Positions 1-63,033 of a DNA stretch of 63,033 bases are shown here, one piece after another (positions within the stretch are counted from its first letter, which is position 1; each line of letters opens with the position of its first letter). The DNA is from Nemertoderma westbladi (Eukaryota > Animalia > Xenacoelomorpha): NCBI GenBank assembly GCA_032718475.1, contig JAUCBJ010000595.1, positions 1 through 63,033 on the forward strand. The letters are read 5' to 3'. Both the position numbers and the translations under genes were made by a program. Under the pieces are notes generated by a model that searched no databases, was not told the origin of the DNA, and saw nothing but the letters and a program-made list of their open reading frames with translations.

Positions 1-494
1 TCGGGTTACAGTGGAAGGTTATTCTAACCAAAACAATAAACAAGAGTCGCGAACTCAGGATACATTTTCATACTTCCGATTGTTAGCAGTGGTTGTCGGC
101 GTAGCGTTTACACACAAAATTAAATTAACAATTATATATATACCGGTAATAGAAAATTACCAAAAAATATTTGTGTAAACAATACCAATAATACCAATAA
201 AAAAAACCAATACATATATCCCGCGGGGTTGATAAGCACATAATTGTGTTTCTTATTTAACTTTAGTAGTTATATCTAGGTAAGAGGTTGAACTAAGAAG
301 TAAATTGAGATTAATTGGCATTTATTACAATAAATTATTACAAAACAAAAACATTACAGTACTATAAATTTAATTTAAATTTGTTGAAAATTACAAAACG
401 TAAATTACGTAAATTGCAAAAATTATTACTATATATTAATTTATTGCATTAATGGCCGAGGATAATATTTCATTCGTAAAGTTGTCCCAGCAAT

Positions 495-1260
495 AAAATT
501 CGTAGGCGCAGTCAATAATTTGTACGTGTCGTGTAGTCAATGCAGTGGTTAAACTCATTTCCACGATCAATAATTCGTACACGGCGTTGTCGCAGCGGTT
601 AAACTCATTTCCACGATCAATAATTTGTATGCGGCGTCGTTGCAGCGGTTAAACTCATTTACACGGAGGATAATTCGTACACGGCATCGACGCAGCGGTT
701 AAACTCATTTCCACGGAGGATAATTCGTACGCGGCGTCGATGCAGCGGTTAAACTCATTTCCACGATCAATAATTCGTATGCGGCGTCGTCGCAGTGGTT
801 AAACTCATTGCCACGATCAATAATTCAAACACGGCGTCGTTGCAGCGGTTAAACTCATTGTCGCGGAGGATAGTTTGTACGCGGTGTCGTCGCAGTGGTT
901 AAACTCATTTTCACGGAGGATAATTCGACGCGGCGTCGACGCAGGGGTTAAACTCATTTACACGGAGGATAATTCGTACACGGCATCAACGCAGCGGTTA
1001 ATCATTTCCACGATCAATAATTCGTATGCGGCGTCGTCGCAGAGGTTAAACTCATTTCCATGATCAATAATTCGTATGCGGCGTCGTCGCAGTGGTTAAA
1101 CTCATTGCCACGATCAATAATTCAAACGCGGCGTCGTCTCAGCGGTTAAACTCATTGACACGGAGGATAATTCGTACGCTGAGTTGACGCAGTGGTTAAA
1201 CTCATTGCCATGCTCGATAATTCGTATGCAGAGTCAATGCACCAGTTAAACTCATCGTCA
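495..1260. repeat. 50-bp diverged tandem repeat (~15 units)
   Basis: GGTTAAACTCATT recurs at a 50-bp period (551, 601, 651, ...); two subtypes CCACGATCAATAAT and CACGGAGGATAAT. Confidence 0.93.
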
Positions 1261-1370
1261 CAGCTATGAAACATCATCAGTGAGTTGGGGCATCATCCAG
1301 AGAATATTCCTAGCCTTCAAACTCCACCACAAAGTAAAATAAAACTCGAGTTATTAACGTTTAAAGAATC

Positions 1371-1640
1371 AGCTAATCAGAGGCCGTATCTGGTGACCAC
1401 AGTATGGTCGCGACCTGGGACCCAAACTGGAGCTTCAGAGTACCGTCCAAAACATTTTCGCATAAAATTGTACCGTAAAATATCAAGGCCTGGGCACATT
1501 TTCGACGTTTGAAAGTAAGAGCCAATCAGGTGCCAGATATGGTGACCACGGTCTTGTCTCGACCTGAGACCCAGACTGCAGCTTCAGATTACCGGCCAAA
1601 ACATATTCACATAATATTATATCAAAAAATGTTATTGCCT
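1371..1640. repeat. Diverged direct repeat, two ~120-bp copies 150 bp apart
   Basis: AGCTAATCAG..TGGTGACCAC..CGACCTGGGACCCAAACTGGAGCTTCAGA..CCAAAACAT at 1371 and its counterpart at 1521. Confidence 0.8.
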
Positions 1641-4090
1641 ATAGGCAGGACACCTACCGGTACACGGTCAGTAATGATCATGTCCTGACTGCATGATTTC
1701 GGTCTGATGAAATTTTCTGTTGCATGCATCAGATACCCATCAATGGCCTTTACCCACCTTGATGGTCAAAATCCATTCCGTCAGATAGCCCTGGGTGAGG
1801 TATTGAAATAACGCAATTACATAGGCCTACAAGCCTACATAGGCAACTTTTAACTGCACCAAACAACCGTAATTTAGGCATTCAGAGTGCGCCCGACCAT
1901 GGGGAACATTATTGCCAACCTTGGGCATCTGCCTACAACGTTTTAAATAACTGCCAGAAAGCCTAAAGCATCCCCTTACATCTGTACATGTCTTAAGAAC
2001 AGACAAAAGGTACCCGGTACCGCGGCGCAGTACTGCTGTCTGGCTGTACCGGATGTGGTTGTTCTAGGCAAGCAGTGCATACAGCTCGGACTGACAGTAC
2101 CGATAGCAGACCCAGAGTACACCGGCACTGCAGACTATGATTAGCTACATACAGACAGAGCTAGGTAGTAGCTACCGGCATAGGTCAGTAGTATGAACAC
2201 AGTTTTTGGAGCATACTACCAACTACTGACTTTTGCTGAACCAGGCTGACGACTCAGCAGTTTAATTAATTGCAGCAGGATTGGATAAATTATTAATTAA
2301 TTTGGGGAACTTTACTAATTAGTAAAATCGTTAATTAGTTTGATTCAAAAGATTTTAGAGTAATTATCATTTGTAAAATAGTAAACCGCTTTGATACACC
2401 TTGTGAATAAGGATTTGGGGGCGGGGGGGACAAAGCCCCCCCGCCAATTAGGTAATTAAGTAATTAGTTAATTACTAATTAACGGTAGGAGATACGGCAT
2501 CGGTGCCAGAGACTTTTTTGTGTAGAATAAAATTCCGAACAACTTTGTGATGTTACGTTTTTTCATAGCTCTTAGTGTTTTCGAGTTACGACGCTAATTA
2601 GTTTTCGGCTAATTAGTACTAATTAACAGTAATAGGAGGGCCATAGCGATGACTGAACTTTTTTTAGATCTTACCGAGATGAACAAAAAAAAACACCGTT
2701 GCTAGGGGAAAAACCAAATACTTTTCGAGAAAAATCAATTAGAAATCTTTAATCGCTAATTACTAATTAATTAATTAACAGATTTTTTCCACAAAAACTC
2801 CTAGCTATCGCGCTAGGGTCATCTACCAGATCGCGCAAACAGAATCGTTCTAGCTTTCGCCGTTCTCCTGGAAAAATCCTTAAAAGATCCACCTAAAAAA
2901 AGATCAAAGCAAAGTGCCTACTTGATAAGGGGTGATACTAGACCGTTAAATTATGAGGTTTGAAGTTGGTGTTGATGGTGGGTTCTATGTTCCGTTAAAT
3001 AGGCTGCAGTATCTATACCTCATAATTCTCTGTCGAGCCTTTGGCTCTCCGGTTGCAGCCAAACCATCGAGAATTTTCTCGATTGATTGCAGCACAAATT
3101 TGCTATATAAAGGTGCGATTTGTTCATTAGTTATTCATTCATTCTTATCTTATATCTCTGAGATTTAATTATTCTGAGTTATCTAATATTTGTTCATTCT
3201 GTCATTAGTATTCAGATTACATTTTGTATTATTATCTGCAATAAATTCAGAAATACCGCTATCTGCTTTTCTTTCACCATGGATTCACTACGGTGAACAA
3301 ACTTAAGGACAGGATGGCCGGCTAGAGATCGGGCCGCAGCAATGAACGGGAACATCGGGGGAATGTAGACAAGAGACAACCCGCAATACCATCTTGAGTT
3401 ATTCGCCCATCGCCTGAAAGGTTAGACAGCGTTCGACGCCTTGCTACCTAAGTGTAAGACCAAAAGATCAAAAGGTAGAAGTAGTGACACGCTGTGAGCC
3501 TAAAATTACATCTTAGGGACTGTACTGTCTTGATTCAGGAAAAACCACAGTAGACCTTCACATTCCTACGGGGGGGGGGGGAGAGCAGGCAGAGATACTA
3601 GTACGCAGATAGGACGTAGGCACACCGGTACGAAGCATACAAATTGGTAGGGTGCAGCAAACTGTACGCCTAACTCTTGCTAAGTACAGGTGCGTTTGCG
3701 ACTATTTGCAGTACAACAGTGTCCATTGCATTAGAACTTGTAGGCTAGGAGGGTTGTTGTGTTTTCACCTGAATTGGGATTGTACTGTTCAGGCGGTAGG
3801 GCAGTTTACAACTAGGCGCAAATAAATTGAGGCTATTAGGGATATACTAACATCTACCGTGTCCCCGCCAACGCCCTGATAGGAAGTTACCCAGCCTACC
3901 TGGGTGACTAAAATTCTAGATAGGACGCCAGGATAGCTATTAGTAACTGTACGCCTACAGTAGTAAACTAACACATCTCTTCTTAGTATCAGGGACCTGG
4001 TACCTAAAATTGCCGAATTCTGGGCGTAGCCCGTAGCATTAACCTTATGCCTGAATTTGAGTCCTGGAAATACGCAAGAGGGGAAGGAAC

Positions 4091-4611
4091 CTTATCATTC
4101 GTGAGTATTGGACCTACAAGTTATAAAATTAGAATATTCGTAAAATGCACACCGTACCCAGTAATTATATATGTGAAGGAGCAAAACTGCTTTGACTGTT
4201 TAGAATTAATACACACGCGTTAGAAATTATTTACACCTCAAAATATATAAAATTAACTTTCGTCCTTACTGTGCTTTGCCCGCTAGTTAGACATCTCCAA
4301 ATCTCTGCCTCTGTACCTAGCTAGCGTCCCTTTCGCCCAACCATATAAATCACACCGCGGCAAAGTATACGAGCCCCTTAGTCCGTCAGTGAGTCAGCCT
4401 GATTTTAGGATTCGCTGCGCGGGATTTTGTTTCATCGAAGTTTGTCTGCTCGTAGACTGTTTTCTGCCTCACCGGTTATAAGAGATCGATACTGCAATAT
4501 ATTCGCTTACTTAGAGTTTACTGTTTTGGTGAGAAGGTCGGATTTATGATTTGATTCACAAACTTTACGGTAAGATATTGCAGGTATTGTTACCGTCTCT
4601 TCGAATATAAG
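4091..4611 (+). mobile_element. LTR-like segment abutting the interrupted exon
   Basis: Purine tract AAGAGGGGAAGGAA (4076-4089), imperfect terminal inverted repeat CTTATCATTCG..CGAATATAAG, TATA-like CATATAAAT at ~4342. No canonical TG..CA ends and no partner LTR or RT ORF seen. Confidence 0.35.
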
Positions 4612-4658
4612 TATCTTCCAGGAAGTGGTTCAACCCAGCGTCTTGTGTGATTGATAGA
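4608..4658 (-). CDS. Start of DysF exon ([18 protein letters not shown]), apparently interrupted
   Basis: Last acceptor copy at 4659-4660, phase-compatible with both 80-nt exons. Ferlin similarity stops after EDTY and the frame runs IRRDGNNTCNILP-stop. Confidence 0.6.
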
Positions 4659-7600
4659 CTAAAAGAAACACCAAACTAACTATTATATACAGGAAGTGGT
4701 TCAACCCAGCGTCTTGTGTGATTGATAGACTAAAAGAAACACCAAACTAACTATTATATACAGGAAGTGGTTCAACCCAGCGTCTTGTGTGATTGATAGA
4801 CTAAAAGAAACATCAAACTAACTATTATATTATCGTAAGTATCTTCCAGGAAGTGGTTCAACCCAGCGTCTTGTGTGATTGATAGACTAAAAGAATCACC
4901 AAACTAACTATTATATACAGGAAGTGGTTTAACCCAGCGTCTTGTGTGATTGATAGACTAAAAGAAACACCAAACTAACTATTATATACAGGAAGTGGTT
5001 CAACCCAGCGTCTTGTGTGATTGATAGACTAAAAGAAACATCAAACTAACTATTATATTATCGTAAGTATCTTCCAGGAAGTGGTTCAACCCAGCGTCTT
5101 GTGTGATTGATAGACTAAAAGAAACATCAAACTAATTATTATATTATCGTAAGTATCTTCCAGGAAGTGGTTCAACCCAGCGTCTTGTGTGATTGATAGA
5201 CTAAAAGAAACACCAAACTAACTATTATATTATCGTAAGTATCTTCCAGGAAGTGGTTCAACCCAGCGTCTTGTGTGATTGATAGACTAAAAGAAACACC
5301 AAACTAACTATTATATACAGGAAGTGGTTCAACCCAGCGTCTTGTGTGATTGATAGACTAAAAGAAACACCAAACTAACTATTATATACAGGAAGTGGTT
5401 CAACCCAGCGTCTTGTGTGATTGATAGACTAAAAGAAACATCAAACTAACTATTATATCATAGTAACAAGAATATCAATGTATTACATATTAAATTCTGG
5501 AATATAGTATTTGTGCTCTTATAAAAAAACTCGTGCTCCAATCCTTTTATAACATAAAAGGTAACCTTTTATAACCTGCGTTCTAGAATATAATACCTAG
5601 GATGCAAAATACATTACCTGCGTTCTAGAATATATTACCTGCGTTCTAGAATATATTACCTGCGTTCTAGAATATATTACCTGCGTTCTAGAATATATTA
5701 CCTGCGTTCTAGAATATATTACCTGCGTTCTTGAATATATTACCTGCGTTCTAGAATATATTACCTGCGTTCTATAATATATCACCAGCGTTCTAGAATA
5801 TATTACCTGCATTCTTGAATATATTACCTACGATATAGAATATATTACCTGCGTTCTATAATATATTACCTGCGTTCTAGAATATATTACCTGCGTTCTA
5901 GAATATATTACCTGCGATATAGAATATATTACCTGCGTTCTATAATATATTACCTGCGTTCTATAATATATTACCTGCGTTCTAGAATATATTACCTGCG
6001 TTCTAGAATATAATACCTGCGTTCTAGAATATATTACCTGCGTTCTAGAATATATTACCTGCGTTCTTCAATATATTACCTGCGTTCTAGAATATATTAC
6101 CTGCGTTCTAGAATATATTACCTGCGTTCTAGAATATATTACCTGCGTTCTAGAATATATTACCTGCGTTCTAGAATATATTATCTGCGTTCTAGAATAT
6201 ATTACCTGCGTTCTAGAATATATTACCTGCGTTCTTCAATATATTACCTGCGTTCTAGAATATATTACCTGCGTTCTAGAATATATTACCTGCGTTCTAG
6301 AATATATTACCTGCGTTCTAGAATATATTACCTGCGTTCTAGAATATATTACCTGCGTTCTAGAATATATTACCTGCGTTCTAGAATATATTACCTGCGT
6401 TCTAGAATATATTACCTGCGTTCTTCAATATATTACCTGCGTTCTTGAATATATTACCTGCGTTCTAGAATATATTACCTGCGTTCTATAATATATTACC
6501 TGCCTTTCTAGAATATATTACCTGCGTTCTAGAAGATATTACCTGCGTTCTAGAATATATTATCTGCGTTCTAGAATATATTACCTGCGTTCTAGAATAT
6601 ATTACCTGCGATATAGAATATATTACCTGCGTTCTAGAATATATTACCTGCGTTCTAGAATATATTACCTGCGTTCTTGAATATATTACCTGCGATATAG
6701 AATATATTACCTGCGTTCTAGAATATATTACCTGCGTTCTAGAATATATTACCTGCGTTCTAGAATATATTACCTGCGTTCTAGAATATATTACCTGCGT
6801 TCTAGAATATATTACCTGCGTTCTTGAATATATTACCTGCGTTCTATAATATATTACCTGCGTTCTAGAATATATTACCTGCGTTCTTGAATATATTACC
6901 TGCGTTCTAGAACATATTACCTGCATTCTATAATATATCACCAGCGTTCTAGAATATATTACCTGCGTTCTAGAATATATTACCTGCGTTCTAGAATATA
7001 TTACCTGCGTTCTATAATATATTACCTGCGTTCTATAATATATTACCTGCGTTCTAGAAGATATTACCTGCGTTCTAGAATATATTACCTGCGTTCTAGA
7101 ATATATTACCTGCGTTCTATAATATATTACCTGCGTTCTAGAAGATATTACCTGCATTCTAGAATATATTACCTGCGTTCTAGAATATATTACCTGCGTT
7201 CTATAATATATTACCTGGGTTCTAGAATATATTACCTGCGTTCTAGAATATATTACCTGCGTTCTAGAATATATTACCTGCGTTCTAGAATAGATTACCT
7301 GCGTTCTAGAATATATTACCTGTGTTCTAAAATATATTACATGTGTTCTAGAATATATTACCTGCGTTCTAGAATATATTACCTGCGTTCTAGAATATAT
7401 TACCTGCGTTCTAGAATATATTACCTGCGTTCTAGAATATATTACATGTGTTCTAGAATATATTACATGTGTTCTAGAATATATTACCTGCGTTCTAGAA
7501 TATATTACCTGCGTTCTAGAATATATTACCTGCGTTCTAGAATATATTACCTGCGTTCTAGAATATATTACCTGCGTTCTGGAGCAACAAGCCAATCGCT

Positions 7601-10600
7601 TTCCCAGTCCCACCCGCTTGGGGGTCGAAAATCTTCCCGCTTTATTTTAATCTACAAATAACATAACAGACAGACAGACATATAGAGATCATGCATTCTC
7701 TACTGGATATAAAAAACCGCAACGTGTTGTAGGAAAAATCACCGCAGAGATTAAAGAAATTAATAACCAAAGTGTTTACAGTGGCAGTAACCCGCTACCT
7801 AACTAACTACACAGCTGCATTGCTCATAAACTAGCTACCTAACTAACTACACAGCTGCATTGCTCATAAACTAGCTACCTAACTAACTACACAGCTGCAT
7901 TGCTCATAAACTAGCTACCTAACTAACTACACAGCTGCATTGCTCATAAACTAGCTACCTAACTATCTGTCCAGCTGCATTGCTCATAAACTAGCTACCT
8001 AACTAACTACACAGCTCCATTGCTCATAAACTAGCTACCTAACCATCTGTCCAGCTGCATTGCTCCTAAACCAGCTACCTAACTATCTGTCCAGCTGCAT
8101 TGCTTATAAACCAGCTACGTAACTATCTGTCCAGCTGCATTGCTCATAAACCAGCTACCTAACTTACTACACAGCTGCATTGCTCATAAACCAGCTACCT
8201 AACTAACTACACAGCTGCATTGCTCCTAAACCAGCTACCTAACTAACTACACAGCTACATTGCTCCTAAACCAGATACCTAACTAACTAAACAGCTGCAT
8301 TGCTCCTAAACCAGCTACCTAACTAACTAGACAACTGCATAGCTCATAAAACCGCTACCTAACTATCTGTCCAGCTACATTGCTCATAAACAAGCTACCT
8401 AACTATCTGTTCAGCTGCATTGCTCATAAACCAGCTACCTAACTATCTGCCCAGCTGCATTGCTCATAAACCAGCTACCTAACTATCTGCCCAGCTGCAT
8501 TGCTCATAAACCAGCTAACTAACTATCTGCCCAGCTGCATTGCTCATAAACAAGCTACCTAACTATATGTCCAGCTGCATTGCTCATAAACCAGCTACCT
8601 AACTAACTACACAGCTGTATTGCTCATAAACCAGCTACCTAACTAACTACACAGCTGCATTGCTCATAAACCAGCTACCTAACTATCTGCCCAGCTGCAT
8701 TGCTCATAAACCAGCTACCTAACTATATGTCCAGCTGCATTGCTCATGAACCAGCTACCTAACTATCTGCCCAGCTGCATTGCTTATAAACCAGCTACCT
8801 AACTATCTGCCCAGCTGCATTGCTTATAAACCAGCTACCTAACTAACTGCACAGCTGCATTGTTCATTTGCAGCTGGTTGTATTTCACATACAATATTGC
8901 AATAAAACGTGTTTCAAAACAAAAAATAAAAGTTCATGCAAAGTGTGGGATATTTATAGTGAAATAGGAAATAAATTATTACCAAAACCACCAAAGGTTG
9001 TATACATTTACAGTTGCTAGGTAACAACATTGTTTACTAATGTTACCTGAGTTCGGGACTTATAAACCAGTCTACCTCCCACTCCCAACCCTTAGGGTTT
9101 CTAAAACTCTCCTTCGGGGTGGCCAGCTAAGAATAACAATAATTCTAATATATAAAAAATTGGCATTAAATCCTAAAAACATAGACTCTTAGACATATAG
9201 CAAATATATTTTGAGATAAACACTTTTGTATTATATGTTAATAAATATACTGTGTCTGGGCATAGCACTGAAATGAAACTGAAAGTAATTGATAGATTAC
9301 ATACCTGTCCGCTGGAATCCGAGAACTTTGGTTTTGTCATTCCTTTGTTGGTCCACCCCGCGACGGGGACGTTAATCATATTCTCGTAACATTCGGCGAA
9401 CACGGAAATCTCGCCGGTACTCTGTGCGTTCTGCCATTCAGTTTGGTGTTGTTCTAATCCGAGCCAAATCTAAAGGGAAAATACCCCTTCTATTATATTG
9501 ACTAGGCCTCTAGTGCAAGTCAATTAATAAATTATAGAGTCTTTGTAATATAAGCTACAGAAAAAGGGAAGGTTGGATGCGATTACCGAACCAGAGGCTA
9601 TATCATATGGGAAAGGAGCAACAGTGATTGCGTTTCTAACAAAAATAAACAAATTTATCTTTTCTAATTTTTGAACACTCCCTCCTTTGCGCTATTTTAG
9701 CGATCCCCCGCCCCCACATTATTGAAATACCTTATGTTACATATGCGTAAACACATTCTATACCATAGTTACATATATTAATGTTTTCAAGAGCATAGAA
9801 TATAATCTACATACGGTATTCATACATAAATGCGTTCTAGAACATTCTTACCTTCATTCGAATCATCGCCGGTATTTTATGCGCCTTGTCTCCAGTTTCA
9901 CCAGCGGCCCCGGGGTACTAAAAAAAAATATAACAATTAATTGTTATTAATTCTAAATAAGTCTAAAGTAATAGTTTACAAATTGTATTAAAGCGTGAGC
10001 GGATGTATAACGCACATTTCGATAACAATTCCTCCGAATAAGTGTTCCAAAAATATTTGGAGGTTAATGTTTCTCATTTATAAGAATAAAAAACAACTAT
10101 AAAACCCACCTTTAGGAATATCGTCTGAGTTTTACCGCAATTCTTCCCGGACGCCCCTTTCACCTCGGAGTATAAGACATCGTAGGCCGGTATTCTGTAG
10201 TACGCTATCCGTTTATTCCCGCTTATCATCCACAGAATTACGTCCGGCATGCTGTTCTGGGGCTAAAATTAGATTAAAATTTAATTATAATAAATCAGTA
10301 AATTATGTAATTTTAGTAAATATTACGGGAACTATCCCATAAAGTTGTGAGAACTATTGTCAATCAGCACTGATACATTGTCAATCATAAACAACATTGT
10401 TTATAATACATAAACAAATTGTTCCAGAACATCGTGTATTTATTAAATAGAATAAATGGCCTGCAGTGAAGAATAATTCTTGCAATCTTTGAATGCCTAT
10501 ATCTCAGCTGTTTCTCAACGAAATTCAGTTATTGTTACATATTTCGAATTCTTGCTACGCAAGCTTTTTAATGATATGAAAAAGTTACGACTAAAGTGAA

Positions 10601-13600
10601 GAATGGCAATGATACGGAGGGTGCGATTTCGCAAAAGACACTTTTTTAAAACGCTTATAAAAAAATTCCGGCTTCATGGGGTCATCGACGGTGAGTGGAA
10701 CTAGTGGTGTTTCATATTTCAAGCAATATGATAAACATTTGTAGAAAAATCTGGGGGGGGGGGGGGTGGGTGTCCGTGTCATCAGAAAATGACACTATAT
10801 TACGGGACATGGTGTACTGTAGATATTTATCTTAAAAGAAGAGAAAACACAAAGTAACCATGGTAACATAGTAAACAAACCTCGAATGCGATGTCCAATA
10901 GATCGTTCTGCATTCCCTCGATGTCGTTGATAGCGTCACGGATATCAGTGGCGTTCTCCCGGAGATTGGCGGCGTTAGTGGCCACATTGCGGATGGTGGT
11001 TACCCGGTGTTTACTCAGGTGCATATCCAGTTGAGTACCGGAAGCTTTACGTGGGTCCATTTCCGGTAGAGGGTCGCTGAAACATTGTAAATATACCGGA
11101 CGTAATGAAAAATGAAAAAATGAAATGGAAGAGTTCAATTAATTTAAATGTGGGATAATTAAATAGAAAACAAATCGAACAACAATAACTCGCCATCCTC
11201 GCATGCCTTATGCAATATATGGAAATTGTTGAACTATAACTCGCCACTCGCCACGCATTTATGCGTGTGATATTTTTATAAAATGCTTACCAACAACGGC
11301 ATCGGCATGCGATAATGCGTGCGTTATGGACTATATAAATTGCTCACCAGGTCAACAATTCGTCATGCATTTACGAGTGCGATATGGAATATAAAATACT
11401 CACCAATAACAATATAACAATAGCAATATTTAATATATAAATTGCTTAACAACATGTCGTCATGCATTAATGTGGTTGTGTACTATTGAACTATATGAAC
11501 TATTGAAATTGCTCAACAATAACTCGGCATGCATTAATGTGGTTGTATACTATTGAACTATATGAACTATTGAAATTGCTCAACAATAACTCGGCATGCA
11601 TTAATGTGGTTGTATACTATTGAACTATATGAACTATTGAAATTGCTCAACAATAACTCGTCATGCATTAATGTGGTTGTATACTATTGAACTATATGAA
11701 CTATTGAACTATATGTACTATTGAACTATATGAACTATTGAAATTGCTCAACAATAACTCGTCATGCATTAATGTGGTTGTGTATTATTGAACTATATGA
11801 ACTATTGAAATTGCTCAACAATAACTCGTCATGCATTAATGTGGTTGTGTACTATTGAACCATATAAACTATTGAAATTGCTCAACAATAACTCGGCATG
11901 CATTAATGTGGTTGTATACTATTGAACTATATGAACTATTGAAATTGCTCAACAATAACTCGTCATGCATTAATGTGGTTGTGTACTATTGAACTATATG
12001 AACTATTGAAATTGCTCAACAATAACTCGGCATGCATTAATGTGGTTGTATACTATTGAACTATATGAACTATTGAAATTGCTCAACAATAACTCGTCAT
12101 GCATTAATGTGGTTGTGTACTATTGAACCATATAAACTATTGAAATTGCTCAACAATAAATCGTCATGCATTAATGTGGTTGTGTACTATTGAACTATAT
12201 GAACTATTGAACTATATGTACTATTGAACTATATGTACTATTGAAATTGCTCAACAATAACTCGTCATGCATTAATGTGGTTGTATACTATTGAACTATA
12301 TGAACTATTGAAATTGCTCAACAATAACTCGGCATGCATTAATGTGGTTGTATACTATTGAACTATATGAACTATTGAAATTGCTCAACAATAACTCGTC
12401 ATGCATTAATGTGGTTGTGTACTATTGAACTATATGAACTATTGAACTATATGTACTATTGAACTATATGAACTATTGAAATTGCTCAACAATAACTCGT
12501 CATGCATTAATGTGGTTGTGTACTATTGAACTATATGAACTATTGAACTATATGTACTATTGAACTATATGAACTATTGAAATTGCTCAACAATAACTCG
12601 TCATGCATTAATGTGGTTGTGTACTATTGAACTATATGAACTATTGAAATTGCTCAACAATAACTCGGCATGCATTAATGTGGTTGTATACTATTGAACT
12701 ATATGAACTATTGAAATTGCTCAACAATAACTCGTCATGCATTAATGTGGTTGTGTACTATTGAACCATATAAACTATTGAAATTGCTCAACAATAACTC
12801 GTCATGCATTAATGTGGTTGTGTACTATTGAACTATATGAACTATTGAACTATATGTACTATTGAACTATATGTACTATTGAAATTGCTCAACAATAACT
12901 CGTCATGCATTAATGTGGTTGTATACTATTGAACTATATGAACTATTGAAATTGCTCAACAATAACTCGGCATGCATTAATGTGGTTGTATACTATTGAA
13001 CTATATGAACTATTGAAATTGCTCAACAATAACTCGTCATGCATTAATGTGGTTGTGTACTATTGAACTATATGAACTATTGAACTATATGTACTATTGA
13101 ACTATATGAACTATTGAAATTGCTCAACAATAACTCGTCATGCATTAATGTGGTTGTGTACTATTGAACTATATGAACTATTGAACTATATGAACTATTG
13201 AACTATATGTACTATTGAACTATATGAACTATTGAAATTGCTAACAATAACTCGTCATGCATTAATGTGGTTGTGAACTATTGAACTATATGAACTATTG
13301 AAATTGCTCAACAATAACTCGTCATGCATTAATGTGGTTGTGTACTATTGAACTATATGAACTATTGAAATTGCTCAACAATAACTCGTCATGCATTAAT
13401 GTGGTTGTGTACTATTGAACTATATGAACTATTGAACTATATGTACTATTGAACTATATGAACTATTGAAATTGCTCAACAATAACTCGTCATGCATTAA
13501 TGTGGTTGTGTACTATTGAACTATATGAACTATTGAACTATATGTACTATTGAACTATATGAACTATTGAAATTGCTCAACAATAACTCGTCATGCATTA

Positions 13601-16600
13601 ATGTGGTTGTGTACTATTGAACTATATGAACTATTGAAATTGCTCAACAATAACTCGCCATGCATTAATGTGGTTGTGTACTATTGAACTATATGAACTA
13701 TTGAAATTGCTCAACAATTTTCGTCATACATTAATGTGGTTGTGTACTATTGAACTATATGAACTATTGAAATTACTCAACAATAACTCGTCATGCATTA
13801 ATGTGGTTGTGTACTATTGAACTATATGAACTATTGAACTATATGTACTATTGAACTATATGAACTATTGAAATTGCACAACAATAACTCGTCATGCATT
13901 AATGTGGTTGTGTACTATTGAACTATATGAACTATTGAAATTGCTCAACAATAACTCGCCATGCATTAATGTGGTTGTGTACTATTGAACTATATGAACT
14001 ATTGAAATTACTCAACAATAACTCGTCATGCATTAATGTGGTTGTGTACTATTGAACTATATGAACTATTGAAATTGCTCAACAATAACTCGTCATGCAT
14101 TAATGTGGTTGTGTACTATTGAACTATATGAACTATTGAAATTGCTCAACAATAACTCGTCATGCATTAATGTGGTTGTGTACTATTGAACTATATGAAC
14201 TATTGAACTATATGTACTATTGAACTATATGAACTATTGAAATTGCTCAACAATAACTCGTCATGCATTAATGTGGTTGTATACTATTGAACTATATGAA
14301 CTATTGAAATTGCTCAACAATAACTCGGCATGCATTAATGTGGTTGTATACTATTGAACTATATGAACTATTGAAATTGCTCAACAATAACTCGTCATGC
14401 ATTAATGTGGTTGTATACTATTGAACTATATGAACTATTGAACTATATGTACTATTGAACTATATGAACTATTGAAATTGCTCAACAATAACTCGTCATG
14501 CATTAATGTGGTTGTGTACTATTGAACTATATGAACTATTGAACTATATGTACTATTGAACTATATGAACTATTGAAATTGCTCAACAATAACTCGTCAT
14601 GCATTAATGTGGTTGTGAACTATTGAACTATATGAACTATTGAAATTGCTCAACAATAACTCGTCATGCATTAATGTGGTTGTGAACTATTGAACTATAT
14701 GAACTATTGAAATTGCTCAACAATAACTCGTCATGCATTAATGTGGTTGTGTACTATTGAACTATATGAACTATTGAAATTGCTCAACAATAACTCGTCA
14801 TGCATTAATGTGGTTGTGTACTATTGAACTATATGAACTATTGAACTATATGTACTATTGAACTATATGAACTATTGAAATTGCTCAACAATAACTCGTC
14901 ATGCATTAATGTGGTTGTGTACTATTGAACTATATGAACTATTGAAATTGCTCAACAATAACTCGCCATGCATTAATGTGGTTGTGTACTATTGAACTAT
15001 ATGAACTATTGAAATTGCTCAACAATTTTCGTCATACATTAATGTGGTTGTGTACTATTGAACTATATGAACTATTGAAATTACTCAACAATAACTCGTC
15101 ATGCATTAATGTGGTTGTGTACTATTGAACTATATGAACTATTGAACTATATGTACTATTGAACTATATGAACTATTGAAATTGCACAACAATAACTCGT
15201 CATGCATTAATGTGGTTGTGTACTATTGAACTATATGAACTATTGAACTATATGTACTATTGAACTATATGTACTATTGAACTATATGAACTATTGAAAT
15301 TGCACAACAATAACTCGTCATGCATTAATGTGGTTGTGTACTATTGAACTATATGAACTATTGAAATTGCTCAACAATAACTCGCCATGCATTAATGTGG
15401 TTGTGAACTATTGAACTATATGAACTATTGAAATTGCTCAACAATAACTCGTCATGCATTAATGTGGTTGTGAACTATTGAACTATATGAACTATTGAAA
15501 TTGCTCAACAATAACTCGTCATGCATTAATGTGGTTGTGTACTATTGAACTATATGAACTATTGAAATTGCTCAACAATAACTCGCCATGCATTAATGTG
15601 GTTGTGTACTATTGAACTATATGAACTATTGAAATTGCTCAACAATTTTCGTCATACATTAATGTGGTTGTGTACTATTGAACTATATGAACTATTGAAA
15701 TTACTCAACAATAACTCGTCATGCATTAATGTGGTTGTGTACTATTGAACTATATGAACTATTGAACTATATGTACTATTGAACTATATGAACTATTGAA
15801 ATTGCACAACAATAACTCGTCATGCATTAATGTGGTTGTGTACTATTGAACTATATGAACTATTGAAATTACTCAACAATAACTCGTCATGCATTAATGT
15901 GGTTGTGTACTATTGAACTATATGAACTATTGAAATTGCTCAACAATAACTCGTCATGCATTAATGTGGTTGTGTACTATTGAACTAAATGAATTATTGA
16001 AATTGCTCAACAATAACTCGTCATGCATTAATGTGGTTGTGTACTATTGAACTAAATGAAATATTGAAATTGCTCAACAATAACTCGTCATGCATTAATG
16101 TGGTTGTGTACTATTGAACTATATGAACTATTGAAATTGCTCAACAATAACTCGTCATGCATTAATGTGGTTGTGTACTATTGAACTAAATGAATTATTG
16201 AAATTGCTCAACAATAACTCGTCATGCATTAATGTGGTTGTGTACTATTGAACTATATGAACTATTGAAATTGCTCAACAATAACTCGTCATGCATTAAT
16301 GTGGTTGTGTACTATTGAACTAAATGAATTATTGAAATTGCTCAACAATAACTCGTCATGCATTAATGTGGTTGGGTACTATTGAACTAAATGAAATATT
16401 GAAATTGCTCAACAATAACTCGTCATGCATTAATGTGGTTGTGTACTATTGAACTATATGAACTATTGAAATTGCTCAACAATAACTCGTCATGCATTAA
16501 TGTGGTTGTGTACTATTGAACTAAATGAATTATTGAAATTGCTCAACAATAACTCGTCATGCATTAATGTGGTTGTGTACTATTGAACTAAATGAATTAT

Positions 16601-19600
16601 TGAAATTGCTCAACAATAACTCGTCATGCATTAATGTGGTTGTGTACTATTGAACTAAATGAATTATTGAAATTGCTCAACAATAACTCGTCATGCATTA
16701 ATGTGGTTGTGTACTATTGAACTATATGAACTATTGAAATTGCTCAACAATAACTCGTCATGCATTAATGTGGTTGTGTACTATTGAACTATATGAACTA
16801 TTGAAATTGCTCAACAATAACTCGTCATGCATTAATGTGGTTGTGTACTATTGAACTAAATGAATTATTGAAATTGCTCAACAATAACTCGTCATGCATT
16901 AATGTGGTTGTGTACTATTGAACTATATGTACTATTGAAATTGCTCAACAATAACTCGTCATGCATTAATGTGGTTGTGTACTATTGAACTATATGAAAT
17001 ATTGAAATTGCTCAACAATAACTCGTCATGCATTAATGTGGTTGTGTACTATTGAACTAAATGAATTATTGAAATTGCTCAACAATAACTCGTCATGCAT
17101 TAATGTGGTTGTGTACTATTGAACTAAATGAATTATTGAAATTGCTCAACAATAACTCGTCATGCATTAATGTGGTTGTGTACTATTTAAATTGCTCAAC
17201 AATAACTCGTCATGCATTAATGTGGTTGTGTACTATTGAACTAAATGAAATATTGAAATTGCTCAACAATAACTCGTCATGCATTAATGTGGTTGTGTAC
17301 TATTGAACTATATGAAATATTGAAATTGCTCAACAATAACTCGTCATGCATTAATGTGGTTGTGTACTATTGAACTAAATGAATTATTGAAATTGCTCAA
17401 CAATAACTCGTCATGCATTAATGTGGTTGTGTACTATTTAAATTGCTCAACAATAACTCGTCATGCATTAATGTGGTTGTGTACTATTGAACTAAATGAA
17501 TTATTGAAATTGCTCAACAATAACTCGTCATGCATTAATGTGGTTGTGTACTATTTAAATTGCTCAACAATAACTCGTCATGCATTAATGTGGTTGTGTA
17601 CTATTGAACTAAATGAATTATTGAAATTGCTCAACAATAACTCGTCATGCATTAATGTGGTTGTGTACTATTTAAATTGCTCAACAATAACTCGTCATGC
17701 ATTAATGTGGTTGTGTACTATTGAACTAAATGAATTATTGAAATTGCTCAACAATAACTCGTCATGCATTAATGTGGTTGTGTACTATTGAACTAAATGA
17801 ATTATTGAAATTGCTCAACAATAACTCGTCATGCATTAATGTGGTTGTGTACTATTGAACTATATGAAATATTGAAATTGCTCAACAATAACTCGTCATG
17901 CATTAATGTGGTTGTGTACTATTTAAATTGCTCAACAATAACTCGTCATGCATTAATGTGGTTGTGTACTATTGAACTAAATGAATTATTGAAATTGCTC
18001 AACAATAACTCGTCATGCATTAATGTGGTTGTGTACTATTGAACTAAATGAATTATTGAAATTGCTCAACAATAACTCGTCATGCATTAATGTGGTTGTG
18101 TACTATTGAACTAAATGAATTATTGAAATTGCTCAACAATAACTCGTCATGCATTAATGTGGTTGTGTACTATTGAACTATATGAAATATTGAAATTGCT
18201 CAACAATAACTCGTCATGCATTAATGTGGTTGTGTACTATTGAACTATATGAAATATTGAAATTGCTCAACAATAACTCGTCATGCATTAATGTGGTTGT
18301 GTACTATTGAACTAAATGAATTATTGAAATTGCTCAACAATAACTCGTCATGCATTAATGTGGTTGTGTACTATTGAACTAAATGAATTATTGAAATTGC
18401 TCAACAATAACTCGTCATGCATTAATGTGGTTGTGTACTATTTAAATTGCTCAACAATAACTCGTCATGCATTAATGTGGTTGTGTACTATTGAACTAAA
18501 TGAATTATTGAAATTGCTCAACAATAACTCGTCATGCATTAATGTGGTTGTGTACTATTTAAATTGCTCAACAATAACTCGTCATGCATTAATGTGGTTG
18601 TGTACTATTGAACTAAATGAATTATTGAAATTGCTCAACAATAACTCGTCATGCATTAATGTGGTTGTGTACTATTGAACTAAATGAATTATTGAAATTG
18701 CTCAACAATAACTCGTCATGCATTAATGTGGTTGTGTACTATTGAACTATATGAAATATTGAAATTGCTCAACAATAACTCGTCATGCATTAATGTGGTT
18801 GTGTACTATTGAACTAAATGAATTATTGAAATTGCTCAACAATAACTCGTCATGCATTAATGTGGTTGTGTACTATTGAACTATATGAAATATTGAAATT
18901 GCTCAACAATAACTCGTCATGCATTAATGTGGTTGTGTACTATTGAACTAAATGAATTATTGAAATTGCTCAACAATAACTCGTCATGCATTAATGTGGT
19001 TGTGTACTATTGAACTATATGAAATATTGAAATTGCTCAACAATAACTCGTCATGCATTAATGTGGTTGTGTACTATTGAACTAAATGAATTATTGAAAT
19101 TGCTCAACAATAACTCGTCATGCATTAATGTGGTTGTGTACTATTTAAATTGCTCAACAATAACTCGTCATGCATTAATGTGGTTGTGTACTATTGAACT
19201 AAATGAAATATTGAAATTGCTCAACAATAACTCGTCATGCATTAATGTGGTTGTGTACTATTGAACTATATGAAATATTGAAATTGCTCAACAATAACTC
19301 GTCATGCATTAATGTGGTTGTGTACTATTGAACTAAATGAATTATTGAAATTGCTCAACAATAACTCGTCATGCATTAATGTGGTTGTGTACTATTTAAA
19401 TTGCTCAACAATAACTCGTCATGCATTAATGTGGTTGTGTACTATTGAACTAAATGAATTATTGAAATTGCTCAACAATAACTCGTCATGCATTAATGTG
19501 GTTGTGTACTATTGAACTATATGAACTATTGAAATTGCTCAACAATAACTCGTCATGCATTAATGTGGTTGTGTACTATTGAACTATATGAACTATTGAA

Positions 19601-22600
19601 ATTGCTCAACAATAACTCGTCATGCATTAATGTGGTTGTGTACTATTGAACTATATGAACTATTGAAATTGCTCAACAATAACTCGTCATGCATTAATGT
19701 GGTTGTGTACTATTGAACTATATGAACTATTGAAATTGCTCAACAATAACTCGTCATGCATTAATGTGGTTGTGTACTATTGAACTAAATGAATTATTGA
19801 AATTGCTCAACAATAACTCGTCATGCATTAATGTGGTTGTGTACTATTGAACTATATGAAATATTGAAATTGCTCAACAATAACTCGTCATGCATTAATG
19901 TGGTTGTGTACTATTGAACTAAATGAATTATTGAAATTGCTCAACAATAACTCGTCATGCATTAATGTGGTTGTGTACTATTGAACTATATGAAATATTG
20001 AAATTGCTCAACAATAACTCGTCATGCATTAATGTGGTTGTGTACTATTGAACTAAATGAATTATTGAAATTGCTCAACAATAACTCGTCATGCATTAAT
20101 GTGGTTGTGTACTATTGAACTATATGAAATATTGAAATTGCTCAACAATAACTCGTCATGCATTAATGTGGTTGTGTACTATTGAAATTGCTCAACAATA
20201 ACTCGTCATGCATTAATGTGGTTGTGTACTATTGAACTAAATGAATTATTGAAATTGCTCAACAATAACTCGTCATGCATTAATGTGGTTGTGTACTATT
20301 GAACTAAATGAATTATTGAAATTGCTCAACAATAACTCGTCATGCATTAATGTGGTTGTGTATTATTGAACTAAATGAATTATTGAAATTGCTCAACAAT
20401 AACTCGTCATGCATTAATGTGGTTGTGTACTATTGAACTAAATGAATTATTGAAATTGCTCAACAATAACTCGTCATGCATTAATGTGGTTGTGTACTAT
20501 TGAACTAAATGAATTATTGAAATTGCTCAACAATAACTCGTCATGCATTAATGTGGTTGTGTACTATTGAACTATATGAAATATTGAAATTGCTCAACAA
20601 TAACTCGTCATGCATTAATGTGGTTGTGTACTATTGAACTATATGAAATATTGAAATTGCTCAACAATAACTCGTCATGCATTAATGTGGTTGTGTACTA
20701 TTGAAATTGCTCAACAATAACTCGTCATGCATTAATGTGGTTGTGTACTATTGAACTAAATGAATTATTGAAATTGCTCAACAATAACTCGTCATGCATT
20801 AATGTGGTTGTGTACTATTGAACTATATGAAATATTGAAATTGCTCAACAATAACTCGTCATGCATTAATGTGGTTGTGTACTATTGAACTAAATGAATT
20901 ATTGAAATTGCTCAACAATAACTCGTCATGCATTAATGTGGTTGTGTACTATTGAACTAAATGAATTATTGAAATTGCTCAACAATAACTCGTCATGCAT
21001 TAATGTGGTTGTGTACTATTGAACTATATGAAATATTGAAATTGCTCAACAATAACTCGTCATGCATTAATGTGGTTGTGTACTATTGAACTAAATGAAT
21101 TATTGAAATTGCTCAACAATAACTCGTCATGCATTAATGTGGTTGTGTACTATTGAAATTGCTCAACAATAACTCGTCATGCATTAATGTGGTTGTGTAC
21201 TATTGAACTAAATGAATTATTGAAATTGCTCAACAATAACTCGTCATGCATTAATGTGGTTGTGTACTATTGAACTATATGAAATATTGAAATTGCTCAA
21301 CAATAACTCGTCATGCATTAATGTGGTTGTGTACTATTGAACTAAATGAATTATTGAAATTGCTCAACAATAACTCGTCATGCATTAATGTGGTTGTGTA
21401 CTATTTAAATTGCTCAACAATAACTCGTCATGCATTAATGTGGTTGTGTACTATTGAACTAAATGAATTATTGAAATTGCTCAACAATAACTCGTCATGC
21501 ATTAATGTGGTTGTGTACTATTTAAATTGCTCAACAATAACTCGTCATGCATTAATGTGGTTGTGTACTATTGAACTATATGAACTATTTAAATTGCTCA
21601 ACAATAACTCGTCATGCATTAATGTGGTTGTGTACTATTTAAATTGCTCAACAATAACTCGTCATGCATTAATGTGGTTGTGTACTATTGAACTAAATGA
21701 ATTATTGAAATTGCTCAACAATAACTCGTCATGCATTAATGTGGTTGTGTACTATTGAACTATATGTACTATTGAAATTGCTCAACAATAACTCGTCATG
21801 CATTAATGTGGTTGTGTACTATTGAACTAAATGAATTATTGAAATTGCTCAACAATAACTCGTCATGCATTAATGTGGTTGTGTACTATTGAACTAAATG
21901 AATTATTGAAATTGCTCAACAATAACTCGTCATGCATTAATGTGGTTGTGTACTATTGAACTAAATGAATTATTTAAATTGCTCAACAATAACTCGTCAT
22001 GCATTAATGTGGTTGTGTACTATTTAAATTGCTCAACAATAACTCGTCATGCATTAATGTGGTTGTGTACTATTGAACTAAATGAATTATTGAAATTGCT
22101 CAACAATAACTCGTCATGCATTAATGTGGTTGTGTACTATTGAACTAAATGAATTATTGAAATTGCTCAACAATAACTCGTCATGCATTAATGTGGTTGT
22201 GTACTATTGAACTATATGAAATATTGAAATTGCTCAACAATAACTCGTCATGCATTAATGTGGTTGTGTACTATTGAACTAAATGAATTATTGAAATTGC
22301 TCAACAATAACTCGTCATGCATTAATGTGGTTGTGTACTATTGAACTAAATGAATTATTGAAATTGCTCAACAATAACTCGTCATGCATTAATGTGGTTG
22401 TGTACTATTGAACTATATGAAATATTGAAATTGCTCAACAATAACTCGTCATGCATTAATGTGGTTGTGTACTATTGAACTAAATGAATTATTGAAATTG
22501 CTCAACAATAACTCGTCATGCATTAATGTGGTTGTGTACTATTGAACTAAATGAATTATTGAAATTGCTCAACAATAACTCGTCATGCATTAATGTGGTT

Positions 22601-25600
22601 GTGTACTATTGAACTATATGAACTATTGAAATTGCTCAACAATAACTCGTCATGCATTAATGTGGTTGTGTACTATTGAACTAAATGAATTATTGAAATT
22701 GCTCAACAATAACTCGTCATGCATTAATGTGGTTGTGTACTATTGAACTAAATGAATTATTGAAATTGCTCAACAATAACTCGTCATGCATTAATGTGGT
22801 TGTGTACTATTGAACTATATGAAATATTGAAATTACTCAACAATAACTCGTCATGCATTAATGTGGTTGTGTACTATTGAACTAAATGAATTATTGAAAT
22901 TGCTCAACAATAACTCGTCATGCATTAATGTGGTTGTGTACTATTGAACTATATGAAATATTGAAATTGCTCAACAATAACTCGTCATGCATTAATGTGG
23001 TTGTGTACTATTGAACTAAATGAATTATTGAAATTGCTCAACAATAACTCGTCATGCATTAATGTGGTTGTGTACTATTGAACTATATGAACTATTGAAA
23101 TTGCTCAACAATAACTCGTCATGCATTAATGTGGTTGTGTACTATTGAACTAAATGAATTATTGAAATTGCTCAACAATAACTCGTCATGCATTAATGTG
23201 GTTGTGTACTATTGAACTATATGAAATATTGAAATTGCTCAACAATAACTCGTCATGCATTAATGTGGTTGTGTACTATTGAACTATATGAACTATTGAA
23301 ATTGCTCAACAATAACTCGTCATGCATTAATGTGGTTGTGTACTATTGAACTAAATGAAATATTGAAATTGCTCAACAATAACTCGTCATGCATTAATGT
23401 GGTTGTGTACTATTGAACTAAATGAATTATTGAAATTGCTCAACAATAACTCGTCATGCATTAATGTGGTTGTGTACTATTGAACTATATGAAATATTGA
23501 AATTGCTCAACAATAACTCGTCATGCATTAATGTGGTTGTGTACTATTGAACTAAATGAATTATTGAAATTGCTCAACAATAACTCGTCATGCATTAATG
23601 TGGTTGTGTACTATTGAACTATATGAACTATTGAAATTGCTCAACAATAACTCGTCATGCATTAATGTGGTTGTGTACTATTGAAATTGCTCAACAATAA
23701 CTCGTCATGCATTAATGTGGTTGTGTACTATTGAACTATATGAAATATTGAAATTGCTCAACAATAACTCGTCATGCATTAATGTGGTTGTGTACTATTG
23801 AACTATATGTACTATTGAAATTGCTCAACAATAACTCGTCATACATTAATGTGGTTGTGTACTATTGAACTAAATGAATTATTGAAATTGCTCAACAATA
23901 ACTCGTCATGCATTAATGTGGTTGTGTACTATTGAACTATATGAACTATTGAAATTGCTCAACAATAACTCGTCATGCATTAATGTGGTTGTGTACTATT
24001 GAACTAAATGAAATATTGAAATTGCTCAACAATAACTCGTCATGAATTAATGTGGTTGTGTACTATTGAAATTGCTCAACAATAACTCGTCATGCATTAA
24101 TGTGGTTGTGTACTATTGAACTATATGAACTATTGAAATTGCTCAACAATAACTCGTCATGCATTAATGTGGTTGTGTACTATTGAACTAAATGAATTAT
24201 TGAAATTGCTCAACAATAACTCGTCATGCATTAATGTGGTTGTGTACTATTGAACTATATGAACTATTGAAATTGCTCAACAATAACTTGTCATGCATTA
24301 ATGTGGTTGTGTACTATTGAACTATATGAACTATTGAAATTGCTCAACAATAACTCGTCATGCATTAATGTGGTTGTGTACTATTGAACTATATGAACTA
24401 TTGAAATTGCTCAACAATAACTCGTCATGCATTAATGTGGTTGTGTACTATTGAAATTGCTCAACAATAACTCGTCATGCATTAATGTGGTTGTGTACTA
24501 TTGAACTATATGAAATATTGAAATTGCTCAACAATAACTCGTCATGCATTAATGTGGTTGTGTACTATTGAACTAAATGAATTATTGAAATTGCTCAACA
24601 ATAACTCGTCATGCATTAATGTGGTTGTGTACTATTTAAATTGCTCAACAATAACTCGTCATGCATTAATGTGGTTGTGTACTATTGAACTAAATGAAAT
24701 ATTGAAATTGCTCAACAATAACTCGTCATGAATTAATGTGGTTGTGTACTATTGAAATTGCTCAACAATAACTCGTCATGCATTAATGTGGTTGTGTACT
24801 ATTGAACTATATGAACTATTGAAATTGCTCAACAATAACTCGTCATGCATTAATGTGGTTGTGTACTATTGAACTAAATGAATTATTGAAATTGCTCAAC
24901 AATAACTCGTCATGCATTAATGTGGTTGTGTACTATTGAACTATATGTACTATTGAAATTGCTCAACAATAACTCGTCATGCATTAATGTGGTTGTGTAC
25001 TATTGAACTATATGAACTATTGAAATTGCTCAACAATAACTCGTCATGCATTAATGTGGTTGTGTACTATTGAACTATATGAACTATTGAAATTGCTCAA
25101 CAATAACTCGTCATGCATTAATGTGGTTGTGTACTATTGAACTATATGAACTATTGAAATTGCTCAACAATAACTCGTCATGCATTAATGTGGTTGTGTA
25201 CTATTGAAATTGCTCAACAATAACTCGTCATGCATTAATGTGGTTGTGTACTATTGAACTATATGAAATATTGAAATTGCTCAACAATAACTCGTCATGC
25301 ATTAATGTGGTTGTGTACTATTGAACTAAATGAATTATTGAAATTGCTCAACAATAACTCGTCATGCATTAATGTGGTTGTGTACTATTTAAATTGCTCA
25401 ACAATAACTCGTCATGCATTAATGTGGTTGTGTACTATTGAACTAAATGAAATATTGAAATTGCTCAACAATAACTCGTCATGAATTAATGTGGTTGTGT
25501 ACTATTGAAATTGCTCAACAATAACTCGTCATGCATTAATGTGGTTGTGTACTATTGAACTATATGAACTATTGAAATTGCTCAACAATAACTCGTCATG

Positions 25601-28600
25601 CATTAATGTGGTTGTGTACTATTGAACTAAATGAATTATTGAAATTGCTCAACAATAACTCGTCATGCATTAATGTGGTTGTGTACTATTGAACTATATG
25701 AACTATTGAAATTGCTCAACAATAACTCGTCATGCATTAATGTGGTTGTGTACTATTGAACTATATGAACTATTGAAATTGCTCAACAATAACTCGTCAT
25801 GCATTAATGTGGTTGTGTACTATTGAACTAAATGAATTATTGAAATTGCTCAACAATAACTCGTCATGCATTAATGTGGTTGTGTACTATTGAACTATAT
25901 GAACTATTGAAATTGCTCAACAATAACTCGTCATGCATTAATGTGGTTGTGTACTATTGAACTATATGAACTATTGAAATTGCTCAACAATAACTCGTCA
26001 TGCATTAATGTGGTTGTGTACTATTGAACTATATGAACTATTGAAATTGCTCAACAATAACTCGTCATGCATTAATGTGGTTGTGTACTATTGAACTAAA
26101 TGAATTATTGAAATTGCTCAACAATAACTCGTCATGCATTAATGTGGTTGTGTACTATTGAACTATATGAACTATTGAAATTGCTCAACAATAACTCGTC
26201 ATGCATTAATGTGGTTGTGTACTATTGAACTATATGAACTATTGAAATTGCTCAACAATAACTCGTCATGCATTAATGTGGTTGTGTACTATTGAACTAA
26301 ATGAATTATTGAAATTGCTCAACAATAACTCGTCATGCATTAATGTGGTTGTGTACTATTGAACTATATGAACTATTGAAATTGCTCAACAATAACTCGT
26401 CATGCATTAATGTGGTTGTGTACTATTGAACTAAATGAATTATTGAAATTGCTCAACAATAACTCGTCATGCATTAATGTGGTTGTGTACTATTGAACTA
26501 AATGAATTATTGAAATTGCTCAACAATAACTCGTCATGCATTAATGTGGTTGTGTACTATTGAACTAAATGAATTATTGAAATTGCTCAACAATAACTCG
26601 TCATGCATTAATGTGGTTGTGTACTATTGAACTATATGTACTATTGAAATTGCTCAACAATAACTCGTCATGCATTAATGTGGTTGTGTACTATTGAACT
26701 AAATGAATTATTGAAATTGCTCAACAATAACTCGTCATGCATTAATGTGGTTGTGTACTATTGAACTAAATGAATTATTGAAATTGCTCAACAATAACTC
26801 GTCATGCATTAATGTGGTTGTGTACTATTTAAATTGCTCAACAATAACTCGTCATGCATTAATGTGGTTGTGTACTATTGAACTAAATGAATTATTGAAA
26901 TTGCTCAACAATAACTCGTCATGCATTAATGTGGTTGTGTACTATTGAACTATATGAAATATTGAAATTGCTCAACAATAACTCGTCATGCATTAATGTG
27001 GTTGTGTACTATTGAACTAAATGAATTATTGAAATTGCTCAACAATAACTCGTCATGCATTAATGTGGTTGTGTACTATTGAACTATATGAATTATTGAA
27101 ATTGCTCAACAATAACTCGTCATGCATTAATGTGGTTGTGTACTATTGAACTATATGAAATATTGAAATTGCTCAACAATAACTCGTCATGCATTAATGT
27201 GGTTGTGTACTATTGAACTAAATGAATTATTGAAATTGCTCAACAATAACTCGTCATGCATTAATGTGGTTGTGTACTATTGAACTAAATGAATTATTGA
27301 AATTGCTCAACAATAACTCGTCATGCATTAATGTGGTTGTGTACTATTGAACTATATGAACTATTGAAATTGCTCAACAATAACTCGTCATGCATTAATG
27401 TGGTTGTGTACTATTGAACTAAATGAATTATTGAAATTGCTCAACAATAACTCGTCATGCATTAATGTGGTTGTGTACTATTTAAATTGCTCAACAATAA
27501 CTCGTCATGCATTAATGTGGTTGTGTACTATTGAACTATATGAAATATTGAAATTGCTCAACAATAACTCGTCATGCATTAATGTGGTTGTGTACTATTG
27601 AACTAAATGAATTATTGAAATTGCTCAACAATAACTCGTCATGCATTAATGTGGTTGTGTACTATTTAAATTGCTCAACAATAACTCGTCATGCATTAAT
27701 GTGGTTGTGTACTATTGAACTAAATGAATTATTGAAATTGCTCAACAATAACTCGTCATGCATTAATGTGGTTGTGTACTATTTAAATTGCTCAACAATA
27801 ACTCGTCATGCATTAATGTGGTTGTGTACTATTGAACTATATGAACTATTTAAATTGCTCAACAATAACTCGTCATGCATTAATGTGGTTGTGTACTATT
27901 TAAATTGCTCAACAATAACTCGTCATGCATTAATGTGGTTGTGTACTATTGAACTAAATGAATTATTGAAATTGCTCAACAATAACTCGTCATGCATTAA
28001 TGTGGTTGTGTACTATTGAACTATATGTACTATTGAAATTGCTCAACAATAACTCGTCATGCATTAATGTGGTTGTGTACTATTGAACTAAATGAATTAT
28101 TGAAATTGCTCAACAATAACTCGTCATGCATTAATGTGGTTGTGTACTATTGAACTAAATGAATTATTGAAATTGCTCAACAATAACTCGTCATGCATTA
28201 ATGTGGTTGTGTACTATTGAACTAAATGAATTATTTAAATTGCTCAACAATAACTCGTCATGCATTAATGTGGTTGTGTACTATTTAAATTGCTCAACAA
28301 TAACTCGTCATGCATTAATGTGGTTGTGTACTATTGAACTAAATGAATTATTGAAATTGCTCAACAATAACTCGTCATGCATTAATGTGGTTGTGTACTA
28401 TTGAACTAAATGAATTATTGAAATTGCTCAACAATAACTCGTCATGCATTAATGTGGTTGTGTACTATTGAACTATATGAAATATTGAAATTGCTCAACA
28501 ATAACTCGTCATGCATTAATGTGGTTGTGTACTATTGAACTAAATGAATTATTGAAATTGCTCAACAATAACTCGTCATGCATTAATGTGGTTGTGTACT

Positions 28601-31600
28601 ATTGAACTAAATGAATTATTGAAATTGCTCAACAATAACTCGTCATGCATTAATGTGGTTGTGTACTATTGAACTATATGAAATATTGAAATTGCTCAAC
28701 AATAACTCGTCATGCATTAATGTGGTTGTGTACTATTGAACTAAATGAATTATTGAAATTGCTCAACAATAACTCGTCATGCATTAATGTGGTTGTGTAC
28801 TATTGAACTAAATGAATTATTGAAATTGCTCAACAATAACTCGTCATGCATTAATGTGGTTGTGTACTATTGAACTATATGAACTATTGAAATTGCTCAA
28901 CAATAACTCGTCATGCATTAATGTGGTTGTGTACTATTGAACTAAATGAATTATTGAAATTGCTCAACAATAACTCGTCATGCATTAATGTGGTTGTGTA
29001 CTATTGAACTAAATGAATTATTGAAATTGCTCAACAATAACTCGTCATGCATTAATGTGGTTGTGTACTATTGAACTATATGAAATATTGAAATTACTCA
29101 ACAATAACTCGTCATGCATTAATGTGGTTGTGTACTATTGAACTAAATGAATTATTGAAATTGCTCAACAATAACTCGTCATGCATTAATGTGGTTGTGT
29201 ACTATTGAACTATATGAAATATTGAAATTGCTCAACAATAACTCGTCATGCATTAATGTGGTTGTGTACTATTGAACTAAATGAATTATTGAAATTGCTC
29301 AACAATAACTCGTCATGCATTAATGTGGTTGTGTACTATTGAACTATATGAACTATTGAAATTGCTCAACAATAACTCGTCATGCATTAATGTGGTTGTG
29401 TACTATTGAACTAAATGAATTATTGAAATTGCTCAACAATAACTCGTCATGCATTAATGTGGTTGTGTACTATTGAACTATATGAAATATTGAAATTGCT
29501 CAACAATAACTCGTCATGCATTAATGTGGTTGTGTACTATTGAACTATATGAACTATTGAAATTGCTCAACAATAACTCGTCATGCATTAATGTGGTTGT
29601 GTACTATTGAACTAAATGAAATATTGAAATTGCTCAACAATAACTCGTCATGCATTAATGTGGTTGTGTACTATTGAACTAAATGAATTATTGAAATTGC
29701 TCAACAATAACTCGTCATGCATTAATGTGGTTGTGTACTATTGAACTATATGAAATATTGAAATTGCTCAACAATAACTCGTCATGCATTAATGTGGTTG
29801 TGTACTATTGAACTAAATGAATTATTGAAATTGCTCAACAATAACTCGTCATGCATTAATGTGGTTGTGTACTATTGAACTATATGAACTATTGAAATTG
29901 CTCAACAATAACTCGTCATGCATTAATGTGGTTGTGTACTATTGAAATTGCTCAACAATAACTCGTCATGCATTAATGTGGTTGTGTACTATTGAACTAT
30001 ATGAAATATTGAAATTGCTCAACAATAACTCGTCATGCATTAATGTGGTTGTGTACTATTGAACTATATGTACTATTGAAATTGCTCAACAATAACTCGT
30101 CATACATTAATGTGGTTGTGTACTATTGAACTAAATGAATTATTGAAATTGCTCAACAATAACTCGTCATGCATTAATGTGGTTGTGTACTATTGAACTA
30201 TATGAACTATTGAAATTGCTCAACAATAACTCGTCATGCATTAATGTGGTTGTGTACTATTGAACTAAATGAAATATTGAAATTGCTCAACAATAACTCG
30301 TCATGAATTAATGTGGTTGTGTACTATTGAAATTGCTCAACAATAACTCGTCATGCATTAATGTGGTTGTGTACTATTGAACTATATGAACTATTGAAAT
30401 TGCTCAACAATAACTCGTCATGCATTAATGTGGTTGTGTACTATTGAACTAAATGAATTATTGAAATTGCTCAACAATAACTCGTCATGCATTAATGTGG
30501 TTGTGTACTATTGAACTATATGAACTATTGAAATTGCTCAACAATAACTTGTCATGCATTAATGTGGTTGTGTACTATTGAACTATATGAACTATTGAAA
30601 TTGCTCAACAATAACTCGTCATGCATTAATGTGGTTGTGTACTATTGAACTATATGAACTATTGAAATTGCTCAACAATAACTCGTCATGCATTAATGTG
30701 GTTGTGTACTATTGAAATTGCTCAACAATAACTCGTCATGCATTAATGTGGTTGTGTACTATTGAACTATATGAAATATTGAAATTGCTCAACAATAACT
30801 CGTCATGCATTAATGTGGTTGTGTACTATTGAACTAAATGAATTATTGAAATTGCTCAACAATAACTCGTCATGCATTAATGTGGTTGTGTACTATTTAA
30901 ATTGCTCAACAATAACTCGTCATGCATTAATGTGGTTGTGTACTATTGAACTAAATGAAATATTGAAATTGCTCAACAATAACTCGTCATGAATTAATGT
31001 GGTTGTGTACTATTGAAATTGCTCAACAATAACTCGTCATGCATTAATGTGGTTGTGTACTATTGAACTATATGAACTATTGAAATTGCTCAACAATAAC
31101 TCGTCATGCATTAATGTGGTTGTGTACTATTGAACTAAATGAATTATTGAAATTGCTCAACAATAACTCGTCATGCATTAATGTGGTTGTGTACTATTGA
31201 ACTATATGTACTATTGAAATTGCTCAACAATAACTCGTCATGCATTAATGTGGTTGTGTACTATTGAACTATATGAACTATTGAAATTGCTCAACAATAA
31301 CTCGTCATGCATTAATGTGGTTGTGTACTATTGAACTATATGAACTATTGAAATTGCTCAACAATAACTCGTCATGCATTAATGTGGTTGTGTACTATTG
31401 AACTATATGAACTATTGAAATTGCTCAACAATAACTCGTCATGCATTAATGTGGTTGTGTACTATTGAAATTGCTCAACAATAACTCGTCATGCATTAAT
31501 GTGGTTGTGTACTATTGAACTATATGAAATATTGAAATTGCTCAACAATAACTCGTCATGCATTAATGTGGTTGTGTACTATTGAACTAAATGAATTATT

Positions 31601-34600
31601 GAAATTGCTCAACAATAACTCGTCATGCATTAATGTGGTTGTGTACTATTTAAATTGCTCAACAATAACTCGTCATGCATTAATGTGGTTGTGTACTATT
31701 GAACTAAATGAAATATTGAAATTGCTCAACAATAACTCGTCATGAATTAATGTGGTTGTGTACTATTGAAATTGCTCAACAATAACTCGTCATGCATTAA
31801 TGTGGTTGTGTACTATTGAACTATATGAACTATTGAAATTGCTCAACAATAACTCGTCATGCATTAATGTGGTTGTGTACTATTGAACTAAATGAATTAT
31901 TGAAATTGCTCAACAATAACTCGTCATGCATTAATGTGGTTGTGTACTATTGAACTATATGAACTATTGAAATTGCTCAACAATAACTCGTCATGCATTA
32001 ATGTGGTTGTGTACTATTGAACTATATGAACTATTGAAATTGCTCAACAATAACTCGTCATGCATTAATGTGGTTGTGTACTATTGAACTAAATGAATTA
32101 TTGAAATTGCTCAACAATAACTCGTCATGCATTAATGTGGTTGTGTACTATTGAACTATATGAACTATTGAAATTGCTCAACAATAACTCGTCATGCATT
32201 AATGTGGTTGTGTACTATTGAACTATATGAACTATTGAAATTGCTCAACAATAACTCGTCATGCATTAATGTGGTTGTGTACTATTGAACTATATGAACT
32301 ATTGAAATTGCTCAACAATAACTCGTCATGCATTAATGTGGTTGTGTACTATTGAACTAAATGAATTATTGAAATTGCTCAACAATAACTCGTCATGCAT
32401 TAATGTGGTTGTGTACTATTGAACTATATGAACTATTGAAATTGCTCAACAATAACTCGTCATGCATTAATGTGGTTGTGTACTATTGAACTATATGAAC
32501 TATTGAAATTGCTCAACAATAACTCGTCATGCATTAATGTGGTTGTGTACTATTGAACTAAATGAATTATTGAAATTGCTCAACAATAACTCGTCATGCA
32601 TTAATGTGGTTGTGTACTATTGAACTATATGAACTATTGAAATTGCTCAACAATAACTCGTCATGCATTAATGTGGTTGTGTACTATTGAACTAAATGAA
32701 TTATTGAAATTGCTCAACAATAACTCGTCATGCATTAATGTGGTTGTGTACTATTGAACTAAATGAATTATTGAAATTGCTCAACAATAACTCGTCATGC
32801 ATTAATGTGGTTGTGTACTATTGAACTAAATGAATTATTGAAATTGCTCAACAATAACTCGTCATGCATTAATGTGGTTGTGTACTATTGAACTATATGT
32901 ACTATTGAAATTGCTCAACAATAACTCGTCATGCATTAATGTGGTTGTGTACTATTGAACTAAATGAATTATTGAAATTGCTCAACAATAACTCGTCATG
33001 CATTAATGTGGTTGTGTACTATTGAACTAAATGAATTATTGAAATTGCTCAACAATAACTCGTCATGCATTAATGTGGTTGTGTACTATTTAAATTGCTC
33101 AACAATAACTCGTCATGCATTAATGTGGTTGTGTACTATTGAACTAAATGAATTATTGAAATTGCTCAACAATAACTCGTCATGCATTAATGTGGTTGTG
33201 TACTATTGAACTATATGAAATATTGAAATTGCTCAACAATAACTCGTCATGCATTAATGTGGTTGTGTACTATTGAACTAAATGAATTATTGAAATTGCT
33301 CAACAATAACTCGTCATGCATTAATGTGGTTGTGTACTATTGAACTATATGAATTATTGAAATTGCTCAACAATAACTCGTCATGCATTAATGTGGTTGT
33401 GTACTATTGAACTATATGAAATATTGAAATTGCTCAACAATAACTCGTCATGCATTAATGTGGTTGTGTACTATTGAACTAAATGAATTATTGAAATTGC
33501 TCAACAATAACTCGTCATGCATTAATGTGGTTGTGTACTATTGAACTAAATGAATTATTGAAATTGCTCAACAATAACTCGTCATGCATTAATGTGGTTG
33601 TGTACTATTGAACTATATGAACTATTGAAATTGCTCAACAATAACTCGTCATGCATTAATGTGGTTGTGTACTATTGAACTAAATGAATTATTGAAATTG
33701 CTCAACAATAACTCGTCATGCATTAATGTGGTTGTGTACTATTTAAATTGCTCAACAATAACTCGTCATGCATTAATGTGGTTGTGTACTATTGAACTAT
33801 ATGAAATATTGAAATTGCTCAACAATAACTCGTCATGCATTAATGTGGTTGTGTACTATTGAACTAAATGAATTATTGAAATTGCTCAACAATAACTCGT
33901 CATGCATTAATGTGGTTGTGTACTATTGAACTATATGAAATATTGAAATTGCTCAACAATAACTCGTCATGCATTAATGTGGTTGTGTACTATTGAACTA
34001 TATGAACTATTGAAATTGCTCAACAATAACTCGTCATGCATTAATGTGGTTGTGTACTATTGAACTAAATGAATTATTGAAATTGCTCAACAATAACTCG
34101 TCATGCATTAATGTGGTTGTGTACTATTGAACTAAATGAATTATTGAAATTGCTCAACAATAACTCGTCATGCATTAATGTGGTTGTGTACTATTGAACT
34201 ATATGAAATATTGAAATTGCTCAACAATAGCTCGTCATGCATTAATGTGGTTGTGTACTATTGAACTATATGAAATATTGAAATTGCTCAACAATAACTC
34301 GTCATGCATTAATGTGGTTGTGTACTATTGAACTATATGAAATATTGAAATTGCTCAACAATAGCTCGTCATGCATTAATGTGGTTGTGTACTATTGAAC
34401 TATATGAAATATTGAAATTGCTCAACAATAACTCGTCATGCATTAATGTGGTTGTGTACTATTGAACTAAATGAATTATTGAAATTGCTCAACAATAACT
34501 CGTCATGCATTAATGTGGTTGTGTACTATTGAACTATATGAAATATTGAAATTGCTCAACAATAACTCGTCATGCATTAATGTGGTTGTGTACTATTGAA

Positions 34601-37600
34601 CTAAATGAATTATTGAAATTGCTCAACAATAACTCGTCATGCATTAATGTGGTTGTGTACTATTTAAATTGCTCAACAATAACTCGTCATGCATTAATGT
34701 GGTTGTGTACTATTGAACTATATGAAATATTGAAATTGCTCAACAATAACTCGTCATGCATTAATGTGGTTGTGTACTATTGAACTAAATGAATTATTGA
34801 AATTGCTCAACAATAACTCGTCATGCATTAATGTGGTTGTGTACTATTGAACTATATGAAATATTGAAATTGCTCAACAATAACTCGTCATGCATTAATG
34901 TGGTTGTGTACTATTGAACTAAATGAATTATTGAAATTGCTCAACAATAACTCGTCATGCATTAATGTGGTTGTGTACTATTTAAATTGCTCAACAATAA
35001 CTCATCATGCATTAATGTGGTTGTGTACTATTGAACTAAATGAATTATTGAAATTGCTCAACAATAACTCGTCATGCATTAATGTGGTTGTGTACTATTG
35101 AACTAAATGAATTATTGAAATTGCTCAACAATAACTCGTCATGCATTAATGTGGTTGTGTACTATTGAACTATATGAAATATTGAAATTGCTCAACAATA
35201 ACTCGTCATGCATTAATGTGGTTGTGTACTATTGAACTAAATGAATTATTGAAATTGCTCAACAATAACTCGTCATGCATTAATGTGGTTGTGTACTATT
35301 TAAATTGCTCAACAATAACTCATCATGCATTAATGTGGTTGTGTACTATTGAACTAAATGAATTATTGAAATTGCTCAACAATAACTCGTCATGCATTAA
35401 TGTGGTTGTGTACTATTGAACTATATGAAATATTGAAATTGCTCAACAATAACTCGTCATGCATTAATGTGGTTGTGTACTATTGAACTATATGAAATAT
35501 TGAAATTGCTCAACAATAACTCGTCATGCATTAATGTGGTTGTGTACTATTGAACTATATGAAATATTGAAATTGCTCAACAATAACTCGTCATGCATTA
35601 ATGTGGTTGTGTACTATTGAACTATATGAAATATTGAAATTGCTCAACAATAACTCGTCATGCATTAATGTGGTTGTGTACTATTGAACTAAATGAATTA
35701 TTGAAATTGCTCAACAATAACTCGTCATGCATTAATGTGGTTGTGTACTATTTAAATTGCTCAACAATAACTCATCATGCATTAATGTGGTTGTGTACTA
35801 TTGAACTAAATGAATTATTGAAATTGCTCAACAATAACTCGTCATGCATTAATGTGGTTGTGTACTATTGAACTAAATGAATTATTGAAATTGCTCAACA
35901 ATAACTCGTCATGCATTAATGTGGTTGTGTACTATTGAACTAAATGAATTATTGAAATTGCTCAACAATAACTCGTCATGCATTAATGTGGTTGTGTACT
36001 ATTGAACTAAATGAATTATTGAAATTGCTCAACAATAACTCGTCATGCATTAATGTGGTTGTGTACTATTGAACTAAATGAATTATTGAAATTGCTCAAC
36101 AATAACTCGTCATGCATTAATGTGGTTGTGTACTATTTAAATTGCTCAACAATAACTCATCATGCATTAATGTGGTTGTGTACTATTGAACTAAATGAAT
36201 TATTGAAATTGCTCAACAATAACTCGTCATGCATTAATGTGGTTGTGTACTATTGAACTAAATGAATTATTGAAATTGCTCAACAATAACTCGTCATGCA
36301 TTAATGTGGTTGTGTACTATTGAACTAAATGAATTATTGAAATTGCTCAACAATAACTCGTCATGCATTAATGTGGTTGTGTACTATTGAACTAAATGAA
36401 TTATTGAAATTGCTCAACAATAACTCGTCATGCATTAATGTGGTTGTGTACTATTGAACTAAATGAATTATTGAAATTGCTCAACAATAACTCGTCATGC
36501 ATTAATGTGGTTGTGTACTATTGAACTAAATGAATTATTGAAATTGCTCAACAATAACTCGTCATGCATTAATGTGGTTGTGTACTATTGAACTAAATGA
36601 ATTATTGAAATTGCTCAACAATAACTCGTCATGCATTAATGTGGTTGTGTACTATTGAACTAAATGAATTATTGAAATTGCTCAACAATAACTCGTCATG
36701 CATTAATGTGGTTGTGTACTATTGAACTAAATGAATTATTGAAATTGCTCAACAATAGCTCGTCATGCATTAATGTGGTTGTGTACTATTGAACTATATG
36801 AAATATTGAAATTGCTCAACAATAACTCGTCATGCATTAATGTGGTTGTGTACTATTGAACTAAATGAATTATTGAAATTGCTCAACAATAACTCGTCAT
36901 GCATTAATGTGGTTGTGTACTATTGAACTATATGAACTATTGAAATTACTCAACAATAACTCGTCATGCATTAATGTGGTTGTGTACTATTGAACTAAAT
37001 GAATTATTGAAATTGCTCAACAATAACTCGTCATGCATTAATGTGGTTGTGTACTATTGAACTAAATGAATTATTGAAATTGCTCAACAATAACTCGTCA
37101 TGCATTAATGTGGTTGTGTACTATTGAACTAAATGAATTATTGAAATTGCTCAACAATAACTCGTCATGCATTAATGTGGTTGTGTACTATTGAACTATA
37201 TGAAATATTGAAATTGCTCAACAATAACTCGTCATGCATTAATGTGGTTGTGTACTATTGAACTAAATGAATTATTGAAATTGCTCAACAATAACTCGTC
37301 ATGCATTAATGTGGTTGTGTACTATTGAACTAAATGAATTATTGAAATTGCTCAACAATAACTCGTCATGCATTAATGTGGTTGTGTACTATTGAACTAT
37401 ATGAAATATTGAAATTGCTCAACAATAACTCGTCATGCATTAATGTGGTTGTGTACTATTGAACTAAATGAATTATTGAAATTGCTCAACAATAACTCGT
37501 CATGCATTAATGTGGTTGTGTACTATTGAACTATATGAAATATTGAAATTGCTCAACAATAACTCGTCATGCATTAATGTGGTTGTGTACTATTGAACTA

Positions 37601-40600
37601 AATGAATTATTGAAATTGCTCAACAATAACTCGTCATGCATTAATGTGGTTGTGTACTATTGAACTAAATGAAATATTGAAATTGCTCAACAATAACTCG
37701 TCATGCATTAATGTGGTTGTGTACTATTGAACTAAATGAATTATTGAAATTGCTCAACAATAACTCGTCATGCATTAATGTGGTTGTGTACTATTGAACT
37801 AAATGAAATATTGAAATTGCTCAACAATAACTCGTCATGCATTAATGTGGTTGTGTACTATTGAACTAAATGAAATATTGAAATTGCTCAACAATAACTC
37901 GTCATGCATTAATGTGGTTGTATACTATTGAACTAAATGAATTATTGAAATTGCTCAACAATAACTCGTCATGCATTAATGTGGTTGTGTACTATTGAAC
38001 TAAATGAATTATTGAAATTGCTCAACAATAACTCGTCATGCATTAATGTGGTTGTGTATTATTGAACTATATGAACTATTGAAATTGCTCAACAATAACT
38101 CGTCATGCATTAATGTGGTTGTGTATTATTGAACTATATGAACTATTGAAATTGCTCAACAATAACTCGTCATGCATTAATGTGGTTGTGTACTATTGAA
38201 CTATATGAACTATTGAACTATATGTACTATTGAACTATATGAACTATTGAAATTGCTCAACAATAACTCGTCATGCATTAATGTGGTTGTGTATTATTGA
38301 ACTATATGAACTATTGAAATTGCTCAACAATAACTCGTCATGCATTAATGTGGTTGTGTATTATTGAACTATATGAACTATTGAAATTGCTCAACAATAA
38401 CTCGTCATGCATTAATGTGGTTGTGTATTATTGAACTATATGAACTATTGAACTATATGTACTATTGAACTATATGAACTATTGAAATTGCTCAACAATA
38501 ACTCGTCATGCATTAATGTGGTTGTGTATTATTGAACTATATGAACTATTGAAATTGCTCAACAATAACTCGTCATGCATTAATGTGGTTGTGTATTATT
38601 GAACTATATGAACTATTGAAATTGCTCAACAATAACTCGTCATGCATTAATGTGGTTGTGTATTATTGAACTATATGAACTATTGAAATTACTCAACAAT
38701 AACTCGTCATGCATTAATGTGGTTGTGTATACTATTGAACTATATGAACTATTGAAATTGCTCAACAATAACTCGTCATGCATTAATGTGGTTGTGTATA
38801 CTATTGAACTATATGAACTATTGAAATTGCTCAACAATAACTCGTCATGCATTAATGTGGTTGTGTATTATTGAACTATATGAACTATTGAAATTGCTCA
38901 ACAATAACTCGTCATGCATTAATGTGGTTGTGTATTATTGAACTATATGTACTATTGAAATTGCTCAACAATAACTCGTCATGCATTAATGTGGTTGTGT
39001 ATTATTGAACTATATGAACTATTGAAATTGCTCAACAATAACTCGTCATGCATTAATGTGGTTGTGTATTATTGAACTATATGAACTATTGAAATTGCTC
39101 AACAATAACTCGTCATGCATTAATGTGGTTGTGTATTATTGAACTATATGAACTATTGAAATTGCTCAACAATAACTCGTCATGCATTAATGTGGTTGTG
39201 TATTATTGAACTATATGAACTATTGAAATTGCTCAACAACAACTCGTCATGCATTAATGTGGTTGTGAACTATTGAACTATATGAACTATTGAAATTGCT
39301 CAACAATAACTCGTCATGCATTAATGTGGTTGTGTACTATTGAACTATATGAACTATTGAAATTGCTCAACAATAACTCGTCATGCATTAATGTGGTTGT
39401 GTACTATTGAACTATATGAACTATTGAAATTGCTCAACAATATCTCGTCATGCATTAATGTGGTTGTGTACTATTGAACTATATGAACTATTGAAATTGC
39501 TCAACAATAACTCGTCATGCATTAATGTGGTTGGGTACTATTGAAATTGCTCAACAATAACTCGTCATGCATTAATGTGGTTGTGTACTATTGAACTATA
39601 TGAACTATTGAAATTGCTCAACAATAACTCGTCATGCATTAATGTGGTTGGGTACTATTGAAATTGCTCAACAATAACTCGTCATGCATTAATGTGGTTG
39701 TGTATTATTGAACTATATGAACTATTGAAATTACTCAACAATAACTCGTCATGCATTAATGTGGTTGTGTACTATTGAACTATATGAACTATTGAAATTG
39801 CTCAACAATAATTCGTCATGCATTAATGTGGTTGTGTATACTATTGAACTATATGAACTATTGAAATTGCTCAACAATAACACGTCATGCATTAATGTGG
39901 TTGTGTATTATTGAACTATATGAACTATTGAAATTGCTCAACAATAACTCGTCATGCATTAATGTGGTTGTGTATTATTGAACTATATGAACTATTGAAA
40001 TTGCTCAACAATAAATCGTCATGCATTAATGTGGTTGTGTATTATTGAACTATATGAACTATTGAAATTGCTCAACAATAACTCGTCATGCATTAATGTG
40101 GTTGTGTATTATTGAACTATATGAACTATTGAAATTACTCAACAATAACTCGTCATGCATTAATGTGGTTGTGTACTATTGAACTATATGAACTATTGAA
40201 ATTGCTCAACAATAATTCGTCATGCATTAATGTGGTTGTGTATACTATTGAACTATATGAACTATTGAAATTGCTCAACAATAACACGTCATGCATTAAT
40301 GTGGTTGTGTATTATTGAACTATATGAACTATTGAAATTGCTCAACAATAACTCGTCATGCATTAATGTGGTTGTGTATTATTGAACTATATGAACTATT
40401 GAAATTGCTCAACAATAACTCGTCATGCATTAATGTGGTTGTGTACTATTGAACTATATGAACTATTGAACTATATGTACTATTGAACTATATGAACTAT
40501 TGAAATTGCTCAACAATAACTCGTCATGCATTAATGTGGTTGTGTATTATTGAACTATATGAACTATTGAAATTGCTCAACAATAACTCGTCATGCATTA

Positions 40601-43600
40601 ATGTGGTTGTGTATTATTGAACTATATGAACTATTGAACTATATGTACTATTGAACTATATGAACTATTGAAATTGCTCAACAATAACTCGTCATGCATT
40701 AATGTGGTTGTGTATTATTGAACTATATGAACTATTGAAATTGCTCAACAATAACTCGTCATGCATTAATGTGGTTGTGTATTATTGAACTATATGAACT
40801 ATTGAAATTGCTCAACAATAACTCGTCATGCATTAATGTGGTTGTGTATTATTGAACTATATGAACTATTGAAATTACTCAACAATAACTCGTCATGCAT
40901 TAATGTGGTTGTGTATACTATTGAACTATATGAACTATTGAAATTGCTCAACAATAACTCGTCATGCATTAATGTGGTTGTGTATACTATTGAACTATAT
41001 GAACTATTGAAATTGCTCAACAATAACTCGTCATGCATTAATGTGGTTGTGTATTATTGAACTATATGAACTATTGAAATTGCTCAACAATAACTCGTCA
41101 TGCATTAATGTGGTTGTGTATTATTGAACTATATGTACTATTGAAATTGCTCAACAATAACTCGTCATGCATTAATGTGGTTGTGTATTATTGAACTATA
41201 TGAACTATTGAAATTGCTCAACAATAACTCGTCATGCATTAATGTGGTTGTGTATTATTGAACTATATGAACTATTGAAATTGCTCAACAATAACTCGTC
41301 ATGCATTAATGTGGTTGTGTATTATTGAACTATATGAACTATTGAAATTGCTCAACAATAACTCGTCATGCATTAATGTGGTTGTGTATTATTGAACTAT
41401 ATGAACTATTGAAATTGCTCAACAATAACTCGTCATGCATTAATGTGGTTGTGAAATATTGAACTATATGAACTATTGAAATTGCTCAACAATAACTCGT
41501 CATGCATTAATGTGGTTGTGTACTATTGAACTATATGAACTATTGAAATTGCTCAACAATAACTCGTCATGCATTAATGTGGTTGTGTACTATTGAACTA
41601 TATGAACTATTGAAATTGCTCAACAATATCTCGTCATGCATTAATGTGGTTGTGTACTATTGAAATTGCTCAACAATAACTCGTCATGCATTAATGTGGT
41701 TGTGTACTATTGAACTATATGAACTATTGAAATTGCTCAACAATAACTCGTCATGCATTAATGTGGTTGGGTACTATTGAAATTGCTCAACAATAACTCG
41801 TCATGCATTAATGTGGTTGTGTACTATTGAACTATATGAACTATTGAAATTGCTCAACAATAACTCGTCATGCATTAATGTGGTTGGGTACTATTGAAAT
41901 TGCTCAACAATAACTCGTCATGCATTAATGTGGTTGTGTACTATTGAACTATATGAACTATTGAAATTGCTCAACAATAACTCGTCATGCATTAATGTGG
42001 TTGGGTACTATTGAAATTGCTCAACAATAACTCGTCATGCATTAATGTGGTTGTGTACTATTGAACTATATGAACTATTGAAATTGCTCAACAATATCTC
42101 GTCATGCATTAATGTGGTTGTGTATTATTGAACTATATGAATTATTGAAATTGCTCAACAATAACTCGTCATGCATTAATGTGGTTGTGTACTATTGAAC
42201 TATATGAACTATTGAAATTGCTCAACAATAACTCGTCATGCATTAATGTGGTTGTGTATACTATTGAACTATATGAACTATTGAAATTGCTCAACAATAA
42301 CTCGTCATGCATTATTGCTCGCGTTACTGCACGTACATATCCAATAACCAACCACTATGAGCAGGAGAACAATGACTAGCTGTACTTACAGTTCAACTAC
42401 AGTCGTTAAGGCAGCTCTGTATAAAGAAATATTGAGTAATATAAATTATTATATGAACGTGAGAAATATATGGATAATATAGCATAGAGCGTTATATAGG
42501 ATAATAAGTGGAATAAATCTCCGTCGTTTATAAGAAGATTCTAAGAATTGTCAACGTACTTGCAGTCCGCAATCAGCATGTCCAATAAAGTTATAATGTT
42601 CTTGGCCGTTTCTGGAGTCGGGTTATTCGCAGCTTCAGAATCCCGAACTTTTTTCAGGTTCGATTCCTGAAAAAGTAAAAAAAATATATATATATATTAA
42701 ATCAAATGGAGACGTAAGCGTCCGAAGATTATGACGACACCGAATGTTAATGGATTCATTGGTTACTTATGCGCTAAACTTTTGGACATTGTCATCATTT
42801 TCATTATATAACTACCCATAAGATCATTATTTAATATTCTAAAAAAGTAAATAAGTAAAAGTAAATTTTCTTCAGCCACTAGGCCAGGGATTACGCACAA
42901 AGTCTGACGACTTATTTCCAGTGCGGTCCCCCCTGAACTTTACTCCCCAGAGGAAACTCCAGTACTCATTTAGCTACCACTTAAGGATGCAAGGCAGAGA
43001 TGCGCCCTGGCTGGTCCCTTTAAAGCATTCGTGCCGAAACGAAAACTGCCCTGGCCCATGTGAGGATCGAACCCACGACCTACAGGAGATGTGAATTCAA
43101 TGCAACCACTACACCAAGGTGGAATCTAATCACAATACATTGTGTTCTAAATGGAAGATTCGAAGAATTTTAAAATCTAATTAAATATAATAAATAATAA
43201 AAACATAAATAATAAAATATATCGCAAGTTTACCAATGTGAATGTGATGCAACTTCTTACCAGTCGTTCTATAACTCTAAGAATAATATTGAGGGCTTCC
43301 AATCTAAAAGCGATGTCCTCCCATTGGCTGGAGACTACCACACAGGGCTTGTTATCTCTCCAGGGCAGGTAATGGTAAGCGTTACCATCGAACACGGGAT
43401 TGGTCGGTTGTGTTGTAGACGGCATTGGGGCCACATTCGTGTCTAATTTGTTGCCATTGTTACCTAGTTAATTAAATGTTAATTATCACGAATTATTTAT
43501 TCAAAATTACTTTATTGTATAATATTTAATAATAGGGGTGTGCCACTGCGCCAGATATCCGGCCGGGCGGCAATAAAATCCGAAAAAAAAATTTAAATTT

Positions 43601-46600
43601 TTTGGCCGGATTTCCATTTCAGCGAATTGTTGACAAATTTAGAATTAATGTAAATTTTCGAAAAAAAACATCAAAATAAATTTTCTTTTAAATTCAAACA
43701 AATTTAAACATAAGAAAATACAATGGAAAACAATACCAAGTTTCTATCATATTCATTCATATTATGAATTTGATAAAGTCTAAAGCAGATCTATCATTTT
43801 ATGATTATCTACATGCTGAGCTGACTGACTAGTTTTTACCAATAACATTTGTATTTGGTTGGGCTCAGCCTCACTAACACTTAATATAATAGTACACTGA
43901 TGCCCATATACTAATTATAACTGGTCAATAATTATTAAATTGTCCCAGCGCGCAAGCGTTGGATGTTAGGTCTAGGTATTGTTATAAATTAATTCTGTTT
44001 AATTACTTATAATTGTTATAAATTAGTTTATATATTTAGATATAAGTGTAATAATAGTATAAGTAAAAATAAAATATATATAATATATAAGTTTATATAT
44101 TCGACAGGCTATTTAGAAACTTTTGTAATTCCAATTTAAATCAGAGAGTATAAAAAACTACAGCTATTATTACGGTATTACGGTACTTCGTTCTATTTTT
44201 CCAATTTGCACTTTTTTATTTAATTTCATTTTCATATTTACATTTAACAATATCAAATCAATCCATTATATCAAATATAAAATCGGCGTAGGTTACTGTT
44301 ACTGTAATGACCTGATGTATCTCTAATGACGCAAATAGACCAGCAAATATCTGTGGAGGACCAACTTAATATGACTTAATTTCAAACATTAATGGAAAGG
44401 AAAAAGTTACATTGTCGATGTTTTATAACAAAAAAAAAATATTTCATATGCTACCAATTTGCGCTGGAGTTTACTCTTTCCTTGCGTTCAATGTGAGCCA
44501 CTTTGCGCGCCACTCTTTCACTTGCGGTCAATGTGCGCCACTTTGAGCGCCACTCTTTCCTTGCAGTCAATGTGCGCCACTTTGAGCGCCACTCTTTCCT
44601 TGCGTTCAATGTGAGCCACTTTGCGCGCCACTCTTTCACTTGCGGTCAATGTGCGCCACTTTGAGCGCCACTCTTTTCTTGCGGTCAATGTGCGCCACTT
44701 TGAGCGCCACTCTTTCCTAGCGTTCAATGTGAGCCACTTTGCGCGCCACTCTTTCACTTGCGGTCAATGTGCGCCACATTGAGAGCCACACTTTCACTTG
44801 CGGTCAATGTGCGCCACTTTGAGTGCCACGCTTTCCTTGCGGTCAATGTCCGCCACTTTGTTCTAGCAATCCGATTGAGCCACGAATTCATTTCTCCCGT
44901 TAGTAACCTGTTATTCGCAGAGTAGCTATTAACACTAACCTATGGACAACTCAAATTCCACCGGGTCGTCTATTTCGGCCACCATAGTCGCCTCGAAGAA
45001 AGCTCCGAACAGTTTAAATTGGCGTCGTCGCATGAATGACTGTAAAACATACAGATAATACAGATAAAAGAAGCATAAAGTTAAAACAGCGAAATGTTAA
45101 TACGTCGTCTGATACATTCAATTTAAATTAAATACAATTTACAACAAATAAAATTGGAAAATTTAAATACGTAAATATTAATTAAGCTGTTTAAATATAA
45201 ATATTAATAAAAATAATAACAATAATAATAATAATTATTATTATATTAATTATTGAATAAATATTAAAAATGAATCGATGTTATCTGATTTTTATTTTTT
45301 TTCAATAATAATTAAAAATGTGTATTTTAATCTACAAAGTCCCGTTTTAGCTTCGGCACCTACCTACTACGAGGCTGCATTCACCTGGGACCTTTGAACC
45401 TGGGACTCACCTGAACTTTGTTCGGATTTGAACCTGGGACTCACCTGAACTTTTTTTGGATTTGAACCTGGGACTCACCTGAACTTTTTTCGGATTTGAA
45501 CCTGGGACTCACCTGAACTTTGTTCGGATTTGAACCTGGGACTCACCTGAACTTTGTTCGGATTTGAACCTGGGACTCACCTGAACTTTTTTTGGATTTG
45601 AACCTGGGACTCACCTGAACTTTTTTCGGATTTGAACCTGGGACTCACCTGAACTTTGTTCGGATTTGAACCTGGGACTCACCTGAACTTTGTTCGGATT
45701 TGAACCTGAGACTCACCTGAACTTTGTTCGGATTTGAACCTGGGACTCACCTGAACTTTGTTCGGATTTGAACCTGGAACTCACCTGAACTTTGTTCGGA
45801 TTTGAACCTGAGACTCACCTGAACTTTGATCGGATTTGAACCTGAGACTCACCTGAACTTTGTTCGGATTAGAACCTGGGACTCACCTGAACTTTGCTCG
45901 GATTTGAACCTGAGACTCACCTGAACTTTGTTCGGATTTGAACCTGGAACTCACCTGAACTTTAACTAAATCTTCTTGATCCAGCTCCAGTACTGCGTGT
46001 TTCTTATCAGGTAATTCGCCCAAAGTTGTTCCCAATTCAATAAGAATTCTTCCTCGATATGCGCAGCCAATTCCCTAAACAAAGTCCAAACCAGATACAC
46101 GATTACAGATACTTAAAGACTGCCAATTAATGTAAACCCAAAAAAATTGCAATTTTATTCTTAAATTTTGTAACTTTTCCAATCCAAAAATAGAGAGAAA
46201 AGGAGTACTTTAAAACTCAAAAGTTATTGCAACTAAAGTGTCTACAACTGCAAGGCGAACTCCAAAACGGAACTCAATATCCAATATTGGTTTTATTGTA
46301 GTGAAGCGGTTCTCTAGTTACGTTAGAAATATTCGAGAACACTAAATTATTTAACATTGAGTAAAGCAGCATTGTTGTTTGGCACTGTCAATCAACAAAA
46401 AACATTTCAGGTACAATTATTGTATTACTATTCTTCCTCCACCACAAATAATTAATTGTTGACAACATTAAGGGGGGGGGGGGGGGGGGGGGGGTGGGGG
46501 GTAGCACCCCCTTAAATAAATAACCAAACCAGAAACAGTTAAAGAAATAATAAAGAAAACGCAACGGGGTTTCCAAGGCGAAAAAGTGCTTAATTATACA

Positions 46601-49600
46601 AAAACAATCAGTTAGAATAATCACAGTAATTTATCACTAAATTGAGACAAGAATAGCCAACATGCAGCAGTCACTGGTATATGGTGAAATTATGGGCGAA
46701 AAGGGTTGATAACCTTCACCATGCTGACACCGGAATATGGTAAAACCAAGCGCAAAATATGTAGGCTGATAACATACACCAAAACATATTGGATGCAGGG
46801 AAAAGAACAAGTAGTGCGATTTGAAAAAACATAATTATATAATTATATACGAAACGTTCCGGATCGAAATAATTATGTTTTTTCAAGTCGCACTACTTGT
46901 TTTTTTCTGTTTTAAATTACGATATCCTCCTGGGATCACCATAACTTCGATATTGGATGCAGTCACCGGAATATAGTAAAAATGATGGGCGAAAAATGTT
47001 GATAACCTTCACCATGCAGTCACCAGAATATTGTGAAATTATGGGCGAAAAGGGGATAACCTTCACCATGCAGTCACCGGAATATGGTAAAAATGATGGG
47101 CGAAAAATGTTGATAACCTTCACCATGCAGTCACCAGAATATTGTGAAATTATGGGCGAAAAGGGGATAACCTTCACCATGCAGTCACCAGAATATTGTG
47201 AAATTATGGGCGAAAAGGGGATAACCTTCACCATGCAGTCACCGGAATATTGTGAAATTATGGGCGAAAAGGGGATAACCTTCACCATGCAGTCACCAGA
47301 ATATTGTGAAATTATGGGCGAAAAGGGGATAACCTTCACCATGCAGTCACCAGAATATGTCAGTTGTTTCTCAGCTATTATTGGACTGCCGACACCCGCC
47401 GACTCACTTTTCCCATATTTAGATCGTCAAACTGATCTGGGAGATCTGAATACTCCCTGGTGGATCCGTACATGTTCATATAACAGGGTCCGAAGGTAGG
47501 GAGGAATCCATCGTCCCCAGGTACCGATATCGAGGACAGATGGATGAAACATGTCCCTATTGTATCGTCCTTGGACATTTGGTCCCTATAGTGACATAAA
47601 CATCAAATCATTGGATATAGCTGTTTCCTAGCAACTCTAATAACAATATCCAATTTTCACAGAAGAAAACGTTTCAGACGATGTTTATATATTTCAATTA
47701 TGCTGATAAAACAAACCGTAAATATGTATTCCAAAAGTGTCGACATTGTCAGTGGCACTCACAATAAAATGAATTAATAAAACTTGTGTTTAACACCCTT
47801 TGATTAACTTTAACATGATTAACAATACTACTACTACTACTATCGGCATGCTGCATTGCAGCTGCATTATATAGATTACGTAAACATTAAGAATGCTGTG
47901 ACGGAGAGTCGATAAAATCGCGCCGACACAACTCTATCACCCATGACATTTGCTAGATCATCCGCATCATCAAGTTCAGTGTCCTTTAAGATACGTCTCA
48001 AGAAAGTCATGGGCTGTCCACCATGCTTATTCACTCCATGAGGCTGCCAAAGTACAAGATTATGCACTGGCTGGTCCTCACAGCGAAAGCAATGTCCTGC
48101 AAAGCGGGGGCGGATCTCTTCAAGTGTCAAGCTAGATGAGACGAATGAAACACGTAAGGTTGTATAGAGTTTGATTGGATATGTATTCATTGTACTTGAC
48201 ACAATGAACCCGGAGTAGTAATCTTGTGAAAGTGGCATCCAGAGATTTGGTATACTCTGCGCAGTTAGAGCCCAGCATGGACTCCCATATAAGAGTAATG
48301 GGTCTACTACAAGCAGATTAAACCCCTAGAATAATAAAAATTATCGACCCGGGCCGAAAATATACGAGACGGTTGATTGGTGAAGTCCGGGGTGGTCATA
48401 ACGGACGGACCGTGTTACCTTGCAGATGATGTGAATACTCTGGGTATATCGGAGCGAATTTAATCAAAATATCAAGAAACCACGTGAACGTTTGGGTCTA
48501 ACCCGAGCAATATTTACAACCATAAAAGTTGATTAAATCAAATTACAGTTGGTAACAGCAACAGAGGCCTAATCATAGACCTCTATAAGCAAACAATAGT
48601 TGTTAGTAAATAAGCGACATAAATGATCAACCCCAGAATGTAAATATTTCCAGATTAACTTTTATCCGGGTACCTTTCCTTTGTTCATGTTGTCGAACTC
48701 TTTACTATCCCCCTGCTCCCTGGGGGATCCGTAGAGGTTTACGAAGCAGGGCCCGTACGTCGGGGTGTACCCTTCTGTCTCATCGGTACTCGAGACTTGA
48801 GAGATATATATAGTGGCCGTCGCTACGGTATCATCACGACCTGCTCTGTCCCTATAACAATGCGTTTAATGCTCAAAGTAACTTACCGGTAATTTGATAA
48901 TTAATCAATCTGTTAAGACTATGTATTATTATTAATTACAATAATTCGTTTTAATTATTCAACCTAGCCGCCTAAGAGGATATGAAACCCTATTTTTTTT
49001 TATTTAGTGTGTACTGTAGGCCTTTGTCCGCGATCTTATTTATACATTTAGATAATGAACATGCCCTCACACTCAATAGGAGTCAGCGAATATGTACACT
49101 ACAATCAAAAACGAGGATGTCCTTTTATAAGGGCGCTGTCGATATTTGGGTTTTTACTAAAATATAGTTTATTGAAAATAAATTAGCTAAAGATTGAATG
49201 CTGAACTAACCAGTCCAATACACTGAGTTTAATCCTGTCGCACATGGACGGGAACTTTAACCCTAATCGCAGCTCTTGGCTCCATTCCGGCGTGTAACTC
49301 GACGTTATAACTTTCGTCTTGGCTTTTTTTCCCGCGAAATGGAATACCATATATGGATCTACAAGGTCTTTATTATCCTCTCCTACCCCGAGTATCTTCT
49401 TAACGCCTTGGAACGTACCGGTGTCCACTGCGAAAGGAACAACAACGGGTTTCAGTGCCAGAAAATATTAAATATGTCTCCAACTACAGTATCATGGATA
49501 TGATCTCCTAACTTTACATAGTACTAATAACTCTATAGCCGACAATTAAATTTATCTCTTGAGTCAGATAACTAACTCTAGTCAGTACACTAACACTAGC

Positions 49601-52600
49601 CAGTACACTAACTATAGCCAGTACACTAACTCTAGCCAGTACACTAACTCTAGACAGTACACTAACTCTAGTCAGAACACTAACTCTAGTCAGTACACTA
49701 ACACTAGCCAGTACACTAACTATAGCCAGTACACTAACTCTAGCCAGTACACTAACTCTAGACAGTACACTAACTCTAGTCAGAACACTAACTCTAGTCA
49801 GTACACTAACTCTAGTCAGTACACTAACTCTAGCCAGTACACTAACTCTAGTCAGTACACTAACTCTAGTCAGTACACTAACTCAAGTCAGTACACTAAC
49901 TCTAGCCAGTACACTAACTCTAGTCAGTACACTAACTCTAGCCAGTACACTAACTCAAGTCAGTACACTAACTCTAGTCAGTACACTAACTATAGCCAGT
50001 ACACTAACTCTAGCCAGTACACTAACTCTAGACAGTACACTAACTCTAGTCAGAACACTAACTCTAGTCAGTACACTAACTCTAGTCAGTACACTAACTC
50101 TAGCCAGTACACTAACTCTAGTCAGTGCACTAACTCTAGTCAGTACACTAACTCAAGTCAGTACACTAACTCTAGCCAGTACACCAACTCTAGTCAGTAC
50201 ACTAACTCTAGCCAGTACACTAACTCAAGTCAGTACACTAACTCTAGTCAGTACACTAACTCTAGCCAGTACACTAACTTTAGTCAGTACACTAACTCTA
50301 GTCAGTACACTAACTCCCGAAGTACACTAACTCTAGTCAGTACACTAACTCTAGCCAGTACACTAACTCTAGTCAGTACAATAACTATAGCCAGTACACT
50401 AACTCTAGTCAGTACACTAACTCTAGTCAGTACACGAACTATAGCCAGTACACTAACTCTAGTACACTAATTCTAGCCAGTACACTAACTCTAGTCAGTA
50501 CACTAACTCTAGCCAGTACACTAACTCTAGTCAGTACAATAACTATAGCCAGTACACTAACTCTAGCCAGTAGACTAACTCTAGTCAGTACACTAACTAT
50601 GGCCAGTACACTAACTCTAGTCAGTACACTAACTATAGCCAGTACACTAACTCTAGTACACTAATTCTAGCCAGTACACTAACTCTAGTCAGTACACTAA
50701 CTCTAGCCAGTACACTAACTCTAGCCAGTACACTAATTCTAGTCAGTACACTAACTCTAGTCAGTACACTAACTCTTGCTAGTACACTAACTCTAGCCAG
50801 TACACTAACTCTAGCCAGTACACTAACTCTAGTCAGTACACTAACTCTAGTCAGTACACTAACTCTAGTCAGTACACTAACTCTAGTCAGTACACTAACT
50901 CTAGTCAGTACACTAACTCTAGCCGGTACACTAACTCTAGCCAGTACACTAACTCTAGTCAGTACACTAACTCTAGTCAGTACACTAACTCTAGCCGGTA
51001 CACCAACTCTAGCCAGTACACTAACTCTAGCCGGTACACTAACTCTAGTCAGTACACTAACTCTAGCCAGTACACTAACTCTAGTCAGTACACTAACTCT
51101 AGTCAGTACACTAACTCTAGTCAGTACACTAACTCTAGTCAGTACACTAACTCTAGTCAGTACACTAACTCTAGCCGGTACTCTAACTCTAGCCAGTACA
51201 CTAACTCTAGTCAGTACACTAACTCTAGCCAGTACACTAACTCTAGCCGGTACACTAACTCTAGCCAGTACACTAACTCTAGTCAGTACACTAACGCTAG
51301 CCAGTACACTAACTCTAGTCAGTACACTAACTCTAGTCAGTACACTAACTCTAGTCAGTACACTAACTCTAGCCGGTACACTAACTCCAGTCAGTACACT
51401 AACTCTAGCCGGTACTCTAACTCTAGTCAGTACACTAACTCTAGTCAGTACACTAACTCTAGTCAGTACACTAACTCTAGTCAGTACACTAACTCTAGTC
51501 AGAACACTAACTCTAGCCAGTACACTAACTCTAGTCAGTACACTAACTCTAGTCAGTACACTAACTCTAGCCAGTACACTAACTCTAGCCAGTACACTAA
51601 CTCTAGCTAGTACACTAACTCTAGCCAGTACACTAACTCTAGCCAGTACACTAACTCCAGTCAGTACACTAACTCTAGCCGGTACACTAACTCTAGTCAG
51701 TACACTAACTCTAGTCAGTACACTAACTCTAGTCAGTACACTAACTCTAGTCAGTACACTAACTCTAGTCAGAACACTAACTCTAGCCAGTACATTAACT
51801 CTAGTCAGTACACTAACTCTAGTCAGTACACTAACTCTAGCCAGTACACTAACTCCAGTCAGTACACCAACTCTAGTCAGTACACTAACTCTAGCCGGTA
51901 CACTAACTCTAGCCAGTACACTAACTCTAGTCAGTACACTAACTCTAGTCAGTACACTAACTCTAGCCGGTACACTAACTCTAGCCAGTACACTAACTCT
52001 AGTCAGTACACTAACTCTAGTCAGTACACTAACTCTAGCCAGTACACTAACTCTAGTCAGTACACTAACTCGAGCCAGTACACTAACTCTAGTCAGTACA
52101 CTAACTCTAGTCAGTACACTAACTCTAGCCGGTACACTAACTCTAGCCAGTACACTAACTCTAGTCAGTACACTAACTCTAGTCAGTACACTAACTCTAG
52201 CCAGTACACTAACTCTAGTCAGTACACTAACTCTAGCCAGTACACTAACTCTAGTCAGTACACTAACTCTAGCCGGTACACTAACTCTAGCCAGTACACT
52301 AACTGTAGCCGGTACACTAACTCTAGTCAGTACACTAACTCTAGTCAGTACACTAACTCTAGCCAGTACACTAACTCTAGTCAGTACACTAACTCTAGTC
52401 AGTACACTAACTCTAGTCAGTACACTAACTCAAGTCAGTACACTAACTCTAGTCAGTACACTAACTCTAGTCAGAACACTAACTCTAGCCAGTACACTAA
52501 CTCTAGTCAGTACACTAACTCTAGTCAGTACACTAACTCTAGCCAGTACACTAACTCCAGTCAGTACACCAACTCTAGTCAGTACACTAACTCTAGCCGG

Positions 52601-55600
52601 TACACTAACTCTAGCCAGTACACTAACTCTAGTCAGTACACTAACTCTAGTCAGTACACTAACTCTAGCCGGTACACTAACTCTAGCCAGTACACTAACT
52701 CTATTCAGTACACTAACTCTAGTCAGTACACTAACTCTAGCCAGTACACAAACTCTAGTCAGTACACTAACTCTAGCCAGTACACTAACTCTAGTCAGTA
52801 CACTAACTCTAGTCAGTACACTAACTCTAGCCGGTACACTAACTCTAGCCAGTACACTAACTCTAGTCAGTACACTAACTCTAGTCAGTACACTAACTCT
52901 AGCCAGTACACTAACTCTAGTCAGTACACTAACTCTAGCCAGTACACTAACTCTAGTCAGTACACTAACTCTAGCCGGTACACTAACTCTAGCCAGTACA
53001 CTAACTCTAGTCAGTACACTAACTCTAGCCGGTACACTAACTCTAGTCAGTACACTAACTCTAGTCAGTACACTAACTCTAGCCAGTACACTAACTCTAG
53101 TCAGTACACTAACTCTAGTCAGTACACTAACTCTAGTCAGTACACCAACTCTAGTCAGTAAAACTAACTCTAGCCAGTGCACTAACTCTAGTCAGTAGGC
53201 CTACACTAACTCTGAGGTATATCTTCCCCTCTGTAGGTTTTCAACCAGAATGTCGCCGGCTGTAACTGGGTTCCCGCCGGCGAGAGAAGATTCGACTCTA
53301 TATCGTCGTCTTCGTCGTCGCCGTCCTTATCCTGGGGGGCCTCGTCCCCGGGTCCAAGTACGATCGCCGTGAACTTAAGGTATCCCTTCACCCCTCCCAT
53401 CGGGTCGTCGGGGTCGGTAAGTAGAAGCCATCGGCGTAGAAACGCCCGTTTCGGTTCGTCGTAAATCATACCGACGTCCAACTTAAAGGAGCCGAGAAGC
53501 GAATCGGAACGGAGTTTACGGGAGTTAAACAGCTGGAAGTTGATGATGTCGTCGAAGAGTTCAGTGGGGAGTTTGTTAAAGTTGAAGAAAAATATCTAAA
53601 GATTAAAATAATTTCTGGTAAACAAAGCAGCGTGCGAATGAATATAGCAACTTTTTAATTGCGGAATTTAGAGCGAGACTTCCAATATTTACTTAGTCTA
53701 AACGTTCCACTCTATAGATCGTAACTTATCCATTATATAGTTGGCATACCTCGTTCCATATAGGCTGGGACGTTGACTTTTTCACTTTCGTTTGTTTATT
53801 TTCTTTCCCTATGTTTACTTTCACTACGGGACTGAGCTCCCCACCCGGCAGTTGACGTGCCTCGAAAATTTTAACTCGAACCTGAAATTAGATGAAATTA
53901 AATGAATTACCAAATCTGTAAATATAAATGATTTTAGAATTGTGGGGAATCACTCAGTTGGGAATCAGGTCAGTTGGGAATCACAATCACTCAGTTCCGC
54001 TTTATTTCTACCCCCTGGTAGTCCGTCGCTTTATCGGTTAGTGTCCGATTGCTTTCTACCCACCTAAAAGTCCGTCGGTTTCTCCGGTAGTTTTCCTCGC
54101 GTTTCCGTGCGGACTTCCCACCACCCTGGGTGCCATCCATCCCTCTACCAACCTGGAAGTCCGTCGGTTTCTCCGGTAGTTTGGCTCGCTCGCGTTTCCG
54201 TGCAGCCTTCCCACCACCCTGGGTGCCATCCATCCCTCTACCAACCTGGAAGTCTGTCGGTTTCTCCGGTAGTTTTGCTCGCTCGCGTTTCCGTGCGGCC
54301 TTCCCACCACCCTGGGTGCCATCCATCCCTCTACCAACCTGGAAGTCCGTCGGTTTCTCCGGTAGTTTGGCTCGCTCGCGTTTCCGTGCGGCCTTCCCAC
54401 CACCCAGGGTTCCATCCATCCCTCTACCAACCTGGAAGTCCGTCGGTTTCTCCGGTAGTTTGGCTCGCTCGCGTTTCCGTGCAGCCTTCCCACCACCCTG
54501 GGTGCCATCCATCCCTCTACCAACCTGGAAGTCTGTCGGTTTCTCCGGTAGTTTTGCTCGCTCGCGTTTCCGTGCGGCCTTCCCACCACCCTGGGTGCCA
54601 TCCATCCCTCTACCAACCTGGAAGTCCGTCGGTTTCTCCGGTAGTTTGGCTCGCTCGCGTTTCCGTGCGGCCTTCCCACCACCCTGGGTGCCATCCATCC
54701 CTCTACCAACCTGGAAGTCCGTCGGTTTCTCCGGTAGTTTGGCTCGCTCGCGTTTCCGTGCGGCCTTCCCACCACCCTGGGTTCCATCCATCCCTCTACC
54801 AACCTGGAAATCCGTCGGTTTCTCCGGTAGTTTGGCTCGCTCGCGTTTCCGTGCTGCCTTCCCACCACCCTGGGTTCCATCCATCCCTCTACCAACCTGG
54901 AGGTCTGTCGGTTCTCCGGTAGTTTGGCTCGCTCGCGTTTCCGTGCAGCCTTCCCACCACCCTGGGTTCTATCCATCCCACTACCAACCTGGAAGTCCGT
55001 CGGTTCCTCCGGCAGTTTTGCTCGCTCGCGTTTCCATGCGGCCTTCCCACCACCCTGGGTGCCATCCATCCCTCTACCAACCTGGAAATCCGTCGGTTCC
55101 TCCGGTAGTTTTGCTCGCTCGCGTTTCCGTGCAGCCTTCCCACCACCCTGGGTTCTATCCATCCCACTACCAACCTGGAAGTCCGTCGGTTCCTCCGGCA
55201 GTTTTGCTCGCTCGCGTTTCCGTGCGGCCTTCCCACCACCCTGGGTGCCATCCATCCCTCTACCAACCTGGAAATCCGTCGGTTCCTCCGGTAGTTTTGC
55301 TCGCTCGCGTTTCCGTGCAGCCTTCCCACCACCCTGGGTGCCATCCATCCCTCTACCCACCTGGAAATCCGTCGGTTTCTCCGGTAGTTTTGCTCGCTCG
55401 CGTTTCCGTGCAGCCTTCCCACCACCCAGGGTTCCATCCATCCCACTACCAACCTGGAAGTCCGTCGGTTTCTCCGGTAGTTTTCCTCGCGTTTCCGTGC
55501 GGACTTCCCACCACCTTGGGTGCCATCCATCCCTCTACCCACCTGGAAATCCGTCGGTTTCTCCGGTAGTTTGGCTCGCTCGCGTTTCCGTGCAGCCTTC

Positions 55601-58600
55601 CCACCACCCTGGGTTCCATCCATCCCACTACCAACCTGGAAGTCCGTCGGTTTCTCCGGTAGTTTGGCTCGCTCGCGTTTCCGTGCAGCCTTCCCACCAC
55701 CTTGGGTTCCATCCATTCCTCTACCCACCTGGAAATCCGTCGGTTTCTCCGGTAGTTTGGCTCGCTCGCGTTTCCGTGCAGCCTTCCCACCACCTTGGGT
55801 GCCATCCATCCCTCTACCCACCTGGAAATCCGTCGGTTTCTCCGGTAGTTTGGCTCGCTCGCGTTTCCGTGCGGCCTTCCCACCACCCTGGGTGCCATCC
55901 ATCCCTCTACCAACCTGGAAGTCCGTCGGTTTCTCCGGTAGTTTGGCTCGCTCGCGTTTCCGTGCGGCCTTCCCACCACCCTGGGTTCCATCCATCCCTC
56001 TACCAACCTGGAAATCCGTCGGTTTCTCCGGTAGTTTGGCTCGCTCGCGTTTCCGTGCTGCCTTCCCACCACCCTGGGTTCCATCCATCCCTCTACCCAC
56101 CTGGAAATCCGTCGGTTTCTCCGGTAGTTTGGCTCGCTCGCGTTTCCGTGCAGCCTTCCCACCACCTTGGGTGCCATCCATCCCTCTACCCACCTGGAAA
56201 TCCGTCGGTTTCTCCGGTAGTTTGGCTCGCTCGCGTTTCCGTGCAGCCTTACCACCACCTTGGGTGCCATCCATCCCTCTACCCACCTGGAAATCCGTCG
56301 GTTTCTCCGGTAGTTTGGCTCGCTCGCGTTTCCGTGCAGCCTTCCCACCACCTTGGGTGCCATCCATCCCACTACCAACCTGGAAGTCCGTCGGTTTCTC
56401 CGGTAGTTTGGCTCGCTCGCGTTTCCGTGCAGCCTTCCCACCACCCAGGGTTCCATCCATCCCAGTACCAACCTGGAAGTCCGTCGGTTTCTCCGGTAGT
56501 TTGGCTCGCTCGCGTTTCCGTGCAGCCTTCCCACCACCCAGGGTTCCATCCATCCCACTACCAACCTGGAAGTCCGTCGGTTTCTCAGGTAGTTTGGCTC
56601 GCTCGCGTTTCCGTGCAGCCTTCCCACCACCCAGGGTTCCATCCATCCCAGTACCAACCTGGAAGTCCGTCGGTTTCTCCGGTAGTTTGGCTCGCTCGCG
56701 TTTCCGTGCAGCCTTCCCACCACCCAGGGTTCCATCCATCCCACTACCAACCTGGAAGTCCGTCGGTTTCTCCGGTAGTTTGGCTCGCTCGCGTTTCCGT
56801 GCAGCCTTCCCACCACCCAGGGTTCCATCCATCCCAGTACCAACCTGGAAGTCCGTCGGTTTCTCCGGTAGTTTGGCTCGCTCGCGTTTCCGTGCAGCCT
56901 TCCCACCACCCAGGGTTCCATCCATCCCAGTACCAACCTGGAAGTCCGTCGGTTTCTCCGGTAGTTTGGCTCGCTCGCGTTTCCGTGCAGCCTTCCCACC
57001 ACCCAGGGTTCCATCCATCCCAGTACCAACCTGGAAGTCCGTCGGTTTCTCCGGTAGTTTGGCTCGCTCGCGTTTCCGTGCAGCCTTCCCACCACCCAGG
57101 GTTCCATCCATCCCACTACCAACCTGGAAGTCCGTCGGTTTCTCCGGTAGTTTGGCTCGCTCGCGTTTCCGTGCAGCCTTCCCACCACCCAGGGTTCCAT
57201 CCATCCCAGTACCAACCTGGAAGTCCGTCGGTTTCTCCGGTAGTTTGGCTCGCTCGCGTTTCCGTGCAGCCTTCCCACCACCCAGGGTTCCATCCATCCC
57301 AGTACCAACCTGGAAGTCCGTCGGTTTCTCCGGTAGTTTGGCTCGCTCGCGTTTCCGTGCAGCCTTCCCACCACCCAGGGTTCCATCCATCCCACTACCA
57401 ACCTGGAAGTCCGTCGGTTTCTCCGGTAGTTTGGCTCGCTCGCGTTTCCGTGCGGCCTTCCCACCACCCTGGGTTCCTTCCATCCCACCGATTCCTTCAT
57501 CTCTGTCCTTCTCTGGTCCACCTTCTTCACCCAACTCTGGTGCATCGGCCTCATCTAAACAATAAACGAATACGATACGATCCGCACATCCTAATTTTAC
57601 TCAATCTCTTAAATAATTCAAAATTGAAAAAAAAAGCAAAAAAATATATCGGTGTATATATCGACAATGGGTTGGAAAAAATTAACATTACAGTGTATAT
57701 AAATAAAATGTCTCATGCTATTATTTCCCAATCACGACAGATTGACCATTAAAGCAAAATTTATCTTCTAAAAACAACATTACCTTATCATAACTACTTT
57801 GGCGAGTTACTACTACTGTAGTAAGTTTTCACAAAATGCATCCCTCTCCAAGGGAAAATCAAAGCAAATAAAATTTTATTACTACTTACTACTGTATTGA
57901 AAGACCCTGATAACCTCGAAAAATGCAGGCTCAAGGATTGTCTCACACCAAAAATATCTACTGGTACTCAATTAATTGCGCACACTGTCTAAATCACAAA
58001 CTTTATAATATGCTCTCAGGGTAAATAAAATACGCAACGCAATTTTTCAACCAATAGCTTCCGTAACCGCAGTTAATTAATCACATTATTATTTAGTTCA
58101 TGGGCCAGCCGGCATCATATGGGATACTTTTTGGTAACCTAACCACCTGGTACTGATGACACGCCGTAAACACACATGGCACGTATTTGTTTTGTGTTAA
58201 AGTAAAATTTTAGCTGTGCACGTTAGACTTGTCTACGTGAGAGAGTCGGATGTTTAAGCAACAGTAATAGGTACTGTAGATCAAAGTGTTCCTGAACATT
58301 GGCGACAATCATCTGTTGCGATGGAAACAGCGCTCCCTACCTGTGCGTGCAGCCTCCGAAATTGACTTGGGTGTTTCATACAATAAAACAATTACAATTA
58401 CACCATGTCCCGAAAAATAGTGTCTTCAAATATATTCTATGAATTTTTTACATAATCGTCTCCAGCAAAATTAGGTTAGGTGTGGCTTAAATGAAAATTG
58501 TCATAAAATTTGACCATAAAATGAGGATTCCGATGATGTAAGCTTAATTGTAATGGAAACTTTATGTACAAATTGTTTATTTTCAACAGTAAATTTATTA

Positions 58601-60174
58601 CTAAAATATCTGTAAATCAACCGGATGAATCCCCATCCGTTCCTGGGGGACAATCTATTAAGTTGCAAATTACACAAAACCCTCAATGATGCAATCAGAG
58701 TACCACTCGGATTGTGGATCACTCAAAATAGAATTTCCTACCAAAATCACCCAAAACACTCCCATGCAAGGTTCGTTAAAAAACGGCATATATCTGTCTT
58801 ACTATTCATGATATACGATGTTATTATTGTTGGTTATTGACAACCCTACTTCACTGACTATGCAGGACATATGATGTTATTATTGTTGGTTGTTATTGAC
58901 AACCCTACTTCACTTGGTCAACATAAAAAACTTACCTTTCTCGTTTGATTCTGCTGGTTTCTCTTCTGTTTTTTTGGAAAACATACTGTTCTAGAATATT
59001 CCTCCCCTCCAAAACTACCCACTCACAGCACCCAAACAGTTACAAAAGTTATCCTCATTACATTAAGAGCCACTCAGAATATCGCACGGCCAAACCGGCC
59101 ATTCAAATTACTGAATAATAATTTTTATAATATTTTTAATGGTAAAATAAAAGAAACAATACAGTATTGTAAATGACAACTTGTTGTAACAAGTAACTGT
59201 TTATAATAATAATAATGACATGTTTTTTATATGGTACTATCTCAATTAATTGATACTTTAAGTATAAACTTATACTGCAGAATTAAAAAATAAAAATAAA
59301 AATAGTGGGTTTTGTTGCGGTGAATAATGAGAACTGCAGTTACATTCAGGTTCGAACAACAGCAACAAATGAAATACACGACGACAAACGCAAGGAAAAA
59401 TAAAAAAACAAAGACCACTTAAATATACTTAAAAACAAAAACAAATACAAATACAAAAACAAACAAATAATAGTTACATTTTAGTAGATATTATCGATAC
59501 ATTTGTGGTTGATAACAAATTTTTTAAAAAGATAACAATAGTTCAAAATATTGAAACAGAAACTTTAGTATTGTGATGTCATGTCAGTCAAACAGAGAGT
59601 AGTCACCATGACGTCATGTCTTGCTTGTATTGGCCCTGATTCAAGCCGAATCTTAACTGAATAAAGTAAGACCCCCTTAGTCCATGATAAGGACCAACTC
59701 CCAACACTCCTGCTGGTTTCAGGTTTACTACCCTTGACTGGGCAGAAGCCCAGAAGATCTACCACCAATGTCCAGAGAAGCACAACATCCTACTGCTAGT
59801 ATGCAAGCTGTTCCCCAGGTGTATGGATGCAGTACAGACCTGTCTGATGAACCTATTCGCCAAATGGAAGGGCATGTTTCCAAGCCCAGGATAATCGTTC
59901 CTATTGAGGGAATTGCGGCAAGAGCATAACAAAAACACAGCATAACATTGATTATCGTAGGTTTAGGGAGGTACTAAAGTACAGGTAAGTAGGTCACTAA
60001 AATACACCATTAAACGTACAATACATACAGACAGACCTCTATCTATGTAACCCAATATTTATTATCCTTGCTATTCAACTTTATTTCCCTCTATACTTTA
60101 CCTTTTTCTGACTCCTTATCTCCTTCTTCTGGCTTTCTGGGTGAATCTTTTTTACCCCCAATTCCGAACACCAT
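4610..60174 (-). CDS. MYOF: Multi-exon type-1 ferlin gene (myoferlin/dysferlin-like), 5' part: C2B-FerI-C2C-FerA-FerB-DysF start; 3' part lies beyond the left edge
   Basis: Manually spliced GT-AG exons join in consistent phase. They give ferlin-diagnostic peptides: [17 protein letters not shown] (C2B), [27 protein letters not shown] (FerI), LVDPY..F.FAGKK (C2C), [55 protein letters not shown] (FerB), GW.WE.DW (DysF). The symbol means 'MYOF/DYSF-like'; one-to-one orthology is not established. Confidence 0.93.
4611..5458 (-). repeat. 71/86-bp tandem array (11 units) = 3' splice site plus start of the next DysF exon
   Basis: Minus unit ..gtttcttttag|TCTATCAATCACACAAGACGCTGGGTTGAACCACTTCCTG(GAAGATACTTACGATAAT). 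With the upstream AG it translates as [20 protein letters not shown], matching ferlin 'DAGH..F.EE.(Y/F)EN'. Confidence 0.93.
5573..7580 (-). repeat. 21-bp tandem array (~95 units) = exon end AGAACGCAG plus GTAATA donor
   Basis: Minus unit GTAATATATTCTAGAACGCAG begins exactly at the exon 2b donor (7571). Confidence 0.97.
7572..7651 (-). CDS. Mutually exclusive exon 2b, outer DysF N-part ([26 protein letters not shown])
   Basis: 80 nt, tttgtag acceptor, CAG|GTAATA donor, same length and phase as 2a. Confidence 0.88.
7792..8862. repeat. 40-bp tandem repeat (~27 units) between exons 2a and 2b
   Basis: Unit AACTAACTACACAGCTGCATTGCTCATAAACCAGCTACCT with an AACTATCTGTCC subtype. Confidence 0.96.
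9047..9126 (-). CDS. Mutually exclusive exon 2a, outer DysF N-part ([26 protein letters not shown])
   Basis: 80 nt, ttcttag acceptor, CAG|GTAACA donor, phase 0/2, GW.W..DW motif. Confidence 0.88.
9305..9469 (-). CDS. Ferlin exon ([24 protein letters not shown]), entry to DysF
   Basis: 165 nt, ccctttag acceptor, CAG|GTATGT donor, WLGL and FAE.YEN motifs. Confidence 0.95.
9852..9917 (-). CDS. Ferlin exon ([22 protein letters not shown])
   Basis: 66 nt, poly-T acceptor, AAG|GTAAGA donor, phase 0/0. Confidence 0.92.
10110..10262 (-). CDS. Ferlin exon, FerB ([42 protein letters not shown])
   Basis: 153 nt, ttttag acceptor, AAG|GTGGGT donor, close match to the remembered myoferlin FerB segment. 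Confidence 0.97.
10881..11076 (-). CDS. Ferlin exon, FerA ([34 protein letters not shown])
   Basis: 196 nt, gtttcag acceptor, GAG|GTTTGT donor, phase 2/0. Confidence 0.92.
11455..42313. repeat. ~31 kb intronic satellite, 67-bp monomer (~460 units) with 50/101/118-bp length variants
   Basis: Monomer TCGTCATGCATTAATGTGGTTGTGTACTATTGAACTATATGAACTATTGAAATTGCTCAACAATAAC. Length variants differ by a 17-bp subrepeat (TATTGAACTATATG(A/T)AC). Confidence 0.99.
42560..42666 (-). CDS. Ferlin exon, FerA helical region ([16 protein letters not shown])
   Basis: 107 nt, ttttcag acceptor, CAA|GTACGT donor. Phase 2 joins the 11076 exon (AA+C = Asn). Confidence 0.9.
42875..43122 (-). mobile_element. tRNA-derived SINE
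   Basis: Pol III A box TGGTGTAGTGG and B box GGTTCGATCC in a tRNA-like head without a complete cloverleaf. The body contains GCCTTGCATCCTTAAGTGGTAGCTAAATGAGTAC, reminiscent of the MetaSINE central domain (from memory). Confidence 0.7.
43261..43463 (-). CDS. Ferlin exon ([42 protein letters not shown])
   Basis: 203 nt, phase 1/0, CTG|GTAAGA donor, conserved ferlin VFDGN.Y.YLPW motif. Confidence 0.96.
44460..44860. repeat. 39-bp tandem repeat (~10 units) with 117-bp trimer periodicity
   Basis: Unit CACTCTTTCCTTGCGGTCAATGTGCGCCACTTTGAGCGC; the GCGTTCAATGTGAGCC variant recurs every third unit. Confidence 0.93.
44940..45039 (-). CDS. Ferlin exon ([29 protein letters not shown])
   Basis: 100 nt, ttttacag acceptor, TAG|GTTAGT donor, phase 0/1. 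Confidence 0.95.
45395..45963 (-). repeat. 34-bp tandem array (17 donor copies) = exon end AAAGTTCAG plus GTGAGT donor
   Basis: Minus unit GTGAGTCCCAGGTTCAAATCCGAACAAAGTTCAG. Donors every 34 bp from 45954 to 45410. Confidence 0.96.
45955..46074 (-). CDS. Ferlin exon ([21 protein letters not shown])
   Basis: 120 nt, tgtttag acceptor, CAG|GTGAGT donor, ferlin G.G.AYRGR motif. Confidence 0.95.
46957..47360. repeat. 54/57-bp tandem repeat (~7 units) with a detached diverged copy at ~46662-46745
   Basis: Unit ATGCAGTCACCAGAATATTGTGAAATTATGGGCGAAAAGGGGATAACCTTCACC. Intronic, ~50 bp after the exon 1b donor. Confidence 0.92.
47408..47585 (-). CDS. Mutually exclusive exon 1b, C2C C-terminus ([39 protein letters not shown])
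   Basis: 178 nt, ctatag acceptor, AAA|GTGAGT donor, canonical ferlin GFLPTFGPC motif. Confidence 0.93.
47825..48300 (-). mobile_element. Degenerate 3' fragment of an RTE-type LINE
   Basis: Minus-strand peptides [12 protein letters not shown] and [27 protein letters not shown]...[15 protein letters not shown] resemble the C-terminus of RTE-clade ORF2. Ends near a (TAG)n tail at ~47827-47843. Confidence 0.75.
48674..48851 (-). CDS. Mutually exclusive exon 1a, C2C C-terminus ([38 protein letters not shown])
   Basis: 178 nt, ttatag acceptor, AAG|GTACCC donor, open frame, homologous to 47408-47585. Absent from the ORF track. Confidence 0.85.
49211..49427 (-). CDS. Ferlin exon, C2C ([40 protein letters not shown])
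   Basis: ttcgcag acceptor, 217 nt, donor TG|GTTAGT, phase 1 in / phase 2 out. Confidence 0.96.
49568..53213 (-). repeat. 18-bp minisatellite (~200 units) beginning at the exon donor
   Basis: Plus unit TACACTAACTCTAG(T/C)CAG. Minus unit CTGACTAGAGTTAGTGTA shares AGA|GTTAGTGTA with the exon-intron junction at 53211/53210. Confidence 0.97.
53211..53595 (-). CDS. Ferlin exon, C2B second half + FerI + C2C start
   Basis: 385 nt, [52 protein letters not shown]. Donor AGA|GTTAGT, phase 1. Confidence 0.96.
53750..53881 (-). CDS. Ferlin exon, C2B first half ([31 protein letters not shown])
   Basis: tttcag acceptor, GAG|GTATGC donor, 132 nt, phase 0/0, C2B motif. Confidence 0.95.
54055..57488 (-). 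repeat. 93-bp tandem array (~37 units) = 3' end of ferlin exon plus its 5' splice site
   Basis: Unit GTTGGTAGTGGGATGGATGGAACC..GACTTCCAG encodes 31 aa ([31 protein letters not shown]). In frame down to the donor at 55541-55542; 4-nt deletion units near 55490 and 54095 and a 1-nt deletion near 54910. Confidence 0.97.
57403..57554 (-). CDS. Ferlin exon: acidic/Gly linker ending at start of C2B (..[12 protein letters not shown])
   Basis: Acceptor ttattgtttag|AT, 152 nt, first donor CAG|GTTGGT. KPTDFQ matches the ferlin KPQDFQ motif preceding C2B. The exon may extend into the 93-bp array. Confidence 0.88.
58936..58984 (-). CDS. Candidate alternative first coding exon B ([16 protein letters not shown], phase 1)
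   Basis: ATG at 58984, 16 codons + G, strong donor AAG|GTAAGT. Phase matches the 57554 exon. In-frame TAG three codons upstream of the ATG. Confidence 0.65.
60102..60174 (-). CDS. Candidate alternative first coding exon A ([24 protein letters not shown], phase 1)
   Basis: ATG at 60174, 24 codons + G, then donor AAG|GTAAAG. Phase 1 joins the 57554 exon (G+AT = Asp). In-frame TAA upstream and no polypyrimidine acceptor. Confidence 0.6.
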
Positions 60175-62399
60175 CGTTCTAGAATACCGCGTTCTAGAAC
60201 ACGGCCTTCTTGTGTGCCGTTACCCGTAAGGGTTGTTAGCAAGAACTCCAGTGCAAACGGATACACGAATTTCCCCCCTAGCACAATTATTAGACCTTCA
60301 AATCTATAATTCACCTCATAAAAATGTTATTTAAATATCCGTAAAAAATCACAAAAATATTAATATATGCAAAACAATTTATTTTATTCGAAACTCGAAA
60401 CATTTATTTACTCCCTTGGGTTTATATTATATCAATACAGGTTTCTACTATTATAAACCACTTTATGTTACTACCATTTTTTATTTGTAATACCGGTACA
60501 TATAGAAAAGTAAAATACTTATAGCCGCTGAGGCGATACAGTATACTTAAACAAAATATTTAGGTTTTTCGATTCCACTTGTTCACTGTATTGTTCAGAA
60601 TAGGCCCAACGCGTCTGCACACAGACATGGGAGTATTATTTTTTATTGTAAAATATTCGCCTTTAATGTTTCAATTTTCCGATAATTTTGAGGAGAGCCC
60701 GCAATGACTCTATAAAACTAATTTATTAGATAAACAAATTGGAATTTTTCCCTAGGACTCCGGGGTGTTTAATTAGCAGATCGAACTTTAGCGAGCGGGT
60801 TAATTAATCATTAAAGGGTCGTAACTGAAAAAAGCTAATAGTTGTTCATGTAATACGTAATCTTATTCCACAAAACTGCCATTTTCACCCTCTCTTATAG
60901 CATTTTCAACACACCTGGCTCATGGGTAAACCATTATATCGAGAAAAGATCCAGGCGTGACGATGGATTCATTCACATGGACAGAATGTTGTATATGTAT
61001 GTACGGTTACTGACTGTGGATAGCAGTTAGAGCAGTATTAGCACACGGTACAGCAATGTATTTGAAGGTTGAAGGTAAAATCCAACAGTTTCAGGGAAAA
61101 TAAGTCACCTTTATTTCACATCAATTTCACATTAAAAATCGTTTAAAGAGGTAATTTTGTGGAATAAATGATTTAAATTCCTCTCATAACGGCAGGGAGT
61201 AAATGATTTATATTATTTAAAAAAAACGAAATAATCCGAACCAGTACGCGTCAAATTATTTGCTAAAATGATATTATTTATTACAGACCTTTTTCCATGA
61301 GATGTGAAACCAACTGAGTCCCTTATAAAGCCAAACAAGTGTTAATGAATAACATCAATATATATTATAATATAAGTGATTGACTTTGGACTTTAAAACT
61401 TGACACTAACAGCTGCTTTAATAACTAATTACAAGTTCTCAGTAAATAGAATCAACTTCATATTAAAGTTGACATATTGTAGGCCTACTTTATTGTGTTC
61501 ACTAGACTAAATATTGCTTAATATGATTTAATTAAGAAAAACAAATTATTTGAAATAACTTAGATAATATTCTTTCGTGTACTACAACAACGGTATCCAG
61601 TTAACTCTATTGAGGAGACGACACATAAGTACATAGCGAGGTACGGCTGGTAAATCGATAAATATGTGCGAATATAATCTCATGATGGGAGCTGTGTGTT
61701 CCCGTGGTGTATGTCTAACAGTGAACTCATAATGTGCGAGCCACGATACACACAATATATCAATACAAAATTAAGTGGAGGCCTCCTGGATCACAAATGT
61801 TTAACTTTTAATAAGTTTAAATATTTAAGATATTTGCGATATCACGGCCTGTAAAATATTATTACTTTTGTTATTTTAAAACTATTCAGAACAAATAAAT
61901 TTAATTTGGATTTTTAAAGGACTCAATTAGATCCCCCAAAAATAGGTACTGATACGATCTATTTATTCACACTCACTAATAAAATATCACAAAAAAAAAC
62001 AATGTCAGCTCAAACATTTCCAGAGCATATATCCATTACCCATACACATTTAGGCTAAATAGTATCTATAGTTGGTAGACAACAATGAATTCCTTCCATA
62101 TTTGGAAATATTCCAGGTTTGTTTATTACTATTAATGCACTAGGCAATATGAGTAGGGGACCATTCCTACTCCCACTAGATGTATGGCACTTATATTAAC
62201 TCAACACCGTTGCTATAAAGTATAAATAATCCCACCAAATTAGATGTAACCAGAACTTACCGCTTATTAGCCACTAACACATTATATATATATATGGATG
62301 AAGAATTATACATTATTATTTTTACAACAATATTAAAAAGTAGTAGTAAATGATACCTGTAGATACGGTAATCTTTTAGTCAACTTTTTAACGAAATCA

Positions 62400-62750
62400 A
62401 TGTATGTTGACAAAAAAATAATTCAAAGTTCGACGAGTTAATTATGGATCTAATTTTCTCAAGTTTACTGTAGCTCGGGTTGCGATCGTCCATCTCACTA
62501 CCTTCAATATGTAATTTAAATTCAAGTCTCTTTGTATACAAGAAACACGATACCGATAAGTATTTATGCAAACTTTGGAGAAACATGTTAGTGGCTAAAT
62601 CCGTTAATCCCGAAAATATCGGATCTCCCTCCACCTCTTGAACCAATGAATCTGAGATGTTTTAGAGTTCAGGAATCGTTTGTATTGGGCTTGATCCTCG
62701 GGCAGGCCAATACCGCGTACATGAGGCATCTCTACGGCGACCTAGAGTCA
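62400..62750 (-). mobile_element. Possible degenerate piggyBac-type transposase relic
   Basis: Frameshifted minus-strand peptides VEMPHVR/YW and KRLEFKLHI..NPSYSKLEKIRSIIN resemble the piggyBac 'P.+R.YW..RF..LH..D.L.KIRP+I' segment (from memory). Confidence 0.4.
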
Positions 62751-63033
62751 AACCTCTACATATGCGGAGCAATAGAAACTGGCCATCACTTCCTATTCGG
62801 TGGGTTTGTCTTTTTGCCGTATGTGTACGTATTTGAAAGAGTTCCCGTAGCCTACCGTAGGCTACCGTATGTGGGACCTATTTGCCCGTATTCAGGAAGC
62901 AGAATCAGTGCACTGCTTACCGCTAACGGTACTGTACCTGGCAACCTGGCAACCTGGCCTGTTTTAAGTGTTTTTATACTACGTGTTCTATGCTCCCGGT
63001 TTGGAAATTCTCTGAGAGTTTTATTTTTTTTTC

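What the first reader, a model, noticed from the sequence alone, without database searches (positions are those of the whole stretch)
4611..57488. Five independent tandem arrays are amplifications of the gene's own splice junctions
Seen: four unrelated arrays start exactly at a ferlin 5' splice site and repeat exon-end plus donor (93 bp x~37 CAG|GTTGGT, 18 bp x~200 AGA|GTTAGT, 34 bp x17 CAG|GTGAGT, 21 bp x~95 CAG|GTAATA). A fifth repeats acceptor plus exon-start (71/86 bp x11). That gives roughly 350 decoy donors and 10 decoy acceptors in one half-gene. Known: single splice-boundary VNTRs exist in human CBS and ABCA7, and tandem duplication of splice signals is a proposed intron-gain route. 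Inference: five cases in one gene point to a lineage-wide process that seeds repeats at exon-intron borders, or to selection for donor arrays as U1-binding splicing modulators.
Basis: partly seen in the sequence, partly recalled or inferred. Interest (0 to 1): 0.88.

Follow-up and report, generated by a model that had tools for sequence, protein, structure and literature searches.

The report
Splice-junction mirage repeats in ferlin gene
Five borders between coding and non-coding parts of an invertebrate membrane-repair (ferlin) gene have been copied head-to-tail 11 to about 200 times, a repeat type already named "mirage" in lancelets; four are likely harmless passengers, but one stays in reading frame and is likely partly translated.

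Summary
The five arrays are real and sit where stated in a minus-strand myoferlin/dysferlin-like gene: 292 exact (344 near-exact) extra donors and 10 extra acceptors. Short-read contigs support three of them. This is a known kind: lancelet "mirages" and human F7, CBS and ABCA7 VNTRs. The scan found it before on other DNA.

Only 5 of 9 intragenic arrays touch a junction (1.2-2.4 expected, P 0.002-0.04, post hoc), and no genome was held for a wider test. Donor motifs are not better conserved than the rest of the units, so the U1-modulator idea is unsupported.

The unexpected part is the 93-bp array. Copies 2-21 are in frame and stop-free, and 9 of 12 variants are silent (P about 0.001; 18- and 21-bp controls show no bias). 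One cDNA-like contig splices to exon 4 beside an array-type unit. That array is likely partly translated, though import of silent variants from the exon is not excluded. A high-copy element cuts exon 19 in this haplotype.

The parts
57403..57554 (-). Exon 3 (linker ending at the start of C2B); its last ~84 nt seed the 93-bp unit; first donor after 57403
54055..57486 (-). 93-bp donor array, 37 donor-like sites; copies 2-21 in frame and stop-free, copies 22, 28, 37 carry indels; silent-biased variation
   Evidence: contigs
53750..53881 (-). Exon 4 (C2 domain); its acceptor is the one used by the spliced-type contig of run X4
53211..53595 (-). Exon 5 (FerI); its donor starts the 18-bp array
49562..53210 (-). 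18-bp donor array, ~200 copies, 3 exact exon nt per unit, in-frame stop at the second codon
   Evidence: contigs of X3
45955..46074 (-). Exon 9; last 9 nt are in the 34-bp unit
45393..45963 (-). 34-bp donor array, 16 extra exact donors; reading on shifts frame and stops after 23 codons
7572..7651 (-). Exon 18; last 9 nt are in the 21-bp unit
5570..7580 (-). 21-bp donor array, ~95 copies, in-frame stop at the second codon
4608..5458 (-). 71/86-bp acceptor array, 11 copies; every copy in this haplotype reaches a stop within 30-37 codons
   Evidence: tandem joint in runs X1 and X4
4608..4658 (-). Start of exon 19 (last acceptor copy), cut after 51 nt
3300..4607 (.). High-copy interspersed element ending at the cut; left end not mapped (3300 is only where the laid stretch began)
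   Evidence: summed depth ~1e5 against 50-550 on the array; loose ends at 4607
11439..42314 (.). 67-bp satellite, 31 kb, 75 nt from the exon 13 donor; not on a junction (control)
7789..8867 (.). 40-bp array, not on a junction (control)
44473..44860 (.). 39/40-bp array, 79 nt from a donor, not on a junction (control)
46957..47358 (.). 54-bp array, 49 nt from a donor, not on a junction (control)
4608..60174 (-). Host gene: 5' half of a myoferlin/dysferlin-like ferlin, 18 modelled exons plus the start of exon 19

Best explanation
Five tandem arrays in this ferlin gene are copies of its own exon-intron borders ('mirage' minisatellites) that likely began as ordinary local duplications in short introns of a repeat-prone genome and likely persist because splicing is predicted to keep using the site beside the real exon, except for the in-frame 93-bp array, whose inner donors are likely used part of the time. 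Steps: (1) shown: each unit copies sequence at one border and the five units are unrelated; (2) inferred: a slippage or unequal-exchange duplication that straddles a border leaves the exon intact, with extra donors downstream or extra acceptors upstream, so it is as survivable as an intronic one; (3) shown pattern, inferred cause: homogeneous centres and decayed far edges fit minisatellite turnover anchored at the exon; (4) inferred from F7, CBS and ABCA7: the first donor dominates, with leakage to later copies; (5) shown: leakage in the 18-, 21-, 34- and 71/86-bp arrays meets a stop within 1-37 codons, so such RNAs would be decay substrates (inferred), while leakage to 93-bp copies 2-21 adds 31 residues per copy in frame; (6) inferred: those longer proteins are made often enough for selection to remove amino-acid changes from the proximal copies.
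For: Array anatomy and counts. Unrelated units, 70% of the window in arrays, and four intragenic arrays off junctions. Collapsed introns 3, 5 and 18 are only 143-182 nt, which raises the chance of straddling a border. Decayed far-edge units in the 18-, 21- and 93-bp arrays. No extra conservation of donor motifs. Published first-site use with leakage to the next one or two copies (PMC1557585 abstract and Introduction; PMC5954066 passages). For the 93-bp clause: 9 of 12 distinct substitutions in copies 2-21 are silent against 26-30% expected (P 0.0005-0.002), 0 and 1 of 12 in the other two sense frames; 18- and 21-bp arrays show no bias in any of six frames; all 3 indel units and 6 of 9 amino-acid-changing variants are confined to copies 22-37. 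In run X4 one contig joins a 93-bp-type donor exactly to the exon 4 acceptor, and the only other X4 record laid is a 123-nt (93+30) piece whose 4 differences fit copies 3, 4, 6, 7, 8 or 12, not exon 3's end (14 differences), at similar depth, 32.4 against 30.7.
Against: 5 of 9 arrays on junctions exceeds even the host-intron null (P 0.018-0.039), and 4 of 5 off-junction repeats lie 21-79 nt from a donor, so blind placement may not be enough. First-site use was not observed for any array here. The X4 joint has only 30 letters on its short side (the tool asks for 31 to count a bridge), was laid at 80% likeness, and comes from one contig of a run listed as 'DNA?'. That contig keeps intron 4, which holds a stop, and reads into the 18-bp array, so it is not a finished mRNA. 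Its 30 upstream letters fit exon 3's own end equally well (51 nt shared). Full-length copies among 22-37, which are out of frame here, are also silent-biased (8 of 13, P 0.01), and the proximal-distal contrast is not significant (Fisher P 0.11). An unchecked scan note (e1-7142826) reports silent bias in an annelid donor array whose RNA keeps only the first copy.
Confidence: 0.58

Rival explanations
1. A mutational process is aimed at exon-intron borders in this lineage (for example repair or exchange that stalls where conserved exon meets divergent intron, or lesions tied to co-transcriptional splicing), so arrays are seeded at and just inside donors more often than elsewhere.
For: 5 of 9 arrays on junctions, P 0.002-0.04; 4 of 18 donors against 1 of 18 acceptors; off-junction repeats 21, 49, 75 and 79 nt from donors in 4 of 5 cases. 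Lancelet authors call mirages possibly general there, mechanism unclear. Unchecked scan note e1-9925714 reports clustering of long repeats at borders.
Against: One gene chosen for this pattern; the null treats present-day collapsed introns as ancestral, although inserted elements may have lengthened them later; no genome to test. Unchecked note e1-9960831 found about 2% of borders, modestly above chance, in another genome.
Confidence: 0.24
2. For the 93-bp array only: the copies are never usefully translated, and the silent bias is inherited from the real exon end, whose allelic variants are silent and enter the array by unequal exchange or conversion.
For: The bias sits in the exon-derived part (8 of 9 silent), not the intron-derived 9 nt (1 of 3). 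Out-of-frame distal copies share it. A similar case with first-donor RNA is in unchecked note e1-7142826.
Against: One exon copy among 37 should contribute few variants unless flow is strongly one-way, yet copies 2-12 differ from the exon at 3-4 of 84 nt. The three single-copy variants in copies 2-21 are all silent, against 1 of 4 in copies 22-37. The X4 records favour an array-type unit next to the joint.
Confidence: 0.35
3. The donor arrays are kept by selection as U1 snRNP-binding modulators of splicing or of premature polyadenylation.
For: 344 donor-like sites exist; GT is intact in all but 1 of 196, 2 of 92, 0 of 16 and 0 of 33 full-length units.
Against: The donor 9-mer varies as much as the rest of each unit (P 0.2-1.0; low power for the 34- and 93-bp arrays). 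The largest donor array repeats one of the gene's weakest donors, 5 of 9 consensus matches. Four arrays without a splice border expanded too, one to 31 kb.
Confidence: 0.05
4. The arrays are assembly artefacts.
Against: X3 has one 1038-nt contig from the 18-bp array through exons 5 and 4 into the 93-bp array, with strongly raised depth on both array edges. X1 and X4 hold the 86-bp tandem joint. Copies carry structured shared variants.
Confidence: 0.03

Closest known systems
Lancelet 'mirage' minisatellites (Adh3, globins BflGb6 and BflGb9, troponin C, PGBD5); PMC3087553 passages, PMC3902484 passage; the 2002 Adh paper PMC117041 was not held
   Same: Tandem units spanning a 5' or 3' exon-intron border, carrying GT or AG, units of 10-160 bp, homogenised centres with divergent edge units.
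   Different: Here five in one half-gene with up to ~200 copies (3-6 copies in BflGb6). Lancelet mirages are reported not to disturb splicing, whereas the 93-bp array here shows coding-type constraint and a hint of inner-donor use.
Human junction VNTRs F7 IVS7 (37 bp), CBS IVS13, 6-16, LMNB2, PDGF; PMC1557585 abstract and Introduction
   Same: First unit spans the donor, followed by identical pseudo-donors; the first site is used, with one or two further sites in CBS and 6-16.
   Different: One array per gene, 5-25 copies; no acceptor array described in the parts read.
Human ABCA7 intron 18 25-bp VNTR; PMC5954066 passages
   Same: Unit starts at the donor GT with little exon sequence, like the 18-bp array; retention of one unit shifts the frame.
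   Different: Length is tied to disease risk and measured splicing changes; nothing of that kind is shown here.
Variable internal tandem repeats at exon-intron borders in human segmental duplications; PMC2812944 passages. Intron creation by tandem duplication, PMC3265369 (search listing and start of abstract only)
   Same: Repeats may be kept in the exon as amino-acid repeats or spliced out, the two fates open to the 93-bp array.
   Different: Those are paralog comparisons with transcript support; no new intron is shown here.
Type 1 (DysF-containing) ferlins; PMC2923515 passages
   Same: C2-FerI-C2 core and FerB; 55% identity over 750 residues to Lingula P0002, into the region before its DysF.
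   Different: C-terminal half is outside the window or beyond the insertion; no C2A exon found (many invertebrate type 1 ferlins lack it).

Membership tests
Mirage minisatellite | Tandem unit spans an exon-intron border of the host gene | tested here: met
   Met for 93, 34, 21 and 71/86 bp; borderline for 18 bp with 3 exact exon nt
Mirage minisatellite | Copies keep GT or AG splice signals | tested here: met
   292 exact and 344 near-exact extra donors, 10 extra acceptors
Mirage minisatellite | Homogenised centre with divergent edge units | tested here: met
   Decayed far-edge units in the 93-, 18- and 21-bp arrays, blocks of shared variants in the 93-bp array; less clear for 34 bp
Mirage minisatellite | Copy number differs between haplotypes or cells | not testable with these tools
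   Only collapsed short-read contigs were available
Mirage minisatellite | Regular splicing is undisturbed (authentic site used) | tested here: inconclusive
   One partly spliced contig, pointing to an inner 93-bp donor but ambiguous; the other four arrays had no usable joint
Coding tandem repeat (93-bp array) | Units in frame with the exon and free of stops | tested here: met
   Copies 2-21 met; copies 22-37 not
Coding tandem repeat (93-bp array) | Excess of silent over amino-acid-changing variants | tested here: met
   9 of 12 in copies 2-21, 13 of 22 overall; controls flat
Coding tandem repeat (93-bp array) | Units present in mature mRNA or protein | tested here: inconclusive
   X4 contig is not mature; no protein record found, which is weak
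Selected U1-binding modulator | Donor motif better conserved than the rest of the unit | tested here: not met
   P 0.2-1.0 in four arrays
Selected U1-binding modulator | Array kept in orthologous introns, or changes splicing when removed | not testable with these tools
   Runs X6 and X7 of other organisms laid nothing; no genome held
Type 1 ferlin | C2-FerI-C2 motif and FerB | tested here: met
   Pfam C2, FerI, C2, FerB above cut-off in 4 of 9 pieces scanned
Type 1 ferlin | DysF domains and C-terminal membrane anchor | tested here: inconclusive
   Exons 17-19 align to DysF-bearing P0002 up to residue 934 but gave no Pfam hit as single exons; the rest is not in the window

The most novel reading that the evidence does not exclude
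A mirage caught turning into protein: the 93-bp donor array acts as a ladder of working in-frame donors that adds a variable number of 31-residue basic repeats ahead of the ferlin C2B domain, with purifying selection on the proximal copies and decay of the distal ones, in a genome whose repeat seeding is biased towards donors.
Probability: 0.3. Interest if true: 0.65.

Novelty: new member of a known kind. Interest (0 to 1): 0.4.

Why it matters
As a class this is known, so the value is as a test bed. One gene holds four donor arrays of different strength and frame plus one acceptor array, which allows first-site, last-site and decay-masked leakage models to be compared in one transcript. If the 93-bp array is translated it shows how a junction repeat can become a protein repeat without a new exon. 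If it is not, silent-biased variation in an untranslated array would show that exon alleles feed neighbouring repeats, a trap for anyone using dN/dS as proof of coding. My six searches for such work listed no genome-wide test of mirage enrichment; subscription journals are largely not covered.

Tried and rejected
Genome-wide enrichment: no genome is held, so not done. No RNA holder listed by the run search. Runs X6 and X7 (other organisms of one study) laid nothing at 80%; no conclusion drawn. X4 has no cover at 53880-54145, which only its joint bridges. Protein records holding exon 3 or the 93-bp unit: none among 1014 long and 7993 short candidates; lengths 496-1581 were not searched with that query; weak evidence. 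The profile search over representatives was never run. Downstream ferlin exons in 1-4700 and upstream C2A exons in 57601-63033: no tblastn hit below E 0.01. Terminal repeats of the inserted element within 1256-4700: none clear; element type left open. A single dispersed family behind the five arrays: rejected. CpG or transition bias as the cause of the silent excess: expected share stays 0.25-0.30. Silent-bias controls on the 54- and 39-bp arrays had too few variants (1 and 3). Summed contig depth was not used as copy number. Scan look-ups by place and by sequence gave nothing. PMC117041 and PMC1783408 were not held and are known to me only as citations. PMC10078293 passages did not bear on junction-spanning units. 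No supplements were read; those of PMC3087553 (mirage alignments) may bear on the edge-unit comparison.
Full report
Host gene. The window holds the 5' half of a ferlin on the minus strand. Exon 5 finds myoferlin/dysferlin-like proteins, best 64% (Lingula, an acoel) among 23 hits. An 18-exon model with GT-AG borders is open for 784 codons when candidate exon 2 and one of exons 7/8 are left out, and aligns to Lingula P0002 at 55% over 750 residues. Pfam C2, FerI, C2 and FerB pass their cut-offs in 4 of 9 pieces. The organism is an unnamed invertebrate (inference from these hits); no genome is held.

Observation. Tandem Repeats Finder gives all five arrays at the stated places. Extra donors number 292 exact and 344 within two mismatches; the acceptor occurs 11 times. 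Exon content per unit is about 84, 9, 9 and 40-55 nt for the 93-, 34-, 21- and 71/86-bp units, but 3 exact nt for the 18-bp unit. Only 2 of 45 array pairs share an 11-mer, so the origins look independent. Short-read contigs support three arrays: X3 has one 1038-nt contig linking the 18-bp and 93-bp edges, with raised depth on both, and X1 and X4 hold the 86-bp tandem joint. X1-X3 may be the window's source; X4 is another sample.

Is it more than chance? Arrays fill 70% of the window, and four intragenic arrays touch no junction. With arrays collapsed to one unit, 5 of 9 straddle a border against 1.2-1.4 expected gene-wide (P 0.002-0.005; 0.005-0.009 with the two-copy 56-bp repeat; 4 of 9, P 0.01, if 9 exon nt are required) and 2.1-2.4 given the host introns (P 0.018-0.039). 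Three host introns collapse to 143-182 nt. Four of five off-junction repeats lie 21-79 nt from a donor. This is a modest excess in a window chosen for the pattern, so it neither proves nor excludes a border-directed process.

What later copies would do. Reading past the first donor meets a stop after 1 codon (18 and 21 bp) or 23 codons (34 bp); every acceptor copy in this haplotype stops within 30-37 codons. By established knowledge such RNAs would be decay substrates. The donor 9-mer holds 15 of 25, 7 of 18, 0 of 7 and 1 of 18 distinct substitutions in full-length units, as expected from its length (P 0.2-1.0; 196 of 203, 92 of 95, 16 of 16 and 33 of 35 units used). Nothing here suggests selection for U1 binding.

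The 93-bp array differs. Copies 2-21 are in frame with exon 3 and stop-free; copies 22, 28 and 37 carry indels. Of 12 distinct substitutions in copies 2-21, 9 are silent in the exon frame (expected 26-30% under five mutation models, P 0.0005-0.002); the other sense frames give 0 and 1; over all 36 copies 13 of 22 are silent. The 18- and 21-bp arrays show no bias in any of six frames. Against a simple coding reading: full-length copies among 22-37 are also biased (8 of 13, P 0.01), the proximal-distal contrast is not significant (P 0.11), and the bias lies in the exon-derived part (8 of 9, against 1 of 3).

Transcript hint. Run X4 is listed as 'DNA?' but behaves as cDNA (my inference). One 789-nt contig skips exactly 53882-54152, a GT-AG interval ending at the exon 4 acceptor, and ends in a 22-letter loose end that I recall as a template-switch adapter. 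The only other X4 record laid is 123 nt, the size of a closed one-unit loop in a 31-mer graph; it spans the intron-derived part of a unit, and its four differences fit copies 3, 4, 6, 7, 8 or 12 rather than exon 3's end. Depths are alike (32.4 and 30.7) and no separate 18-bp array contigs were laid for X4, which argues against a general unspliced background. This favours splicing from an inner donor. It is weak: one contig, 30 letters on the short side (below the tool's 31), laid at 80%, intron 4 retained with a stop, intron 5 unspliced, and exon 3 shares its last 51 nt with these copies. An unchecked scan note describes a silent-biased donor array whose RNA keeps only the first copy (e1-7142826). 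I put partial translation at about 55%, import of silent exon variants at 35%, chance at 10%.

Why the gene is half. Positions 3300-4607 have summed depth near 1e5 in X1-X3 against 50-550 on the array, with many loose ends at 4607: a high-copy element ends exactly where the last acceptor copy breaks off. An X4 contig continues from that point into 255 other letters whose nearest 30 translate to a stretch with the R-x-P-G-G motif that follows this position in Lingula ferlin. So an uninterrupted exon 19 exists in another sample; this haplotype is either disrupted or continues beyond the element.

Mechanism. Best reading: local duplications arise freely in this genome; those straddling a border survive because the exon stays whole; turnover homogenises the centre while the far edge decays; the first donor likely dominates, with leakage, as in F7, CBS and 6-16 (PMC1557585 abstract and Introduction) and ABCA7 (PMC5954066 passages). 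Leakage would be hidden by decay in four arrays and exposed to selection in the in-frame one. The anatomy, frames and variant patterns are shown; origin, site choice and translation are inferred.

Comparison. The class is named 'mirage' in lancelets, at both 5' and 3' borders, with edge exclusion, proposed intron gain and an unclear mechanism (PMC3087553 passages; PMC3902484 passage). Repeats at borders that are either kept as amino-acid repeats or spliced out are described in human duplications (PMC2812944 passages). The scan lists 14 findings in at least 11 genomes for these words (8 shown) and 5 further multi-array cases; these are unchecked notes and not support. Searches listed no genome-wide test.

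Verdict. Real, dense and clean, but a new member of a known kind. The lineage-wide claim is untested and the U1-modulator claim unsupported. The in-frame 93-bp array is the part worth following. Interest 0.4; novel case probability 0.3, interest 0.65 if true.

Noticed in passing
window 48674-48851 and 47408-47585 (-): Two homologous 178-nt exons for the end of C2C; either alone keeps the frame, both together break it: likely mutually exclusive exons.
   Followed up: partly
window 60102-60174 and 58936-58985 (-): Two short exons, each with an ATG, a similar last three codons and a phase-1 donor: possibly duplicated alternative first exons of a ferlin lacking C2A.
   Followed up: no
window 3300-4607: Very high-copy element whose end coincides with the break in exon 19; another sample carries the uninterrupted exon. 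Type and left end unknown.
   Followed up: partly
window 11439-42314: 31-kb 67-bp satellite inside one intron, with 50-bp variant units and stretches recurring at an offset of about 6.26 kb (e.g. 22021 and 28282), a higher-order duplication.
   Followed up: no
window 9835, 58989, 60177, 60192 and the 21-bp unit: An 8-nt palindrome resembling a heat-shock element core (recalled label) occurs 4 times outside arrays against 0.64 expected, next to exons 1, 2 and 16, and is the centre of the 21-bp unit.
   Followed up: partly
window 47921-48325 (-): 135-codon open frame between the duplicated exons that looks like the C-terminal end of a LINE protein (recalled resemblance); no Pfam hit.
   Followed up: partly
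window 53596-53749: Intron 4 (154 nt) is retained in the only spliced-type contig of run X4.
   Followed up: no
window 542-1255 and 1360-1640: A 50-bp array of 14 copies, and a 132-nt two-copy repeat at 77% identity, left of the insertion; the 50-bp array shares 4 11-mers with the 67-bp region.
   Followed up: no
window 55454-55542 and 54064-54152: Copies 22 and 37 of the 93-bp array share the same 4-nt deletion and a substitution, so a block including an edge-type unit was likely duplicated.
   Followed up: partly

What the first reader, a model, noticed from the sequence alone, without database searches (positions are those of the whole stretch)
54055..57488. In-frame 93-bp donor array with synonymous-biased variation: a possibly translated, length-tunable linker before C2B
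Seen: each unit ends in TTCCAG|GT, so 20 additional donors (57309 down to 55542) are in frame and stop-free, each adding 31 aa (up to 620 aa, Gly/Lys/Arg-rich). Variants across the array are mostly silent (GCC/GCT/GCA, GAC/GAT, GGA/GGC, CAG/CAA, GTT/GTG, CCG/CCT, GGG/GGT, ACG/ACA, CTA/CTG). The in-frame block shows only Q/L and S/T/R replacements, whereas K>E, G>R, R>W and F>L changes occur only beyond the first frameshift (54900-55300). Inference: the proximal block is or was translated under purifying selection, giving a ladder of ferlin isoforms with a polybasic extension that could bind anionic membranes.
Basis: partly seen in the sequence, partly recalled or inferred. Interest (0 to 1): 0.85.

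Follow-up and report, generated by a model that had tools for sequence, protein, structure and literature searches.

The report
Repeated splice donor in ferlin intron
In an invertebrate ferlin gene, a 93-base piece holding the end of an exon and its splice signal is repeated 36 more times, and the copies differ mostly at silent codon positions, but the copies are likely intron rather than protein and likely got that silent bias by swapping DNA with the real exon, so this is a known kind of repeat rather than a protein-length dial.

Summary
The sequence description holds. Exon 57554-57403 of a dysferlin/myoferlin-like gene is followed by 36 copies of its last ~84 nt plus 9 nt of intron; copies 1-20 are in frame and stop-free. 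The silent excess is real: 13 of 23 variants against 6.6 expected, P=0.004. The first donor gives an intact ferlin with the conserved junction. Three more donor-carrying arrays in this gene hit stops on read-through. The copies are recombined mosaics. In toy simulations, selection on the real exon alone plus exon-array crossing-over reproduced the excess in one setting (0.56-0.57; control 0.23) and fell short in others (0.26-0.49). No RNA could be examined, so donor use is untested. This is a 'mirage'/F7-type donor minisatellite, where the first donor is used, sometimes also the next two. The scan noted the same pattern on other DNA (e1-7142826). A translated ladder is unlikely (~8%).

The parts
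57403..57554 (-). Ferlin exon (152 nt): acidic/Gly-rich then basic linker ending in [10 protein letters not shown] just before C2B; its last ~84 nt are unit 0 of the array; authentic donor CAG|GTTGGT at 57403/57402
   Evidence: same DFQ end in Lingula P0002 and Saccoglossus P0005
56380..57402 (-). Units 1-11: near-identical, probably young expansion (2 variable sites), in frame, all E>D and Q>L against the exon
55543..56379 (-). Units 12-20: in frame, mosaic, 8 silent : 1 replacement variant
54897..55542 (-). Units 21-27: out of frame after a 4-nt deletion in unit 21; hold K>E, G>R, R>W, F>L, A>S and a 1-nt deletion in unit 27; 8 silent : 8 replacement
54153..54896 (-). Units 28-35: out of frame and behind a stop at 54889, yet 6 silent : 1 replacement; unit 29 (like unit 16) is one base from the exon over positions 10-93
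54064..54152 (-). Unit 36: terminal, same 4-nt deletion as unit 21, ends TTTTAG|GTGGGT and runs into unique intron (likely the original intron start)
54006..54044 (-). Older, decayed copy of the same exon end (24 of the last 30 nt match) with a dead donor (CAG|GG): an earlier duplication of the same junction
53750..53881 (-). Next exon, start of the C2B domain (phase 0 acceptor)
   Evidence: Pfam C2 E=1e-8
49562..53214 (-). 18-bp array after exon 53595-53211; 167 copies of the donor motif AGA|GTTAGT; read-through stops after one codon
45393..45963 (-). 34-bp donor array (about 17 copies of CAG|GTGAGT), not a multiple of 3; read-through stops after 23 codons
5570..7580 (-). 21-bp donor array (about 95 copies of CAG|GTAATA; GT intact in 92 of 94); read-through stops after one codon

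Best explanation
The array is a tandem repeat of a ferlin exon end plus its splice donor, and it is likely an intronic minisatellite in which splicing likely uses the first donor, with the silent bias likely inherited through crossing-over between the repeats and the real exon rather than from translation of the repeats. Shown: the unit is ~84 nt of exon plus 9 nt of intron start; the first donor gives an intact ferlin frame; the units are recombined mosaics; three other donors of the gene carry the same kind of array. Inferred: a duplication across the junction seeded the array and unequal crossing-over expanded it. Because unit 0 is the working exon, misaligned crossovers carry exon alleles (mostly silent differences) into the array and expose array variants to selection whenever a repeat becomes the exon end. 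Simulation needs the array to have stayed short for a long time with frequent exchange, then to have expanded recently. Inferred from human and lancelet precedent: downstream donors stay mostly silent.
For: First-donor gene model: 767 aa without stops across the window; junction matches Lingula P0002 residues 190-206 and 204-256. 4 of 11 tandem arrays in the window carry a donor in each unit, 3 with the called array starting inside the exon (P>=3 = 0.014, P>=4 = 0.001); the other three stop on read-through, so this gene must already ignore about 280 repeated donors, some matching consensus better than CAG|GTTGGT. Out-of-frame units 28-35 are 6:1 silent. 39 of 105 informative site pairs show all four gametes; 24 unit types among 36; the exon's nearest copies are units 16 and 29, not unit 1. 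Common variants are denser in the intron-derived part (3 of 7 free positions, two of them replacements) than in the exon-derived part (6 of 84; p=0.02; position 9 may be a breakpoint difference). In the untranslatable 34-mer, exon+donor positions are invariant (0 of 15) and intron positions vary (6 of 19; p=0.024). Simulation with selection on the exon only: silent fraction 0.57 (8 of 17 comparable runs >=0.6) against 0.23 with the exon excluded from exchange (0 of 9); observed 12 of 20. Precedent: F7, lamin B2 and PDGF use only the first donor (PMC1557585); lancelet mirages do not disturb splicing (PMC3087553).
Against: Donor use was not observed in this species. The simulation result depends on its settings: no excess with N=100 and 37 units (0.26-0.29), 0.35 at higher exchange, none with local misalignment (0.26, no proximal-distal gradient), 0.33-0.49 for short-array histories at lower exchange, and 0.39 when only the last 16 codons are selected (1 of 20 runs >=0.6). 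Models with translated units give a similar excess (0.47-0.50), so one haplotype cannot separate the models. The 21-mer array shows no conservation of its exon-derived part. In human 6-16 and CBS the next two donors are also used.
Confidence: 0.63

Rival explanations
1. Leaky near donors: the first donor dominates, but the second (and perhaps third) is used at a low level, making minor isoforms with +31 or +62 residues. Selection on those nearest copies, spread by array turnover, adds to the silent bias.
For: Human 6-16 and CBS use two further donors (PMC1557585 introduction). Units are in frame and stop-free, so such transcripts would escape decay. Adding selection on unit 1 raised the simulated silent fraction from 0.41 to 0.50 (5 of 21 runs >=0.6). 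All donors are equally weak, CAG|GTTGGT or CAG|GTGGGT.
Against: Units 1-11 differ from the exon by two replacements and vary 1:1. The other three arrays of the gene would give stops if they leaked.
Confidence: 0.22
2. One reading: up to 20 downstream donors are used, giving a translated ladder of basic linker extensions kept under purifying selection and tuning membrane binding.
For: [quoted passage not shown]
Against: Equal silent bias in out-of-frame units 28-35. It would need exons of up to about 2 kb chosen over an identical upstream donor, against the oriented-scanning result (PMC1557585). Sibling arrays cannot be translated. The basic patch is already in the native exon and in homologs; each unit adds only net +3.
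Confidence: 0.08
3. Former coding repeat: the array was once exonic (last donor used) as a 31-residue protein repeat, gathered silent variants then, and has since been cut back to the first donor, with frameshifts and a stop accumulating after release.
For: Variants shared between blocks are 6 silent: 2 replacement, while distal private ones are 4:7, close to neutral. The likely original intron start follows unit 36.
Against: The same shared/private split follows from exon exchange before a recent expansion. None of the 7 homologs read (of 22 hits) has such a repeat at this place. An identical upstream donor would have had to be skipped.
Confidence: 0.07

Closest known systems
Human F7 intron 7 37-bp VNTR, with lamin B2 (100 bp), PDGF (81 bp), CBS (31 bp) and 6-16 minisatellites (Borensztajn et al. 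2006, PMC1557585; abstract, synopsis, introduction and 12 passages read; the other four genes seen only as cited there)
   Same: First unit spans the exon-intron border, so the donor is repeated with identical sequence down the intron.
   Different: Here the unit is about 90% exon (84 of 93 nt; F7: 4 of 37), in frame, has 36 extra copies and shows a silent-site bias. Donor use is measured in those genes and untested here.
Lancelet 'mirage' minisatellites, Adh3 and globins BflGb6/BflGb9 (Ebner et al. 2010, PMC3087553, passages read; Canestro et al. 2002 not held, seen only as cited)
   Same: Tandem copies of an exon-intron boundary in a marine-type invertebrate gene, several per gene, concerted evolution with an excluded end unit.
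   Different: Larger copy number. The passages read do not mention synonymous bias (0 occurrences of 'synonymous'). Length polymorphism between alleles is untested here.
Alternatively spliced vertebrate ferlin C2A-C2B linkers (bioRxiv 10.1101/2025.03.15.643383; abstract, introduction, methods read)
   Same: Same protein region; disordered and basic; splicing alters otoferlin's membrane binding.
   Different: The parts read describe alternative linker segments, not repeated donors. No C2A exon was found in this window.

Membership tests
Donor-reiterating minisatellite ('mirage', F7 type) | Head-to-tail repeat whose first unit spans an exon-intron border | tested here: met
   Array 54055-57486 begins 83 nt inside exon 57554-57403
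Donor-reiterating minisatellite ('mirage', F7 type) | Splice donor repeated in each unit | tested here: met
   35 of 36 units end CAG|GT, the last TAG|GT
Donor-reiterating minisatellite ('mirage', F7 type) | Turnover by unequal exchange among units | tested here: met
   39 of 105 site pairs show four gametes; homogeneous block 1-11; deletion shared by units 21 and 36
Donor-reiterating minisatellite ('mirage', F7 type) | mRNA spliced at the first (or nearest) donors | not testable with these tools
   No RNA reads could be laid; only the intact first-donor frame and the conserved junction were seen
Donor-reiterating minisatellite ('mirage', F7 type) | Copy number varies between alleles | not testable with these tools
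   One haplotype only; no genome held
Translated coding tandem repeat under purifying selection | Silent excess among unit variants | tested here: met
   13 of 23 against 6.6 expected, P=0.004
Translated coding tandem repeat under purifying selection | Excess confined to units that can be translated | tested here: not met
   Out-of-frame units 28-35 6:1; in-frame against out-of-frame p=0.19; private variants p=0.12
Translated coding tandem repeat under purifying selection | Units present in mature mRNA and protein | not testable with these tools
Dysferlin/myoferlin-type ferlin | C2B, FerI, C2C and DysF-region exons in order | tested here: met
   Pfam C2, FerI, C2; tblastn of three ferlins across the window; best identities 64% to Lingula and Convolutriloba proteins. 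The two 26-aa DysF-region exons gave no Pfam hit and rest on tblastn.

The most novel reading that the evidence does not exclude
An animal ferlin whose membrane-binding N-terminal linker is dialled in 31-residue steps, up to +620 residues, by choosing among 21 identical in-frame splice donors, with the range set by an inherited repeat number.
Probability: 0.08. Interest if true: 0.72.

Novelty: new member of a known kind. Interest (0 to 1): 0.22.

Why it matters
As it most likely stands, it is a large example of a known repeat type. The useful point is a caution and a small testable idea: a silent-site excess in an intronic copy of an exon does not show translation, because exchange with the working exon can import the mark of selection, so such arrays may archive the exon's alleles. 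A search for papers holding 'minisatellite', 'exon-intron boundary', 'synonymous' and 'unequal crossing' listed none (searches listed nothing on this point by title or abstract start); the library lacks most subscription papers. If the ladder were real, it would break the first-donor rule and give a new way to tune a membrane-repair protein.

Tried and rejected
No RNA holder listed for window 53205-53900, so no reads were laid; this is no evidence either way. No own genome held. No match to a unit motif in metagenome contigs. No near-identical protein among 22 ferlin hits (best 64%), so species and public gene model remain unknown. No Pfam family on exon+units 1-20. The scan held no earlier notes for this genome or this protein. 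Simulations that did not reproduce the excess: and the relaxed model; one search took 5 samples per seed, so its counts are not independent. Copy number of silent against replacement variants did not differ (Mann-Whitney p=0.26), although exon exchange would tend to predict it. An alignment of the exon with 8 homologs was uninformative. Another reading frame as the source of the bias was rejected: only the ferlin frame is clearly significant, and the antisense frame-2 signal (P=0.04) shares its third positions. Sequencing error as the source of the frameshifts is unlikely for the 4-nt deletion, which recurs with linked variants in units 21 and 36; the 1-nt deletion in unit 27 could be an error.
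Full report
Setting. The minus strand carries a dysferlin/myoferlin-type ferlin gene of an unidentified invertebrate: 22 ferlin hits, best identity 64% to Lingula and Convolutriloba proteins. tblastn with three homologs places exons from 57554 down to 7572. Using the first GT after each exon gives 767-776 residues without a stop in three exon combinations, with Pfam C2, FerI and C2 in order. The exon at 57554-57403 ends in [10 protein letters not shown] and the exon at 53881 opens C2B, as in Lingula. No C2A exon was found in the window. No genome is held.

Anatomy. The array (54055-57486, period 93) is the exon's last ~84 nt plus 9 nt of intron start, repeated 36 more times. Units 1-20 keep frame without stops. 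Unit 21 loses 4 nt, unit 27 loses 1 nt and unit 36 loses the same 4 nt as unit 21; a stop at 54889 closes the first frame. After unit 36 lies unique intron and an older decayed copy of the same exon end (24 of 30 nt) with a dead donor, so this junction was duplicated at least twice. All donors are CAG|GTTGGT (29 of 37), CAG|GTGGGT (7) or TAG|GTGGGT (1).

The silent excess. Counting each distinct substitution once against the majority unit, 13 of 23 are silent, against 6.6 expected given the base changes seen (P=0.004); no other frame is as high. The excess does not follow translatability. Units 1-20 give 9:3, units 21-36 give 10:9 (Fisher p=0.19), units 28-35, out of frame and behind a stop, give 6:1 (P=0.003), and units 1-11, next to the exon, give 1:1 and share two replacements against the exon. 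Shared variants are 6:2, private proximal 3:1, private distal 4:7. An indel-free run of 20 has probability 0.08-0.19 by chance.

Gene-wide context. Of 11 tandem arrays in the window, 4 repeat a donor: this 93-mer, an 18-mer after 53211, a 34-mer after 45955 and a 21-mer after 7572. Three begin inside the exon by the repeat finder's call; the 18-mer's called start is 14 nt downstream but 167 units carry the donor motif (P>=3 0.014, P>=4 0.001). Read-through of the other three meets a stop after 1, 23 and 1 codons. An intact gene therefore implies that splicing here passes over roughly 280 repeated donors (inference). One in-frame, stop-free array among four is unremarkable, since the exon-derived part is stop-free by origin. 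In the 34-mer, which cannot be translated, exon and donor positions are invariant (0 of 15) while intron positions vary (6 of 19; p=0.024; exon positions alone p=0.16). The 21-mer shows no such pattern.

Mechanism for the bias. The units are recombined: 39 of 105 informative pairs show four gametes, there are 24 types among 36, and the exon's nearest copies are units 16 and 29. Since unit 0 is the working exon, misaligned crossovers move exon alleles into the array and put repeats into the exon. I tested this in toy forward simulations with selection only on unit 0; the observed value for the exon-derived part is 12 of 20 silent. With a long short-array phase, then expansion, the silent fraction rose with exchange rate: 0.33-0.49 (non-independent samples), 0.41 (1 of 28 comparable runs >=0.6) and 0.57 (8 of 17), against 0.22-0.28 when the exon was kept out of exchange. 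It failed or fell short with constant 37-unit arrays (0.26-0.29; 0.35), with local misalignment (0.26 and no gradient) and when only the last 16 codons were selected (0.39). Models with translated units gave 0.47-0.50. So translation is not needed to get the excess, but the exchange model needs particular conditions and one haplotype cannot separate the two. Common variants are denser in the 9 intron-derived bases than in the exon-derived part (3 of 7 free positions against 6 of 84, p=0.02), which fits tethering to the exon better than translation of the whole unit.

What is known. Borensztajn et al. (PMC1557585; abstract, synopsis, introduction and passages) describe human minisatellites whose first unit spans an exon end. 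F7, lamin B2 and PDGF use only the first donor; 6-16 and CBS also use the next two; F7 constructs show the most upstream working donor is chosen. Lancelet 'mirages' (PMC3087553, passages) are the invertebrate counterpart and appear not to disturb splicing. The basic patch is already in the native exon and in homologs, and each unit adds net +3 charge. The scan's own unchecked notes record similar arrays in other genomes, one with silent-biased copies and RNA keeping only the first (e1-7142826); they were leads, not evidence.

Verdict. Observation confirmed; interpretation partly supported. Most likely an intronic donor minisatellite with first-donor splicing and an inherited silent bias (0.63); leak at the nearest donors 0.22; translated ladder 0.08; former coding repeat 0.07. 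Donor use is untested. New member of a known kind; interest 0.22.

Noticed in passing
window 48851-48674 and 47585-47408 (-): Two 178-nt paralogous exons for the end of C2C; either alone keeps the frame, the model with both members of both duplicated pairs breaks it, so they are likely mutually exclusive.
   Followed up: partly
window 9126-9047 and 7651-7572 (-): Two 80-nt paralogous exons in the DysF region, likely mutually exclusive; the second is followed by the 21-bp donor array.
   Followed up: partly
window 42416-42390 (-): 27-nt exon with good splice signals that can be added without breaking the frame; possible cassette microexon.
   Followed up: partly
window 60174-60102 and 58984-58936 (-): Two short ATG-starting segments ending in phase-1 donors that join exon 57554 in frame; possible alternative first exons giving ferlin without C2A. 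Each is preceded by TTCTAGAA, which resembles a heat-shock element (label recalled, not tested).
   Followed up: partly
window 5570-7580: The 21-bp donor array holds 69 of the window's 73 TTCTAGAA motifs.
   Followed up: no
window 7789-58914: Intronic arrays sit at the donor side: 9 of the 11 arrays start within 180 nt of a donor (inside the exon or just downstream), and none touches an acceptor (nearest 135 nt).
   Followed up: partly
window 11439-42314: A 31-kb intron made almost wholly of a 67-bp satellite with higher-order blocks (about 6.26 kb repeats), starting 76 nt after the 27-nt exon.
   Followed up: no
P0004 (Branchiostoma) and P0005 (Saccoglossus): Public ferlin models contain short peptide repeats inside C2 domains, which look like junction arrays annotated as coding; their DNA was not checked.
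   Followed up: no
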